Shown here: piece after piece, positions 1 through 64,000 of the stretch
Numbering within the stretch: position 1 is the stretch's first letter
Layout of the letters: every line of letters begins with the position of its first letter
Assembly (NCBI GenBank): GCA_032718475.1
Contig: JAUCBJ010001598.1
Span: forward strand, 67,731-131,730
Origin: Nemertoderma westbladi
Lineage: Eukaryota; Animalia; Xenacoelomorpha
Length of the DNA stretch: 64,000 nucleotides
Reading direction: 5' to 3'
Notes under the pieces: model-generated
Seen by the model: only the letters and a program-made list of their open reading frames with translations
Database searches by the model: none
What the model was told of the DNA's origin: nothing
Made by a program: the position numbers and the translations under genes

Positions 1-3000
1 TTGAGTCTGTACTATTCTACGCTATCATTTGTTTCCCAGGCACCCCGTTGAGTCTGTACTATTCTACGTTAGCATTTGTTTCCCAGGCACCCCGTTGAGT
101 CTGTACTATTCTACGCTATCATTTGTTTCCCAGGCACCCCGTTGAGTCTGTACTATTCTACGCTATCATTTGTTTCCCAGGCACCCCGTTGAGTCTGTAC
201 TATTCTACGTTAGCATTTGTTTCCCAGGCACCCCGTTGAGTCTGTACTATTCTACGCTATCATTTGTTTCCCAGGCACCCCGTTGAGTCTGTACTATTCT
301 ACGCTATCATTTGTTTCCCAGGTACCCCGTTGAGTCTGTACTATTCTACGCTATCATTTGTTTCCCAGACACCCCGTTGAGTCTGTACTATTCTACGCTA
401 TCATTTGTTTCCCAGGCACCCCGTTGAGTCTGTACTATTCTACGCTATCATTTGTTTCCCAGGCACCCCGTTGAGTCTACAATTCTACGCTATCATTTGT
501 TTCCCAGGCACCCCGTTGAGTCTGCCTGTACTATTCTACGCTATCATTTGTTTCCCAGGCACCCTGTTGAGTCTGTACTATTCTACGCTATCATTTGTTT
601 CCCAGGCACCCCGTTGAGTCTGTCTGTACTATTCTACGCTATCATTTGTTTCCCAGGCACCCCGTTGAGTCTGTACTATTCTACGCTATCATTTGTTTCC
701 CAGGCACCCCGTTGAGTCTACAATTCTACGCTATCATTTGTTTCCCAGGCACCCCGTTGAGTCTGTACTATTCTACATTATCATTTGTTTCCCAGGCACC
801 CCGTTGAGTCTACTATTCTACATTATCATTTGTTTCCCAGGCACCCCGTTGAGTCTGTACTATTCTACGCTATCATTTGTTTCCCAGGCACCCCGTTGAG
901 TCTGTACTATTCTACGCTATCCTTTGTTTCCCAGACACCCCGTTGAGTCTGTACTATTCTACGCTATCATTTGTTTCCCATGCACCCCGTTGAGTCTACA
1001 ATTATACGCTATCATTTGTTTCCCAGGCACCCTGTTGAGTCTGTCTGTACTATTCTACGCTATCATTTGTTTCCCAGACACCCCGTTGAGTCTGTACTAT
1101 TCTACGCTATCCTTTGTTTCCCAGACACCCCGTTGAGTCTGTACTATTCTACGCTATCATTTGTTTCCCATGCACCCCGTTGAGTCTACTATTCTACGCT
1201 ATCATTTGTTTCCCAGGCACTCCGTTGAGTCTGTACTATTCTACGCTGTCATTTGTTTCCCAGGCACGCCGTTGAGTCTGTACTATTCTACGCTATCATT
1301 TGTTTCCCAGGCACCCCGTTGAGTCTGTACTATTCTACGCTATCATTTGTTTCCCAGGCACCCTGTTGAGTCTGTCTGTACTATTCTACGCTACCATTTG
1401 TTTCCCAGGCACCCCGTTGAGTCTACAATTCTACGCTATCATTTGTTTCCCAGGCACCCCGTTGAGTCTGTACTATTCTACATTATCATTTGTTTCCCAG
1501 GCACCCCGTTGAGTCTACTATTCTACATTATCATTTGTTTCCCAGGCACTCCGTTGAGTCTGTCTGTACTATTCTACGCTATCATTTGTTTCCCAGGCAC
1601 CCTGTTGAGTCTGTCTGTACTATTCTACGCTACCATTTGTTTCCCAGGCACCCCGTTGAGTCTACAATTCTACGCTATCATTTGTTTCCCAGGCACCCCG
1701 TTGAGTCTGTACTATTCTACATTATCATTTGTTTCCCAGGCACCCCGTTGAGTCTACTATTCTACGCTAGCATTTGTTTCCCAGACACCCCGTTGAGTCT
1801 GTACTATTCTACGCTATCCTTTGTTTCCCAGACACCCCGTTGAGTCTGTACTATTCTACGCTATCATTTGTTTCCCATGCACCCCGTTGAGTCTACTATT
1901 CTACGCTATCATTTGTTTCCCAGGCACTCCGTTGAGTCTGTACTATTCTACGCTGTCATTTGTTTCCCAGGCACGCCGTTGAGTCTGTACTATTCTACGC
2001 TATCATTTGTTTCCCAGGCACCCTGTTGAGTCTGTCTGTACTATTCTACGCTACCATTTGTTTCCCAGGTACCCCGTTGAGTCTGTACTATTCTACGCTA
2101 TCATTTGTTTCCCAGGCACTCCGTTGCGTCTACTATTCTACGCTATCATTTGTTTCCCAGGCACCCTGTTGAGTCTGTACTATTCTACGCTATCATTTGT
2201 TTCCCAGACACCCCGTTGAGTCTGTACTATTCTACGCTATCATTTGTTTCCCATGCACCCCGTTGAGTCTACTATTCTACGCTATCATTTGTTTCCCATG
2301 CACCCCGTTGAGTCTACTATTCTACGCTATCATTTGTTTCCCAGACACCCCGTTGAGTCTGTACTATTATACGCTATCATTTGTTTCCCAGGCACCCCGT
2401 TGAGTCTGTCTGTACTATTCTACGCTATCATTTGTTTCCCAGGCACCCTGTTGAGTCTGTCTGTACTATTCTACGTTATCATTTTTTTCCCAGGCACCCT
2501 GTTGAGTCTGTCTGTACTATTCTACGCTACCATTTGTTTCCCAGGCACCCCGTTGAGTCTGTACTATTCTACGCTATCATTTGTTTCCCAGGCACCCCGT
2601 TGAGTCTACAATTCTACGCTATCATTTGTTTCCCAGGCACCCCGTTGAGTCTGTACTATTCTACATTATCATTTGTTTCCCAGGCACCCCGTTGAGTCTG
2701 TACTATTCTACGCTATCATTTGTTTCCCAGGCACCCTGTTGAGTCTGTACTATTCTACGTTATCATTTTTTTCCCAGGCACCCTGTTGAGTCTGTCTGTA
2801 CTATTCTACGCTACCATTTGTTTCCCAGGCACCCCGTTGAGTCTGTACTATTCTACGCTATCATTTGTTTCCCAGGCACCCCGTTGAGTCTACAATTCTA
2901 CGCTATCATTTGTTTCCCAGGCACCCCGTTGAGTCTGTACTATTCTACATTATCATTTGTTTCCCAGGCACCCCGTTGAGTCTGTACTATTCTACGCTAC

Positions 3001-6000
3001 CATTTGTTTCCCAGGCACCCCGTTGAGTCTGTACTATTCTACGCTATCATTTGTTTCCCAGGCACCCCGTTGAGTCTACAATTCTACGCTATCATTTGTT
3101 TCCCAGGCACCCTGTTGAGTCTGTACTATTCTACGTTATCATTTTTTTCCCAGGCACCCTGTTGAGTCTGTCTGTACTATTCTACGCTACCATTTGTTTC
3201 CCAGGCACCCCGTTGAGTCTGTACTATTCTACGCTATCATTTGTTTCCCAGGCACCCCGTTGAGTCTGTACTATTCTACGCTATCATTTGTTTCCCAGGC
3301 ACCCCGTTGAGTCTGTACTATTCTACGCTATCATTTGTTTCCCAGGCACCCCGTTGAGTCTGTACTATTCTACGCTATCATTTGTTTCCCAGGTACCCCG
3401 TTGAGTCTGTACTATTCTACGTTAGCATTTGTTTCCCAGACACCCCGTTGAGTCTGTACTATTCTACGCTATCATTTGTTTCCCAGGCACCTCGTTAAGT
3501 CTGTACTATTATACGCTATCATTTGTTTCCCAGGCACCCTGTTGAGTCTGTCGGTACTATTCTACGCTATCATTTGTTTCCCAGGCACCCCGTTGAGTCT
3601 GTACTATTCTACGCTATCATTTGTTTCCCAGGCACCCCGTTGAGTCTGTACTATTCTACGCTATCATTTGTTTCCCAGGCACCCCGTTGAGTCTGTACTA
3701 TTCTACGCTATCATTTGTTTCCCAGGCACCCCGTTGAGTCTGTACTATTCTACGCTATCATTTGTTTCCCATGCACCCCGTTGAGTCTACTATTCTACGC
3801 TATCCTTTGTTTCCCAGGCACCCCGTTGAGTCTACTATTCTACGCTATCATTTGTTTCCCATGCACCCCGTTGAGTCTACTATTCTACGCTATCATTTGT
3901 TTCCCAGACACCCCGTTGAGTCTGTACTATTCTACGCTATCATTTGTTTCCCAGGCACCCCGTTGAGTCTGTCTGTACTATTCTACGCTATCATTTGTTT
4001 CCCAGGCACCTCGTTGAGTCTGTCTGTACTATTCTACGCTATATCATTTGTTTCCCAGGCACCCTGTTGAGTCTACTATTCTACGCTAGCATTTGTTTCC
4101 CAGGCACCCCGTTGAGTCTGTACTATTCTACGTTATCATTTTTTTCCCAGGCACCCTGTTGAGTCTGTCTGTACTATTCTACGCTACCATTTGTTTCCCA
4201 GGCACCCCGTTGAGTCTGTACTATTCTACGCTATCATTTGTTTCCCAGGCACCCCGTTGAGTCTGTACTATTCTACGTTAGCATTTGTTTCCCAGACACC
4301 CCGTTGATTCTGTACTATTCTACGCTATCATTTGTTTCCCAGGCACCCTGTTGAGTCTACTATTCTACGCTATCATTTGTTTCCCATGCACCCCGTTGAG
4401 TCTACTATTCTACGCTATCATTTGTTTCCCAGGCACTCCGTTGAGTCTGTACTATTCTACGCTATCATTTGTTTCCCATGCACCCCGTTGAGTCTACTAT
4501 TCTACGCTATCCTTTGTTTCCCAGACACCCCGTTGAGTCTGTACTATTCTACGCTATCATTTGTTTCCCATGCACCCCGTTGAGTCTACTATTCTACGCT
4601 ATCATTTGTTTCCCAGACACCCCGTTAAGTCTGTACTATTATACGCTATCATTTGTTTCCCAGGCACCCTGTGGAGTCTGTCGGTACTATTCTACGCTAT
4701 CATTTGTTTCCCAGGCACCCCGTTGAGTCTACTATTCTACATTATCATTTGTTTCCCAGGCACCCCGTTGAGTCTGTACTATTCTACGCTATCCTTTGTT
4801 TCCCAGACACCCCGTTGAGTCTGTACTATTCTACGCTATCATTTGTTTCCCATGCACCCCGTTGAGTCTACTATTCTACGCTATCATTTGTTTCCCAGGC
4901 ACTCCGTTGAGTCTGTACTATTCTACGCTATCATTTGTTTCCCATGCACCCCGTTGAGTCTACTATTCTACGCTATCCTTTGTTTCCCAGACACCCCGTT
5001 GAGTCTGTACTATTCTACGCTATCATTTGTTTCCCATGCACCCCGTTGAGTCTACTATTCTACGCTATCATTTGTTTCCCAGGCACTCCGTTGAGTCTGT
5101 ACTATTCTACGCTATCATTTGTTTCCCATGCACCCCGTTGAGTCTACTATTCTACGCTATCCTTTGTTTCCCAGACACCCCGTTGAGTCTGTACTATTCT
5201 ACGCTATCATTTGTTTCCCATGCACCCCGTTGAGTCTACTATTCTACGCTATCATTTGTTTCCCAGGCACTCCGTTGAGTCTGTACTATTCTACGCTATC
5301 ATTTGTTTCCCAGGCACCCCGTTGAGTCTGTACTATTCTACGTTAGCATTTGTTTCCCAGGCACCCCGTTGAGTCTGTACTATTCTACGCTATCATTTGT
5401 TTCCCAGACACCCCGTTGAGTCTGTACTATTCTACGCTGTCATTTGTTTCCCAAGCACCCCGTTGAGTCTACAATTCTACGCTATCATTTGTTTCCCAGA
5501 CACCCCGTTGAGTCTACAATTCTACGCTATCATTTGTTTCCCAGGCACCCCGTTGAGTCTGTCTGTACTATTCTACGCTATCATTTGTTTCCCAGGCACC
5601 CCGTTGAGTCTGTACTATTCTACGCTATCACTTGTTTCCCAGGCACCCCGTTGAGTCTGTACTATTCTACGCTATCATTTGTTTCCCAGGCACCCCGTTG
5701 AGTCTGTACTATTCTACGCTATCATTTGTTTCCCAGGCACCCCGTTGAGTCTGTACTATTCTACGCTATCATTTGTTTCCCAGGCACCCCGTTGAGTCTG
5801 TACTATTCTACGTTAGCATTTGTTTCCCAGGCACCCCGTTGAGTCTGTACTATTCTACGCTATCATTTGTTTCCCAGGCACCCCGTTGAGTCTGTACTAT
5901 TCTACGCTATCATTTGTTTCCCAGGCACCCCGTTGAGTCTGTACTATTCTACGTTAGCATTTGTTTCCCAGGCACCCCGTTGAGTCTGTACTATTCTACG

Positions 6001-9000
6001 CTATCATTTGTTTCCCAGGCACCCCGTTGAGTCTGTACTATTCTACGCTATCATTTGTTTCCCAGGCACCCCGTTGAGTCTGTACTATTCTACGTTAGCA
6101 TTTGTTTCCCAGGCACCCCGTTGAGTCTGTACTATTCTACGCTATCATTTGTTTCCCAGGCACCCCGTTGAGTCTGTACTATTCTACGCTATCATTTGTT
6201 TCCCAGGTACCCCGTTGAGTCTGTACTATTCTACGCTATCATTTGTTTCCCAGACACCCCGTTGAGTCTGTACTATTCTACGCTATCATTTGTTTCCCAG
6301 GCACCCCGTTGAGTCTGTACTATTCTACGCTATCATTTGTTTCCCAGGCACCCCGTTGAGTCTACAATTCTACGCTATCATTTGTTTCCCAGGCACCCCG
6401 TTGAGTCTGCCTGTACTATTCTACGCTATCATTTGTTTCCCAGGCACCCTGTTGAGTCTGTACTATTCTACGCTATCATTTGTTTCCCAGGCACCCCGTT
6501 GAGTCTGTCTGTACTATTCTACGCTATCATTTGTTTCCCAGGCACCCCGTTGAGTCTGTACTATTCTACGCTATCATTTGTTTCCCAGGCACCCCGTTGA
6601 GTCTACAATTCTACGCTATCATTTGTTTCCCAGGCACCCCGTTGAGTCTGTACTATTCTACATTATCATTTGTTTCCCAGGCACCCCGTTGAGTCTACTA
6701 TTCTACATTATCATTTGTTTCCCAGGCACCCCGTTGAGTCTGTACTATTCTACGCTATCATTTGTTTCCCAGGCACCCCGTTGAGTCTGTACTATTCTAC
6801 GCTATCCTTTGTTTCCCAGACACCCCGTTGAGTCTGTACTATTCTACGCTATCATTTGTTTCCCATGCACCCCGTTGAGTCTACAATTATACGCTATCAT
6901 TTGTTTCCCAGGCACCCTGTTGAGTCTGTCTGTACTATTCTACGCTATCATTTGTTTCCCAGACACCCCGTTGAGTCTGTACTATTCTACGCTATCCTTT
7001 GTTTCCCAGACACCCCGTTGAGTCTGTACTATTCTACGCTATCATTTGTTTCCCATGCACCCCGTTGAGTCTACTATTCTACGCTATCATTTGTTTCCCA
7101 GGCACTCCGTTGAGTCTGTACTATTCTACGCTGTCATTTGTTTCCCAGGCACGCCGTTGAGTCTGTACTATTCTACGCTATCATTTGTTTCCCAGGCACC
7201 CCGTTGAGTCTGTACTATTCTACGCTATCATTTGTTTCCCAGGCACCCTGTTGAGTCTGTCTGTACTATTCTACGCTACCATTTGTTTCCCAGGCACCCC
7301 GTTGAGTCTACAATTCTACGCTATCATTTGTTTCCCAGGCACCCCGTTGAGTCTGTACTATTCTACATTATCATTTGTTTCCCAGGCACCCCGTTGAGTC
7401 TACTATTCTACATTATCATTTGTTTCCCAGGCACTCCGTTGAGTCTGTCTGTACTATTCTACGCTATCATTTGTTTCCCAGGCACCCTGTTGAGTCTGTC
7501 TGTACTATTCTACGCTACCATTTGTTTCCCAGGCACCCCGTTGAGTCTACAATTCTACGCTATCATTTGTTTCCCAGGCACCCCGTTGAGTCTGTACTAT
7601 TCTACATTATCATTTGTTTCCCAGGCACCCCGTTGAGTCTACTATTCTACGCTAGCATTTGTTTCCCAGACACCCCGTTGAGTCTGTACTATTCTACGCT
7701 ATCCTTTGTTTCCCAGACACCCCGTTGAGTCTGTACTATTCTACGCTATCATTTGTTTCCCATGCACCCCGTTGAGTCTACTATTCTACGCTATCATTTG
7801 TTTCCCAGGCACTCCGTTGAGTCTGTACTATTCTACGCTGTCATTTGTTTCCCAGGCACGCCGTTGAGTCTGTACTATTCTACGCTATCATTTGTTTCCC
7901 AGGCACCCTGTTGAGTCTGTCTGTACTATTCTACGCTACCATTTGTTTCCCAGGTACCCCGTTGAGTCTGTACTATTCTACGCTATCATTTGTTTCCCAG
8001 GCACTCCGTTGCGTCTACTATTCTACGCTATCATTTGTTTCCCAGGCACCCTGTTGAGTCTGTACTATTCTACGCTATCATTTGTTTCCCAGACACCCCG
8101 TTGAGTCTGTACTATTCTACGCTATCATTTGTTTCCCATGCACCCCGTTGAGTCTACTATTCTACGCTATCATTTGTTTCCCATGCACCCCGTTGAGTCT
8201 ACTATTCTACGCTATCATTTGTTTCCCAGACACCCCGTTGAGTCTGTACTATTATACGCTATCATTTGTTTCCCAGGCACCCCGTTGAGTCTGTCTGTAC
8301 TATTCTACGCTATCATTTGTTTCCCAGGCACCCTGTTGAGTCTGTCTGTACTATTCTACGTTATCATTTTTTTCCCAGGCACCCTGTTGAGTCTGTCTGT
8401 ACTATTCTACGCTACCATTTGTTTCCCAGGCACCCCGTTGAGTCTGTACTATTCTACGCTATCATTTGTTTCCCAGGCACCCCGTTGAGTCTACAATTCT
8501 ACGCTATCATTTGTTTCCCAGGCACCCCGTTGAGTCTGTACTATTCTACATTATCATTTGTTTCCCAGGCACCCCGTTGAGTCTGTACTATTCTACGCTA
8601 TCATTTGTTTCCCAGGCACCCTGTTGAGTCTGTACTATTCTACGTTATCATTTTTTTCCCAGGCACCCTGTTGAGTCTGTCTGTACTATTCTACGCTACC
8701 ATTTGTTTCCCAGGCACCCCGTTGAGTCTGTACTATTCTACGCTATCATTTGTTTCCCAGGCACCCCGTTGAGTCTACAATTCTACGCTATCATTTGTTT
8801 CCCAGGCACCCCGTTGAGTCTGTACTATTCTACATTATCATTTGTTTCCCAGGCACCCCGTTGAGTCTGTACTATTCTACGCTACCATTTGTTTCCCAGG
8901 CACCCCGTTGAGTCTGTACTATTCTACGCTATCATTTGTTTCCCAGGCACCCCGTTGAGTCTACAATTCTACGCTATCATTTGTTTCCCAGGCACCCTGT

Positions 9001-12000
9001 TGAGTCTGTACTATTCTACGTTATCATTTTTTTCCCAGGCACCCTGTTGAGTCTGTCTGTACTATTCTACGCTACCATTTGTTTCCCAGGCACCCCGTTG
9101 AGTCTGTACTATTCTACGCTATCATTTGTTTCCCAGGCACCCCGTTGAGTCTGTACTATTCTACGCTATCATTTGTTTCCCAGGCACCCCGTTGAGTCTG
9201 TACTATTCTACGCTATCATTTGTTTCCCAGGCACCCCGTTGAGTCTGTACTATTCTACGCTATCATTTGTTTCCCAGGTACCCCGTTGAGTCTGTACTAT
9301 TCTACGTTAGCATTTGTTTCCCAGACACCCCGTTGAGTCTGTACTATTCTACGCTATCATTTGTTTCCCAGGCACCTCGTTAAGTCTGTACTATTATACG
9401 CTATCATTTGTTTCCCAGGCACCCTGTTGAGTCTGTCGGTACTATTCTACGCTATCATTTGTTTCCCAGGCACCCCGTTGAGTCTGTACTATTCTACGCT
9501 ATCATTTGTTTCCCAGGCACCCCGTTGAGTCTGTACTATTCTACGCTATCATTTGTTTCCCAGGCACCCCGTTGAGTCTGTACTATTCTACGCTATCATT
9601 TGTTTCCCAGGCACCCCGTTGAGTCTGTACTATTCTACGCTATCATTTGTTTCCCATGCACCCCGTTGAGTCTACTATTCTACGCTATCCTTTGTTTCCC
9701 AGGCACCCCGTTGAGTCTACTATTCTACGCTATCATTTGTTTCCCATGCACCCCGTTGAGTCTACTATTCTACGCTATCATTTGTTTCCCAGACACCCCG
9801 TTGAGTCTGTACTATTCTACGCTATCATTTGTTTCCCAGGCACCCCGTTGAGTCTGTCTGTACTATTCTACGCTATCATTTGTTTCCCAGGCACCTCGTT
9901 GAGTCTGTCTGTACTATTCTACGCTATATCATTTGTTTCCCAGGCACCCTGTTGAGTCTACTATTCTACGCTAGCATTTGTTTCCCAGGCACCCCGTTGA
10001 GTCTGTACTATTCTACGTTATCATTTTTTTCCCAGGCACCCTGTTGAGTCTGTCTGTACTATTCTACGCTACCATTTGTTTCCCAGGCACCCCGTTGAGT
10101 CTGTACTATTCTACGCTATCATTTGTTTCCCAGGCACCCCGTTGAGTCTGTACTATTCTACGTTAGCATTTGTTTCCCAGACACCCCGTTGATTCTGTAC
10201 TATTCTACGCTATCATTTGTTTCCCAGGCACCCTGTTGAGTCTACTATTCTACGCTATCATTTGTTTCCCAGGCACGCCGTTGAGTCTACTATTCTACGC
10301 TATCATTTGTTTCCCAGGCACTCCGTTGAGTCTGTACTATTCTACGCTATCATTTGTTTCCCAGGCACCCCGTTGAGTCTACTATTCTACGCTATCATTT
10401 GTTTCCCAGGCACTCCGTTGAGTCTGTACTATTCTACGCTATCATTTGTTTCCCATGCACCCCGTTGAGTCTACTATTCTACGCTATCCTTTGTTTCCCA
10501 GACACCCCGTTGAGTCTGTACTATTCTACGCTATCATTTGTTTCCCATGCACCCCGTTGAGTCTACTATTCTACGCTATCATTTGTTTCCCAGACACCCC
10601 GTTAAGTCTGTACTATTATACGCTATCATTTGTTTCCCAGGCACCCTGTGGAGTCTGTCGGTACTATTCTACGCTATCATTTGTTTCCCAGGCACCCCGT
10701 TGAGTCTACTATTCTACATTATCATTTGTTTCCCAGGCACCCCGTTGAGTCTGTACTATTCTACGCTATCCTTTGTTTCCCAGACACCCCGTTGAGTCTG
10801 TACTATTCTACGCTATCATTTGTTTCCCATGCACCCCGTTGAGTCTACTATTCTACGCTATCATTTGTTTCCCAGGCACTCCGTTGAGTCTGTACTATTC
10901 TACGCTATCATTTGTTTCCCATGCACCCCGTTGAGTCTACTATTCTACGCTATCCTTTGTTTCCCAGACACCCCGTTGAGTCTGTACTATTCTACGCTAT
11001 CATTTGTTTCCCATGCACCCCGTTGAGTCTACTATTCTACGCTATCATTTGTTTCCCAGGCACTCCGTTGAGTCTGTACTATTCTACGCTATCATTTGTT
11101 TCCCATGCACCCCGTTGAGTCTACTATTCTACGCTATCCTTTGTTTCCCAGACACCCCGTTGAGTCTGTACTATTCTACGCTATCATTTGTTTCCCATGC
11201 ACCCCGTTGAGTCTACTATTCTACGCTATCATTTGTTTCCCAGGCACTCCGTTGAGTCTGTACTATTCTACGCTGTCATTTGTTTCCCAAGCACCCCGTT
11301 GAGTCTACTATTCTACATTATCATTTGTTTCCCAGGCACGCCGTTGAGTCTGTACTATTCTACGCTATCATTTGTTTCCCAGGCACCCCGTTGAGTCTAC
11401 TATTCTACGTTATCATTTGTTTCCCAGGCACCCCGTTGAGTCTGTCTGTACTATTCTACGCTATCATTTGTTTCCCAGGCACTCCGTTGAGTCTGTACTA
11501 TTCTACGCTGTCATTTGTTTCCCAGGCACCCTGTTGAGTCTGTCTGTACTATTCTACGCTATCATTTGTTTCCCAGGTACCCCGTTGAGTCTGTACTATT
11601 CTACGCTATCATTTGTTTCCCAGGCACTCCGTTGCGTCTACTATTCTACGCTATCATTTGTTTCCCAGGCACTCCGTTGAGTCGGTACTATTCTACGCTA
11701 TCATTTGTTTCCCAGGCACCCCGTTGAGTCTGTACTATTCTACGCTATCATTTGTTTCCCAGGCACCCCGTTGAGTCTGTACTATTCTACGCTATCATTT
11801 GTTTCCCAGGCACCCTGTTGAGTCTGTCTGTACTATTCTACGCTACCATTTGTTTCCCAGGTACCCCGTTGAGTCTGTACTATTCTACGCTATCATTTGT
11901 TTCCCAGGCACCCCGTTGAGTCTACTATTCTACTCTACCATTTGTTTCCCAGGCACCCCGTTGCGTCTACTATTCTACGCTATCATTTGTTTCCCAGGCA

Positions 12001-15000
12001 CCCTGTTGAGTCTGTACTATTCTACGCTATCATTTGTTTCCCAGACACCCCGTTGAGTCTGTACTATTCTACGCTATCATTTGTTTCCCAGGCACCCCGT
12101 TGAGTCTGTACTATTCTACGCTATCATTTGTTTCCCAGGCACCCCGTTGCGTCTACTATTCTACGCTATCATTTGTTTCCCAGGCACCTCGTTGAGTCTG
12201 TACTATTCTACGCTATCATTTGTTTCCCAGACACCCCGTTGAGTCTGTACTATTCTACGCTATCATTTGTTTCCCAGGCACCCCGTTGAGTCTACTATTC
12301 TACGCTATCATTTGTTTCCCAGGCACCCCGTTGAGTCTGTACTATTCTACGCTATCATTTGTTTCCCAGGCACCCTGTTGAGTCTGTACTATTCTACGTT
12401 ATCATTTTTTTCCCAGGCACCCTGTTGAGTCTGTCTGTACTATTCTACGCTACCATTTGTTTCCCAGGCACCCCGTTGAGTCTGTACTATTCTACGCTAT
12501 CATTTGTTTCCCAGGCACCCTGTTGAGTCTGTACTATTCTACGTTATCATTTTTTTCCCAGGCACCCTGTTGAGTCTGTCTGTACTATTCTACGCTACCA
12601 TTTGTTTCCCAGGCACCCCGTTGAGTCTGTACTATTCTACGCTATCATTTGTTTCCCAGGTACCCCGTTGAGTCTGTACTATTCTACGTTAGCATTTGTT
12701 TCCCAGACACCCCGTTGAGTCTGTACTATTCTACGCTATCATTTGTTTCCCAGGCACCCCGTTGAGTCTGTACTATTCTACGCTATCATTTGTTTCCCAG
12801 GCACCCCGTTGAGTCTACAATTCTACGCTATCATTTGTTTCCCAGGCACCCCGTTGAGTCTGTACTATTCTACATTATCATTTGTTTCCCAGGCACCCCG
12901 TTGAGTCTGTACTATTCTACGCTATCATTTGTTTCCCAGGCACCCTGTTGAGTCTGTACTATTCTACGTTATCATTTTTTTCCCAGGCACCCTGTTGAGT
13001 CTGTCTGTACTATTCTACGCTACCATTTGTTTCCCAGGCACCCCGTTGAGTCTGTACTATTCTACGCTATCATTTGTTTCCCAGGCACCCTGTTGAGTCT
13101 GTACTATTCTACGTTATCATTTTTTTCCCAGGCACCCTGTTGAGTCTGTCTGTACTATTCTACGCTACCATTTGTTTCCCAGGCACCCCGTTGAGTCTGT
13201 ACTATTCTACGCTATCATTTGTTTCCCAGGTACCCCGTTGAGTCTGTACTATTCTACGTTAGCATTTGTTTCCCAGACACCCCGTTGAGTCTGTACTATT
13301 CTACGCTATCATTTGTTTCCCAGGCACCTCGTTAAGTCTGTACTATTATACGCTATCATTTGTTTCCCAGGCACCCTGTTGAGTCTGTCGGTACTATTCT
13401 ACGCTATCATTTGTTTCCCAGGCACCCCGTTGAGTCTGTACTATTCTACGCTATCATTTGTTTCCCAGGCACCCCGTTGAGTCTGTACTATTCTACGCTA
13501 TCATTTGTTTCCCAGGCACCTCGTTAAGTCTGTACTATTATACGCTATCATTTGTTTCCCAGGCACCCTGTTGAGTCTGTCGGTACTATTCTACGCTATC
13601 ATTTGTTTCCCAGGCACCCCGTTGAGTCTGTACTATTCTACGCTATCATTTGTTTCCCAGGCACCCCGTTGAGTCTGTACTATTCTACGCTATCATTTGT
13701 TTCCCAGGCACCCCGTTGAGTCTGTCTGTACTATTCTACGCTATCATTTGTTTCCCAGGCACCTCGTTGAGTCTGTACTATTCTACGCTATCATTTGTTT
13801 CCCAGGCACCTCGTTGAGTCTGTCTGTACTATTCTACGCTATATCATTTGTTTCCCAGGCACCCTGTTGAGTCTACTATTCTACGCTAGCATTTGTTTCC
13901 CAGGCACCCCGTTGAGTCTGTACTATTCTACGTTATCATTTTTTTCCCAGGCACCCTGTTGAGTCTGTCTGTACTATTCTACGCTACCATTTGTTTCCCA
14001 GGCACCCCGTTGAGTCTGTACTATTCTACGCTATCATTTGTTTCCCAGGCACCCCGTTGAGTCTGTACTATTCTACGCTATCATTTGTTTCCCAGGCACC
14101 CCGTTGAGTCTGTACTATTCTACGCTATCATTTGTTTCCCAGGCACCTCGTTGAGTCTGTACTATTCTACGCTATCATTTGTTTCCCAGGCACCTCGTTG
14201 AGTCTGTCTGTACTATTCTACGCTATATCATTTGTTTCCCAGGCACCCTGTTGAGTCTACTATTCTACGCTAGCATTTGTTTCCCAGGCACCCCGTTGAG
14301 TCTGTACTATTCTACGTTATCATTTTTTTCCCAGGCACCCTGTTGAGTCTGTCTGTACTATTCTACGCTACCATTTGTTTCCCAGGCACCCCGTTGAGTC
14401 TGTACTATTCTACGCTATCATTTGTTTCCCAGGCACCCCGTTGAGTCTGTACTATTCTACGTTAGCATTTGTTTCCCAGACACCCCGTTGAGTCTGTACT
14501 ATTCTACGCTATCATTTGTTTCCCAGGCACCTCGTTAAGTCTGTACTATTATACGCTATCATTTGTTTCCCAGGCACCCTGTGGAGTCTGTCGGTACTAT
14601 TCTACGCTATCATTTGTTTCCCATGCACCCCGTTGAGTCTACTATTCTACATTATCATTTGTTTCCCAGGCACCCCGTTGAGTCTGTACTATTCTACGCT
14701 ATCCTTTGTTTCCCAGACACCCCGTTGAGTCTGTACTATTCTACGCTATCATTTGTTTCCCATGCACCCCGTTGAGTCTACTATTCTACGCTATCATTTG
14801 TTTCCCAGGCACTCCGTTGAGTCTGTACTATTCTACGCTGTCATTTGTTTCCCAGGCACGCCGTTGAGTCTGTACTATTCTACGCTATCATTTGTTTCCC
14901 AGGCACCCCGTTGAGTCTGTACTATTCTACGCTATCATTTGTTTCCCAGACACCCCGTTGAGTCTGTACTATTCTACGCTATCATTTGTTTCCCAGGCAC

Positions 15001-18000
15001 CCCGTTGAGTCTACTATTCTACGCTATCATTTGTTTCCCAGACACCCCGTTGAGTCTGTACTATTCTACGCTATCATTTGTTTCCCAGGCACCCTGTTGA
15101 GTCTGTCTGTACTATTCTACGCTACCATTTGTTTCCCAGGTACCCCGTTGAGTCTGTACTATTCTACGCTATCATTTGTTTCCCAGGCACTCCGTTGCGT
15201 CTACTATTCTACGCTATCATTTGTTTCCCAGGCACTCTGTTGAGTCTGTACTATTCTACGCTATCATTTGTTTCCCAGACACCCCGTTGAGTCTGTACTA
15301 TTCTACGCTATCATTTGTTTCCCAGGCACCCCGTTGAGTCTGTAGTATTCTACGCTATCATTTGTTTCCCAGACACCCCGTTGAGTCTGTACTATTATAC
15401 GCTATCATTTGTTTCCCAGGCACCCTGTTGAGTCTACTATTCTACGCTATCATTTGTTTCCCAGGCACCCCGTTGAGTCTGTACTATTCTACATTATCAT
15501 TTGTTTCCCAGGCACCCCGTTGAGTCTGTACTATTCTACGCTATCATTTGTTTCCCAGGCACCCTGTTGAGTCTGTACTATTCTACGTTATCATTTTTTT
15601 CCCAGGCACCCTGTTGAGTCTGTCTGTACTATTCTACGCTACCATTTGTTTCCCAGGCACCCCGTTGAGTCTGTACTATTCTACGCTATCATTTGTTTCC
15701 CAGGCACCCCGTTGAGTCTGTACTATTCTACGCTATCATTTGTTTCCCAGGTACTCCGTTGAGTCTGTACTATTCTACGTTAGCATTTGTTTCCCAGACA
15801 CCCCGTTGAGTCTGTACTATTCTACGCTATCATTTGTTTCCCAGGTACTCCGTTGAGTCTGTACTATTCTACGTTAGCATTTGTTTCCCAGACACCCCGT
15901 TGAGTCTGTACTATTCTACGCTACCATTTGTTTCCCAGGCACCCCGTTGAGTCTGTACTATTCTACGCTATCATTTGTTTCCCAGGCACCCCGTTGAGTC
16001 TGTACTATTCTACGCTTCCCATGCACCCCGTTGAGTCTACTATTCTACGCTACCATTTGTTTCCCAGGCACTCCGTTGCGTCTACTATTCTACGCTATCA
16101 TTTGTTTCCCAGGCACCCCGTTGAGTCTGTACTATTCTACGCTATCATTTGTTTCCCAGGTACTCCGTTGAGTCTGTACTATTCTACGTTAGCATTTGTT
16201 TCCCAGACACCCCGTTGAGTCTGTACTATTCTACGCTATCATTTGTTTCCCAGGCACCCCGTTGAGTCTGTACTATTCTACGCTATCATTTGTTTCCCAG
16301 GTACTCCGTTGAGTCTGTACTATTCTACGCTACCATTTGTTTCCCAGGCACCCCGTTGAGTCTGTACTATTCTACGCTATCATTTGTTTCTCAGGCACCC
16401 CGTTGAGTCTGTACTATTCTACGTTAGCATTTGTTTCCCAGGCACCCCGTTGAGTCTGTACTATTCTACGCTATCATTTGTTTCCCAGGCACCCCGTTGA
16501 GTCTGTACTATTCTACGCTATCATTTGTTTCCCAGGCACCTCGTTGAGTCTGTCTGTACTATTCTACGCTATCATTTGTTTCCCAGGCACCCCGTTGAGT
16601 CTGTCTGTACTATTCTACGCTATCATTTGTTTCCCAGGCACCCCGTTGAGTCTGTACTATTCTACGCTATCATTTGTTTCCCAGGCACCCCGTTGAGTCT
16701 GTCTGTACTATTCTACGCTATCATTTGTTTCCCAGGCACCCCGTTGAGTCTGTCTGTACTATTCTACGCTATCATTTGTTTCCCAGGCACCCCGTTGAGT
16801 CTGTACTATTCTACGCTATCATTTGTTTCCCAGGCACCTCGTTGAGTCTGTCTGTACTATTCTACGCTATATCATTTGTTTCCCAGGCACCCTGTTGAGT
16901 CTACTATTCTACGCTAGCATTTGTTTCCCAGGCACCCCGTTGAGTCTGTACTATTCTACGTTATCATTTTTTTCCCAGGCACCCTGTTTAGTCTGTCTGT
17001 ACTATTCTACGCTACCATTTGTTTCCCAGGCACCCCGTTGAGTCTGTACTATTCTACGCTATCATTTGTTTCCCAGGCACCCCGTTGAGTCTGTACTATT
17101 CTACGTTAGCATTTGTTTCCCAGACACCCCGTTGAGTCTGTACTATTCTACGCTATCATTTGTTTCCCAGGCACCTCGTTAAGTCTGTACTATTATACGC
17201 TATCATTTGTTTCCCAGGCACCCTGTGGAGTCTGTCGGTACTATTCTACGCTATCATTTGTTTCCCAGGCACCCCGTTGAGTCTGTACTATTATACGCTA
17301 TCATTTGTTTCCCAGGTACTCCGTTGAGTCTGTACTATTCTACGCTATCATTTGTTTCCCAGGCACCTCGTTAAGTCTGTACTATTATACGCTATCATTT
17401 GTTTCCCAGGCACCTCGTTAAGTCTGTACTATTATACGCTATCATTTGTTTCCCAGGCACCTCGTTAAGTCTGTACTATTATACGCTATCATTTGTTTCC
17501 CAGGCACCTCGTTAAGTCTGTACTATTATACGCTATCATTTGTTTCCCAGGCACCTCGTTAAGTCTGTACTATTATACGCTATCATTTGTTTCCCAGGCA
17601 CCCTGTGGAGTCTGTCGGTACTATTCTACGCTATCATTTGTTTCCCAGGCACCCCGTTGAGTCTGTACTATTATACGCTATCATTTGTTTCCCAGGTACT
17701 CCGTTGAGTCTGTACTATTCTACGCTATCATTTGTTTCCCAGGCACCCCGTTGAGTCTGTACTATTCTACGCTATCATTTGTTTCCCAGACACCCCGTTG
17801 CGTCTACTATTCTACGCTATCATTTGTTTCCCAGGCACCCCGTTGAGTCTGTACTATTCTACGCTATCATTTGTTTCCCAGACACCCCGTTGCGTCTACT
17901 ATTCTACGCTATCATTTGTTTCCCAGGCACCCCGTTGAGTCTGTCTGTACTATTCTACGCTATCATTTGTTTCCCAGGCACCCCGTTGAGTCTGTCTGTA

Positions 18001-21000
18001 CTATTCTACGCTATCATTTGTTTCCCAGGCACCCCGTTGAGTCTGTACTATTCTACGCTATCATTTGTTTCCCAGGCACCCCGTTGAGTCTGTACTATTC
18101 TACGCTATCATTTGTTTCCCAGGCACCCCGTTGAGTCTGTCTGTACTATTCTACGCTATCATTTGTTTCCCAGGCACCCCGTTGAGTCTGTACTATTCTA
18201 CGCTATCATTTGTTTCCCAGGCACCCCGTTGAGTCTACTATTCTACGCTATCATTTGTTTCCCAGACACCCCGTTGAGTCTGTACTATTCTACGCTAGCA
18301 TTTGTTTCCCAGGCACCCCGTTGAGTCTACTATTCTACGCTATCATTTGTTTCCCGCAGGCACCCCGTTGAATCTGTACTATTCTACGCTATCATTTGTT
18401 TCCCAGGCACCCCGTTGAGTCTGTACTATTCTACGCTATCATTTGTTTCCCAGGCACCCCGTTGAGTCTGTACTATTCTACGCTATCATTTGTTTCCCAG
18501 ACACCCCGTTGAGTCTGTACTATTCTACGCTATCATTTGTTTCCCAGACACCCCGTTGAGTCTGTACTATTCTACGCTATCATTTGTTTCCCAGGCACCC
18601 CGTTGAGTCTGTACTATTCTACGCTATCATTTGTTTCCCAGACACCCCGTTGAGTCTGTACTATTCTACGCTATCATTTGTTTCCCAGGCACCCCGTTGA
18701 GTCTGTACTATTCTACGCTACCATTTGTTTCTCAGGCACCCCGTTGAGTCTGTACTATTCTACGCTATCATTTGTTTCCCAGGCACCCCGTTGAGTCTGT
18801 ACTATTCTACGCTATCATTTGTTTCCCAGGCACTCCGTTGCGTCTACTATTCTACGCTATCATTTGTTTCCCAGGCACCCCGTTGAGTCTGTACTATTCT
18901 ACGCTATCATTTGTTTCCCAGGCACCCCGTTGAGTCTGTACTATTCTACGCTATCATTTGTTTCCCAGGCACCCCGTTGAGTCTGTACTATTCTACGCTA
19001 TCATTTGTTTCCCAGGCACCCCGTTGAGTCTGTACTATTCTACGCTAGCATTTGTTTCCCAGGCACCTCGTTGAGTCTACTATTCTACGCTATCATTTGT
19101 TTCCCAGGTACCCCGTTGAGTCTGTACTATTCTACGCTATCATTTGTTTCCCAGGCACCCTGTTGAGTCTGTACTATTCTACGCTATCATTTGTTTCCCA
19201 TGCACTCCGTTGAGTCTGTACTATTATACGCTATCATTTGTTTCCCAGGCACCCCGTTGAGTCTACTATTCTACGCTATCATTTGTTTCCCAGACACCCC
19301 GTTGAGTCTGTACTATTCTACATTATCATTTGTTTCCCAGGCACCCCGTTGAGTCTGTACTATTCTACGCTATCATTTGTTTCCCATGCACCCCGTTGAG
19401 TCTACTATTCTACGCTATCATTTGTTTCCCAAGCACCCCGTTGAGTCTACTATTCTACGCTATCATTTGTTTCCCAGGCACCCCGTTGAGTCTGTACTAT
19501 TCTACGCTATCATTTGTTTCCCAGGCACCCCGTTGAGTCTACTATTCTACGCTATCATTTGTTTCCCAGGCACCCCGTTGAGTCTGTACTATTCTACGCT
19601 ATCATTTGTTTCCCAGGCACCCCGTTGAGTCTGTACTATTCTACGCTATCATTTGTTTCCCAGGCACCCCGTTGCGTCTACTATTCTACGCTATCATTTG
19701 TTTCCCAGGCACCCCGTTGAGTCTACTATTCTACGCTATCATTTGTTTCCCAGGCACGCCGTTGAGTCTGTACTATTCTACATTATCATTTGTTTCCCAG
19801 GCACCCCGTTGCGTCTACTATTCTACGCTATCATTTGTTTCCCAGGCACGCCGTTGAGTCTGTACTATTCTACATTATCATTTTTTTCCCAGGCACCCTG
19901 TTGAGTCTGTCTGTACTATTCTACGCTATCATTTGTTTCCCAGGCACCCCGTTGAGTCTGTACTATTCTACGCTAGCATTTGTTTCCCAGGCACCCTGTT
20001 GAGTCTGTCTGTACTATTCTACGCTATCATTTGTTTCCCAGGCACCCCGTTGAGTCTACTATTCTACGCTATCATTTGTTTCCCAGGCACCCTGTTGAGT
20101 CTGTCGGTACTATTCTACGCTATCATTTGTTTCCCAGGCACCCCGTTGCATCTACTATTCTACGCTATCATTTGTTTCCCAGGCACCCCGTTGAGTCTGT
20201 ACTATTCTACGCTATCATTTGTTTCCCAGGCACCCCGTTGAGTCTACTATTCTACTCTACCATTTGTTTCTCAGGCACCCCGTTGAGTCTGTACTATTCT
20301 ACGCTATCATTTGTTTCCCAGGCACCCCGTTGAGTCTGTACTATTCTACGCTATCATTTGTTTCCCAGACACCCCGTTGAGTCTGTACTATTCTACGCTA
20401 GCATTTGTTTCCCAGACACCCCGTTGAGTCTGTACTATTCTACGCTATCATTTGTTTCCCAGGCACCCCGTTGAGTCTGTACTATTCTACGCTATCATTT
20501 GTTTCCCAGGCACCCCGTTGAGTCTACTATTCTACGCTATCATTTGTTTCCCAGACACCCCGTTGAGTCTGTACTATTCTACGCTACCATTTGTTTCTCA
20601 GGCACCCCGTTGAGTCTGTACTATTCTACGCTATCATTTGTTTCCCAGGCACTCCGTTGCGTCTACTATTCTACGCTATCATTTGTTTCCCAGGCACCCC
20701 GTTGCGTCTGTACTATTCTTACGCTATCATTTGTTTCCCAGGCACCCCGTTGAGTCTACAATTCTACGCTATCATTTGTTTCCCAGGCACCCCGTTGAGT
20801 CTGTACTATTCTACGCTAGCATTTGTTTCCCAGGCACCCCGTTGAGTCTGTACTATTCTACGCTATCATTTGTTTCCCAGGCACCCCGTTGAGTCTACTA
20901 TTCTACGCTATCATTTGTTTCCCAGACACCCCGTTAAGTCTGTACTATTCTACGCTACCATTTGTTTCTCAGGCACGCCGTTGAGTCTGTACTATTCTAC

Positions 21001-24000
21001 CCTATCATTTGTTTCCCAGGCACTCCGTTGCGTCTACTATTCTACGCTATCATTTGTTTCCCAGGCACCCCGTTGAGTCTGTACTATTCTACGCTATCAT
21101 TTGTTTCCCAGGCACCCTGTTGAGTCTACTATTCTACGCTATCATTTGTTTCCCAGGCACCCCGTTGAGTCTGTACTATTCTACGCTATCATTTGTTTCC
21201 CATGCACCCCGTTGAGTCTACTATTCTACGCTATCATTTGTTTCCCATGCACCCCGTTGAGTCTACAATTCTACGCTATCATTTGTTTCCCATGCACCCC
21301 GTTGAGTCTACTATTCTACGCTATCATTTGTTTCCCAGGCACCCCGTTGAGTCTGTACTATTCTACGCTATCATTTGTTTCCCATGCACCCCGTTGAGTC
21401 TACAATTCTACGCTATCATTTGTTTCCCATGCACCCCGTTGAGTCTACTATTCTACGCTATCATTTGTTTCCCATGCACCCCGTTGAGTCTACTATTCTA
21501 CGCTATCATTTGTTTCCCATGCACCCCGTTGAGTCTACAATTCTACGCTATCATTTGTTTCCCATGCACCCCGTTGAGTCTACTATTCTACGCTATCATT
21601 TGTTTCCCAGGCACCCCGTTGAGTCTGTACTATTCTACGCTATCATTTGTTTCCCAGGCACCCCGTTGAGTCTACTATTCTACGCTATCATTTGTTTCCC
21701 AGGCACCCCGTTGAGTCTGTACTATTCTACGCTATCATTTGTTTCCCAGGCACCCCGTTGCGTCTACTATTCTACGCTATCATTTGTTTCCCAGGCACCC
21801 CGTTGAGTCTGTACTATTCTACGCTATCATTTGTTTCCCAGGCACCCCGTTGCGTCTACTATTCTACGCTATCATTTGTTTCCCAGGCACCCCGTTGAGT
21901 CTGTACTATTCTACGCTATCATTTGTTTCCCAGGCACCCCGTTGAGTCTACTATTCTACGCTATCATTTGTTTCCCAGGCACCCCGTTGAGTCTGTACTA
22001 TTCTACGCTATCATTTGTTTCCCAGGCACCCCGTTGCGTCTACTATTCTACGCTATCATTTGTTTCCCAGGTACCCCGTTGAGTCTACTATTCTACGCTA
22101 GCATTTGTTTCCCAGGCACCCCGTTGAGTCTACTATTCTACTCTACCATTTGTTTCCCAGGCACCCCGTTGAGTCTACTATTCTACGCTATCATTTGTTT
22201 CCCATGCACCCCGTTGAGTCTACTATTCTACGCTAGCATTTGTTTCCCAGGCACCCCGTTGAGTCTACTATTCTACTCTACCATTTGTTTCCCAGGCACC
22301 CCGTTGAGTCTGTACTATTCTACGCTAGCATTTGTTTCCCAGGCACCCCGTTGAGTCTACTATTCTACTCTACCATTTGTTTCTCAGGCACCCCGTTGAG
22401 TCTGTACTATTCTACGTTAGCATTTGTTTCCCAGACACCCCGTTGAGTCTGTACTATTCTACGCTAGCATTTGTTTCCCAGGCACCCCGTTGAGTCTACT
22501 ATTCTACTCTACCATTTGTTTCTCAGGCACCCCGTTGAGTCTGTACTATTCTACGTTAGCATTTGTTTCCCAGGCACCCCGTTGCGTCTACTATTCTACG
22601 CTATCATTTGTTTCCCAGGCACCCCGTTGAGTCTGTACTATTCTACGCTATCATTTGTTTCCCAGGCACCCCGTTGCGTCTACTATTCTACGCTATCATT
22701 TGTTTCCCAGGCACCCCGTTGAGTCTGTACTATTATACGCTATCATTTGTTTCCCAGGCACTCCGTTGCGTCTACTATTCTACGCTATCATTTGTTTCTC
22801 AGGCACCCCGTTGAGTCTGTCTGTACTATTCTACGCTACCATTTGTTTCCCAGGTACCCCGTTGAGTCTGTACTATTCTACGCTATCATTTGTTTCCCAG
22901 GCACGCCGTTGAGTCTGTACTATTCTACGCTATCATTTGTTTCCCAGGTACCCCGTTGAGTCTACTATTCTACGCTATCATTTGTTTCCCAGGCACCCCG
23001 TTGAGTCTGTACTATTCTACGCTATCATTTGTTTCCCATGTACCCCGTTGAGTCTACTATTCTACATTATCATTTGTTTCCCAGACACCCCGTTGAGTCT
23101 GTACTATTCTACGCTATCATTTGTTTCCCAGGCACCTCGTTAAGTCTGTACTATTATACGCTATCATTTGTTTCCCAGGCACCCTGTTGAGTCTGTCGGT
23201 ACTATTCTACGCTATCATTTGTTTCCCAGGCACCCCGTTGAGTCTGTACTATTCTACGCTATCATTTGTTTCCCAGGCACCCTGTGGAGTCTGTCGGTAC
23301 TATTCTACGCTAGCATTTGTTTCCCAGGCACCCCGTTGAGTCTGTACTATTCTACGCTAGCATTTGTTTCCCAGGCACCCCGTTGAGTCTACTATTCTAC
23401 GCTATCATTTGTTTCCCATGCACCCCGTTGAGTCTACTATTCTACGCTAGCATTTGTTTCCCAGGCACCCCGTTGAGTCTGTACTATTCTACGCTAGCAT
23501 TTGTTTCCCAGGCACCCCGTTGAGTCTACTATTCTACGCTATCATTTGTTTCCCATGCACCCCGTTGAGTCTACTATTCTACGCTAGCATTTGTTTCCCA
23601 GGCACCCCGTTGAGTCTGTACTATTCTACGCTAGCATTTGTTTCCCAGGCACCCCGTTGAGTCTGTACTATTTTACGCTAGCATTTGTTTCCCAGGCACC
23701 CCGTTGAGTCTGTACTATTCTACGCTATCATTTGTTTCCCAGGCACCCTGTGGAGTCTGTCGGTACTATTCTACGCTAGCATTTGTTTCCCAGGCACCCC
23801 GTTGAGTCTGTACTATTCTACGCTAGCATTTGTTTCCCAGGCACCCCGTTGAGTCTACTATTCTACGCTATCATTTGTTTCCCATGCACCCCGTTGAGTC
23901 TACTATTCTACGCTAGCATTTGTTTCCCAGGCACCCCGTTGAGTCTGTACTATTCTACGCTATCATTTGTTTCCCAGGTACCCCGTTGAGTCTGTACTAT

Positions 24001-27000
24001 TCTACGCTAGCATTTGTTTCCCAGGCACCCCGTTGAGTCTGTACTATTCTACGCTAGCATTTGTTTCCCAGGCACCTCGTTGAGTCTGTACTATTATACG
24101 CTAGCATTTGTTTCTCAGGCACCCTGTTGAGTCTACTATTCTACGCTATAATTTGTTTCCCAGGCACCCCGTTGAGTCTACTATTCTACGCTATCATTTG
24201 TTTCCCAGGCACGCCGTTGAGTCTGTACTATTCTACGCTATCATTTGTTTCCCATGCACTCCGTTGAGTCTACTATTCTACGCTATCATTTGTTTCCCAG
24301 GCACCCCGTTGAGTCTGTACTATTCTACGCTAGCATTTGTTTCCCAGACACCCCGTTGAGTCTGTACTATTCTACGCTAGCATTTGTTTCCCAGGCACCT
24401 CGTTGAGTCTGTACTATTATACGCTATCATTTGTTTCCCAGGCACTCCGTTGCGTCTACTATTCTACGCTATCATTTGTTTCCCAGGCACCCCGTTGAGT
24501 CTGTACTATTCTACGCTAGCATTTGTTTCCCAGGCACCTCGTTGAGTCTGTACTATTATACGCTATCATTTGTTTCCCAGGCACTCCGTTGCGTCTACTA
24601 TTCTACGCTATCATTTGTTTCCCAGGCACCCCGTTGAGTCTGTACTATTCTACGCTATCATTTGTTTCTCAGGCACCCCGTTGAGTCTACTATTCTACGC
24701 TATCATTTGTTTCCCAGGCACCCCGTTGAGTCTGTACTATTCTACGCTAGCATTTGTTTCCCAGGCACCTCGTTGAGTCTGTACTATTATACGCTATCAT
24801 TTGTTTCCCAGGCACTCCGTTGCGTCTACTATTCTACGCTATCATTTGTTTCCCAGGCACCCCGTTGAGTCTGTACTATTCTACGCTATCATTTGTTTCT
24901 CAGGCACCCCGTTGAGTCTACTATTCTACGCTATCATTTGTTTCCCAGGCACCCCGTTGAGTCTGTACTATTCTACGCTAGCATTTGTTTCCCAGGCACC
25001 TCGTTGAGTCTGTACTATTATACGCTATCATTTGTTTCCCAGGCACTCCGTTGCGTCTACTATTCTACGCTATCATTTGTTTCTCAGGCACCCCGTTGAG
25101 TCTACTATTCTACGCTATCATTTGTTTCCCAGGCACCCCGTTGAGTCTGTACTATTCTACGCTATCATTTGTTTCTCAGGCACCCCGTTGAGTCTGTACT
25201 ATTCTACGCTATCATTTGTTTCCCAGGCACTCCGTTGCGTCTACTATTCTACGCTAGCATTTGTTTCCCAGGCACCTCGTTGAGTCTGTACTATTATACG
25301 CTACCATTTGTTTCCCAGGTACCCCGTTGAGTCTGTACTATTCTACGCTATCATTTGTTTCCCAGGCACTCCGTTGCGTCTACTATTCTACGCTAGCATT
25401 TGTTTCCCAGGCACCTCGTTGAGTCTGTACTATTATACGCTACCATTTGTTTCCCAGGTACCCCGTTGAGTCTGTACTATTCTACGCTATCATTTGTTTC
25501 TCAGGCACCCCGTTGAGTCTGTACTATTCTACGCTATCATTTGTTTCCCAGGCACTCCGTTGCGTCTACTATTCTACGCTAGCATTTGTTTCCCAGGCAC
25601 CTCGTTGAGTCTGTACTATTATACGCTATCATTTGTTTCCCAGGCACCCCGTTGAGTCTGTACTATTCTACGCTAGCATTTGTTTCCCAGGCACCTCGTT
25701 GAGTCTGTACTATTATACGCTATCATTTGTTTCCCAGGCACTCCGTTGCGTCTACTATTCTACGCTATCATTTGTTTCCCAGGCACCCCGTTGAGTCTGT
25801 ACTATTCTACGCTATCATTTGTTTCTCAGGCACCCCGTTGAGTCTACTATTCTACGCTATCATTTGTTTCCCAGGCACCCCGTTGAGTCTGTACTATTCT
25901 ACGCTATCATTTGTTTCTCAGGCACCCCGTTGAGTCTGTACTATTCTACGCTATCATTTGTTTCCCAGGCACCCCGTTGAGTCTACTATTATACGCTATC
26001 ATTTGTTTCCCAGGCACTCCGTTGCGTCTACTATTCTACGCTATCATTTGTTTCCCAGGCACCCCGTTGAGTCTGTACTATTCTACGCTAGCATTTGTTT
26101 CCCAGGTACCCCGTTGAGTCTGTACTATTCTACGCTAGCATTTGTTTCCCAGGCACCCCGTTGAGTCTGTACTATTCTACGCTAGCATTTGTTTCCCAGG
26201 TACCCCGTTGAGTCTGTACTATTCTACGCTATCATTTGTTTCCCAGGCACCCCGTTGAGTCTGTACTATTCTACGCTATCATTTGTTTCCCAGGCACTCC
26301 GTTGAGTCTGTACTATTCTACGCTATCATTTGTTTCCCAGGCACTCCGTTGAGTCTGTACTATTCTACGCTACCATTTGTTTCCCAGGTACCCCGTTGAG
26401 TCTGTACTATTCTACGCTATCATTTGTTTCCCAGGCACCTCGTTGAGTCTGTACTATTCTACGCTATCATTTGTTTCCCAGGCACTCCGTTGAGTCTGTA
26501 CTATTCTACGCTACCATTTGTTTCCCAGGTACCCCGTTGAGTCTGTACTATTCTACGCTACCATTTGTTTCCCAGGTACCCCGTTGAGTCTGTACTATTC
26601 TACGCTATCATTTGTTTCCCAGGCACCTCGTTGAGTCTGTACTATTCTACGCTATCATTTGTTTCCCAGGCACTCCGTTGAGTCTGTACTATTCTACGCT
26701 ACCATTTGTTTCCCAGGTACCCCGTTGAGTCTGTACTATTCTACGCTATCATTTGTTTCCCAGGCACTCCGTTGAGTCTGTACTATTCTACGCTACCATT
26801 TGTTTCCCAGGTACCCCGTTGAGTCTGTACTATTCTACGCTATCATTTGTTTCCCAGGCACCTCGTTGAGTCTGTACTATTCTACGCTATCATTTGTTTC
26901 CCAGGCACTCCGTTGAGTCTGTACTATTCTACGCTACCATTTGTTTCCCAGGTACCCCGTTGAGTCTGTACTATTCTACGCTATCATTTGTTTCCCAGAC

Positions 27001-30000
27001 ACCCCGTTGAGTCTGTACTATTCTACGCTATCATTTGTTTCCCATGCACCCCGTTGAGTCTACTATTATACGCTATCATTTGTTTCCCAGGCACTCCGTT
27101 GCGTCTACTATTCTACGCTATCATTTGTTTCCCAGGCACCCCGTTGAGTCTGTACTATTCTACGCTATCATTTGTTTCCCAGGCACCCCGTTGAGTCTGT
27201 ACTATTCTACGCTATCATTTGTTTCCCAGGCACCCTGTTGAGTCTGTACTATTCTACGCTAGCATTTGTTTCCCAGGCACTCCGTTGAGTCTGTACTATT
27301 CTACGCTATCATTTGTTTCCCAGGCACCCCGTTGAGTCTGTACTATTCTACGCTAGCATTTGTTTCCCATGCACCCCGTTGAGTCTACTATTATACGCTA
27401 TCATTTGTTTCCCAGGCACTCCGTTGCGTCTACTATTCTACGCTATCATTTGTTTCCCAGGCACCCCGTTGAGTCTGTACTATTCTACGCTACCATTTGT
27501 TTCCCAGGTACCCCGTTGAGTCTGTACTATTCTACGCTACCATTTGTTTCCCAGGCACCCCGTTGAGTCTGTACTATTCTACGCTATCATTTGTTTCCCA
27601 GGTACCCCGTTGAGTCTGTACTATTCTACGCTAGCATTTGTTTCCCATGCACCCCGTTGCGTCTACTATTCTACGCTATCATTTGTTTCCCAGGCACCCC
27701 GTTGAGTCTGTACTATTCTACGCTATCATTTGTTTCCCAGGCACTCCGTTGCGTCTACTATTCTACGCTATCATTTGTTTCCCAGGTACCCCGTTGAGTC
27801 TGTACTATTCTACGCTACCATTTGTTTCCCAGGTACCCCGTTGAGTCTGTACTATTCTACGCTACCATTTGTTTCCCAGGCACCCCGTTGAGTCTGTACT
27901 ATTCTACGCTATCATTTGTTTCCCAGGTACCCCGTTGAGTCTGTACTATTCTACGCTAGCATTTGTTTCCCATGCACCCCGTTGAGTCTGTACTATTCTA
28001 CGCTATCATTTGTTTCCCATGCACCCCGTTGAGTCTGTACTATTCTACGCTATCATTTGTTTCCCAGGCACGCCGTTGAGTCTGTACTATTCTACGCTAC
28101 CATTTGTTTCCCAGGTACCCCGTTGAGTCTGTACTATTCTACGCTATCATTTGTTTCCCAGGTACCCCGTTGAGTCTGTACTATTCTACGCTAGCATTTG
28201 TTTCCCATGCACCCCGTTGAGTCTACTATTATACGCTATCATTTGTTTCCCAGGCACTCCGTTGCGTCTACTATTCTACGCTATCATTTGTTTCCCAGGC
28301 ACCCCGTTGAGTCTGTACTATTCTACGCTAGCATTTGTTTCCCAGGCACCCCGTTGAGTCTGTACTATTCTACGCTATCATTTGTTTCCCAGGCACTCCG
28401 TTGAGTCTACTATTCTACGCTATCATTTGTTTCCCAGGCACCCCGTTGAGTCTGTACTATTCTACGCTAGCATTTGTTTCCCAGGCACCCCGTTGAGTCT
28501 GTACTATTCTACGCTATCATTTGTTTCCCAGGCACTCCGTTGAGTCTGTACTATTCTACGCTATCATTTGTTTCCCAGGCACCCCGTTGAGTCTGTACTA
28601 TTCTACGCTATCATTTGTTTCCCAGGCACTCCGTTGAGTCTGTACTATTCTACATTATCATTTGTTTCCCAGACACCCCGTTGAGTCTGTACTATTCTAC
28701 GCTAGCATTTGTTTCCCAGGCACCCCGTTGAGTCTGTACTATTCTACGCTATCATTTGTTTCCCATGCACTCCGTTGAGTCTACTATTCTACGCTATCAT
28801 TTGTTTCCCAGGCACCCCGTTGAGTCTACTATTCTACGCTATCATTTGTTTCCCAGACACCCCGTTGAGTCTGTACTATTCTACGCTAGCATTTGTTTCT
28901 CAGGCACCCCGTTGAGTCTGTACTATTCTACGCTATCATTTGTTTCCCAGGCACTCCGTTGCGTCTACTATTCTACATTATCATTTGTTTCCCAGGTACC
29001 CCGTTGAGTCTGTACTATTCTACGCTAGCATTTGTTTCCCAGACACCCCGTTGAGTCTGTACTATTCTACGCTATCATTTGTTTCCCAGGCACCCCGTTG
29101 AGTCTGTACTATTCTACGCTATCATTTGTTTCCCAGGCACCCCGTTGAGTCTGTACTATTCTACGCTATCATTTGTTTCCCAGGCACCCCGTTGAGTCTG
29201 TACTATTCTACGCTAGCATTTGTTTCCCAGGCACCCCGTTGAGTCTGTACTATTCTACGCTATCATTTGTTTCCCAGGCACCCCGTTGAGTCTGTACTAT
29301 TCTACGCTAGCATTTGTTTCCCAGGCACCCCGTTGAGTCTGTACTATTCTACGCTATCATTTGTTTCCCATGCACCCCGTTGAGTCTACTATTCTACGCT
29401 ATCATTTGTTTCCCATGCACCCCGTTGAGTCTACAATTCTACGCTATCATTTGTTTCCCATGCACCCCGTTGAGTCTACTATTCTACGCTATCATTTGTT
29501 TCCCAGGCACCCCGTTGAGTCTGTACTATTCTACGCTATCATTTGTTTCCCAGGCACCCCGTTGAGTCTGTACTATTCTACGCTATCATTTGTTTCCCAG
29601 GCACCCCGTTGAGTCTACAATTCTACGCTATCATTTGTTTCCCATGCACCCCGTTGAGTCTACTATTCTACGCTATCATTTGTTTCCCAGGCACCCCGTT
29701 GAGTCTGTACTATTCTACGCTATCATTTGTTTCCCAGGCACCCCGTTGAGTCTGTACTATTCTACGCTATCATTTGTTTCCCAGGCACCCCGTTGAGTCT
29801 GTACTATTCTACGCTAGCATTTGTTTCCCAGGCACCCTGTTGAGTCTACTATTCTACGCTATCATTTGTTTCCCAGGCACCCCGTTGAGTCTGTACTATT
29901 CTACGCTATCATTTGTTTCCCAGGCACCCCGTTGAGTCTGTACTATTCTACGCTATCATTTGTTTCCCAGGCACCCCGTTGCGTCTGTACTATTCTACGC

Positions 30001-33000
30001 TATCATTTGTTTCCCAGGCACCCCGTTGCGTCTACTATTCTACGCTATCATTTGTTTCCCAGGCACCCCGTTGAGTCTGTACTATTCTACGCTATCATTT
30101 GTTTCCCAGGCACCCCGTTGCGTCTACTATTCTACGCTATCATTTGTTTCCCAGGCACCCCGTTGAGTCTGTACTATTCTACGCTATCATTTGTTTCCCA
30201 GGCACCCCGTTGAGTCTGTACTATTCTACGCTATATCATTTGTTTCCCAGGCACCCCGTTGAGTCTGTACTATTCTACGCTATCATTTGTTTCCCAGGCA
30301 CCCCGTTGAGTCTGTACTATTCTACGCTATCATTTGTTTCCCAGGCACTCCGTTGAGTCTGTACTATTCTACGCTACCATTTGTTTCCCAGGCACCCCGT
30401 TGAGTCTGTACTATTCTACGCTATCATTTGTTTCCCAGGTACCCCGTTGAGTCTGTACTATTCTACGCTAGCATTTGTTTCCCAGGCACCCCGTTGAGTC
30501 TACTATTCTACGTTATCATTTGTTTCCCAGGCACTCCGTTGCGTCTACTATTCTACGCTATCATTTGTTTCCCAGGCACCCCGTTGAGTCTGTACTATTC
30601 TACGCTAGCATTTGTTTCCCAGACACCCCGTTGAGTCTGTACTATTCTACGCTATCATTTGTTTCCCAGGCACCTCGTTGAGTCTGTACTATTCTACGCT
30701 ATCATTTGATTCCCAGGCACCCCGTTGAGTCTGTCTGTACTATTCTACGCTATCATTTGTTTCCCAGGCACCCCGTTGAGTCTACTATTCTACGCTATCA
30801 TTTGTTTCCCAGGCACCCCGTTGAGTCTGTACTATTCTACGCTATCATTTGTTTCCCATGCACCCCGTTGAGTCTACTATTCTACGCTATCATTTGTTTC
30901 CCATGCACCCCGTTGAGTCTACTATTCTACGCTATCATTTGTTTCCCAGGCACCCCGTTGAGTCTGTACTATTCTACGCTATCATTTGTTTCCCATGTAC
31001 CCCGTTGAGTCTACTATTCTACGCTATCATTTGTTTCCCAGGCACCCCGTTGAGTCTGTACTATTCTACGCTATCATTTGTTTCCCAGGCACCCCGTTGC
31101 GTCTACTATTCTACGCTATCATTTGTTTCCCAGGCACCTCGTTGAGTCTGTACTATTCTACGCTATCATTTGTTTCCCAGGCACCCCGTTGCGTCTACTA
31201 TTCTATGCTATCATTTGTTTCCCAGGCACCCCGTTGAGTCTACTATTCTACGCTATCATTTGTTTCCCAGGCACGCCGTTGAGTCTGTACTATTCTACGC
31301 TATCATTTGTTTCCCAGGCACCCCGTTGCGTCTACTATTCTATGCTATCATTTGTTTCCCAGGTACCCCGTTGAGTCTGTACTATTCTACGCTAGCATTT
31401 GTTTCCCAGGCACCCCGTTGAGTCTGTACTATTCTACGCTAGCATTTGTTTCCCAGGCACCCCGTTGAGTCTGTACTATTCTACGCTAGCATTTGTTTCC
31501 CAGGCACCCCGTTGAGTCTGTACTATTCTACGCTATCATTTGTTTCCCAGGCACCCCGTTGAGTCTACTATTCTACTCTACCATTTGTTTCCCAGGCACC
31601 CCGTTGAGTCTACTATTCTACTCTACCATTTGTTTCCCAGGCACCCCGTTGAGTCTGTACTATTCTACGCTATCATTTGTTTCTCAGGCACCCCGTTGAG
31701 TCTGTACTATTCTACGCTATCATTTGTTTCCCAGGCACCCCGTTGAGTCTGTACTATTCTACGCTATCATTTGTTTCCCAGGCACGCCGTTGAGTCTGTA
31801 CTATTCTACATTATCATTTGTTTCCCAGGCACTCCGTTGCGTCTGTACTATTCTACGCTATCATTTGTTTCTCAGGCACCCCGTTGAGTCTGTACTATTC
31901 TACGCTAGCATTTGTTTCCCAGGCACCCCGTTGAGTCTGTACTATTCTACGTTAGCATTTGTTTCCCAGACACCCCGTTGCGTCTACTATTCTACGCTAT
32001 CATTTGTTTCTCAGGCACCCCGTTGAGTCTGTACTATTCTACGCTATCATTTGTTTCCCAGGCACCCCGTTGAGTCTGTCTGTACTATTCTACGCTATCA
32101 TTTGTTTCCCAGGCACGCCGTTGAGTCTGTACTATTCTACATTATCATTTGTTTCCCAGGCACCCCGTTGAGTCTGTACTATTCTACGCTAGCATTTGTT
32201 TCCCAGGCACCCCGTTGAGTCTGTACTATTCTACGCTAGCATTTGTTTCCCAGGCACCCCGTTGAGTCTGTACTATTCTACGCTATCATTTGTTTCCCAG
32301 GCACCCCGTTGAGTCTACTATTCTACTCTACCATTTGTTTCCCAGGCACCCCGTTGCGTCTACTATTCTACGCTATCATTTGTTTCCCAGGCACCTCGTT
32401 GAGTCTGTACTATTCTACGCTATCATTTGTTTCCCAGACACGCCGTTGAGTCTGTACTATTCTACGCTATCATTTGTTTCCCAGGCACCTCGTTGAGTCT
32501 GTACTATTCTACGCTATCATTTGTTTCCCAGACACGCCGTTGAGTCTGTACTATTCTACGCTATCATTTTTTTCCCAGGCACCCTGTTGAGTCTGTACTA
32601 TTCTACGTTAGCATTTGTTTCCCAGACACCCCGTTGAGTCTGTACTATTCTACGCTATCATTTGTTTCCCAGGCACCTCGTTAAGTCTGTACTATTATAC
32701 GCTATCATTTGTTTCCCAGGCACCCCGTTGAGTCTGTCTGTACTATTCTACGCTATCATTTGTTTCCCAGGCACGCCGTTGAGTCTGTACTATTCTACAT
32801 TATCATTTGTTTCCCAGGCACTCCGTTGCGTCTACTATTCTACGCTATCATTTGTTTCCCAGGTACCCCGTTGAGTCTGTACTATTCTACGCTATCATTT
32901 GTTTCCCAGGCACCCCGTTGAGTCTGTACTATTCTACGCTATCATTTGTTTCCCAGGCACCCCGTTGAGTCTGTACTATTCTACGCTATCATTTGTTTCC

Positions 33001-33827
33001 CATGCACCCCGTTGAGTCTACAATTCTACGCTATCATTTGTTTCCCAGGCACCCCGTTGAGTCTACTATTCTACGCTATCATTTGTTTCCCAGGCACGCC
33101 GTTGAGTCTGTACTATTCTACCCTATCATTTGTTTCCCAGGCACTCCGTTGCGTCTACTATTCTACGCTATCATTTGTTTCCCAGGTACCCCGTTGAGTC
33201 TGTACTATTCTACGCTATCATTTGTTTCCCAGGCACCCCGTTGAGTCTGTACTATTCTACGCTATCATTTGTTTCCCATGCACCCCGTTGAGTCTGTCTG
33301 TACTATTCTACGATATCATTTGTTTCCCAGGCACCCCGTTGAGTCTGTACTATTCTACGCTATCATTTGTTTCCCAGGCACGCCGTTGAGTCTGTACTAT
33401 TCTACGCTATCATTTGTTTCCCAGTCACCCCGTTGAGTCTGTACTATTCTACGCTATCATTTGTTTCCCAGACACCCCGTTGAGTCTGTACTATTCTACG
33501 CTATCATTTGTTTCCCAGGCACCCCGTTGAGTCTACTATTCTACGCTATCATTTGTTTCCCAGGCACCCCGTTGAGTCTGTACTATTCTACGCTACCATT
33601 TGTTTCCCAGGCACTCCGTTGCGTCTACTATTCTACGCTATCATTTGTTTCCCAGGCACCCCGTTGAGTCTGTACTATTCTACGCTATCATTTGTTTCCC
33701 AGGCACCCCGTTGAGTCTGTACTATTCTACGCTATCATTTGTTTCCCAGGCACCCTGTTGAGTCTACTATTCTACGCTAGCATTTGTTTCCCAGGCACCC
33801 CGTTGAGTCTGTACTATTCTACGCTAT
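1..33827 (+). repeat. Intronic satellite, 47-bp unit CATTTGTTTCCCAG|GCACCCCGTTGAGTCTGTACTATTCTACGCTAT (45- and 51-bp variants), derived from the acceptor junction of the downstream beta-catenin exon; truncated by the window start
   Basis: Continuous tandem array; roughly 720 copies estimated from length/unit. The last unit (33781-33827) runs directly into unique coding sequence; its AG at 33793-33794 is the exon acceptor. Confidence 0.97.
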
Positions 33828-33996
33828 TATAACTCTACACAACCTGCTTCTGCACCTCGATGGCTCCAAGATGGCAGTCCGACAGGCTGGAGGCCTACAG
33901 AAGATGGTCGCTTTACTGAGTCGTAACAACGTTAAGTTTCTCGCTATAACCACGGATTGCCTCCAAATCCTGGCCTATGGGAATCAGGATAGCAAG
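33795..33996 (+). CDS. CTNNB1: Beta-catenin/armadillo exon A: (G)[67 protein letters not shown]
   Basis: Matches beta-catenin [41 protein letters not shown]...AYGNQESK. Bounded by tttcccAG and AAG|GTgggt. 202 bp, phase 2 to 0, the same size as human CTNNB1 exon 6 as I recall it. Confidence 0.96.
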
Positions 33997-35239
33997 GTGG
34001 GTGTCCCCAGTAAATCATTCGCACTCTGCGTTACCAATAAATAACGCATTTATATTATGTTAAAATATTAAACGAACGGATGAAGTGGTAGGAATATACA
34101 TTCACTACCGGTAACACAGTGTGTGATTGATAACTATAAGGTTTAATGGGGATTACCTGGTATTCCTCATTAAAACTTATAATTATATAGACCCTATCTT
34201 CTCTTCCTGTGCCACAATATAGTCTGATGTCTTTTACTATCTTTAAATAATATCATATAATGATTATAATCATATAACGACCACCCTCAACACTTTATTT
34301 TATTTGTATCATTCATACGCTATATGACACAATGAAATTTGAACATTTATCATTTAAATGTTATCATATGCGATTGTCTTGAATAATGCCTTGTTAAGGC
34401 TGTAGTGGTACCAGGCCTTTTAAACGGAGACTAGATTCACGATAATTTCATTTTTTTTTAATTTATCTTTATTAAGTGTTTTATAGTGCTTAATTTTCTG
34501 TTATAACCTGTTTTTAATACAGATACTAATTCGTTTATTGTTTTGGTTAGAATCTTCTATAACCAGGGTTTTTAGTGGAAAACAAAAGAAAGTCTGACAT
34601 ACTTAACATAGGGGCCCATATTCTGGCATTAAATACCCTCCCGCAATTTGGGAGGAGTGCTAATTATTATTTTATTTTATAATTAACTATAACAGATCGG
34701 AGCTCCGAGGTTTTATATACCGAGCGAGGCGAGGCGAGGTTAATAAAGAATCGAGAACTTGGTGACTCATTATTAACCATGCAATAAATAATTATTACCA
34801 TACTGTTGTTGTAACTGCAATAAAAACATTACTATATTATAAAAAAATAAAGCTAATAATTGACCATTAAGTTAACATAATGTAACAAAATTTCTTACAT
34901 CATTGTCTGAGTAGAGCACATTCATCGTTACAGATGTCGGTTTATTTATGTTAAACATCCCTACATGCGCTCGCTCGCTACAATAAAGTGCGCGTGTTGT
35001 AGAGCTGGAAAGTGATGATTTGTACACAATAATTTTAATAATATCCAATAATATACTTTATTTCTCTTTATTGAATAAATCAAGTCGTTACACTATACTA
35101 ATTATTACACATTATCTCTCTCACTTAACTTCTCAGACGCACAATCAATTATTTTCACCTGATTTCTCTATTTCCATTTTGCACTGCACATTTCTTAACT
35201 ACTAACTCTATTGATGATTGGTTTAATTTATTAACTTAT

Positions 35240-36765
35240 TTAACAGACCTATTTGTCCGGGGGCGGGGGGGGGGGGGGGGGGGGGGGGTGTCATTTTATA
35301 CATTTTTTGTAATTCATCTGTGTATCGTTGAGTCAGGTTTGTTGGGAAACCGAGATTTTGTGGCTTTTCCTAAAATGGGCTATCCAACAGAGCAAACGCC
35401 ATTTACATGGCTATGTTAGTTTTCTTGCTGTGGTCCCTTTCTGGCACCCATCTTCCAGTATTTTCGTGCTAAAATTTTCAAAAGTTTTTATGGCTCACTA
35501 AAATTAATTTATTTGAGATATATAGCTGTTTTTTGGATGCCTCAAATATTTTATATAACTCAAATATTACATTCAAGAACATTTTTGGTAATTTTGAATG
35601 TGCCCCCTTGGGCACGAAAAAAACAAGTAGTGGAAATATGATAATGAAAAATAACCACAAAATCAAATTGATTTTATGACCATATATGATTGTTGGGATG
35701 CTGATCACGAATATGAAACTGAAATATATCGTACATTGTTTATTAGGGAATGTTTGGATACGTGTCAATCTGTCAATGTGAGGCACGAAAAATAAAAGAA
35801 GCACAAATTTGATATCCAAAAATCATTACCAAGTCAACCTGATTGTAAGACATTATGGGTTTTCTGGGACTCTGATCACGAATATGACACTCAAAAATAT
35901 TTAAAAAAATAATATACTTCTATTTTTCGTCCCACCAGCCCAGACAAGCACCAAAAGCGATAGTTGTGTTATCACGGATGATTTTTAACGATTTGTTTCG
36001 TGATCAGCGACCTTGAAAACCAGTATGGCGTCAGAATTACCAAACCAAAGGCAAAATGTTACAGTTTGTAATTTTATGCTACTTGTATTTTTCTTTCTGG
36101 GGCACCAGAATGGCACCAAAATTTTATTTGCATTACCAGAAATATTTATAACTAGTTTCATCGTGATCAGCGACCTCGATAACCCACCTTCAGGGTGCTT
36201 ATAAGCATTATGCTTGTTGCCCAATTGGGTGGGGTCAGAGTAAAACGCGGATCCGGATCCGGATTCTACATTTAACATTGTCCGGTACGGAAGTCGATTT
36301 TTTTTACATTTTTATAACTCCCAAAAATAAAACTATAGCCTGTTCTATTGACTTTAGTTTATTGTTTTGTTTAAAATAACGTGACACTGTAACCTGCTCC
36401 TTTCCCTTAATTGATCATTTTGGAATCCGGATCCGCGTTTTACACCTACCCAATTGGGTGAACTTCGATGTTCAATAAAATAAATATTAAACTAAACCTT
36501 TACAGAAGTTTCAAACCAATCACAAAACTTTTTAGTTTGAGATTTATTTACTTGTACTTTTCGTCCTGGGGGACCAAAATACCACAAAAATGAATGTTGC
36601 ATTTCTGGAATATATTTTTAACAAGTATTATCGTTATCAGCGACCTCTAAAACAGTTATACCATCAAAATTGAAATTTTGAGTCAAGATCTAAAAAATTT
36701 CTAAAAATGACCCACCCCCAGGGCCAATTACGAGGTGAAATAGCCCGTGCCAGATACGGTTAAAC
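35240..36765. mobile_element. Possible older DNA-transposon remnant hosting the nested MITE
   Basis: Dispersed direct and inverted copies of CGTGATCAGCGACC / CTGATCACGAATATGA (near 35700, 35872, 35999, 36162, 36632). TTAA at both putative ends, but the TIRs are weak and boundaries approximate. Confidence 0.35.
36232..36451. mobile_element. MITE with 9-bp TSD (Mutator-like)
   Basis: TIRs GGGTcagaGTAAAACGCGGATCCGGAT / ATCCGGATCCGCGTTTTACacctACCC. Flanking direct repeat AATTGGGTG at 36223-36231 and 36452-36460. Confidence 0.8.
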
Positions 36766-36859
36766 TAGCCTATTCTATGGACAGCCATGGCTAAACGTTA
36801 AACTGTATGTACCTTACAGCACTTACTATATGGTCCTTCCTCCCTACTTTGTTACTTTA

Positions 36860-37915
36860 CACCTTACTATTGTATTAGCTAATTTACCAGACTAGCTTCC
36901 CCACCCTACTATGGTATTGGCTAGTTTACCAGAATAGTTTCCCCGCCCTCATATTGTATTAGCTAATTTACCAGACTAGTTTCCCGCCCTCCTATTGTAT
37001 TAGCTAATTTACCAGACTAGTTTCCCGCCCTCCTATTGTATTAGCTAGTTTACCAGACTAGTTTCCCCGCCCTCCTATTGTATTAGCTAGTTTAACAGAC
37101 TAGTTTATCCGCCTTACTATGGTATTGGCTAGTTTAACAGACTAGACCAGACTAGTTTCCTCGCCCTCCTATTCTACTGGCTAGTTTCACAGACTAGTTT
37201 CCCCGCCCTACTAATTGTATTAGCTAGTTTAACAGACTAGTTTATCCGCCTTACTATTGTATTAGTTAGTTTACCAGACTAGTTTCCACGCCCTACTATT
37301 GTATTGGCTAGTTTACCAGACTAGTTTCCCCTCCCTACTATTGTATTAGCTAGTTTAACAGACTAGTTTATCCGCCTTACTATTGTATTGGCTAGTTTAC
37401 CAGACTAGTTTCCACGCCCTACTATTGTATTGGCTAGTTTACCAGACTAATGTCCCCGCCCTACTAATTGTATTAGCTAGTTTACCAGACTAGTTTCCTC
37501 GCTCTCCTATTCTACTGGCTAGTTTGCCAGACTTTCTTCGCCCTACTATTGTATTGGTTAGTTTACCTGAATGAATAGTTTCCCCGCCCTACTATTGTAT
37601 TGGTTAGTTTACCTAAATAGTTTCCCCGCCCTACTATTGTATTAGTTAATTTACCAGACTAGTTTCCCCGCCCTACTATTGTATTGGTTAGTTTACCAGA
37701 CTAGTTTCTCCACCTTACTACTGTATTATATAATTTACCAGACTAGTTTCCACGCTAGTTTCCCCGCCCTACTATTCTACAGGCTAGTTTACCAGACTAG
37801 TTTCCCTACCCCCCCACCCCCATCCTACTATTTTATTGGCTAGTTTAATTTCCCTTGTATTAACTAGTTTACTCGACTATCGTCTACCTCCTATTGTATT
37901 GTATTGGTTAGTAGT
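36860..37915 (+). repeat. Degenerate ~43-bp minisatellite CTATTGTATTGGCTAGTTTACCAGACTAGTTTCCCCGCCCTA upstream of the exon B1 acceptor
   Basis: About two dozen diverged tandem copies that decay towards 37915. Confidence 0.88.
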
Positions 37916-37946
37916 TTACTTGTATTATTTAACTTACATACTACAG

Positions 37947-38091
37947 CTGATTCTATTGGCTAGTGGCGGTCCGCAGGAACTTTTGCGTATAATGCAGAGC
38001 TACTCGTACGAGAAGCTACTCTGGACTACGTCCCGAGCACTCAAAGTTCTCAGTGTTTGTCCCAATAATAAACCGGCAATTGTCACAGCAG
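37947..38091 (+). CDS. CTNNB1: Beta-catenin exon B1 (canonical): [48 protein letters not shown](G)
   Basis: Matches [49 protein letters not shown]. ctacAG acceptor, G|GTtagt donor, 145 bp, phase 0 to 1. Confidence 0.96.
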
Positions 38092-38379
38092 GTTAGTGTT
38101 GGAGCAGCTGTTTTATTGACCTATAAGTATTTGGCTCTATAGATATGTCCTCAGGTAAGTTTATTGAGGTTCGCTCTTGAAACTCAAGGTGAGTCATTCC
38201 CTTATCGCCATGCTTCACCCTTATCGACTGCTATTATCTCATTTTCTCCTGCCTGTTTGAACTTTCTCCTTTCCCCGACTGTCTGCTTTCTACTCTTCTT
38301 GCATGGACATTTTTCTTGCTAGTGTTTCTATCGTTATTTTCATGTTGTATTTGTTCTCTCAAATCTTCCCAACTTCTAG

Positions 38380-38524
38380 ACTGGGATCTTCCAATGCGGT
38401 GGTATTGAGTATCTTGTTGACATCGTTCGTGGGGCCAAGTACGAGAAACTTCTGTGGACATCGAGTCGTGTTCTTAAAGTACTCAGTGTCGACGGTGACT
38501 GTAAAGCAGCCATCGTTCGATTAG
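38380..38524 (+). CDS. CTNNB1: Duplicated alternative exon B2 (putative mutually exclusive with B1): [48 protein letters not shown](G)
   Basis: Hand-translated; this frame is not in the ORF track. Same 145-bp length and phases as B1, open frame, pyrimidine tract plus ttctAG acceptor, AG|GTaata donor, and a conserved YEKLLWTxSRxLKVLSV core. Confidence 0.88.
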
Positions 38525-38807
38525 GTAATATTAGTACCACGGTCTCTATGGTATGGTATGTGTTACGCCGTGTCGGTGTGTGTAAATTTTTAGACAGATT
38601 GGAAAATGTATATACGTAACCTGGATTTACCTTGGAATTACCTGGGATATAGGGGAGATTCCAATGTTTCCCAGGTTTTTCGCACGACGCGAGTCTATTT
38701 TGTCACTAAGTTATTTTATAAAGTTACTAACTAAGATACGTTATTCGATAAAAAAAAGGTGAGGAAACTGATGGTCTATTTCATTAAGTTTAATCCTTCC
38801 TTACTTG

Positions 38808-38927
38808 GTCTGTCTGTCTCTGAATATGTATGTCTGTCTCTGAATATGTCTGTATGTCTTCATCTATGTATTTATGTCTGTTTCTATGTATAGGATTTAT
38901 GTCTGTATGTTTGTATGACTGTCTGTA
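38808..38927. repeat. Degenerate (TGTC/TGTA)n microsatellite
   Basis: Imperfect tetranucleotide runs. Confidence 0.7.
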
Positions 38928-39651
38928 TAATTAAAATGTTTATCATCTGCTGCTATGAATTCGCTTCAACAAAACTTTGTTGGCATAATATTGAGAGAAC
39001 GTATATGTATTGATCTTAATCTTTTGCTAAATATATCAAAACGCTTAATTAAAATCGACTACGCTTACGTTTTGCTTTAATTTTCCTCGAAAGTGCTTTG
39101 ACTGTCCTTCCTGTACATTGTCCATATTCGTTGTCCAGTTGTCCATTGCTTCTATAAGTGCGTAAATGTTGAAAAAAAAATGGACGATAAGTAAGTTTGG
39201 AAGTTTATAACAACGTCTGGAGCGTAAGTGATATAAATGGTTCTTACTCAGGTTGAACTTAGGTAAGTTTATGTTAATCTGGTAGGATTAATAAATTATT
39301 GTTAATTTAGTTTATAAAAACGATTTGTATTTTATAATTTGTCTTGACAAATGTGAATTTTTTAATCTTTGTAATCAGTACTGTGTGTACATGATTTGCA
39401 GTGTCTTGAGTTTTCGAACCATCTTCACATTTGTTTGTGAGGTCTGAATAAAACAGATTTAAACACGTAATAAATAATACCATTTCGTCTTTCCTTTCAA
39501 TGTCATAATAAAATTGAAAGAGAAACCTTAAAACGTGTGTTTATTAAATCTCAGTCACAAATCTTAACTAACTGCAGCAGCTCGGTAGATAGACTTTCAC
39601 TGCCGTCACCCATTTCTTTATAATGTTTAACCATCCATCTGCTATCTTTAG

Positions 39652-39791
39652 GGGGGATGCAGGCCCTTGGAGACCATCTGGATCACCCAAGTCACAGACT
39701 CGTACAGAACTGTCTGTGGACTCTGCGAAACCTTTCCGATGCCGCTACTAGGGAGGATAACCTAGATAACTTACTCTACCGACTTGTATTG
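39652..39791 (+). CDS. CTNNB1: Beta-catenin exon C: [47 protein letters not shown]
   Basis: Matches [34 protein letters not shown]. ctttAG acceptor (phase 1), TTG|GTaggt donor. Confidence 0.94.
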
Positions 39792-40178
39792 GTAGGTTAT
39801 CATCTACATAATAATAAACTACACAAACTTTTATTTATATTTGTATTCGGTTTGAATTATGTGTTTTTATTAACTTGTAGTAGATACAATCTCCGGCAGT
39901 TAGTTAGTACTACCAAGGGGAACTTCATTTATTAACAGTTACCATTTAAGGATACAAGGCAGAGATGCGCTTTGGCTAGTCCCTTTAAATAATTAGTATC
40001 TAATTAAAAACTTTTTTTCTGTACATTTTTTCTAATTCGATCTTTGATTTTTATAATTTGTTGTGCAATAGTGGTATGGGAACGATTCGCCAACATTATC
40101 TGAATGGCTAAGTAATTATCAGCCTGCAACTTAATTATCGACTGTACTCCTATATCTTGTTTCATTATAAATCTACAG

Positions 40179-40376
40179 ATGTTGAAGAGCCCCGATAGCA
40201 ACGTCGTCACTTGCGCATGCGGCGTCCTTAGCAACCTCACGTGTAACAACTCGCGTAACAAGATGGTTGTCGTACAGTCTGGTGGGATCCCGAGTCTGGT
40301 AAAGATAATGTTCGGTAACGACAGAGCCGGGGACCCTAACGAAGCCCGAGCCCAGTCCGATACTATCGAACCCGCT
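40179..40376 (+). CDS. CTNNB1: Beta-catenin exon D: [66 protein letters not shown]
   Basis: Matches [24 protein letters not shown]...TEPA. ctacAG acceptor, GCT|GTgagt donor, phase 0 to 0. Confidence 0.94.
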
Positions 40377-40723
40377 GTGAGTTCATTGTTGTGGCCCTAA
40401 CTCAATATAGACCTAATAGGCATTATCATATTGTTACATTATACATTAATTATACAAATTGTAATTTATAATAATAATGCTTAATATTAATATTTACTTA
40501 AAGATTACTTTCACGAAGTTACTTAAAATGACAAAAGAAAATATTGTCAGCAAAAATTTACCTAACTCAACACAACATAGTTTGCAGATTATTTTCATAG
40601 CCTGGAGGATTAACGTTCGACTTTTTTTTTTAGAAAAATCAGTACCAGAATTGGTTTTAAAATTGATCAGTACATTATAATGATATTTTCATTGTATAAT
40701 TTAATTTTAACCTGTTCCACTAG

Positions 40724-40969
40724 GTGTGCGCCCTCCGCCATCTCACATCCCGTCACCAGCTGGCCGAGAGAGCGCAAAACGAAGTCCGGGAACATTACGG
40801 ACTCCCCGTACTGATTAAAGTCCTACAGCCTCCTAGCAACCGTTGGCCAATCATCAAGGCGGTTATCGGCCTTATACGCAACTTGGCTTTGTCCCAGGCC
40901 AATCACGCCCCCTTGCGGGAGCACGGGGTATTGCCTCGTCTAGTACAACTGCTCCAGAAAGCATACCAG
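40724..40969 (+). CDS. CTNNB1: Beta-catenin exon E: [29 protein letters not shown]...[11 protein letters not shown]
   Basis: Matches [29 protein letters not shown]...GLIRNLAL...NHAPLRE. actAG acceptor, CAG|GTtcgt donor; a second in-frame GT follows 40978. Confidence 0.93.
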
Positions 40970-41145
40970 GTTCGTCCGGTAACTATATCGCACTATGTTA
41001 CACCGAATGCAGCGTCGGGTCTGATAGATAAACAATAATTGCATTACTAATACCAATAATGTTAAAAAATTTATTTTAGTTACCAAGACAAATTTCCGTC
41101 TATTCATACTACCCAACAAGTAGTTTTATCTCTACTATTTCCACG

Positions 41146-42262
41146 TTGTCCACTATTTTTTTCCTTTTCACAGTGTCCACTAATTTCACCCTCTCCACCG
41201 TGTTCACTAATTCCTCCCTTTCACTATGTCCACTAATGCCACCCTTGTCACCGTGTCCATTAGTTCACCCTTCCCCCGTGTCCACTAATTCCTCCCTTTT
41301 CACTATGTCCACTAATGCCGCCCTTTTCACCGTGTCCACTAATTCCTCCCTTTTCACTATGTCCACTAATGCCGCCCTTTTCACCGTGTCCACTAATGCC
41401 GCCCTTTTCACCGTGTCCACTAATGCCACCCTTGTCACAGTGACTATTGATTCACCCTTCCCCGTGCCACCTAATTCCTCCCTTTTCACTATGTCCACTA
41501 ATGCCGCCCTTTTCACCGTGTCCACTAATGCCGCCCTTTTCACGGTGTCCACTAATGTCACCCTTGACACAGTGACTATTGATTCCCCCTTTCCCCATGC
41601 CCACTAATTCCTCCCTTTTCACTATGTCCACTAATGCCACCCTTTTCACAGTGACCATTAATTCTCCCTTTCCCCGTGTCCACTAATTCATCCCGTTTCA
41701 CTGCCTCCACTAGTTTCACCCTTTTCACCGTGTCCATTAGTTCACCCTTCCCCCGTGTCCACTAATTCCTCCCTTTTCACTATGTCCACTAATGCCGCCC
41801 TTTTCACCGTGTCCACTAATGCCACCCTTGTCACAGTGACTGTTGATTCACCCTTCAACCTAGTCCACTAATTCCTCCCTTTTCACTATGTCCACTAATG
41901 CCGCCCTTTTCACCGTGTCCACTAATGCCGCTCTTTTCACCGTGTGTCCACTAATGCCACCCTTGTCACAGTGACTATTGATTCACCCTTCCCCGTGCCA
42001 CCTAATTCCTCCCTTTTCACTATGTCCACTAATGCCGCCCTTTTCACCGTGTCCACTAATGCCGCCCTTTTCACCGTGTCCACTAATGTCACCCTTGACA
42101 CAGTGACTATTGATTCCCCCTTTCCCCATGCCCACTAATTCCTCCCTTTTCACTATGTCCACTAATGCCGCCCTTTTCACCGTGTCCACTAATGCCGCCC
42201 TTTTCACAGTGTCACTAATTCATCACTTTTACCCAGTGTCCACTAATTTGCGCCATTTTCAC
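41146..42262 (+). repeat. ~27-bp minisatellite CCACTAATGCCGCCCTTTTCACCGTGT ending just before the exon F acceptor
   Basis: Visible tandem periodicity with variant subunits and an internal duplication at ~531-bp offset (41461 vs 41992). Confidence 0.9.
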
Positions 42263-42278
42263 TTTGTCACTTTATTAG

Positions 42279-42443
42279 GAACGCCGTTCTAACAATGTCG
42301 GACAGCTACCGGCTCTTTACGAGGGTATCAGCATGGACGATATTATCGAAGGTACCGTGGGCGCGCTGCATCAGTTAGCGAGAGATAAACACAACCGAGC
42401 CTACATCCGCCAGTTACAGTACACCATACCTATATTCGTAGAG
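42279..42443 (+). CDS. CTNNB1: Beta-catenin exon F: [55 protein letters not shown]
   Basis: Matches [40 protein letters not shown]. tattAG acceptor, GAG|GTtagt donor, phase 0 to 0. Confidence 0.92.
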
Positions 42444-42647
42444 GTTAGTGGTTCTGTACTAGTAGAGATAAACACAACCGAGCCTACATCCGCCAGTTAC
42501 AGTACACCATACCTATATTCGTAGAGGTTAGTGGTTCTGTACTAATAAAGATAAACACAACCGAGCCTACATCCGCCAGTTACAGTACACCATACCTATA
42601 TTCGTAGAGGTTAGTGGTTCTGTACTAATAGAGATTACAACCGAGCC
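42381..42647 (+). repeat. 83-bp tandem repeat (3 full copies plus a partial) spanning the exon F donor junction
   Basis: Units start at 42381, 42464, 42547 and 42630. Each full unit is 63 nt of exon end plus 20 nt of intron, with GAG|GTTAGT at 42444, 42527 and 42610. Confidence 0.95.
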
Positions 42648-42736
42648 AGTTGTATTTAGTTCATATTACCCATTTTCTGCTTTCTGATCCTCATTTTCCC
42701 TAGTAACATAATGATATTATGTTATTTGTTATGCAG

Positions 42737-42893
42737 TTGATCTACATTTACAAGAACAACGATAACATCCTCCGCGTAACCACGGCAGTTCTCTGCGAGC
42801 TGAGTCAGGATAAAGAGGGGGCAGATTATATTGAACAGCAGAATGCTACCCCGGCGATTACAGACCTACTACATTCGAAGAACGAAGGAATAG
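42737..42893 (+). CDS. CTNNB1: Beta-catenin exon G: LIYIYKNNDNILRVTTAVLCELSQDKEGADYIEQQNATPAITDLLHSKNEGI(A)
   Basis: Matches [50 protein letters not shown]. tgcAG acceptor, AG|GTaagt donor, phase 0 to 1. Confidence 0.94.
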
Positions 42894-44321
42894 GTAAGTA
42901 GCCAGTATATTTATTCCATTAAAGGATAACATCTTAAATTGATCTGAAAATCCCTCCCTAACGACAACCTGACAACAACACACGACATTATCGGTCCCTA
43001 TAATCGAAATACTCTCGGTTCTCGCGCATTTAAATACGCCGTGGGTTTTAACCATAGGTGTACTAAATAACAGGTCATGCAGCGAGCTGATTGCTGAAAT
43101 TAGCGTGGGCCGATCGTTTCCCTATTTATGACACTATTTTCATAATATTTTCTTAGAAACCTCTCTTATGCAACTTTGGTTAGGTGGATATGATGACTAG
43201 GGTTCATAGAAATGTAATAAAATGTCTTTCTGGAATTTTTATCTTGTAGTTGCCAAGGTAACCGGGTGCAAAGTTCAAATTTCGAGCGCCTGTAATTCAA
43301 GACGACAAGGGATTCTTTTCTTGAGATTTGGTATATGAGTAAAGGGAATAAAAGCCTATCAAAATATTTTACATTTAATTTATTTTTCAATCCCGTTTCC
43401 ATGGTGACGGGAATTCCAATAATTGACCACCAGATTGAAATTGGGCTACTATTTACTACTTATATAATTTTCAACAAACATGCCTGGTCTGGTGGCTGTC
43501 CTTTATTTCTAATAATTGCTAACCGAAATTTATTATTCTGGAATGTCACAATCATGCTATCACAGGTCTTGCTCTCTGATTGGACAGTTTGGTTTATTTG
43601 CAAATATTGACTTTTAAAAATATGATTCACACTTGACGAATTATAAAATAAAATGTTGGCAATTTTAACTTATTATTTAGACTTGACAAACCGAATAAAA
43701 ATGGTGTTTTATAGAATTGGTAGACAATTTTTAAAATTTTTCATTCTACTTATTTCCATGGCAACGGGAATGTAAACAAATTCAAATGTTAAATATTTTG
43801 ATAGACAAGTTTCTGCAAATATATAACATACCTATGTGATCATCATATAATTTACAGTTCAGTAAAACTACTTGCATTACATTAGCATCGATTTTATCGA
43901 GACAGGAAACCCAAGTATAAAGTATAAGGAAATTCTACTTCTTTACATAAAAAAATTATATCTTGAAATTTCAGTATTATATTTCACATATAATTTTTCT
44001 ATACTAAAATTTTATGCTCTATTCGGTGGAACCATCCGGTTATGTTTCCAAGACTACCTATAGTGTTAGGCTTCATATGCATTAAGTGTCATATTTTTAA
44101 TGAAATGTAGTTTGGCTACAGGAGCTAGAATTTCCAAGAGACTATCATAAAATAAGTAGTCTTACTTGCCAAATATTGAGTGGTTTTGTCCATAAATATG
44201 GTAGTCTTGTAACAATGCCTTCGTGAATACTGTATATAAATTATTGTTAGACCAGTATACATATTTTCTTGACAAAATAGGTTACATATAAATTGCGTAA
44301 CTTGTCAACATTTAATAGTCC

Positions 44322-44704
44322 AATAGGCGTACGGGATTGGGGGGGGGGGGGGGGGGGGGGGTGGCAGGGCAGGGCAGGGCAGGGAGGGCAATAATTGCCC
44401 ATCCAACAAATGTCTATGGGGCGAATTTACAGGCATAAATAATGAAGGGCGACATTTTTGAGTATTACAACTTTTTTTCAAAAATTACTGCAGAGGTTTA
44501 TGTCCGCTGTTATACCAACCGGTAATGTAAAAGCGTTAGTTTTAACAATGTATTACTGTATTATATTGTTTAAAAAGTTTGTTTTAAATGTGCAAAATCT
44601 CAACATTGTTTAAAAAAATTTCACTCGTTGCGCTCGCTTGTTCCCACCCCCCCCCCCCCCCCCCCCTCCCCCCTCCCAGTGGAAATACTTCCCGTACGCT
44701 TATG
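44322..44704. mobile_element. MITE with 8-bp TSD (hAT-like)
   Basis: TIRs aATAGGCGTACGGGA / TCCCGTACGCtTATG with subterminal poly-G and poly-C tracts. TSD AATAGTCC at 44314-44321 and 44705-44712. Confidence 0.8.
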
Positions 44705-47185
44705 AATAGTCCCGTAGCCTTGTCCAGATAATTAAATTAATAATTACAGGGTTGTATTGTGACGGGACTGACGGAGTTGACAGTATCAGCTCCCGACCGG
44801 TGTAGGTTGTACGCGTTATTGCGTCGCTGGCTAATTGCTGGATATGTTAGGCCGAAGGCCGTTGAAGAACAGAGAGTTAAATTCTCAGTGTTGATAATCA
44901 CATCAAGTCTGAATATGATAATATGCAATGCACAGTAACAGTATTAATTGTAACGACAATAACAACGACGATCAAAAACTATGCCGGTCTCACAACCGTA
45001 AGGGAATCAACTAACCGGTAATCAGTAGTTGCAATGATTATATAATTGACACATATTAGTTTTAGCCCTACACTACTGTGCGGCCTCTGGTATCCAATGG
45101 ATGCGCTCGTATCCTCCCCAATCTGCTTCCCTGCCAACTATTGGCCTAACTATTAGTTGTCACTTCGCCACTCCCTGTTGGTGTTTCCCCTTGGTGCTAG
45201 CTTGCCTCACTTAGCTGGTTTCCCCCTCTGAGGTGGTTTGACCTCTCACCTCTCTCTGTGGCTACGGCGTGTGTCGCCCCCCCCCCCCCCCCCCCCGTTG
45301 GTTATGAGGTGAGATTATTATTGGTAATCACACATCGCCAACTATATTGGTAAAATGCCACTAGTCCCATTTTAGGTGGGTAATGTACGGAATTGAATCC
45401 GCTTACATGTATATGTATAGGCATGATTTACTTACTTTGTGATCGTGGATTAGGCCTACGGATATCACAGTGCATCTCGTTCTAGAGGTTAGGGACATAA
45501 TATAAAAGGAGCCTGTTTGCACTATTAATTGTCCTGCGGTTGAAGGCCTAATATCGAAATTATGTAATTTAGTTTGATTGTTAATCAATTTTATATAAAT
45601 GTAAACGTAATTCTGTAATGTATATATTTTGAATGTTTGGATATTGAAAGATCTATCTATACTGAAAGCAGATTTCATTATGTCGTATCATTTATGTAGA
45701 GCTCTGTAGAGTTCCGTAAGTATATATAGTGTGTGTTTAATAATCAAACTTGGGCAACTTAATGCCCCTGTTGAAGGATAACCTTCCACTACTGCACCAT
45801 TTAAATATAACCCACTGACATACAGCACAATATAAACAAAAGTACACTACACATACAGTACATAATTCAATATTACAGTAGTTAGTTAGTTAAACTGCAT
45901 AAACCAAATAGAATATTAGATATCTGCTTCTTACAATGCAACGGCACGTAGTTTAAACGCGTGAAAAATATACCTGGCAATATCCAAAATTACATTTGGC
46001 GTTTTTGTACCCATTGGCTCAGTATATTTAAAAATACTCGGGTAGACCGTATATCTTCTACCTATAAATACCTGCATCGCAGGTAATAACCTGCATAATG
46101 GCTACAAACTAAAATAGTTAGCTATAATTGTTGGATTTAGGCTCATCAATAATAGTGTTAGTGAATGAACAGTTAGGTACGTAACGTAGGGCTTAAAGAT
46201 GAAATACTCTGTACCTTAAATGAAGCGATGAATTTTTAACTTTTATATGTAGTACCTTACCGTGTTAACACCGTTCACATTATCTGAGGATCATAATAAA
46301 TCTTAATTAATGATAATGATGAATTATAATAATATAAACTTCATGATGCTCGTGTCATTCATCTTTTGTCTTTTATGGGCCATGTGACATTCCTAGATAA
46401 CATATTTTGGGAAATAAGCAAGTTTCCAAGGTTACAATGTAGTCTTGGAAGTTGTACAAGACTACAAAATAACTAACAAACGATAGTACATGTATTTAAT
46501 ATTTTGAAGTAGGGAAGAATATTAATTGAATTAACTGAATCATTTCAATGTTTTTGTTCAAACATTTAAACAATTTCACAAGGGGGGGGGGGGGGGGGGG
46601 GGGTATCAGGAAGCTTAAAAAAACAAAACAACCTGTAAATTACTTAATGAGTTATTATGTTAATTATATACTATGATATTTACATTATTCATATTCATAC
46701 ATCAGAAAAACTTATTATTTTTATTCGAATTTCAACAACATAAGCTCCGGATTGGCTCCGGGTTAATTTGCCCGGAGCCGGAGCCGGAGCTGGAGCATCC
46801 CTAGTCCGCATTAACGGTAATGTTTGAAATGCGCTCCGGTGCTCATTTAGTGCTTAACGTGTTAAAGGACTTGTTCAACATTATAACACGACAATAATTA
46901 ACACGTGCTTTCAAATCATTTATCCGATTAAATTTTCTGTCCATTTTTGTTTTAGCCTGTTTAAAGTTTTCCGTATTATTATAAATCTACTTTAAACAAG
47001 TCAGAGGACTCCATTTCTGGAGTGTTTCAAAAATTTTAATTAACAAATTTTAATAAGTTATTGTGACTGCAAGGTTATTGTGCAGCACTTTGGTTGTGAC
47101 TTGTGAACCATGTGGCTCGTGTTCTAGAAGGTTACCATGTAGGGCATTCCATATTACTAATTATTTGTTTATTTAATCTCCATAG

Positions 47186-47434
47186 CAACCTACGCCGCTG
47201 CAATCCTATTCCGTATGTCGGAAGATAAGCCGAACGACTACCGTAAGCGACTGAGCGTAGAGCTATCGAGCAGTTTAACCCGGGGCGACGAGTGGGGTGG
47301 AGACGCGGGTATGGATCAAGGGGGCTTCCCGCCTGGCCCCCCCGAGGAAGGTATGTGGAGTGGGGCGACGGCTGCCTCTCCAGCCGATACTAAACACCAC
47401 CACCTACACGGTACACCGCACACACCTGCTTCAG
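47186..47434 (+). CDS. CTNNB1: Beta-catenin exon H: [37 protein letters not shown]...HTPAS(G)
   Basis: Matches [31 protein letters not shown]. catAG acceptor. The 3' end is uncertain: CAG|GTgagc after 47434 or AAG|GTatgt after 47350, both phase 1. Confidence 0.88.
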
Positions 47435-48265
47435 GTGAGCTAATAGTTTCTTTGCACCTTTCGTTTCTTCACTAAACTAATTGTGTACTGTTTGCATTAA
47501 TTTGTTGTTTTTGTATTTCGTATAATATTGTATAATCTGTATCTCTATTGAATTATAATTGTTGTCGCTATTGTCTGTTTTGTAATTCGATTACGCGATT
47601 CAATTGAATATTCGATTGGGAATCTCAATGTAGCTAAACAGAACCAAAAGTTATCCTTCGATTCCTATAAATCTTCAATTACTTTAAGAAATAATTTTGA
47701 AATTTAGATCAAAAGTGCAATTTGAATTAAAAATAATAATATTAAAACACACAGCCTAGCAAAAGTTTCACTATGGAGGTCAGTTTTGATGTTTTCGAAA
47801 GACGAAAGATGAATTGTAGTCTGTCTATCTGTAAGGAAACATTTTTTTTATGTAAAATTGATTTTTTCTGCAAACATGCTCATAATAAAATCATCATTAT
47901 CACTAAATATGTTGAGAAGCAATGATTTACATATTCGGTTTTGCCTCTAAATTCTGTACAAAAAGTGACCAAAAAAGTTTTTTGAATTTTTTTACCTTTC
48001 TTTTGAGAGTAACATTTTCCACTGTGAATATAATAATATATTGAAGTTTTAACGACCCGGCCACATTGAATCTCATATCTGGACCACAACAATGACACTT
48101 TCAATATCAATATCGGAAATTCTATATAGTCAGTAAGAGTTCTAATCAAATCACAATAAAACTGAAACTTTAGTGTCACTATAACGTGGCCAGACTTTTT
48201 AGGGTCTTAACCTTCCAATTAATATCATTATCTGATACTTTAGTGTAAATCCAAGTACTCTTTTA

Positions 48266-51200
48266 ATCTCATTATATTATCTTTATAGGCCATTCTAGCA
48301 TTAACTCGTCTCATTATCCGATCCAGGCCACTATCATTAACCCATTGTATCTCATTATCCGATCCAGGCCACTACCATTAACCCATTGTATCTCATTATC
48401 GGATCCAGGCCACTACCATTAGCCCATTGTATCTCATTATCCGATCCAGGCCACTATCATTAACCCATTGTATCTCATTATCCGATCCAGGCCACTATCA
48501 TTAACCCATTGTATCTCATTATCCGATCCAGGCCACTACCATTAGCCCATTGTATCTCATTATCCGATCCAGGCCACTATCATTAGCCCATTGTATCTCA
48601 TTATCCGATCCAGGCCACTATCATTAACCCATTGTATCTCATTATCCGATCCAGGCCACTATCATTAACCCATTGTATCTCATTATCCGATCCAGGCCAC
48701 TATCATTAACCCATTGTATCTCATTATCCGATCCAGGCCACTATCATTAACCCATTGTATCTCATTATCCGATCCAGGCCACTACCATTAGCCCATTGTA
48801 TCTCATTATCCGATCCAGGCCACTATCATTAACCCATTGTATCTCATTATCCGATCCAGGCCACTACCATTAGCCCATTGTATCTCATTATCCGATCCAG
48901 GCCACTACCATTAACCCATAGTATCTCATTATCCGATCCAGGCCACTACCATTAGCCCATTGTATCTCATTATCCGATCCAGGCCACTATCATTAACCCA
49001 TTGTATCTCATTATCCGATCCAGGCCACTACCATTAACCCATTGTATCTCATTATCCGATCCAGGCCACTATCATTAACCCATTGTATCTCATTATCCGA
49101 TCCAGGCCACTACCATTAACCCATTGTATCTCATTATCCGATCCAGGCCACTACCATTAACCCATTGTATCTCATTATCCGATCCAGGCCACTATCATTA
49201 ACCCATTGTATCTCATTATCCGATCCAGGCCACTACCATTAACCCATTGTATCTCATTATCCGATCCAGGCCACTATCATTAACCCATTGTATCTCATTA
49301 TCCGATCCAGGCCACTACCATTAACCCATTGTATCTCATTATCCGATCCAGGCCACTACCATTAACCCATTGTATCTCATTATCCGATCCAGGCCACTAT
49401 CATTAACCCATTGTATCTCATTATCCGATCCAGGCCACTACCATTAACCCATTGTATCTCATTATCCGATCCAGGCCACTATCATTAACCCATTGTATCT
49501 CATTATCCGATCCAGGCCACTACCATTAACCCATTGTATCTCATTATCCGATCCAGGCCACTATCATTAACCCATTGTATCTCATTATCCGATCCGTGCC
49601 ACTACCATTAACCCATTGTATCTCATTATCCGATCCAGGCCACTACCATTAACCCATTGTATCTCATTATCCGATCCAGGCCACTACCATTAACCCATTG
49701 TATCTCATTATCCGATCCAGGCCACTACCATTAACCCATTGTATCTCATTATCCGATCCAGGCCACTATCATTAACCCATTGTATCTCATTATCCGATCC
49801 GTGCCACTATCATTAACCCATTGTATCTCATTATCCGATCCAGTCCACGACCATTTACCCGTTGTATCTCATTATCCGATCCAGGCCACTATCATTAACC
49901 CATTGTATCTCATTATCTGATCCAGGCCACTACCATTAACCCATTGTATCTCATTATCCGATCCAGGCCACTATCATTAACCCATTGTATCTCATTATCC
50001 GATCCAGGCCACTATCATTAACCCATTGTATCTCATTATCCGATCCAGGCCACTATCATTAACCCATTGTATCTCATTATCTGATCCAGGCCACTACCAT
50101 TAACCCATTGTATCTCATTATCCGATCCAGGCCACTACCATTAACCCATTGTATCTCATTATCCGATCCAGGCCACTATCATTAACCCATTGTATCTCAT
50201 TATCCGATCCAGGCCACTATCATTAACCCATTGTATCTCATTATCCGATCCAGTCCACTACCATTTACCCGTTGTATCTCATTATCCGATCCAGTCCACT
50301 ACCATTTACCCATTGTATCTCATTATCCGATCCAGTCCACTACCATTTACCCATTGTATCTCATTATCCGATCCAGGCCACTACCATTAACCCATTGTAT
50401 CTCATTATCCGATCCAGGCCACTATCATTAACCCATTGTATCTCATTATCCGATCCGTGCCACTATCATTAACCCATTGTATCTCATTATCCGATCCAGT
50501 CCACTACCATTTACCCGTTGTATCTCATTATCCGATCCAGGCCACTATCATTAACCCATTGTATCTCATTATCTGATCCAGGCCACTACCATTAACCCAT
50601 TGTATCTCATTATCCGATCCAGGCCACTATCATTAACCCATTGTATCTCATTATCCGATCCAGGCCACTATCATTAACCCATTGTATCTCATTATCCGAT
50701 CCAGGCCACTATCATTAACCCATTGTATCTCATTATCTGATCCAGGCCACTACCATTAACCCATTGTATCTCATTATCCGATCCAGGCCACTACCATTAA
50801 CCCATTGTATCTCATTATCCGATCCAGGCCACTATCATTAACCCATTGTATCTCATTATCCGATCCAGGCCACTATCATTAACCCATTGTATCTCATTAT
50901 CCGATCCAGTCCACTACCATTTACCCGTTGTATCTCATTATCCGATCCAGTCCACTACCATTTACCCATTGTATCTCATTATCCGATCCAGTCCACTACC
51001 ATTTACCCATTGTATCTCATTATCCGATCCAGTCCACTACCATTTACCCGTTGTATCTCATTATCCGATCCAGTCCACTACCATTTACCCATTGTATCTC
51101 ATTATCCGATCCAGTCCACTACCATTTGCCCATTGTATCTCATTATCCGATCCAGTCCACTACCATTTACCCATTGTATCTCATTATCCGATCCAGTCCA

Positions 51201-54200
51201 CTACCATTTACCCATTGTATCTCATTATCCGATCCAGTCCACTACCATTTGCCCATTGTATCTCATTATCCGATCCAGTCAACTACCATTAACCCATTGT
51301 ATCTCATTATCCGATCCAGGCCACTGCCATTAACCCATTGTATCTCATTATCCGATCCGGGCCACTATCATTAACCCATTGTATCTCATTATCCGATCCA
51401 GGCCACTATCATTAACCCATTGTATCTCATTATCCGATCCAGTCCACTACCATTAACCCACTGTATATCATTATCTGATCCAGGCCACTACCATTAACCC
51501 ATTGTATCTCATTATCCGATCCAGGACACTACCATTTGCCCATTGTATCTCATTATCCGATCCATGTCACTACCATTAACCCACTGTATCTCATTATCCG
51601 ATCCAGGACACTACCATTTGCCCATTGTATCTCATTATCCGATCCAGGCCACTACCATTAACCCATTGTATCTCATTATCCGATCCAGGACACTACCATT
51701 TGCCCATTGTATCTCATTATCCGATCCATGTCACTACCATTAACCCACTGTATCTCATTATCCGATCCAGGACACTACCATTAACCCATTGTATCTCATT
51801 ATCCGATCCAGACCACTACTATTAACCCATTGTATCTCATTATCCGATCCAGACCACTACCATTAACCCATTGTATCTCATTATCCGATCCAGACCACTA
51901 CTATTAACCCATTGTATCTCATTATCCGATCCAGACCACTACTATTAACCCATTGTATCTCATTATCCGATCCAGACCACTACCATTAACCCATTGTATC
52001 TCATTATCCGATCCAGACCACTACTATTAACCCATTGTATCTCATTATCCGATCCAGTCCACTACCATTTACCCGTTGTATCTCATTATCCGATCCAGGC
52101 CACTATCATTAACCCATTGTATCTCATTATCTGATCCAGGCCACTACCATTAACCCATTGTATCTCATTATCCGATCCAGGCCACTATCATTAACCCATT
52201 GTATCTCATTATCCGATCCAGTCCACTACCATTTGCCCATTGTATCTCATTATCCGATCCAGTCCACTACCATTTGCCCATTGTATCTCATTATCCGATC
52301 CAGTCCACTACCATTTACCCATTGTATCTCATTATCCGATCCAGTCCACTCCCATTTACCCATTGTATCTCATTATCCGATCCAGTCCACTACCATTTAC
52401 CCATTGTATCTCATTATCCGATCCAGTCCACTACCATTTGCCCATTGTATCTCATTATCCGATCCAGTCAACTACCATTAACCCATTGTATCTCATTATC
52501 CGATCCAGGCCACTGCCATTAACCCATTGTATCTCATTATCCGATCCAGGCCACTATCATTAACCCATTGTATCTCATTATCCGATCCAGGCCACTATCA
52601 TTAACCCATTGTATCTCATTATCCGATCCAGTCCACTACCATTAACCCACTGTATCTCATTATCTGATCCAGGCCACTACCATTAACCCATTGTATCTCA
52701 TTATCCGATCCAGGACACTACCATTTGCCCATTGTATCTCATTATCCGATCCATGTCACTACCATTAACCCACTGTATCTCATTATCCGATCCAGGACAC
52801 TACCATTAACCCATTGTATCTCATTATCCGATCCAGACCACTACTATTAACCCATTGTATCTCATTATCCGATCCAGACCACTACCATTAACCCATTGTA
52901 TCTCATTATCCGATCCAGACCACTACTATTAACCCATTGTATCTCATTATCCGATCCAGTCCACTACCATTTACCCGTTGTATCTCATTATCCGATCCAG
53001 GCCACTATCATTAACCCATTGTATCTCATTATCTGATCCAGGCCACTACCATTAACCCATTGTATCTCATTATCCGATCCAGGCCACTATCATTAACCCA
53101 TTGTATCTCATTATCCGATCCAGGCCACTATCATTAACCCATTGTATCTCATTATCAGATCCAGGCCACTATCATTAACCCATTGTATCTCATTATCTGA
53201 TCCAGGCCACTACCATTAACCCATTGTATCTCATTATCCGATCCAGGCCACTACCATTAACCCATTGTATCTCATTATCCGATCCAGGCCACTATCATTA
53301 ACCCATTGTATCTCATTATCCGATCCAGGCCACTATCATTAACCCATTGTATCTCATTATCCGATCCAGTCCACTACCATTTACCCGTTGTATCTCATTA
53401 TCCGATCCAGTCCACTACCATTTACCCATTGTATCTCATTATCCGATCCAGTCCACTACCATTTACCCATTGTATCTCATTATCCGATCCAGTCCACTAC
53501 CATTTACCCGTTGTATCTCATTATCCGATCCAGTCCACTACCATTTGCCCATTGTATCTCATTATCCGATCCAGTCCACTACCATTTACCCATTGTATCT
53601 CATTATCCGATCCAGTCCACTACCATTTACCCATTGTATCTCATTATCCGATCCAGTCCACTACCATTTGCCCATTGTATCTCATTATCCGATCCAGTCA
53701 ACTACCATTAACCCATTGTATCTCATTATCCGATCCAGGCCACTGCCATTAACCCATTGTATCTCATTATCCGATCCAGGCCACTATCATTAACCCATTG
53801 TATCTCATTATCCGATCCAGGCCACTATCATTAACCCATTGTATCTCATTATCCGATCCAGTCCACTACCATTAACCCACTGTATCTCATTATCTGATCC
53901 AGGCCACTACCATTAACCCATTGTATCTCATTATCCGATCCAGGACACTACCATTTGCCCATTGTATCTCATTATCCGATCCATGTCACTACCATTAACC
54001 CACTGTATCTCATTATCCGATCCAGGACACTACCATTAACCCATTGTATCTCATTATCCGATCCAGACCACTACTATTAACCCATTGTATCTCATTATCC
54101 GATCCAGACCACTACCATTAACCCATTGTATCTCATTATCCGATCCAGACCACTACTATTAACCCATTGTATCTCATTATCCGATCCATGTCACTATCAT

Positions 54201-57200
54201 TAACCCACTGTATCTCATTATCCGATCCAGGCCACTACCATTAACCCACTGTATCTCATTATCCGATCCAGGCCACTACCATTAACCCACTGTATCTCAT
54301 TATCCGATCCAGGCCACTATCATTAACCCATTGTATCTCATTATCAGATCCAGGCCACTACCATTAACACATTGTATCTCATTATCCGATCCAGACCACT
54401 ACTATTAACCCATTGTATCTCATTATCCGATCCAGGCCACTACCATTAACCCATTGCATCTCATTATCCGATCCAGGCCACTATCATTAACCCATTGTAT
54501 CTCATTATCCGATCCAGGCCACTACCATTAACCCATTGTATCTCATTATCCGATCCAGGCCACTACTATTAACCCATTGTATCTCATTATCCGATCCAGG
54601 CCACTACCATTAACCCATTGTATCTCATTATCCGATCCAGGACACTACTATTAACCCATTGTATCTCATTATCCGATCCAGGCCACTAGCATTAACCCAT
54701 TGTATCTCATTATCCGATCCAGGCCACTATCATTAACCCATTGTATCTCATTATCCGATCCAGGCCACTAGCATTAACCCATTGTATCTCATTATCCGAT
54801 CCAGGCCACTATGATGAACCCATTGTATCTCATTATCCGATCCAGGCCACTAGCATTAACCCATTGTATTTCATTATCCGATCCAGGCCACTATCATTAA
54901 CCCATTGTATCTCATTATCCGATCCAGGCCACTAGCATTAACCCATTGTATCTCATTATCCGATCCAGACCACTGCCATTAACCCATTGTATCTCATTAT
55001 CCGATCCAGGCCACTATGATGAACCCATTGTATCTCATTATCCGATCCAGGCCACTACCATTAACCCATTGTATCTCATTATCCGATCCGTGCCACTATC
55101 ATTAACCCATTGTATCTCATTATCCGATCCAGGCCACTACCATTAACCCATTGTATCTCATTATCCGATCCAGGCCACTACCATTAACCCATTGTATCTC
55201 ATTATCCGATCCAGGCCACTATCATTAACCCATTGTATCTCATTATCCGATCCAGACCACTGCCATTAACCCATTGTATCTCATTATCCGATCCAGGCCA
55301 CTATCATGAACCCATTGTATCTCATTATCCGATCCAGACCACTACCATTAACCCATTGTATCTCATTATCCAATCCAGGCCACTATCATTAACCCAGTGT
55401 ATCTCATTATCCGATCCAGGCCACTATCATGAACCCATTGTATCTCATTATCCGATCCAAGCCACTACCATTAACCCATTGTATCTCATTATCCGATCCA
55501 AGCCACTACCATTAACCCATTGTATCTCATTATCCGATCCAGGCCACTACTATTAACCCATTGTATCTCATTATCCGATCCAGACCACTACTATTAATTA
55601 ACCCATTGTATCTCATTATCCGATCCAAGCCACTACCATTAACCCATTGTATCTCATTATCCGATCCAGGCCACTACTATTAACCCATTGTATCTCATTA
55701 TCCGATCCAGACCACTACTATTAATTAACCCATTGTATCTCATTATCCGATCCAGGCCACTACCATTAACCCATTGCATCTCATTATCCGACCCACACCA
55801 CTACCATTTGCCCATTGTATCTCATTATCTGATCCAGACCACTATCATTAACCCATTGTATCTCATTATCCGATCCAGGCCACTACCATTAACCCATTGT
55901 ATCTCATTATCCGATCCAGACCACTACCATTAACCCATTGTATCTCATTATCCGATCCAGGCCACTATTATTAACCCATTGTATCTCATTATCCGATCCA
56001 GACCACTACCATTTAACCCACTGTATCTCATTATCTGATCCAGACCACTATCATTAACCAATTGTATCTCATTATCCGATCCAGGCCACTACCATTAACC
56101 CATTGTATCTCATTATCCGATCCAGACCACTACCATTAACCCATTGTATCTCATTATCCGATCCAGGCCACTATTATTAACCCATTGTATCTCATTATCT
56201 GATCCAGGCCACTATCATTAACCCACTGTATCTCATTATCTGATCCAGGCCACTACCATTAACCCATTGTATCTCATTATCCGATCCAGGCCACTACCAT
56301 TTACCCGTTGTATCTCATTATCTGATCCAGGCCACTACCATTAACCCATTGTATCTCATTATCTGATCCAGGCCACTACCATTAACCCATTGTATCTCAT
56401 TATCCGATCCAGACCACTACCATTAACCCATTGTATCTCATTATCCGATCCAGGCCACTATTATTAACCCATTGTATCTCATTATCTGATCCACGCCACT
56501 ATCATTAACCCACTGTATCTCATTATCTGATCCAGGCCACTACCATTAACCCATTGTATCTCATTATCCGATCCAAGCCACTACCATTAACCCATTGTAT
56601 CTCATTATCTGATCCAGGCCACTATCCTTAACACACTGTATCTCATTATCTGATCCAGGCCACTACCATTAACCCATTGTATCTCATTATCCGATCCAGG
56701 CCACTACCATTTACCCGTTGTATCTCATTATCTGATCCAAGCCACTACCATTAACCCATTGTATCTCATTATCTGATCCAGGCCACTATCATTAACCCAC
56801 TGTATCTCATTATCTGATCCAGGCCACTACCATTAACCCATTGTATCTCATTATCCGATCCAGACCACTACCATTAACCCATTGTATCTCATTATCCGAT
56901 CCAGGCCACTATTATTAACCCATTGTATCTCATTATCTGATCCAGGCCACTATCATTAACCCACTGTATCTCATTATCTGATCCAGGCCACTACCATTAA
57001 CCCATTGTATCTCATTATCCGATCCAGGCCACTACCATTTACCCGTTGTATCTCATTATCTGATCCAGGCCACTACCATTAACCCATTGTATCTCATTAT
57101 CTGATCCAGGCCACTACCATTAACCCATTGTATCTCATTATCCGATCCAGACCACTACCATTAACCCATTGTATCTCATTATCCGATCCAGGCCACTATC

Positions 57201-59743
57201 ATTAACCCATTGTATCTCATTATCTGATCCAGGCCACTACCATTTACCCGTTGTATCTCATTATCTGATCCAGGCCACTACCATTAACCCATTGTATCTC
57301 ATTATCCGATCCAGGCCACTACCATTTACCCGTTGTATCTCATTATCTGATCCAGGCCACTACCATTAACCCATTGTATCTCATTATCCGATCCAGGCCA
57401 CTACCATTAACCCACTGTATCTCATTATCTGATCCAGGCCACTACCATTAACCCATTGTATCTCATTATCCGATCCAGACCACTACCATTAACCCATTGT
57501 ATCTCATTATCCGATCCAGGCCACTATTATTAACCCATTGTATCTCATTATCCGATCCAGACCACTACCATTTAACCCACTGTATCTCATTATCTGATCC
57601 AGACCACTATCATTAACCAATTGTATCTCATTATCCGATCCAGACCACTACCATTAACCCATTGTATCTCATTATCCGATCCAGGCCACTATTATTAACC
57701 CATTGTATCTCATTATCTGATCCAGGCCACTATCATTAACCCACTGTATCTCATTATCTGATCCAGGCCACTACCATTAACCCATTGTATCTCATTATCC
57801 GATCCAGGCCACTACCATTTACCCGTTGTATCTCATTATCTGATCCAGGCCACTACCATTAACCCATTGTATCTCATTATCTGATCCAGGCCACTACCAT
57901 TAACCCATTGTATCTCATTATCCGATCCAGACCACTACCATTAACCCATTGTATCTCATTATCCGATCCAGGCCACTATTATTAACCCATTGTATCTCAT
58001 TATCTGATCCACGCCACTATCATTAACCCACTGTATCTCATTATCTGATCCAGGCCACTACCATTAACCCATTGTATCTCATTATCCGATCCAGGCCACT
58101 ATTATTAACCCATTGTATCTCATTATCTGATCCACGCCACTATCATTAACCCACTGTATCTCATTATCTGATCCAGGCCACTACCATTAACCCATTGTAT
58201 CTCATTATCCGATCCAAGCCACTACCATTAACCCATTGTATCTCATTATCTGATCCAGGCCACTATCCTTAACCCACTGTATCTCATTATCTGATCCAGG
58301 CCACTACCATTAACCCATTGTATCTCATTATCCGATCCAGGCCACTACCATTTACCCGTTGTATCTCATTATCTGATCCAAGCCACTATTATTAACCCAT
58401 TGTATCTCATTATCTGATCCAGGCCACTATCATTAACCCACTGTATCTCATTATCTGATCCAGGCCACTACCATTAACCCATTGTATCTCATTATCCGAT
58501 CCAGGCCACTACCATTTACCCGTTGTATCTCATTATCTGATCCAGGCCACTACCATTAACCCATTGTATCTCATTATCTGATCCAGGCCACTACCATTAA
58601 CCCATTGTATCTCATTATCCGATCCAGACCACTACCATTAACCCATTGTATCTCATTATCCGATCCAGGCCACTATTATTAACCCATTGTATCTCATTAT
58701 CTGATCCACGCCACTATCATTAACCCACTGTATCTCATTATCTGATCCAGGCCACTACCATTAACCCATTGTATCTCATTATCCGATCCAAGCCACTACC
58801 ATTAACCCATTGTATCTCATTATCTGATCCAGGCCACTATCCTTAACCCACTGTATCTCATTATCTGATCCAGGCCACTACCATTAACCCATTGTATCTC
58901 ATTATCCGATCCAGGCCACTACCATTTACCCGTTGTATCTCATTATCTGATCCAAGCCACTACCATTAACCCATTGTATCTCATTATCTGATCCAGGCCA
59001 CTATCATTAACCCACTGTATCTCATTATCTGATCCAGGCCACTACCATTAACCCATTGTATCTCATTATCCGATCCAGACCACTACCATTAACCCATTGT
59101 ATCTCATTATCCGATCCAGGCCACTATTATTAACCCATTGTATCTCATTATCTGATCCAGGCCACTATCATTAACCCACTGTATCTCATTATCTGATCCA
59201 GGCCACTACCATTAACCCATTGTATCTCATTATCCGATCCAGGCCACTACCATTTACCCGTTGTATCTCATTATCTGATCCAGGCCACTACCATTAACCC
59301 ATTGTATCTCATTATCTGATCCAGGCCACTACCATTAACCCATTGTATCTCATTATCCGATCCAGACCACTACCATTAACCCATTGTATCTCATTATCCG
59401 ATCCAGGCCACTATCATTAACCCATTGTATCTCATTATCTGATCCAGGCCACTACCATTTACCCGTTGTATCTCATTATCTGATCCAGGCCACTACCATT
59501 AACCCATTGTATCTCATTATCCGATCCAGGCCACTACCATTTACCCGTTGTATCTCATTATCTGATCCAGGCCACTACCATTAACCCATTGTATCTCATT
59601 ATCCGATCCAGGCCACTACCATTAACCCACTGTATCTCATTATCTGATCCAGGCCACTACCATTAACCCATTGTATCTCATTATCCGATCCAGACCACAA
59701 CCATTTAACCCACTGTATCTCATTATCTGATCCAGGCCACTAC
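48266..59743 (+). repeat. Intronic satellite, 41-bp unit TTAACCCATTGTATCTCATTATCCGATCCAG|GCCACTAYCA, derived from the acceptor junction of the terminal exon
   Basis: Continuous tandem array; roughly 280 copies estimated from length/unit. The last unit runs into GCCACTACGACCAC of the terminal exon. Confidence 0.96.
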
Positions 59744-59878
59744 GACCACCCGCCGTTGGATACGATCTTAGACGACCTACCAGATCTGGGTCCCAACATT
59801 GGTGATCATATCGGTGCCATGGATACCAGCTCGGGCCATCCAATGGCTGGACACGGTTGGTACGATTCTGATCTTTAA
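59736..59878 (+). CDS. CTNNB1: Beta-catenin terminal exon: (G)HYDHPPLDTILDDLPDLGPNIGDHIGAMDTSSGHPMAGHGWYDSDL*
   Basis: Hand-translated. Ends in WYDSDL-TAA, the counterpart of beta-catenin's WFDTDL PDZ-binding end, and contains LPDLG as in the vertebrate tail. Phase-1 acceptor at 59734-59735 fits the exon H donor. Confidence 0.92.
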
Positions 59879-61560
59879 TTCGCTGCCATGCCATGGATGG
59901 TACTCCTTGATTGATGTGACTCAATGATCAACTTGTAGTTATTGTAACGGAGTTGTATAGCTCTGTGGACCGCTTTTGTTGCTCAATGACTCTTTGACTT
60001 ACATTGACGGATAACATTTTGAAATCTATTGATTAATTCATATGATATTGTTTTATTTTGCTAACTCCCTCTAATGCTTACTTAAATGTGGATGCTTTGA
60101 TGTCGAAAATATCGCAAACCATTTCATTGTAGGTCATTTTGAGCTTTATACTAACTACTATAGATACTGTATATCTGTAAAGTAAACCAAATAATGGCTG
60201 CTTTTTGTGTTTTGTTTTGGACCTGTACATATAGTTGGTATATATATTTTCCTTTTTCACTAGAGAGTAAGGCCACAACACAACATATTAAAATATATTT
60301 TTCAAGACATTCTTTACTGTTGTATTGGCTATCGTTATCGATATGTAAGTCAATGTGCGCCTTTATTGGTATATGATTTGTTGCTAGAACTCGAATGGAG
60401 CGAGACCCAAATCTAAACTAACTAACGGTAAACTATTTTTTAGATTGACTGTTTTTCTTTATTAATTTTTGGTGTTTTGTATTTCCAATATCTGTCATGC
60501 TTTTATTATTTTTAAATGTAGCAATTTTGTAAGATACGCGTGACATTTTAATGATCTCAGCTAGCTATAGTTATTTTTATTAACTTTTGCTGTGTGTGCC
60601 GTGTTTTTTATGTGTATTATTTTTCTCAAGTAATGATGCTTATTTATGGATTGTTTGGATTCTTTCCTTTTAATTTCATCTGTAGTCTTACACACAACTA
60701 ACGTGGATCTCATTAAAAGTGGTTTAAAAATAATTTCACCTACAAAATTACGTGTCTTATGTCGGAAGTTCATAATACTTCATATTATTATGATTTCCAA
60801 TGCCTTGTGTTCTTGCTTTATAGCAATAAATACAATTGCACTGTAAATAAATAATGCACACTATTAATTATACTTTAAATGATATAACTATTAATATATT
60901 GTAGCATCAATCTTGTTGATTTGAAGTAATCGATCAATTAATTATTAATTAATATTATTAGATAATTAGGCAGACTATTTAAATTTCATTAGCAAATATA
61001 TATTTTGAGAATTCTTGTTATATTTTAACAATAAATTATTGACATAAACTACTATTGTGTTGTGTATTTCGCATTCAGGTATTTAAACTTTCACACTCGA
61101 CTTGTAAACACTACATGTCGCTGTGCTGTATAGTAAACCCATTGGATACACTTTTACATCGATCTGCACGTTTAACCTTTGATGTCGGGTTTACGTTTCC
61201 TTCTAAAATTAACAGTTTGTGCCTTTGTGATATGGTGACACATTGAACTCATTTAGTTGAATGTTTTTTTTATAAATGTTTTACTTTGGCTGCATCCTGG
61301 CGAATTTTGTTTTAAAGCAACAATTATATGTTTACTACCGGTATGTAAAGTACAGATGAAGTATGTAAAGTTAGGTATATTATTATGTAATATTTTAATG
61401 TTTAAGTGTGTCTTTATTATTATTAATAATCTGGTTTGTAATATATATAATAATAAGTATAATTTGTGGCAACCCGTGTCGTTTAAGCGTTTAAGGTGTA
61501 AAACGGGTAATTTACTAACTATTTAACCTTTGTATAATAAATATATTAGTTGTTAAATGC
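59879..61560 (+). other. Probable 3' UTR with candidate polyadenylation signals
   Basis: T-rich sequence after the stop; AATAAA at 60825, 60846, 61030 and 61536. The true end cannot be determined from sequence alone. Confidence 0.45.
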
Positions 61561-62080
61561 ATTATCCTTTACTTTATTTGAAAAATCCCCTTTGTCTCAC
61601 TAATATTTTTTTTAAATGAAAGAATCAATCTAACATTGTTAATTTTACATTACTAACATTACTAATTTTCCAGAAATTAGTTATGAAAAGTTAAAAATTA
61701 GTTAGAAAAGATTGCCTTCACTAATTTTTAACTTTTATTTTATAATTTGTCAACATAACAGCTCGAACACATTAAGAAAATTAAACTAAATTGTTTAAAC
61801 CTGGACCTACGGAATTTATGCTACAATGTGTAAATATAATTATCTTTGTATCAATATAAAGTAAAGGGATCATACCGACCACTAACGACTTTTTGGAGGA
61901 AGGTTAAATGTATTCAGCAATATGATGTAATATTTTGTCATCAAATAAATAGTCCGCAGTAGGGCATTATTAAAAATAAATGAATTGGAGTTGAGCTTTG
62001 GGTTGAGCGTTGAGTTGGAGTTGACATCGAACTTCGGAAATCCCGTTAGCAGTATTTGACTTGCACACCATCACCCAGAG

Positions 62081-63000
62081 GTATGTAGGACAATTCGCTC
62101 CCGGACAATTCTGTCCCGGACAATTCGGTCCCGGACAATTCGGTCCGGACAATTCGGTCCCGGACAATTCGGTCCCAAAACACTAAATAAATGGGACCGA
62201 ATTGTCCGGGACCGAATTGTCTGGAACCGAATTTTTCAGATCCTGAGAGCAACTTTTTAGTGCTTTTTTGATATTGGTGAATGTTCTAGAACATTAGTAG
62301 AGATATTTTTTATGGTAGCTAAATAGTGTTATTTACTTGCTAGAATTTTTATAATTTTAAAAATACTGTATTTTTTTTATTTTTGTTCGTGAACATTATT
62401 ATATTTTATTTATTAAGGTGTAGCTAGTGTTTTTTTTACTAGCTAGCATTTCCTTGAAATGATAAAAAAACTTGTGAAAACATTGCTATTTCAGAATTAG
62501 GCCTAAACTGTTGGCTGATTATATTAATTACCAACAATATTGATGATATTATAACAGTCCCTGAATAAGATCCAGCTATTATCTAGGATAATAATTTAGG
62601 CTTGTTAACCAACCAACAACACGTACAGTATACATACGCAATATATAAAAAAATACAGTTTTAAACATACTATTACTAGCTAGTAAAAAATTCACAAGCT
62701 CCACAAAATACCATAACTAATAATGTTAACAAAAAAATTTTTTTTTTTTATTTTCTAAAAAATACTAGCTAGTAAAAAAAACACTAGCTACCATATAATA
62801 ATATATATTAAGGTTCTAGAACATTCACCATTATATAGTACCAATTAAATTTGGTCCCGGACAATTCGGTCCCATTAATATGCATGTTTTGGGACCGAAT
62901 TGTCCTAGTCAGTATCCGGACAATTCGGTCCCGCACAACTCGGTCCCAAAACACAAAATTTATGGGACCGAATTGTCCGGGACCGAATTGTCCTGCTTCC
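62081..63000. mobile_element. Non-autonomous foldback-type DNA transposon with 15-bp subterminal repeats (GGACAATTCGGTCCC)
   Basis: Imperfect TIRs, tandem and inverted 15-mers at both ends, and internal inverted segments (TAGCTAGTGTTTTTTTTACTAGCTAG vs CTAGCTAGTAAAAAAAACACTAGCTA). TSD ACCCAGAG at 62073-62080 and 63001-63008. Confidence 0.8.
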
Positions 63001-64000
63001 ACCCAGAGTCATCCAACAAAGTTTCAACCATACCCGTCCAGGATTGACTAAGATAAGAGAGTCAATCAAAGTAATTTGGTATCGATGTCGATGGCCACGG
63101 GGACATACTACTGTACTAATAACGGGCTGGTAAGATAATAACATTTCTGTGGATTGATACTGATGGGCCACCAAAACAGTTTTTTTTACAAAGGAATTTT
63201 TTTGAAAAAAATATTTTCTATGAATTTTTATTTATTATTTTTTTATGAATATTGTTATGCATTTTTTTTTATCATTTTTTATATTTTTTTAAATGATTTC
63301 TTTAAAAATTATTATTTTTTAACCCCTGTCAACTGGGTCTATATAGGCCTACCATTAATGTTTACAATTAATATTTATAATGTTACGCTGTCCCACCGTT
63401 AATGTTCCATATGTTTGGATAATAATAAACAACAGTCATTTAAAAATTATTTTTTACATTTTTTTATATTATTTATTTTATGTATTATATTGATTTTATT
63501 GTTTTTTTCTGATTTTTTTTTCTTAATTTTTTTATTTAATTAATTAATTTATTTTTTATGAAATTTTTAAAAATAAATTTTTTACATTTTTTATTTAATC
63601 TAATTTAATTTTATTTTATTTGTTTTTTTTAATTAATTTGTATTTTTGTGTGATACTAATGTACGGTGGCCCATAAGTGTAACAATCATAGAATAGCAAC
63701 ATTAACATTCAACGTTCCATTTCAACATTCCGACACTAAAACATCAGCTGAACTCATTTAATTTGTTTCTATCACTTATAATATACAATCATTTCGTGAT
63801 GTTATAATTTTGAAATAGAACTACAACATATACTTGTTGCAAAGTAACTTTACAGTGTTCTGATCCTCGTGGCTGTAAAGTGCTACTTTACACAAAAGTA
63901 TGTAAATAGATTAAATTAATAAATAATTAAATAAATATTTACAATAAATACGGTAAATAATTACAGAACAAAGGTGGGCATTCAGTTTTCATGCTTAAAG

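Follow-up and report, generated by a model that had tools for sequence, protein, structure and literature searches.

Tandem repeats whose units cross an exon-intron boundary of their own gene have been described as "mirages" or as junction minisatellites. In amphioxus, the accessible parts of the reports describe mirages in Adh3, troponin C, the globins BflGb6 and BflGb9, and PGBD5, with units of 10-160 bp at 5' and 3' exon edges and with lengths that differ between haplotypes; somatic instability is reported for the Adh3 mirage, and the mechanism of origin is called unclear (PMC3087553, PMC3902484). Human junction minisatellites are described, in the portion of the source available, in F7 intron 7 (37 bp), 6-16, CBS intron 13, LMNB2 and PDGF, and 6-16 and CBS additionally use two pseudo-sites (PMC1557585). 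Excerpts of related work deal with internal tandem repeats found where exons meet introns in human segmental-duplication genes, with the gain of introns through tandem duplication (PMC2812944, PMC3087553), and with the giant satellite-filled introns of Drosophila Y genes (PMC6508621). In the open-access literature we found no genome-wide test of mirage enrichment at junctions.

Here we analysed a 64,000-nucleotide stretch of Nemertoderma westbladi DNA (contig JAUCBJ010001598.1; hereafter the window), in which five tandem arrays, designated A to E, lie at exon boundaries of one gene. A sequence-only reading of this DNA had known of no named system of this kind; as far as the excerpts above extend, the arrays are of this known, named repeat kind, described already in amphioxus and in human.

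Results

Gene structure

The window carries the nine most 3' exons of a divergent animal beta-catenin gene (Table 1). When joined, the nine GT-AG exons give one open frame of 547 residues, with armadillo repeats colinear with beta-catenin and a DxDL-type C-terminal ending, and exon 1 matches a solved beta-catenin in the PDB. The protein is 59-63% identical to its best matches over ~545 residues; in three protein searches the closest protein was ~62% identical overall and a close relative was not found. In a tree of 43 rows, comprising two versions of the window protein and 41 sequences chosen out of 204, it occupies a long branch of its own that falls into no starred group. This placement and an identity of only 61% to beta-catenin of Branchiostoma show that it is not of the amphioxus type. 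The GC content is 53% in exons, 34% in non-array intron and 41-49% in the arrays, which occupy 47,454 of the visible gene's 59,878 bases (79%). Introns 5 and 6 are only ~210 and ~120 bases long once their arrays are subtracted, and the stretch of exons 3-5 (39652..40969) is free of arrays apart from array C downstream.

Table 1. Positions of the exons and arrays in the window.
Feature	Position	Strand	Remarks
Array A, 47-bp acceptor mirage	1..33827	+	TRF at least 721 copies, open at window start; last copy is start of exon 1
Exon 1 of window	33795..33996	+	202 nt; PDB match E 4e-35; 3' end is loose end of X4 and X5 contigs
Array B, 42-bp repeat	36865..37946	+	~21-24 units; TRF span 36865-37805; decays into exon 2 acceptor
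Exon 2, conserved version	37947..38091	+	145 nt; 37-40/48 residues identical to four named homologues
Exon 2alt, divergent duplicate	38380..38524	+	145 nt; 27/48 residues identical to the four homologues of exon 2
Exon 3	39652-39791	+	joined open frame; skips in RNA contig X4
Exon 4	40179-40376	+	joined open frame; skips in RNA contig X4
Exon 5	40724-40969	+	joined open frame; skips in RNA contig X4
Array C, 27-bp repeat	41163..42271	+	~41 units; TRF span 41163-42262; most of intron 5
Exon 6	42279..42443	+	165 nt; joined open frame; RNA contigs
Array D, 83-bp donor mirage	42381..42677	+	TRF 42381-42635, 3.1 copies; three near-identical and a decayed fourth
Exon 7	42737-42893	+	joined open frame; contigs
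Exon 8	47186-47434	+	joined open frame; contigs
Array E, 41-bp acceptor mirage	48222..59743	+	TRF 48309-59743, 279 copies; 278 units plus decayed distal copies from ~48222
Last coding exon	59736..59878	+	ends at stop codon; X4 contig loose end behind 47435

Exons 2 and 2alt lie in the armadillo repeats and form a candidate mutually exclusive pair. The two are likely to exclude each other: inclusion of both in one transcript breaks the frame. RNA contigs X4 and X5 run from exon 1 through exon 2alt to exon 3, and exon 2 has zero cover in them, which is no evidence of its silence. No relevant paper, judged by title and start of abstract, came up when the literature was searched for mutually exclusive exons of beta-catenin.

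Array composition

Tandem Repeats Finder (TRF) gave periods of 47, 42, 27, 83 and 41 bp for arrays A to E, which are placed at 5 of the gene's 19 splice sites. The sequence-only reading had described five unrelated arrays at exon boundaries of one gene, and the unit comparisons bore this out, with 19 of 20 pairs at p>0.1 and one at p 0.02; kinship of the A and B units was considered and rejected (p 0.43). That reading had named units found at unrelated loci as a result that would count against it, and no full-unit match was found elsewhere in the window.

The claim that three units span the intron/exon junction proved exact for arrays A (14 intron and 33 exon bases), D (63 exon and 20 intron bases) and E (33 intron and 8 exon bases). 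The unit of array B matches 14 of 15 bases at the start of exon 2 (p 0.001 with 1000 shuffles; p 0.014 with 5000 shuffles and a wider junction window), and judged by this resemblance array B is probably a fourth, old and decayed mirage spanning its junction. Array C merely abuts its junction, with decayed copies reaching to 8 bases before the exon 6 acceptor, and no exon part could be demonstrated in its unit, which is intron-only (p 0.13 with an exon-only probe). Because the exon-derived parts of the A and D units encode conserved beta-catenin residues, the direction in these two arrays was from exon to repeat. The donors of the acceptor-array introns are located in unique sequence. The consistent polarity noted earlier holds as anatomy and fails as a sign of a directed process, since the geometry forces it: in an acceptor duplication only the last copy precedes the rest of the exon, and in a donor duplication only the first copy follows it.

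Within array A, 145 of 721 units (the junction copy counted) are identical to the junction copy, which is also the consensus of the array; the AG is kept in 633 units, and there are 122 unit variants. Array E has 65 variants, keeps the AG in 253 of 278 units and contains exact block duplications of 466-850 bp, while array D keeps the donor in all three copies. In array A a block of 4386 bp is duplicated exactly at offset 5885, and further exact duplicated blocks measure 910 and 453 bp.

That largest duplication, at the window edge, would fit the arrays or their length having been made by the assembler, an explanation that is nonetheless almost certainly wrong. The unit variants of A and E and their nested block structure speak against it, and arrays D and E, the two taken into the independent DNA check, are visible in short-read DNA contigs of another individual. 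At array D the X2 DNA contigs stop at 42411 and restart at 42594, and at array E an X2 contig spans unique sequence from 46802 to 48333, entering the array. An artefact could touch the length of A, but hardly its existence. Depth over array D was low, at 1.2-8 times that of the flanks, which would fit a unit that is not dispersed. The relative contig depth of array E apparently differs ~tenfold between samples X1 and X2, and that of array D differs between them as well, depth being no measure of copy number.

Splice-site use in RNA contigs

Contigs X4 and X5 were taken as RNA because they skip GT..AG introns; in X4 these skips are 1127, 387 and 347 at exons 3-5. The spliced contigs use the genuine site at all four array junctions checked, namely those of C, D and E and the path past B. 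At array D the first donor is used in both X4 and X5, which come from two studies (skip 293, GT..AG), and at array C exon 5 is joined to 42279 across the array, again in two studies. At array E the X4 RNA, from one study, passes from exon 8 directly into the last copy. The RNA path past array B goes via exon 2alt, and the exon 2 acceptor has no observed use. The contigs reveal the major path only, and minor use of decoys could escape them. At the junctions checked, they agree with the earlier suggestion that junction copies are tolerated and that the copy on the full exon is used.

Use of any of the eight nearest A decoys (8/8), or of either D decoy, would give a premature stop. Array E has an in-frame decoy, 42 bases before the last exon, that retains its AG and contains no stop; the RNA contig nonetheless joins at the outer site. 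A product of this decoy would probably not be hidden by the decay of faulty messages. Arrays A and E show no sign that decoy AGs close to the exon are selected against: the AG is retained in 18 of the last 20 units of A and in 84-100% of E units per bin, as expected if splicing ignores the decoys.

These observations bear on the proposal that the arrays are selected regulatory parts, serving as decoy sites, recursive-splicing ratchets, transcription delays or elements of the choice between exons 2 and 2alt. We regard this as very unlikely, given that genuine sites are used in the RNA contigs, that the units are unrelated, that sizes run from 3 to more than 700 copies, and that the relative depth of array E apparently differs, as described, between two samples. 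In its favour, array B immediately precedes exon 2, the one of the two versions that the RNA contigs do not show, and an AG followed by a GT occurs in array A, in only 44 of the 721 units.

Junction excess and variant gradients

When each junction was used as a probe on the adjoining intron, matches came up at 5 of the 19 splice sites (p<=0.007, 300 shuffles each), and the 14 others gave none. The remaining intron sequence, ~10.7 kb with stretches as long as 2.9 and 4.3 kb, had no array of period >=25 bp; the 4.3-kb intron between exons 7 and 8 contains interspersed repeats and no minisatellite. Under a null of random seed placement, the probability that at least four of five seeds span a junction is 1.5e-4, or 3.8e-3 with interspersed repeats removed; with the three clear cases only, the values are 4e-3 and 0.04. 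The window was selected for its junction pattern, and these P values are local to one gene and are not genome-wide tests. Seed bases are 51% exonic, compared with 14% of the sequence, a share that in part expresses the junction overlap a second time.

That junction-spanning seeds exceed the null in this gene speaks against fully uniform duplication. If duplication were uniform, this window would be an extreme drawn from very many scanned ones, aided by short ancestral introns. The value of 0.04 and the shortness of introns 5 and 6 without their arrays fit such an account, but the absence of minisatellites from the other intron sequence does not, nor do the junction arrays in several independent amphioxus genes, as far as the accessible parts of those reports go; we consider it unlikely. 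Bias at birth and window selection cannot be separated from one selected gene.

The arrays differ in how their variants are distributed. In array E the junction-copy variant makes up 0-12% of units in six distal bins and 52-67% in four proximal ones (rho -0.28), the gradient of array A is nearly flat (rho -0.08), and in arrays B and C decay is greatest beside the junction. Polar growth from the junction is no general rule across the arrays. A splicing- or boundary-linked mutational process, in which polymerase pausing, R-loops or recombination intermediates stalled at the border of conserved exon and divergent intron create or re-seed junction duplications, could account for the fact that all five arrays touch a junction, the intron-only array C included, that four of them lie at acceptors, that E copies near the exon share the junction-copy variant and that the consensus of array A is the junction copy. 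Against it, array A is nearly flat, B and C are most decayed beside the junction, and local homogenisation would also yield the E gradient. Moreover, because the units contain intron bases, spliced mRNA cannot be the template. Taken together, such a process seems quite improbable.

Discussion

We conclude that the mirages probably arose by ordinary local duplication and were probably amplified by unequal exchange, two of them reaching satellite size, and that they are spliced out through the copy attached to the full exon, as seen at the four array junctions checked. In the first step, slippage or repair would duplicate 27-83 bp straddling an exon edge. By geometry, the rest of the exon would stay attached to the outer copy only, and the reading frame would survive. 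The genuine site would then be used, as the contigs indicate for D, E, C and the path past B and as we infer for A, with decoys leading mostly to premature stops. Once intronic, the array would turn over like any minisatellite, as the block duplications of 0.6-5.9 kb suggest, and old arrays such as B and C would drift off the junction. In the least certain step, which rests on one selected gene, duplications may be born preferentially in or beside GC-rich exon DNA; wholly exonic ones would be purged and edge-spanning ones would survive, such that splice sites act as a sieve and not as a target. Array C, which has no exon part, and array B, with its match of a mere 14/15, count against this explanation. 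The arrays are likely a neutral by-product of DNA duplication, where neutrality is assumed.

A bolder reading, which we hold to be rather unlikely, is that boundary-linked mutation seeds tandem duplications at junctions genome-wide in this lineage, that mirages grow into gene-specific satellites forming most of its intron DNA, and that the last of hundreds of identical acceptors is chosen by exon definition alone. On this reading the gene would lend itself naturally to studies of how a 3' splice site is chosen. Acceptor choice can in any case be tested cleanly on the bypassed in-frame decoy of array E, and a genome that carries five such arrays in a single gene is well suited to testing whether mirages are enriched at junctions. 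Mirages of satellite scale provide a way for introns to grow, and they can mislead gene prediction. The repeat kind itself was already known, and the present case extends it from few copies to satellite scale.

Like the amphioxus mirages in the accessible parts of the reports, arrays A, D and E, and probably B, consist of tandem units that cross their own exon-intron boundary, and many copies keep AG or GT; splicing is normal in amphioxus and at the junctions checked here. The amphioxus arrays have 2-7 copies, compared with at least 721 and 278 in the window, where block duplications reach kilobase size and a single gene carries five arrays. The human minisatellites, in the available portion of their description, resemble array D in that the first unit crosses the exon-intron boundary and F7, LMNB2 and PDGF are spliced from the authentic donor, but they lie on the donor side with 5-26 copies and one array per gene, whereas four of the five arrays in the window are on the acceptor side (PMC1557585). 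The donor scanning model proposed there is, as far as that portion presents it, inapplicable to acceptor-side arrays. With the human segmental-duplication genes the window shares, in the excerpts at hand, boundary minisatellites able to remodel gene structure (PMC2812944, PMC3087553). Unlike intron gain by tandem duplication, the window case is known as arrays in introns and not as a new intron. The satellites in Drosophila Y introns are simple repeats and are not known to derive from exon edges. Satellite inflation with splicing retained is common to both, at megabase scale in Drosophila, according to the accessible part of the source (PMC6508621). Among the cases covered by these partial sources, what is unusual about the window is scale: at least 721 and 278 copies, compared with 2-26 in those cases, with satellite-like block duplications.

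A beta-catenin gene with five tandem arrays

The forward strand of the window, which holds no N, carries the 3' portion of a beta-catenin gene, and its nine joined GT-AG exons gave a single open frame of 547 residues. The exon 1 product matched solved beta-catenin (E 4e-35). Identity of the protein to its best hits was 59-63% (61% to Branchiostoma floridae), and in a tree it lay on a long branch with no supported sister. The gene (33795-59878) is unusually divergent, its best named hits being about 62% identical, and exon 4 contains a short insertion; this divergence may reflect a fast-evolving lineage or a divergent paralogue.

Exons of the beta-catenin gene, numbered within the window
Feature	Position	Strand	Basis
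Exon 1	33795-33996	+	GT-AG, in 547-residue frame
Exon 2, conserved copy	37947-38091	+	GT-AG, in 547-residue frame
Exon 2alt, 145 bases, duplicate of exon 2	38380-38524	+	sequence likeness, RNA contigs
Exon 3	39652-39791	+	GT-AG, in 547-residue frame
Exon 4	40179-40376	+	GT-AG, in 547-residue frame
Exon 5	40724-40969	+	GT-AG, in 547-residue frame
Exon 6	42279-42443	+	GT-AG, in 547-residue frame
Exon 7	42737-42893	+	GT-AG, in 547-residue frame
Exon 8	47186-47434	+	GT-AG, in 547-residue frame
Last exon	59736-59878	+	GT-AG, in 547-residue frame

Arrays were called with TRF, which reported five inside the gene (A to E), mutually unrelated in their units and together occupying 47,454 of the 59,878 bases as far as the stop codon. 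The placement at junctions noted in the sequence-only reading is real; the units of A, D and E each span an exon-intron junction. The array A unit (47 bp) consists of 14 intron bases and the opening 33 bases of exon 1; among its 721 units within the window, 145 are identical to the junction copy, the one attached to the full exon, and 633 have an intact AG. Array D (83 bp; three copies and a decayed fourth) repeats the final 63 bases of exon 6 with 20 intron bases, while the array E unit (41 bp) joins 33 intron bases to 8 bases of the last exon and has the AG in 253 of 278 units. Array B (42 bp) is probably an old case of the same kind, judging from a match of 14/15 bases to the start of exon 2 (p 0.001 and p 0.014 in two tests) and from its decay into that acceptor. 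Array C (27 bp), whose unit includes no exon sequence, stops 8 bases short of the exon 6 acceptor. In A and D the exon-derived bases code for conserved residues, which shows that copying ran from gene to repeat and not the reverse.

Arrays in independent DNA and RNA

Six sequencing runs of one organism, five of which contained the sequence, came from three studies. Four of them (X1, X2, X4 and X5) were compared with two stretches of the window, the DNA check covering arrays D and E. X2 DNA differed from the window by 8 letters and 12 gap positions over 2.4 kb, which on sequence grounds marks it as another individual. Its contigs stop 30 bases into array D and restart near the end of D, and one extends from unique sequence into array E. 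In the bin where E begins, the summed depth, which gives no copy number, was 2868 vs 9.7 in X1 and 472 vs 15.7 in X2.

X4 and X5, which come from different studies, carry the label 'DNA?', but their contigs skip GT..AG introns, and both runs were therefore read as RNA. One X4 contig links exons 1, 2alt, 3, 4, 5, 6, 7, 8 and the last exon. The first donor of array D is used in the X4 contig (a skip of 293) and array C is crossed to 42279, likewise in X5; the X4 contig continues past exon 8 into the final copy of array E. RNA was spliced normally at the array junctions checked (D, C and E). Nine bases beyond the exon 5 donor there is another in-frame GT (40970-40984), and the RNA contigs use the first.

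Use of any of the eight nearest decoys (extra array copies of a splice site) in A, or of either decoy in D, is predicted to give premature stops. In array E, decoy acceptor 59694 would keep the reading frame free of stops, yet the contig joins at 59736. Since decoys and true site have nearly the same upstream sequence, acceptor choice is probably set by downstream exon content; the duplicated-splice-site experiments of Reed and Maniatis in 1986 reportedly agree. Depletion of AG near the exon was looked for among the array units, and none was found. Of the 254 decoy acceptors in E, 59694 alone is both in frame and free of stops; splicing there would lengthen the C-terminal tail by 14 residues.

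Exons 2 and 2alt are alike at 75/145 bases and 23/48 residues, and joining them together breaks the frame. The RNA contigs of both studies carry only exon 2alt, not the conserved exon 2. Identity to four named homologues was 27/48 residues for exon 2alt and 37-40/48 for exon 2. The conserved exon has intact splice sites, and its sole X2 variant falls at a third codon position, so the two are likely a mutually exclusive armadillo-repeat exon pair. A limited literature search found no report of mutually exclusive exons in beta-catenin.

Several other repeats lie in the window. High-copy interspersed repeats with summed depth up to 45,000 occupy 42894-46800 in intron 7 and 39940-39989 in intron 3, and runs of 20-35 G or C occur at 35259, 44339, 44643, 45277 and 46582. 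A 919-bp foldback element (62081-62999), whose 15-bp subterminal repeats occur in both orientations, is flanked by identical 9-bp direct repeats at 62072 and 63000; a 9-bp target duplication suggests a Mutator-type non-autonomous transposon.

Junction excess and origin of the arrays

When each of the 19 splice sites was probed with its junction sequence, five gave a recurrence within the neighbouring intron and the other 14 gave none. About 10.7 kb of other intron contained no array whose period reached 25 bp, the nearest thing to one being a decayed 20-bp repeat (38811-38926). Under a null of seeds placed at random on permitted positions, the probability that at least four of five span a junction was 1.5e-4, or 3.8e-3 with interspersed repeats removed and intron 1 shortened to 500 bases; restricted to the three clear cases, the values were 4e-3 and 0.04. 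Because the window had been flagged for this very pattern, the enrichment stands as a local excess, not as a finding about the whole genome. The polarity pointed out in the sequence-only reading is not independent evidence, as any duplication across an edge yields it.

Most likely, the process began with a short local duplication straddling an exon edge. The outer copy alone would have retained the full exon and been taken by splicing, and the inner copies, now intronic, would have multiplied through unequal exchange. Exact block duplications in A (4386, 910 and 453 bp) and in E (up to 850 bp) fit turnover of this kind, although the largest (1-4386 and 5886-10271, then 910 bp at offset 5977) stems either from unequal exchange that took place very recently or from duplication in the assembly. 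We favour a sieve as the source of the junction excess, in which births would be biased to GC-rich exon DNA (53% GC vs 34% in non-array intron) and wholly exonic duplications would be purged. A splicing-linked mutational process has some support from array E, where copies proximal to the exon share a variant with the junction copy (rho -0.28). Against it, A shows almost no gradient (rho -0.08), and decay in B and C is greatest at the junction. Genome-wide seeding of arrays targeted to splice junctions appears improbable.

Relation to known repeats

The sequence-only reading knew of no named system of this kind, but mirages, tandem minisatellites whose unit spans the host gene's own exon-intron boundary, had already been described. 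Arrays A, D and E have their defining features and B probably has, whereas C lacks them. Mirages are also reported at PGBD5 and troponin C (PMC3902484), human junction minisatellites at F7, 6-16, CBS, LMNB2 and PDGF with 5-26 copies (PMC1557585), and variable repeats where exons meet introns in duplicated human genes (PMC2812944). In the literature searched, mostly open-access papers, we found no genome-wide test and no array this large. Scale and density set the arrays described here apart from those mirages and junction minisatellites; they are a known kind of repeat, unusual for their size and for how many of them share one gene.

Follow-up and report, generated by a model that had tools for sequence, protein, structure and literature searches.

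The stretch of Nemertoderma westbladi DNA analysed here (64,000 nt; hereafter the window) carries a beta-catenin gene on its forward strand, with the 5′ exons lying outside the window. The gene model comprises nine exons, at 33795–33996 (202 nt, phase 2 to phase 0), 37947–38091 (exon A, 145 nt), 39652–39791 (140 nt), 40179–40376 (198 nt), 40724–40969 (246 nt), 42279–42443 (165 nt), 42737–42893 (157 nt), 47186–47434 (249 nt), and 59736–59878. The last of these runs from a predicted acceptor to the stop codon and encodes the C-terminal tail (47 codons), and candidate AATAAA signals follow it near 60825 and 60846. All introns are GT-AG, and the exons form one open frame of 547 codons with no stop or frameshift within the window. 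The 202-nt exon, which ends at a GT, is placed by the reading frame, by a PDB match, and by a contig of sequencing run X4: its 67 residues match beta-catenin structures (E-value 4e-35 to catenin beta-1), with plakoglobin scoring lower. The predicted protein is 57–63% identical to animal beta-catenins (best 25 of 120 proteins compared), and the exon at 40724–40969, also supported by protein matches, reaches 79% identity in the best of the 120 matches considered out of 901. The locus is a beta-catenin/armadillo gene with an intact frame, and its armadillo-repeat core is closest to beta-catenin. The N-terminus of beta-catenin carries the CK1/GSK3 degron. An Rfam search of positions 30000–64000 at gathering scores gave no matches.

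The protein occupies a long, unplaced branch (1.2 changes per column in a quick tree of 45 rows, i.e., the window and 44 chosen proteins). This, together with the 5′ exons being out of view, would fit a dead or silenced gene copy in which the repeats described below are irrelevant. Such a reading is next to negligible, given the intact 547-codon frame with canonical splice sites and the deep X4 contig that matches the 202-nt exon without a single difference.

Immediately upstream of this exon lies array 1, which consists of 719 copies (1–33794) of a 47-bp unit that joins 14 nt of intron end to the first 33 nt of the exon. TRF reports a single array at 1–33827 (period 47, 721.5 copies, 92% matches), and segmentation on the 14-nt intron end yields 720 anchors including the real junction; both agree with the unit composition given in the first-pass annotation. 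The array continues past the left edge of the window, so that its span is at least 34 kb, and the upstream exon is outside the window. An initial figure of about 720 decoy acceptors is correct for the anchors, but 67 of them have lost the CAG end and 653 keep it, leaving, besides the real site, 652 decoys with AG (about 90% of the 719 upstream copies). The units are 47 nt (449), 45 nt (192), 51 nt (69), or of other lengths (9). The most frequent unit is identical to the functional junction's own 47 nt, and 161 of the 719 upstream copies match the real junction exactly from −14 to +33. The branch-point motif YTRAY is absent within 50 nt of the real acceptor at 33795.

The units of array 1 evolve in concert, as indicated by their mean identity of 96.3%, recurrent shared variants, and a higher-order repeat of 125 units (26–11800, the end being approximate), in which a run of 92 identical units starts at 26 and again at 5911. 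At that, 116 distinct unit variants were found, in local mixtures that shift along the array. The decoys look free of coding constraint: 270 of the 719 units have a changed length, and only 271 preserve the ten encoded residues. The G of the decoy AG is altered in 66 units, compared with 73, 88, and 70 units for the neighbouring G/C positions +1, +5, and +30, respectively. No trend of AG loss along array 1 and no selection against the decoy AG, either overall or close to the exon, were seen. This pattern of unit variants suggests that the array is neutral.

The recurrence of 92 consecutive identical units at a distance of 5.9 kb, at the left end of the window, is also what might be expected if the assembly had over-expanded a shorter array or had joined a satellite from elsewhere to the gene via the shared 47 nt. 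None of the listed records spans both array 1 and its unique flank, and with the upstream exon out of view, the adjacency of array and exon rests on the assembly. On the other hand, the 116 variants in changing local mixtures argue against inflation, as do two DNA runs, X1 and X2, in which the depth of the repeat bin is far above the single-copy depth; in both runs, the contigs of unique sequence stop at 33798. SNPs and indels set X2 apart from the window, and hence the repeat is carried by a second sample. Depths in X1, X2, and X3 cannot be read as copy numbers, as X2 and X3, which come from one sample, differ widely. On balance, we regard misassembly as quite improbable.

Both the exon start at 33795 and the expression of the gene, assumed in the first-pass annotation, are supported by run X4, which is catalogued as "DNA?" but which we infer to be RNA; a run search with positions 33795–43000 gave six runs, none of them recorded as RNA. 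A 2031-nt contig of X4 (depth 698) covers 33794–33996 with no differences and departs from the window on both sides. The bin depths of 456.8 and 169.7 are exactly those of the 33794–33996 piece alone, so that no contig lies on 33650–33793 or just past the donor. The share of window words found in X4 (0.13) is close to the exonic share (0.114). No contig using any of the last three decoys of array 1 was observed in X4, though rare use would be invisible in contigs, which drop rare variants, and this single run may come from an individual without the array. The apparent mRNA thus appears to start the exon 33795–33996 at the last, real copy of the junction.

Use of any of the 652 AG-bearing decoys in array 1 would result in a premature stop. 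A TGA in the third unit had been proposed as the outcome; termination as such is universal, but the third unit is merely its commonest place (242/652), and the decoy nearest to the real acceptor, at 33750, is in frame and meets a stop after nine codons. Errors at array 1 would likely be hidden by nonsense-mediated decay. Only 2 of the 652 decoys would give an exon of at most 300 nt, and 6 an exon of at most 500 nt. If exon definition applies, only a handful of sites therefore truly compete, and the original description of the locus as an extreme test of exon definition, while right about the hundreds of near-identical acceptors, is overstated, the more so as the array belongs to a known class of repeats discussed below.

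In 44 of the 720 units of array 1, CAG is followed by GT, which raises the possibility that the long intron is removed piecewise, with such AG/GT units acting as recursive (ratchet) sites. However, in these units the GT is followed by ACCC and misses the +5 G shared by all eight model donors of the gene, and so does not qualify as a strong donor, while the common internal GT-CTGT of the unit also occurs within the real exon, through which the X4 contig runs without a break. Recursive splicing is accordingly a very improbable account of the array.

Comparison with related loci bears on the origin of the repeat. Of 80 related loci, 36, which form 26 distinct exon clusters, have an intron with AG at the phase-2 position of array 1, whereas in 44 the exon continues across it. 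The phase-2 intron in front of the exon at 33795 is therefore ancestral, and the array 1 repeat derives from the gene, in line with the first-pass annotation. The 33 exonic nucleotides of the unit encode conserved beta-catenin residues. The alternative that the intron was gained through tandem duplication of a proto-splice site was considered and rejected in view of the same phase-2 intron in 36 of the 80 loci; it is also opposed by the presence of the unit's sole donor-like sequence in the real exon. Within up to 1.5 kb upstream of the junction, 35 of the 36 intron-bearing loci have no array, and the remaining one has a two-copy duplication at the phase-2 junction.

Array 2, at 48309–59735, precedes the last coding exon; its 41-bp unit occurs there in 278 upstream copies (11.4 kb; TRF and unit analysis). 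The unit joins 33 nt of intron end (branch-like TTAAC, pyrimidine tract, and CAG) to the first 8 nt of the last exon. AG is kept by 254 of the 278 upstream copies, and the branch-like motif stands at its natural distance in 214 of 279 units. Early stops would follow from the use of 253 of the 254 AG-bearing copies, 200 of them inside the first unit. Both flanks of array 2 lie inside the window and its first unit is degenerate, as expected of a real array, which again speaks against an assembly artifact.

Three smaller TRF arrays are present in the same gene. An 83-bp unit is repeated three times across the donor of the exon 42279–42443 (42381–42635), so that three identical donors are present, the first of which ends this exon; the second and third (42526 and 42609) lead to a stop if used. 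A degenerate 42-bp array of 21 copies (36865–37755) ends about 190 nt upstream of the next acceptor and matches the start of exon A at 14 of 15 positions, a score reached by 1 of 1000 shuffles; it is likely an old junction-derived array. A degenerate, pyrimidine-rich 27-bp array of 41 copies with 40 branch-point-like motifs (41163–42262) ends 16 nt before an acceptor and resembles the 3′ end of its own intron without exon sequence (score reached by 3 of 1000 shuffles). Aligned to its own junction, each of the 47-, 41-, and 83-bp arrays scores far higher than 200 shuffles and higher than against the other 18 junctions. Three of the five arrays in the gene thus span a junction (rough post hoc P = 0.0009, or 0.012 without array 1), and an array is present in five of the nine introns seen. 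Array 2, the triplicated donor, and the two degenerate arrays near acceptors had been missed by the first-pass annotation.

Together, the arrays cover 79% of positions 1–59879, and a longer transcription time, noted at the outset, follows from the length of array 1. RNA polymerase elongates at 1–4 kb/min, so that approximately 45 kb of extra intron would delay the message by some 10–45 min. The arrays could be maintained to tune beta-catenin output, through this delay and through decoys that divert transcripts to decay or, at array 2, to a protein without the C-terminal tail. The retention of AG in 90% of units of both large arrays, the branch-like motifs of array 2, and its early stops in a would-be last exon are compatible with such a role. 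Nevertheless, AG retention does not exceed that of adjacent G/C sites, X4 contains no decoy-using contig for array 1, several borders of the same gene carry junction arrays, and the 36 intron-bearing related loci, examined up to 1.5 kb upstream, lack an array at the phase-2 junction but for the single two-copy case. We therefore consider tuning unlikely.

The preferred interpretation, to which we assign a probability of about 0.75, is that array 1 consists of the gene's own intron/exon junction amplified head to tail, and that it is a probably neutral, tolerated satellite of the "mirage" type. The seed would have been a local tandem duplication spanning this junction, and unequal exchange or slippage, suggested by the 5.9-kb higher-order duplication, would then have expanded and homogenised the array. 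The last acceptor may be chosen because its 3′ site pairs across the exon with the donor at 33996, 202 nt away. Tolerance would follow from the fact that only the last copy continues into the rest of the exon and its donor: far decoys would never have a donor within exon range, and occasional slips to near decoys would be cleared by nonsense-mediated decay. The amplification process is likely to have struck at least two more junctions of the gene, and with several junctions affected, repeats seeded at junctions are probably a property of this genome rather than a device for beta-catenin control.

Mirage minisatellites are known from amphioxus genes, i.e., the globins BflGb6 and BflGb9, Adh3, troponin C, and PGBD5 (PMC3087553, PMC3902484), with units of 10–160 bp (PMC3087553), and in the excerpted text of these reports they leave splicing undisturbed (PMC3087553, PMC3902484). 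The arrays described here share the defining features: tandem units over the host gene's own exon-intron boundary, minisatellite-sized units (47, 41, and 83 bp), and a splice dinucleotide in many but not all units (652/719 and 254/278). They differ in scale, as the excerpts give BflGb6 three to six copies (PMC3087553), compared with at least 720 copies (33.8 kb) and 279 copies (11.4 kb) here, and in affecting several borders within one gene. Moreover, homogenisation is described as sparing the boundary units of BflGb6, while in array 1 the functional unit is identical to the commonest one.

Human junction minisatellites also reiterate a splice site within the intron with the exon-adjacent copy being used, e.g., F7 IVS7 (5–9 copies), the 6-16 gene (25 pseudo-sites), CBS (15–20), LMNB2 (10–15), and PDGF (16–18); the two closest pseudo-sites are leaky in both CBS and 6-16 (PMC1557585). 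The 83-bp triplet reproduces their donor-side arrangement. In contrast to the large arrays, the human repeats, in the portions of the source at hand, are on the donor side with 30–100 times fewer copies (PMC1557585), while the decoys of the large arrays are acceptors that are transcribed ahead of the real site, and a first-come rule would choose the wrong one. Copy numbers of junction repeats given in the cited portions of these papers range from 3 to 25 (PMC3087553, PMC1557585). Tandem repeats likewise dominate intron size in expressed genes in the satellite-filled giant introns of Drosophila Y-linked kl-3 and kl-5, as far as the consulted extracts describe them (PMC6508621, PMC11207136). The present arrays span tens of kb and are built from the junction itself. 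The kl-3 and kl-5 introns, in turn, are of megabase size and contain simple satellites that are not derived from splice sites. We found no report of a junction array of satellite scale in the literature searched, which included few subscription journals.

What is new here is the scale, plus an array before a last exon, where nonsense-mediated decay should not hide errors; a known curiosity, with repeated splice sites numbering from a few to 25 in the papers cited, is stretched to hundreds of near-identical acceptors before two exons of an essential gene. As the decoys are transcribed first and 161 of them are letter-perfect from −14 to +33, neither local acceptor strength nor a first-come rule can explain correct splicing, and downstream information is needed. 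Array 1 probes pairing with the donor, but its errors would be masked by decay. A better test case is provided by array 2: it probes last-exon definition, and decoy products there should survive and be countable. If the arrays are neutral, which is most likely, they are a remarkable case rather than a new mechanism. Their clustering at junctions also raises the question of why repeats were seeded there. A further scenario is doubtful, namely, a process in this animal that selectively seeds repeats at the 3′ ends of introns and at exon borders and massively expands them, with varying array length setting beta-catenin timing or dose, array 2 leaking tail-less beta-catenin beyond junction-dependent decay, and the functional acceptor taking part in array homogenisation, which would expose an essential exon to frameshift conversion from decoys.

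A separate observation concerns exon A, which is followed by a diverged copy of the same length (exon B, 38380–38524, 145 nt), flanked by AG and GT and open in frame, i.e., a candidate mutually exclusive exon. A second exon-A copy was found in none of the 74 loci with an exon-A match (2-kb flanks examined), and the literature searched yielded no report of a duplicated beta-catenin exon. The closest relatives of exon B, among eight matches, are 66–71% identical to it.

Array 1, the 47-bp repeat that precedes the 202-nt beta-catenin exon (33795–33996), comprises 721.5 copies in a tandem repeat search and ends at 33827; the window starts within it. Anchoring on the 14-nt intron end yielded 720 anchors, the real junction being the last. 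CAG ends 653 of them, so that of the approximately 720 decoys (upstream copies of the acceptor) announced by the first-pass annotation, 652 bear an AG. The 719 units are mostly 47 nt long (449), the remainder measuring 45 nt (192), 51 nt (69), or other lengths (9), and represent 116 distinct forms. The commonest form is the sequence of the real junction itself, to which mean identity is 96.3%, and neither identity nor AG retention shows a trend along the array. Length is changed in 270/719 units, the ten encoded residues are retained in only 271, and the G of the decoy AG is altered about as frequently as adjacent G/C positions; nothing in the decoys points to constraint. Neutral tolerance of the arrays is the most likely reading, with a probability of about 0.75, and a regulatory role is unlikely, albeit the foremost of the alternatives.

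Among 80 related loci on metagenome contigs (best 80 of 114, from 38 of 64 parts scanned), an intron with AG at exactly the phase-2 position of array 1 is present in 36, which group into 26 clusters of exon sequence at 90%; the other 44 continue as exon without interruption. Hence, the intron predates the repeat, which is a copy of the junction, in agreement with the earlier claims that the satellite derives from the gene and that no intron gain is involved. One of the 36 intron-bearing loci, L058, carries a two-copy duplication across the corresponding acceptor (506–624, 62 bp), with the AG gone from the upstream copy; this is an independent event in another animal.

Array 1 is real and belongs to a known class. 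In amphioxus mirages, exon-intron boundaries are duplicated in tandem, with units of 10–160 bp and, at BflGb6, 3–6 copies (PMC3087553), and many units keep AG/GT with splicing undisturbed (PMC3087553; PMC3902484 agrees). Human donor-side junction repeats have 5–25 copies; there, the site closest to the exon prevails, and the pseudo-sites next to it leak at times (PMC1557585). With at least 720 copies, array 1 exceeds the highest copy number among these cases about 30-fold and, unlike in the known class, repeats recur here both at the terminal exon and at an internal one of the same essential gene. Among the papers listed in literature searches, in a collection with few subscription journals, none concerned a satellite-scale junction array.

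The make-up of the unit, its shared variants, and the recurrence of a 92-unit run of identical copies at a spacing of 125 units suggest that array 1 was seeded by local duplication across the junction and that unequal exchange would then have expanded and homogenised it. The same run could be an assembly duplication, and inflation of array 1 by the assembly is somewhat less probable than a regulatory role. As for how neutral arrays are tolerated, exon definition, an established principle, would be the best explanation, since decoys and real site are alike upstream and differ solely in what follows, the unique body of the exon and its donor 202 nt away. Only two decoys would yield an exon no longer than 300 nt, and six one no longer than 500 nt. 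Spliced in the exon's phase, all 652 AG-bearing decoys run into a stop codon, most frequently (242/652) in the third unit, the location put forward originally; others stop elsewhere, the nearest after nine codons. A slip to a nearby decoy would introduce a premature stop and expose the transcript to nonsense-mediated decay. Recursive splicing through the 44 AG/GT units is highly unlikely, as these lack the +5 G found in all eight donors.

The first-pass annotation noted a single array, while the gene contains several. Array 2 (48309–59735, forward strand) occupies 11.4 kb of the last intron before the last coding exon (59736–59878) and has 279 anchors, the real junction plus 278 upstream copies; its 41-bp unit is composed of 33 nt of intron end (branch-like TTAAC, pyrimidine tract, CAG) and 8 nt of the last exon. 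AG is retained in 254 upstream copies, and an early stop is predicted for 253 (200 within the first unit); the sole exception, at 59694, would add 14 residues in frame. Decoy use here would yield beta-catenin without its last ~43 residues. Junction-dependent nonsense-mediated decay targets premature stops and should exempt the last exon. Array 2 would therefore be a cleaner test of exon definition than array 1.

On the same strand, an 83-bp unit of exon end and donor is triplicated at 42381–42635 (copies 98% identical); it contains the donor at 42443, and use of donor 2 or 3 would lead to a stop. Two degenerate arrays end shortly before acceptors, both on the forward strand: a 42-bp array (36865–37755) with weak likeness to the adjacent exon start (1/1000 shuffles) and a 27-bp array (41163–42262) with weak likeness to the adjacent intron end (3/1000 shuffles). 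Both are likely older than the other arrays. Of the five arrays, three cross a junction, for which P is about 0.0009 (0.012 leaving out array 1; rough, post hoc values). Arrays constitute 79% of positions 1–59879, and the large ones are all pyrimidine-rich on the sense strand (63–71%), with G+C of 40–49% vs. 34% in unique intron.

The 202-nt exon encodes 67 residues matching beta-catenin chains (E = 4e-35). Eight further exons follow, all introns being GT-AG, and the nine exons form an open frame of 547 codons that stops at 59878; the gene's 5' exons are beyond the window edge. The product shares 57–63% identity with beta-catenins of animals (the best 25 among 120 proteins compared). No close relative was found, identity reaching at most 79% among the matches listed, and a quick tree places the protein on a long unplaced branch; the source is probably an invertebrate. 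This beta-catenin is fast-evolving overall.

A search of sequencing runs with 33795–43000 gave six from one organism, none recorded as RNA, and four were compared over 33650–36850. The unique contig of both X1 and X2 begins at 33798, as expected given that the exon's first 33 bases belong to the repeat, and depth over the last units far exceeds single-copy. Three long pieces of X1 match the window, of which X1 may be the source; X2 shows SNPs and indels relative to it and is treated as a second sample. X3 comes from the sample of X2 yet has a much lower depth figure, so depth cannot serve as copy number. In X4, a 2031-nt contig of depth 698 matches 33794–33996 without differences; its remaining letters, 16 past the 5' end of the match and 1812 past the donor, fall off the stretch. 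By itself this contig gives exactly the depths in the two edge bins (456.8 and 169.7), leaving nothing on 33650–33793. The X4 word share is 0.13 vs. an exonic share of 0.114, and we infer that X4 is RNA (transcriptome-like). If so, the gene is expressed, the exon start at 33795 is supported, and the dominant message, in this one run and from contigs, which lose rare forms, would use the last acceptor; a dead gene is the least probable reading of all. Very high-copy interspersed repeats occupy 34399–34612 and 35362–36645 in the intron after the 202-nt exon, with extreme depth in all four runs.

Exon B (38380–38524, forward strand; 145 nt) is a diverged copy of exon A (37947–38091), with the same phases, AG..GT borders, and an open frame. 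The two share 23/48 residues, 14 of these 23 with a different codon, and differ at codon positions 1/2/3 in 23/15/32 cases. By its sequence, exon B is a candidate mutually exclusive exon within the armadillo repeats; no such second copy was seen in the short flanks of 74 related loci. In the exon at 40179–40376 (forward strand), the short stretch around GDPNEARAQ appears to be a lineage-specific insertion relative to other beta-catenins. Downstream of the gene, arrays of a 15-bp unit in direct and inverted orientation (62088–62233 and 62840–62993, within 62088–62993) look similar to the termini of a small inverted-repeat transposon.

Follow-up and report, generated by a model that had tools for sequence, protein, structure and literature searches.

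Whether one gene could make two versions of beta-catenin, a signalling and adhesion protein that is normally near-invariant, is the question raised by a 64,000-nt stretch of Nemertoderma westbladi DNA (contig JAUCBJ010001598.1, positions 67,731 to 131,730; hereafter the window). The plus strand of the window carries the 3′ two-thirds of a beta-catenin gene, whose introns are packed with tandem arrays; the part for the N-terminal phosphodegron and the alpha-catenin site falls upstream of the window. Two candidates for exon B, named B1 and B2, lie between exons A and C. A sequence-only reading had described B2 as a hidden, mutually exclusive exon giving an alternative armadillo-repeat segment. 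An open frame runs through exons A, B, C, D, E, F, G and H and the last exon. The coding features are as follows; X4 and X5 are two of the public sequencing runs described below.

33795 to 33996, plus strand: exon A, 202 nt, constitutive and upstream, ending in the codon for the K312 equivalent; mismatch-free X4 and X5 contigs; open frame.
37947 to 38091, plus strand: exon B1, 145 nt, a standard-type armadillo repeat 5 segment with AG/GT ends and an open frame.
38380 to 38524, plus strand: exon B2, 145 nt, the derived copy and the form in spliced contigs, with joints 33996>38380 and 38524>39652.
39652 to 39791, plus strand: exon C, 140 nt, X4 joints at both sides.
40179 to 40376, plus strand: exon D, 198 nt, X4 joints.
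40724 to 40969, plus strand: exon E, 246 nt, an X4 joint and a loose end, and a loose end in X5.
42279 to 42443, plus strand: exon F, 165 nt, its start matching the loose end after E; open frame.
42737 to 42893, plus strand: exon G, 157 nt, predicted from splice sites and open frame.
47186 to 47434, plus strand: exon H, 249 nt, predicted from splice sites and open frame.
59736 to 59878, plus strand: coding part of the last exon up to the stop codon, predicted, the open frame closing in a WYDSDL motif.

The armadillo repeat core belongs to the beta-catenin/Armadillo/plakoglobin subfamily, with E of about 1e-20 for B1 and about 1e-9 for B2 against solved beta-catenins. The in-window coding part is 64–69% identical to the top 40 fetched proteins, among which annelid, bivalve and hemichordate entries lead. 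In a quick tree of 41 rows, the window protein forms a long branch (0.79) outside every supported group. A protein search with exon E returned beta-catenin-type matches for 901 of 982 candidates, and the search with exon D returned zero matches. The constitutive protein is divergent too: exon D has an insertion ahead of the conserved EPA motif, and exons D, F and G are 51–55% identical to references (window 40310–40376 and 42279–42893).

The window begins with a 47-nt array (1–33827) of at least 33.8 kb, whose unit comprises the acceptor and first ~30 nt of exon A. Within 2 mismatches it has 719 copies, 653 of them with an intact AG, and only the last gives an open frame. The X4 and X5 contigs use this last acceptor, and run X3 has the repeat junction as DNA. 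The array is a very large "mirage" minisatellite in the sense of PMC3087553. A 41-nt array of ~279 copies at 48309–59743 likewise has in its unit the last-exon acceptor and first bases (259 matches; AG is intact in 246, and the frame is open at 59736 alone). The exon F 3′ end, together with its donor, recurs in three near-identical 83-nt copies at 42381–42635, and a 27-nt array at 41163–42262, with a branch-point-like CACTAAT and a pyrimidine run, ends just ahead of the exon F acceptor. A 42-nt array (36865–37755) stops ~190 nt short of the B1 acceptor and might weaken recognition of B1.

B1 and B2 are tandem copies, each of 145 nt between AG and GT, entered in phase 0, left in phase 1 and separated by 288 nt, exactly as had been read from the letters. 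Their peptides are identical at 23 of 48 residues and differ at 25. Silent codon differences are found at 14 of the 23 identical residues; third positions are equal at 16/48 and four-fold sites at 3/13; dS is saturated. Identity is concentrated in the core helix (15/17) as against the flanks (8/31), which bears out the earlier description of a kept YEKLLWTxSRxLKVLSV helix with remodelled surroundings. In a simple neutral simulation model without indels, none of 20,000 runs at each of five divergence levels gave both an open frame and the observed B1/B2 identity pattern, in agreement with the purifying selection proposed for B2. GC is exon-like in the two copies (0.48 and 0.47, versus 0.25–0.40 in five intron stretches), and the B1 donor hexamer is identical to that of exon F. 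Both peptides, of 48 residues each, align to one common stretch of solved beta-catenin chains, and neither was assigned to a family by Pfam.

The first half of B2 (first 18 residues) scores 24–32 against repeats 3 and 7 and 14–19 against repeat 5 in five references. A chimeric origin of this half is disfavoured because the length and both phases of B2 equal those of B1, and drift towards the general armadillo consensus is the preferred reading.

The reading frame admits only one copy at a time. A+B1+C..H and A+B2+C..H are both without stops. Joining B1 to B2 brings a stop 27 nt into B2, as 145 is not divisible by 3, and the predicted frameshift is thereby established; skipping both copies (A>C) also leads to stops.

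Six public runs (X1–X6) were found, none recorded as RNA or labelled by tissue and all available as contigs only. Four were compared with 37800–41150 and four with 33770–34200, all six being used in total. In X4 and X5, two samples from two studies, the exons alone are covered apart from one dispersed repeat, and introns are skipped at GT..AG; from this we infer that both runs are RNA, although they are labelled "DNA?" without a library record. In each of them a single contig joins A>B2>C with 0 other letters in A, B2 and C, at a depth of 698 in X4 and 46.5 in X5. The 3′ loose end of exon A in X4 and X5 contigs is the start of B2. Both junctions that had been named as a check on B2, 33996>38380 and 38524>39652, are thus present. 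X6 gave nothing at 33770–34200. B2 is a spliced, selected exon, and in these two samples it is probably the common form.

B1 has zero cover and no junction in the X4 and X5 contigs, and no B1>B2 joint occurs among the joints of the examined runs. The idea of B2 as the hidden, minor exon is therefore reversed, B2 being the only form seen. Of the claim that the two must be alternatives, the part that rests on the frame holds, while splicing of B1 is unseen in the two intron-less runs. Zero cover in contigs is not absence, rare branches being dropped in assembly: in the pipeline behind the contigs, graphs are simplified and single k-mers thrown away (PMC12424806), and a minor branch carrying B1 could disappear with them. 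Among the variants, 21 of 23 substitution rows are intronic, with about one expected per exon; B1 has a single, synonymous variant and B2 has none, a comparison of little power. One X5 contig has 40910 C>A, which would change Pro to Thr in exon E.

We consider it probable that an old tandem duplication produced a mutually exclusive pair in which B2 is the common form and B1 a restricted alternative. The duplication would have given two 145-nt copies of the armadillo repeat 5 exon; B2 would be spliced between A and C, and B1 would be used at a low level or in unsampled tissues or stages. Mutual exclusivity in this proposal would rest on the conservation of B1 and on the frame.

Exclusion would likely be backed by frameshift with nonsense-mediated decay, which is the commonest case of mutually exclusive exons (MXE) in the human atlas and is sufficient (PMC5740500). 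The introns next to the copies hold further candidate elements:

38092 to 38379, plus strand: B1–B2 intron, 288 nt, with ~190 nt pyrimidine-rich and one internal AG ahead of the B2 acceptor.
38116 to 38120, plus strand: putative YTRAY branch-point-like match from a motif scan, its A38119 lying 27 nt past the B1 donor.
38152 to 38160, plus strand: juxtaposed acceptor/donor motif YAG/GTAAGT, either a candidate recursive site or a possible rival donor for B1 that would add an immediate stop.
39260 to 39268, plus strand: second YAG/GTAAGT motif, in the B2–C intron, with 14 of 15 nt in common with the first; repeat family D13; putative.

The YTRAY match 27 nt past the B1 donor is the sole one in the last 270 nt of the B1–B2 intron, and each of the other eight introns has a match less than 50 nt from its acceptor. 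The steric limit for donor-to-branch-point spacing is less than 50 nt (PMC5740500). The first YAG/GTAAGT motif lies 35 nt past A38119 and 63 nt past B1. Such juxtaposed motifs mark ratchet points, the recursive splice sites known from Ubx (PMC3245913). The other seven introns have none internally, and a Markov model of the two host introns, run post hoc, gave two motifs in 3 of 20,000 runs. Window-wide the motif is not enriched (3 found versus 1.52 expected; 20 of 100 shuffles reach 3), and the host introns, of 288 and 1127 nt, are not the large introns of ratchet points, the whole A-to-B2 span being ~4.4 kb. It is a speculative and doubtful idea that the exon A donor might splice to the first motif, remove B1 and regenerate a donor for B2. 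As tentative is the notion that a recursive site 63 nt behind B1 might be reachable by the exon A donor only. The same site, 38152–38160, is alternatively a candidate rival donor of B1 that would lead to an immediate stop.

Possible microexons of 12 and 11 nt, each with AG ahead, are found at 38143–38154 and 39252–39262; they are absent from the spliced contigs. RNA structure at 37900–38560 is unremarkable (fold z = 0.21; 12 of 20 shuffles equally good), and the inverted repeats there, compared with no shuffle control, are short or loose with no evident docking/selector pattern. U12 incompatibility is ruled out by ordinary GT donors in all nine introns.

What the exchange does to the protein depends on the residues replaced. 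Human numbering of the segment is taken by us to be position + 312. This offset agrees with K312, Y333 and K345 in a table of PMC7776579. B2 retains the equivalents of Y333, E334, K335, W338, R342, K345 and K354, and the K312 equivalent sits in the shared exon A. Its changes include L313T, I314G, P321I, E323Y, R326D, Y331A, T340S, C350D, N353C and P355A. The kept helix lines the ligand groove of beta-catenin. K345 has been linked to the binding of APC, for which it is needed, and of TCF, and Y333 is a phosphosite (PMC7776579); K335 is mutated in liver cancer (PMC8018973). Fragment models, guided by an alignment of standard-type segments, have the same three helices for B1 and B2 (6/8–18, 22–35 and 39–47). 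The helix after K312 (2–6) in the B1 model is coil in the B2 model, both at low confidence. The top 22 fold matches of the B2 model are beta-catenin or plakoglobin chains, with a best rmsd of 0.8 and all with E of at least 0.6. The predicted fold of B2 is the same helical repeat, in which the groove helix is preserved and the surrounding helices and loops are rebuilt.

The two isoforms might share out adhesion and signalling between them, or keep cadherin binding apart from that of TCF, APC and Axin, in the way that separate genes do in planarians and nematodes, and different partner preferences were indeed what the sequence-only reading proposed. With 25 of 48 residues different, the helix after K312 altered in the low-confidence B2 model, and an acid at 350 and Cys at 353 shared with the fast-evolving Intoshia and Macrostomum proteins, such a switch is conceivable. 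B2 has also lost Y331, which with K335 is an E-cadherin-binding residue; however, both were judged non-essential, and ctenophore proteins without Y331 still bind E-cadherin (PMC11613877). Moreover, the groove residues listed above, K335, W338, R342, K345, Y333 and K354, are all present in B2, K312 is common to both forms, and many changes in exons D, F and G are common to both isoforms. A sharp functional split is therefore unlikely, and it would be compatible with the splicing part of the favoured explanation. Since the groove residues are kept, tuned affinity or stability for the same groove ligands appears likelier than an outright partner switch, and the losses at Y331, C350, N353 and P355, together with those just past K312, may leave room for such tuning.

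In a bolder form of the proposal, the exon switch divides jobs: the derived repeat 5 would serve everyday use, the ancestral repeat would be kept back for a particular stage or cell type, the two would differ in how they bind cadherin or are captured by the destruction complex, and a recursive site behind each copy would enforce the choice. We regard this as an outside chance that deserves mention. If true, it would be a splicing-level counterpart of the planarian and nematode gene duplications that separate adhesion from Wnt signalling.

Another possibility is that B2 has replaced B1, being now constitutive, and that B1 was retired too recently to have decayed. The absence of B1 from both intron-less runs fits this, as does the stronger donor-like site 63 nt past B1, which would add an immediate stop. 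The conservation of B1 was compared with a reference set of 89 full-length proteins (700–950 aa) among 120 listed matches. In these 89 animal beta-catenins, 35 of the 48 segment columns are near-invariant. B1 has 80% mean identity to the references and retains 31 of the 35 columns; B2 retains 20 and changes 15 (B1 versus B2, p = 0.006). Retention in the other exons is 34/36 for A, 22/22 for C, 25/32 for D, 46/49 for E, 16/23 for F, 22/31 for G and 16/16 for H. B1 is statistically like the other seven pooled (Fisher p = 1.0) and does not differ from A+C+E (p = 0.22). Its four changes at near-invariant columns, of which the V343A and V325L equivalents occur in 0/89 references, could be early decay, and so count in favour of replacement.

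Against replacement, the splice sites of B1 are intact, its GC is exon-like, its only variant is synonymous, and the missing cover comes from two samples, both as contigs from the pipeline described above (PMC12424806). The silent sites between the copies are saturated while B1 has stayed conserved, so selection must have acted on B1 through the greater part of that interval, and by the same argument B1 would still be translated. Both copies thus appear to be under selection. Even a recent retirement would require long alternative use of the pair, and we hold replacement to be improbable.

It is very improbable that another locus, be it a paralogue or a processed retrocopy, is the source of the spliced contigs. 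The "DNA?" labels and missing library records would allow it, but the contigs differ from A, B2, C, D and E by 0–1 letters, the introns are uncovered in X4 and X5 bar the one dispersed repeat, and the DNA-like runs X1 and X2 have none of the exon joints; a retrocopy would in any case still record a B2-containing mRNA. B2 as a pseudoexon or assembly artefact is scarcely credible, even in a gene full of tandem duplications at exon borders and with partial copies of the same exon in introns of 3/80 other loci, for both B2 junctions are found in two studies, contradicting the junction-less pseudoexon that the sequence-only reading had named as its refuting case, silent sites are saturated with the core helix kept, and one contig of the DNA-like run X2 (37896–38605) carries B1 and B2 together, which rules out haplotype stacking or misassembly.

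The occurrence of the pair elsewhere was sought in several collections. A metagenome scan found 227 related stretches, of which the best 80 were fetched. In 19 of the 80 loci both neighbouring exons are present across introns. These loci fall into 13 groups at 90% identity, and for 9 of these groups the examined member shows an exon of 145 nt whose two splice sites lie at equivalent places. With a profile that scores B2 in the window at 49.7 bits, no second full copy was detected in the best 80 of the 227 loci, the 9 comparable groups included. Partial 3′ duplicates of the same exon lie in downstream introns of 3 of the 80 loci (L012:872–934, L034:1082–1146 and L073:2158–2308); they are possible raw material for exon duplication, and L073 is possibly an assembly artefact.

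Among proteins, a search for B2-type relatives gave 9 matches among 14 candidates, all of the standard type, and the B2-type segment is absent among 103 representatives. The 247 fetched proteins include 223 with the segment, 124 of them distinct, none of B2 type; the closest segment is identical to B2 at 29 of 48 residues, and no fetched segment has more than 6 of the 25 B2-distinguishing residues. P0010, the highest-ranking representative to have two stretches, is a predicted sturgeon protein; its two copies are identical, and it is no parallel case. These samples, small and probably drawn from distant animals, show that a B2-type second copy is rare; they do not support uniqueness.

The available literature text, including that of PMC5643146, PMC10167241 and PMC3141441 and excluding most subscription papers, describes no mutually exclusive beta-catenin exons. 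CTNNB1 and JUP are absent from 10 supplementary files of the human MXE atlas, with 1,400-row tables that hold PKM and FGFR2; two further files are outside this count. The mechanism is known; what appears to be new is the gene concerned and that the derived copy is the dominant one.

The segment is near-fixed in beta-catenin and holds K335 and K345, and the message seen alters it yet keeps the groove helix. The pair offers a natural 48-residue swap in an otherwise identical protein, with which the repeat 5 surfaces that balance adhesion, signalling and degradation can be tested. Exon duplication inside the core would be an added route to beta-catenin diversity besides gene duplication and C-terminal truncation.

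The locus can be compared with known systems. By the MXE cluster criteria of Pillmann 2011 (PMC3228551) and Hatje 2017 (PMC5740500), B1 and B2 are neighbouring internal exons with equal length, compatible splice sites and frame, homologous peptides and a frameshift on joint inclusion. They resemble in this the PKM exons, FGFR2 IIIb/IIIc and Drosophila CadN and Mhc, where homologous peptides also fill one structural slot. Unlike in the classic pairs, what is observed is the derived copy: both B2 junctions occur in 2/2 intron-less runs, and B1 has none in these contigs.

In insects, alternative splicing of one gene yields a second beta-catenin protein, Neural Armadillo (NArm; PMC5643146). In NArm exon 6 is left out and the C-terminus is truncated, whereas the present gene would swap 48 residues in the repeat core of a full-length protein, the B2 form being open through exon H. 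Planarian beta-catenin 1–4, the four C. elegans genes, the insect arm duplicates and vertebrate plakoglobin likewise diversify one bifunctional protein. Those sets are whole-gene duplications, whereas here one exon is duplicated and its specialisation is putative.

Ratchet points are described in large introns, whereas the host introns of the motifs beside B1 and B2 measure 288 and 1127 nt, the pyrimidine run is short, and the motifs are recognised from their letters. The mirage minisatellites of amphioxus arise by tandem amplification of intron/exon borders (PMC3087553). Similar border amplification is abundant elsewhere in this gene and is a plausible source of the exon duplication. Mirages, however, are partial copies of recent origin and are removed by splicing, whereas B2 is a whole, old, spliced exon.
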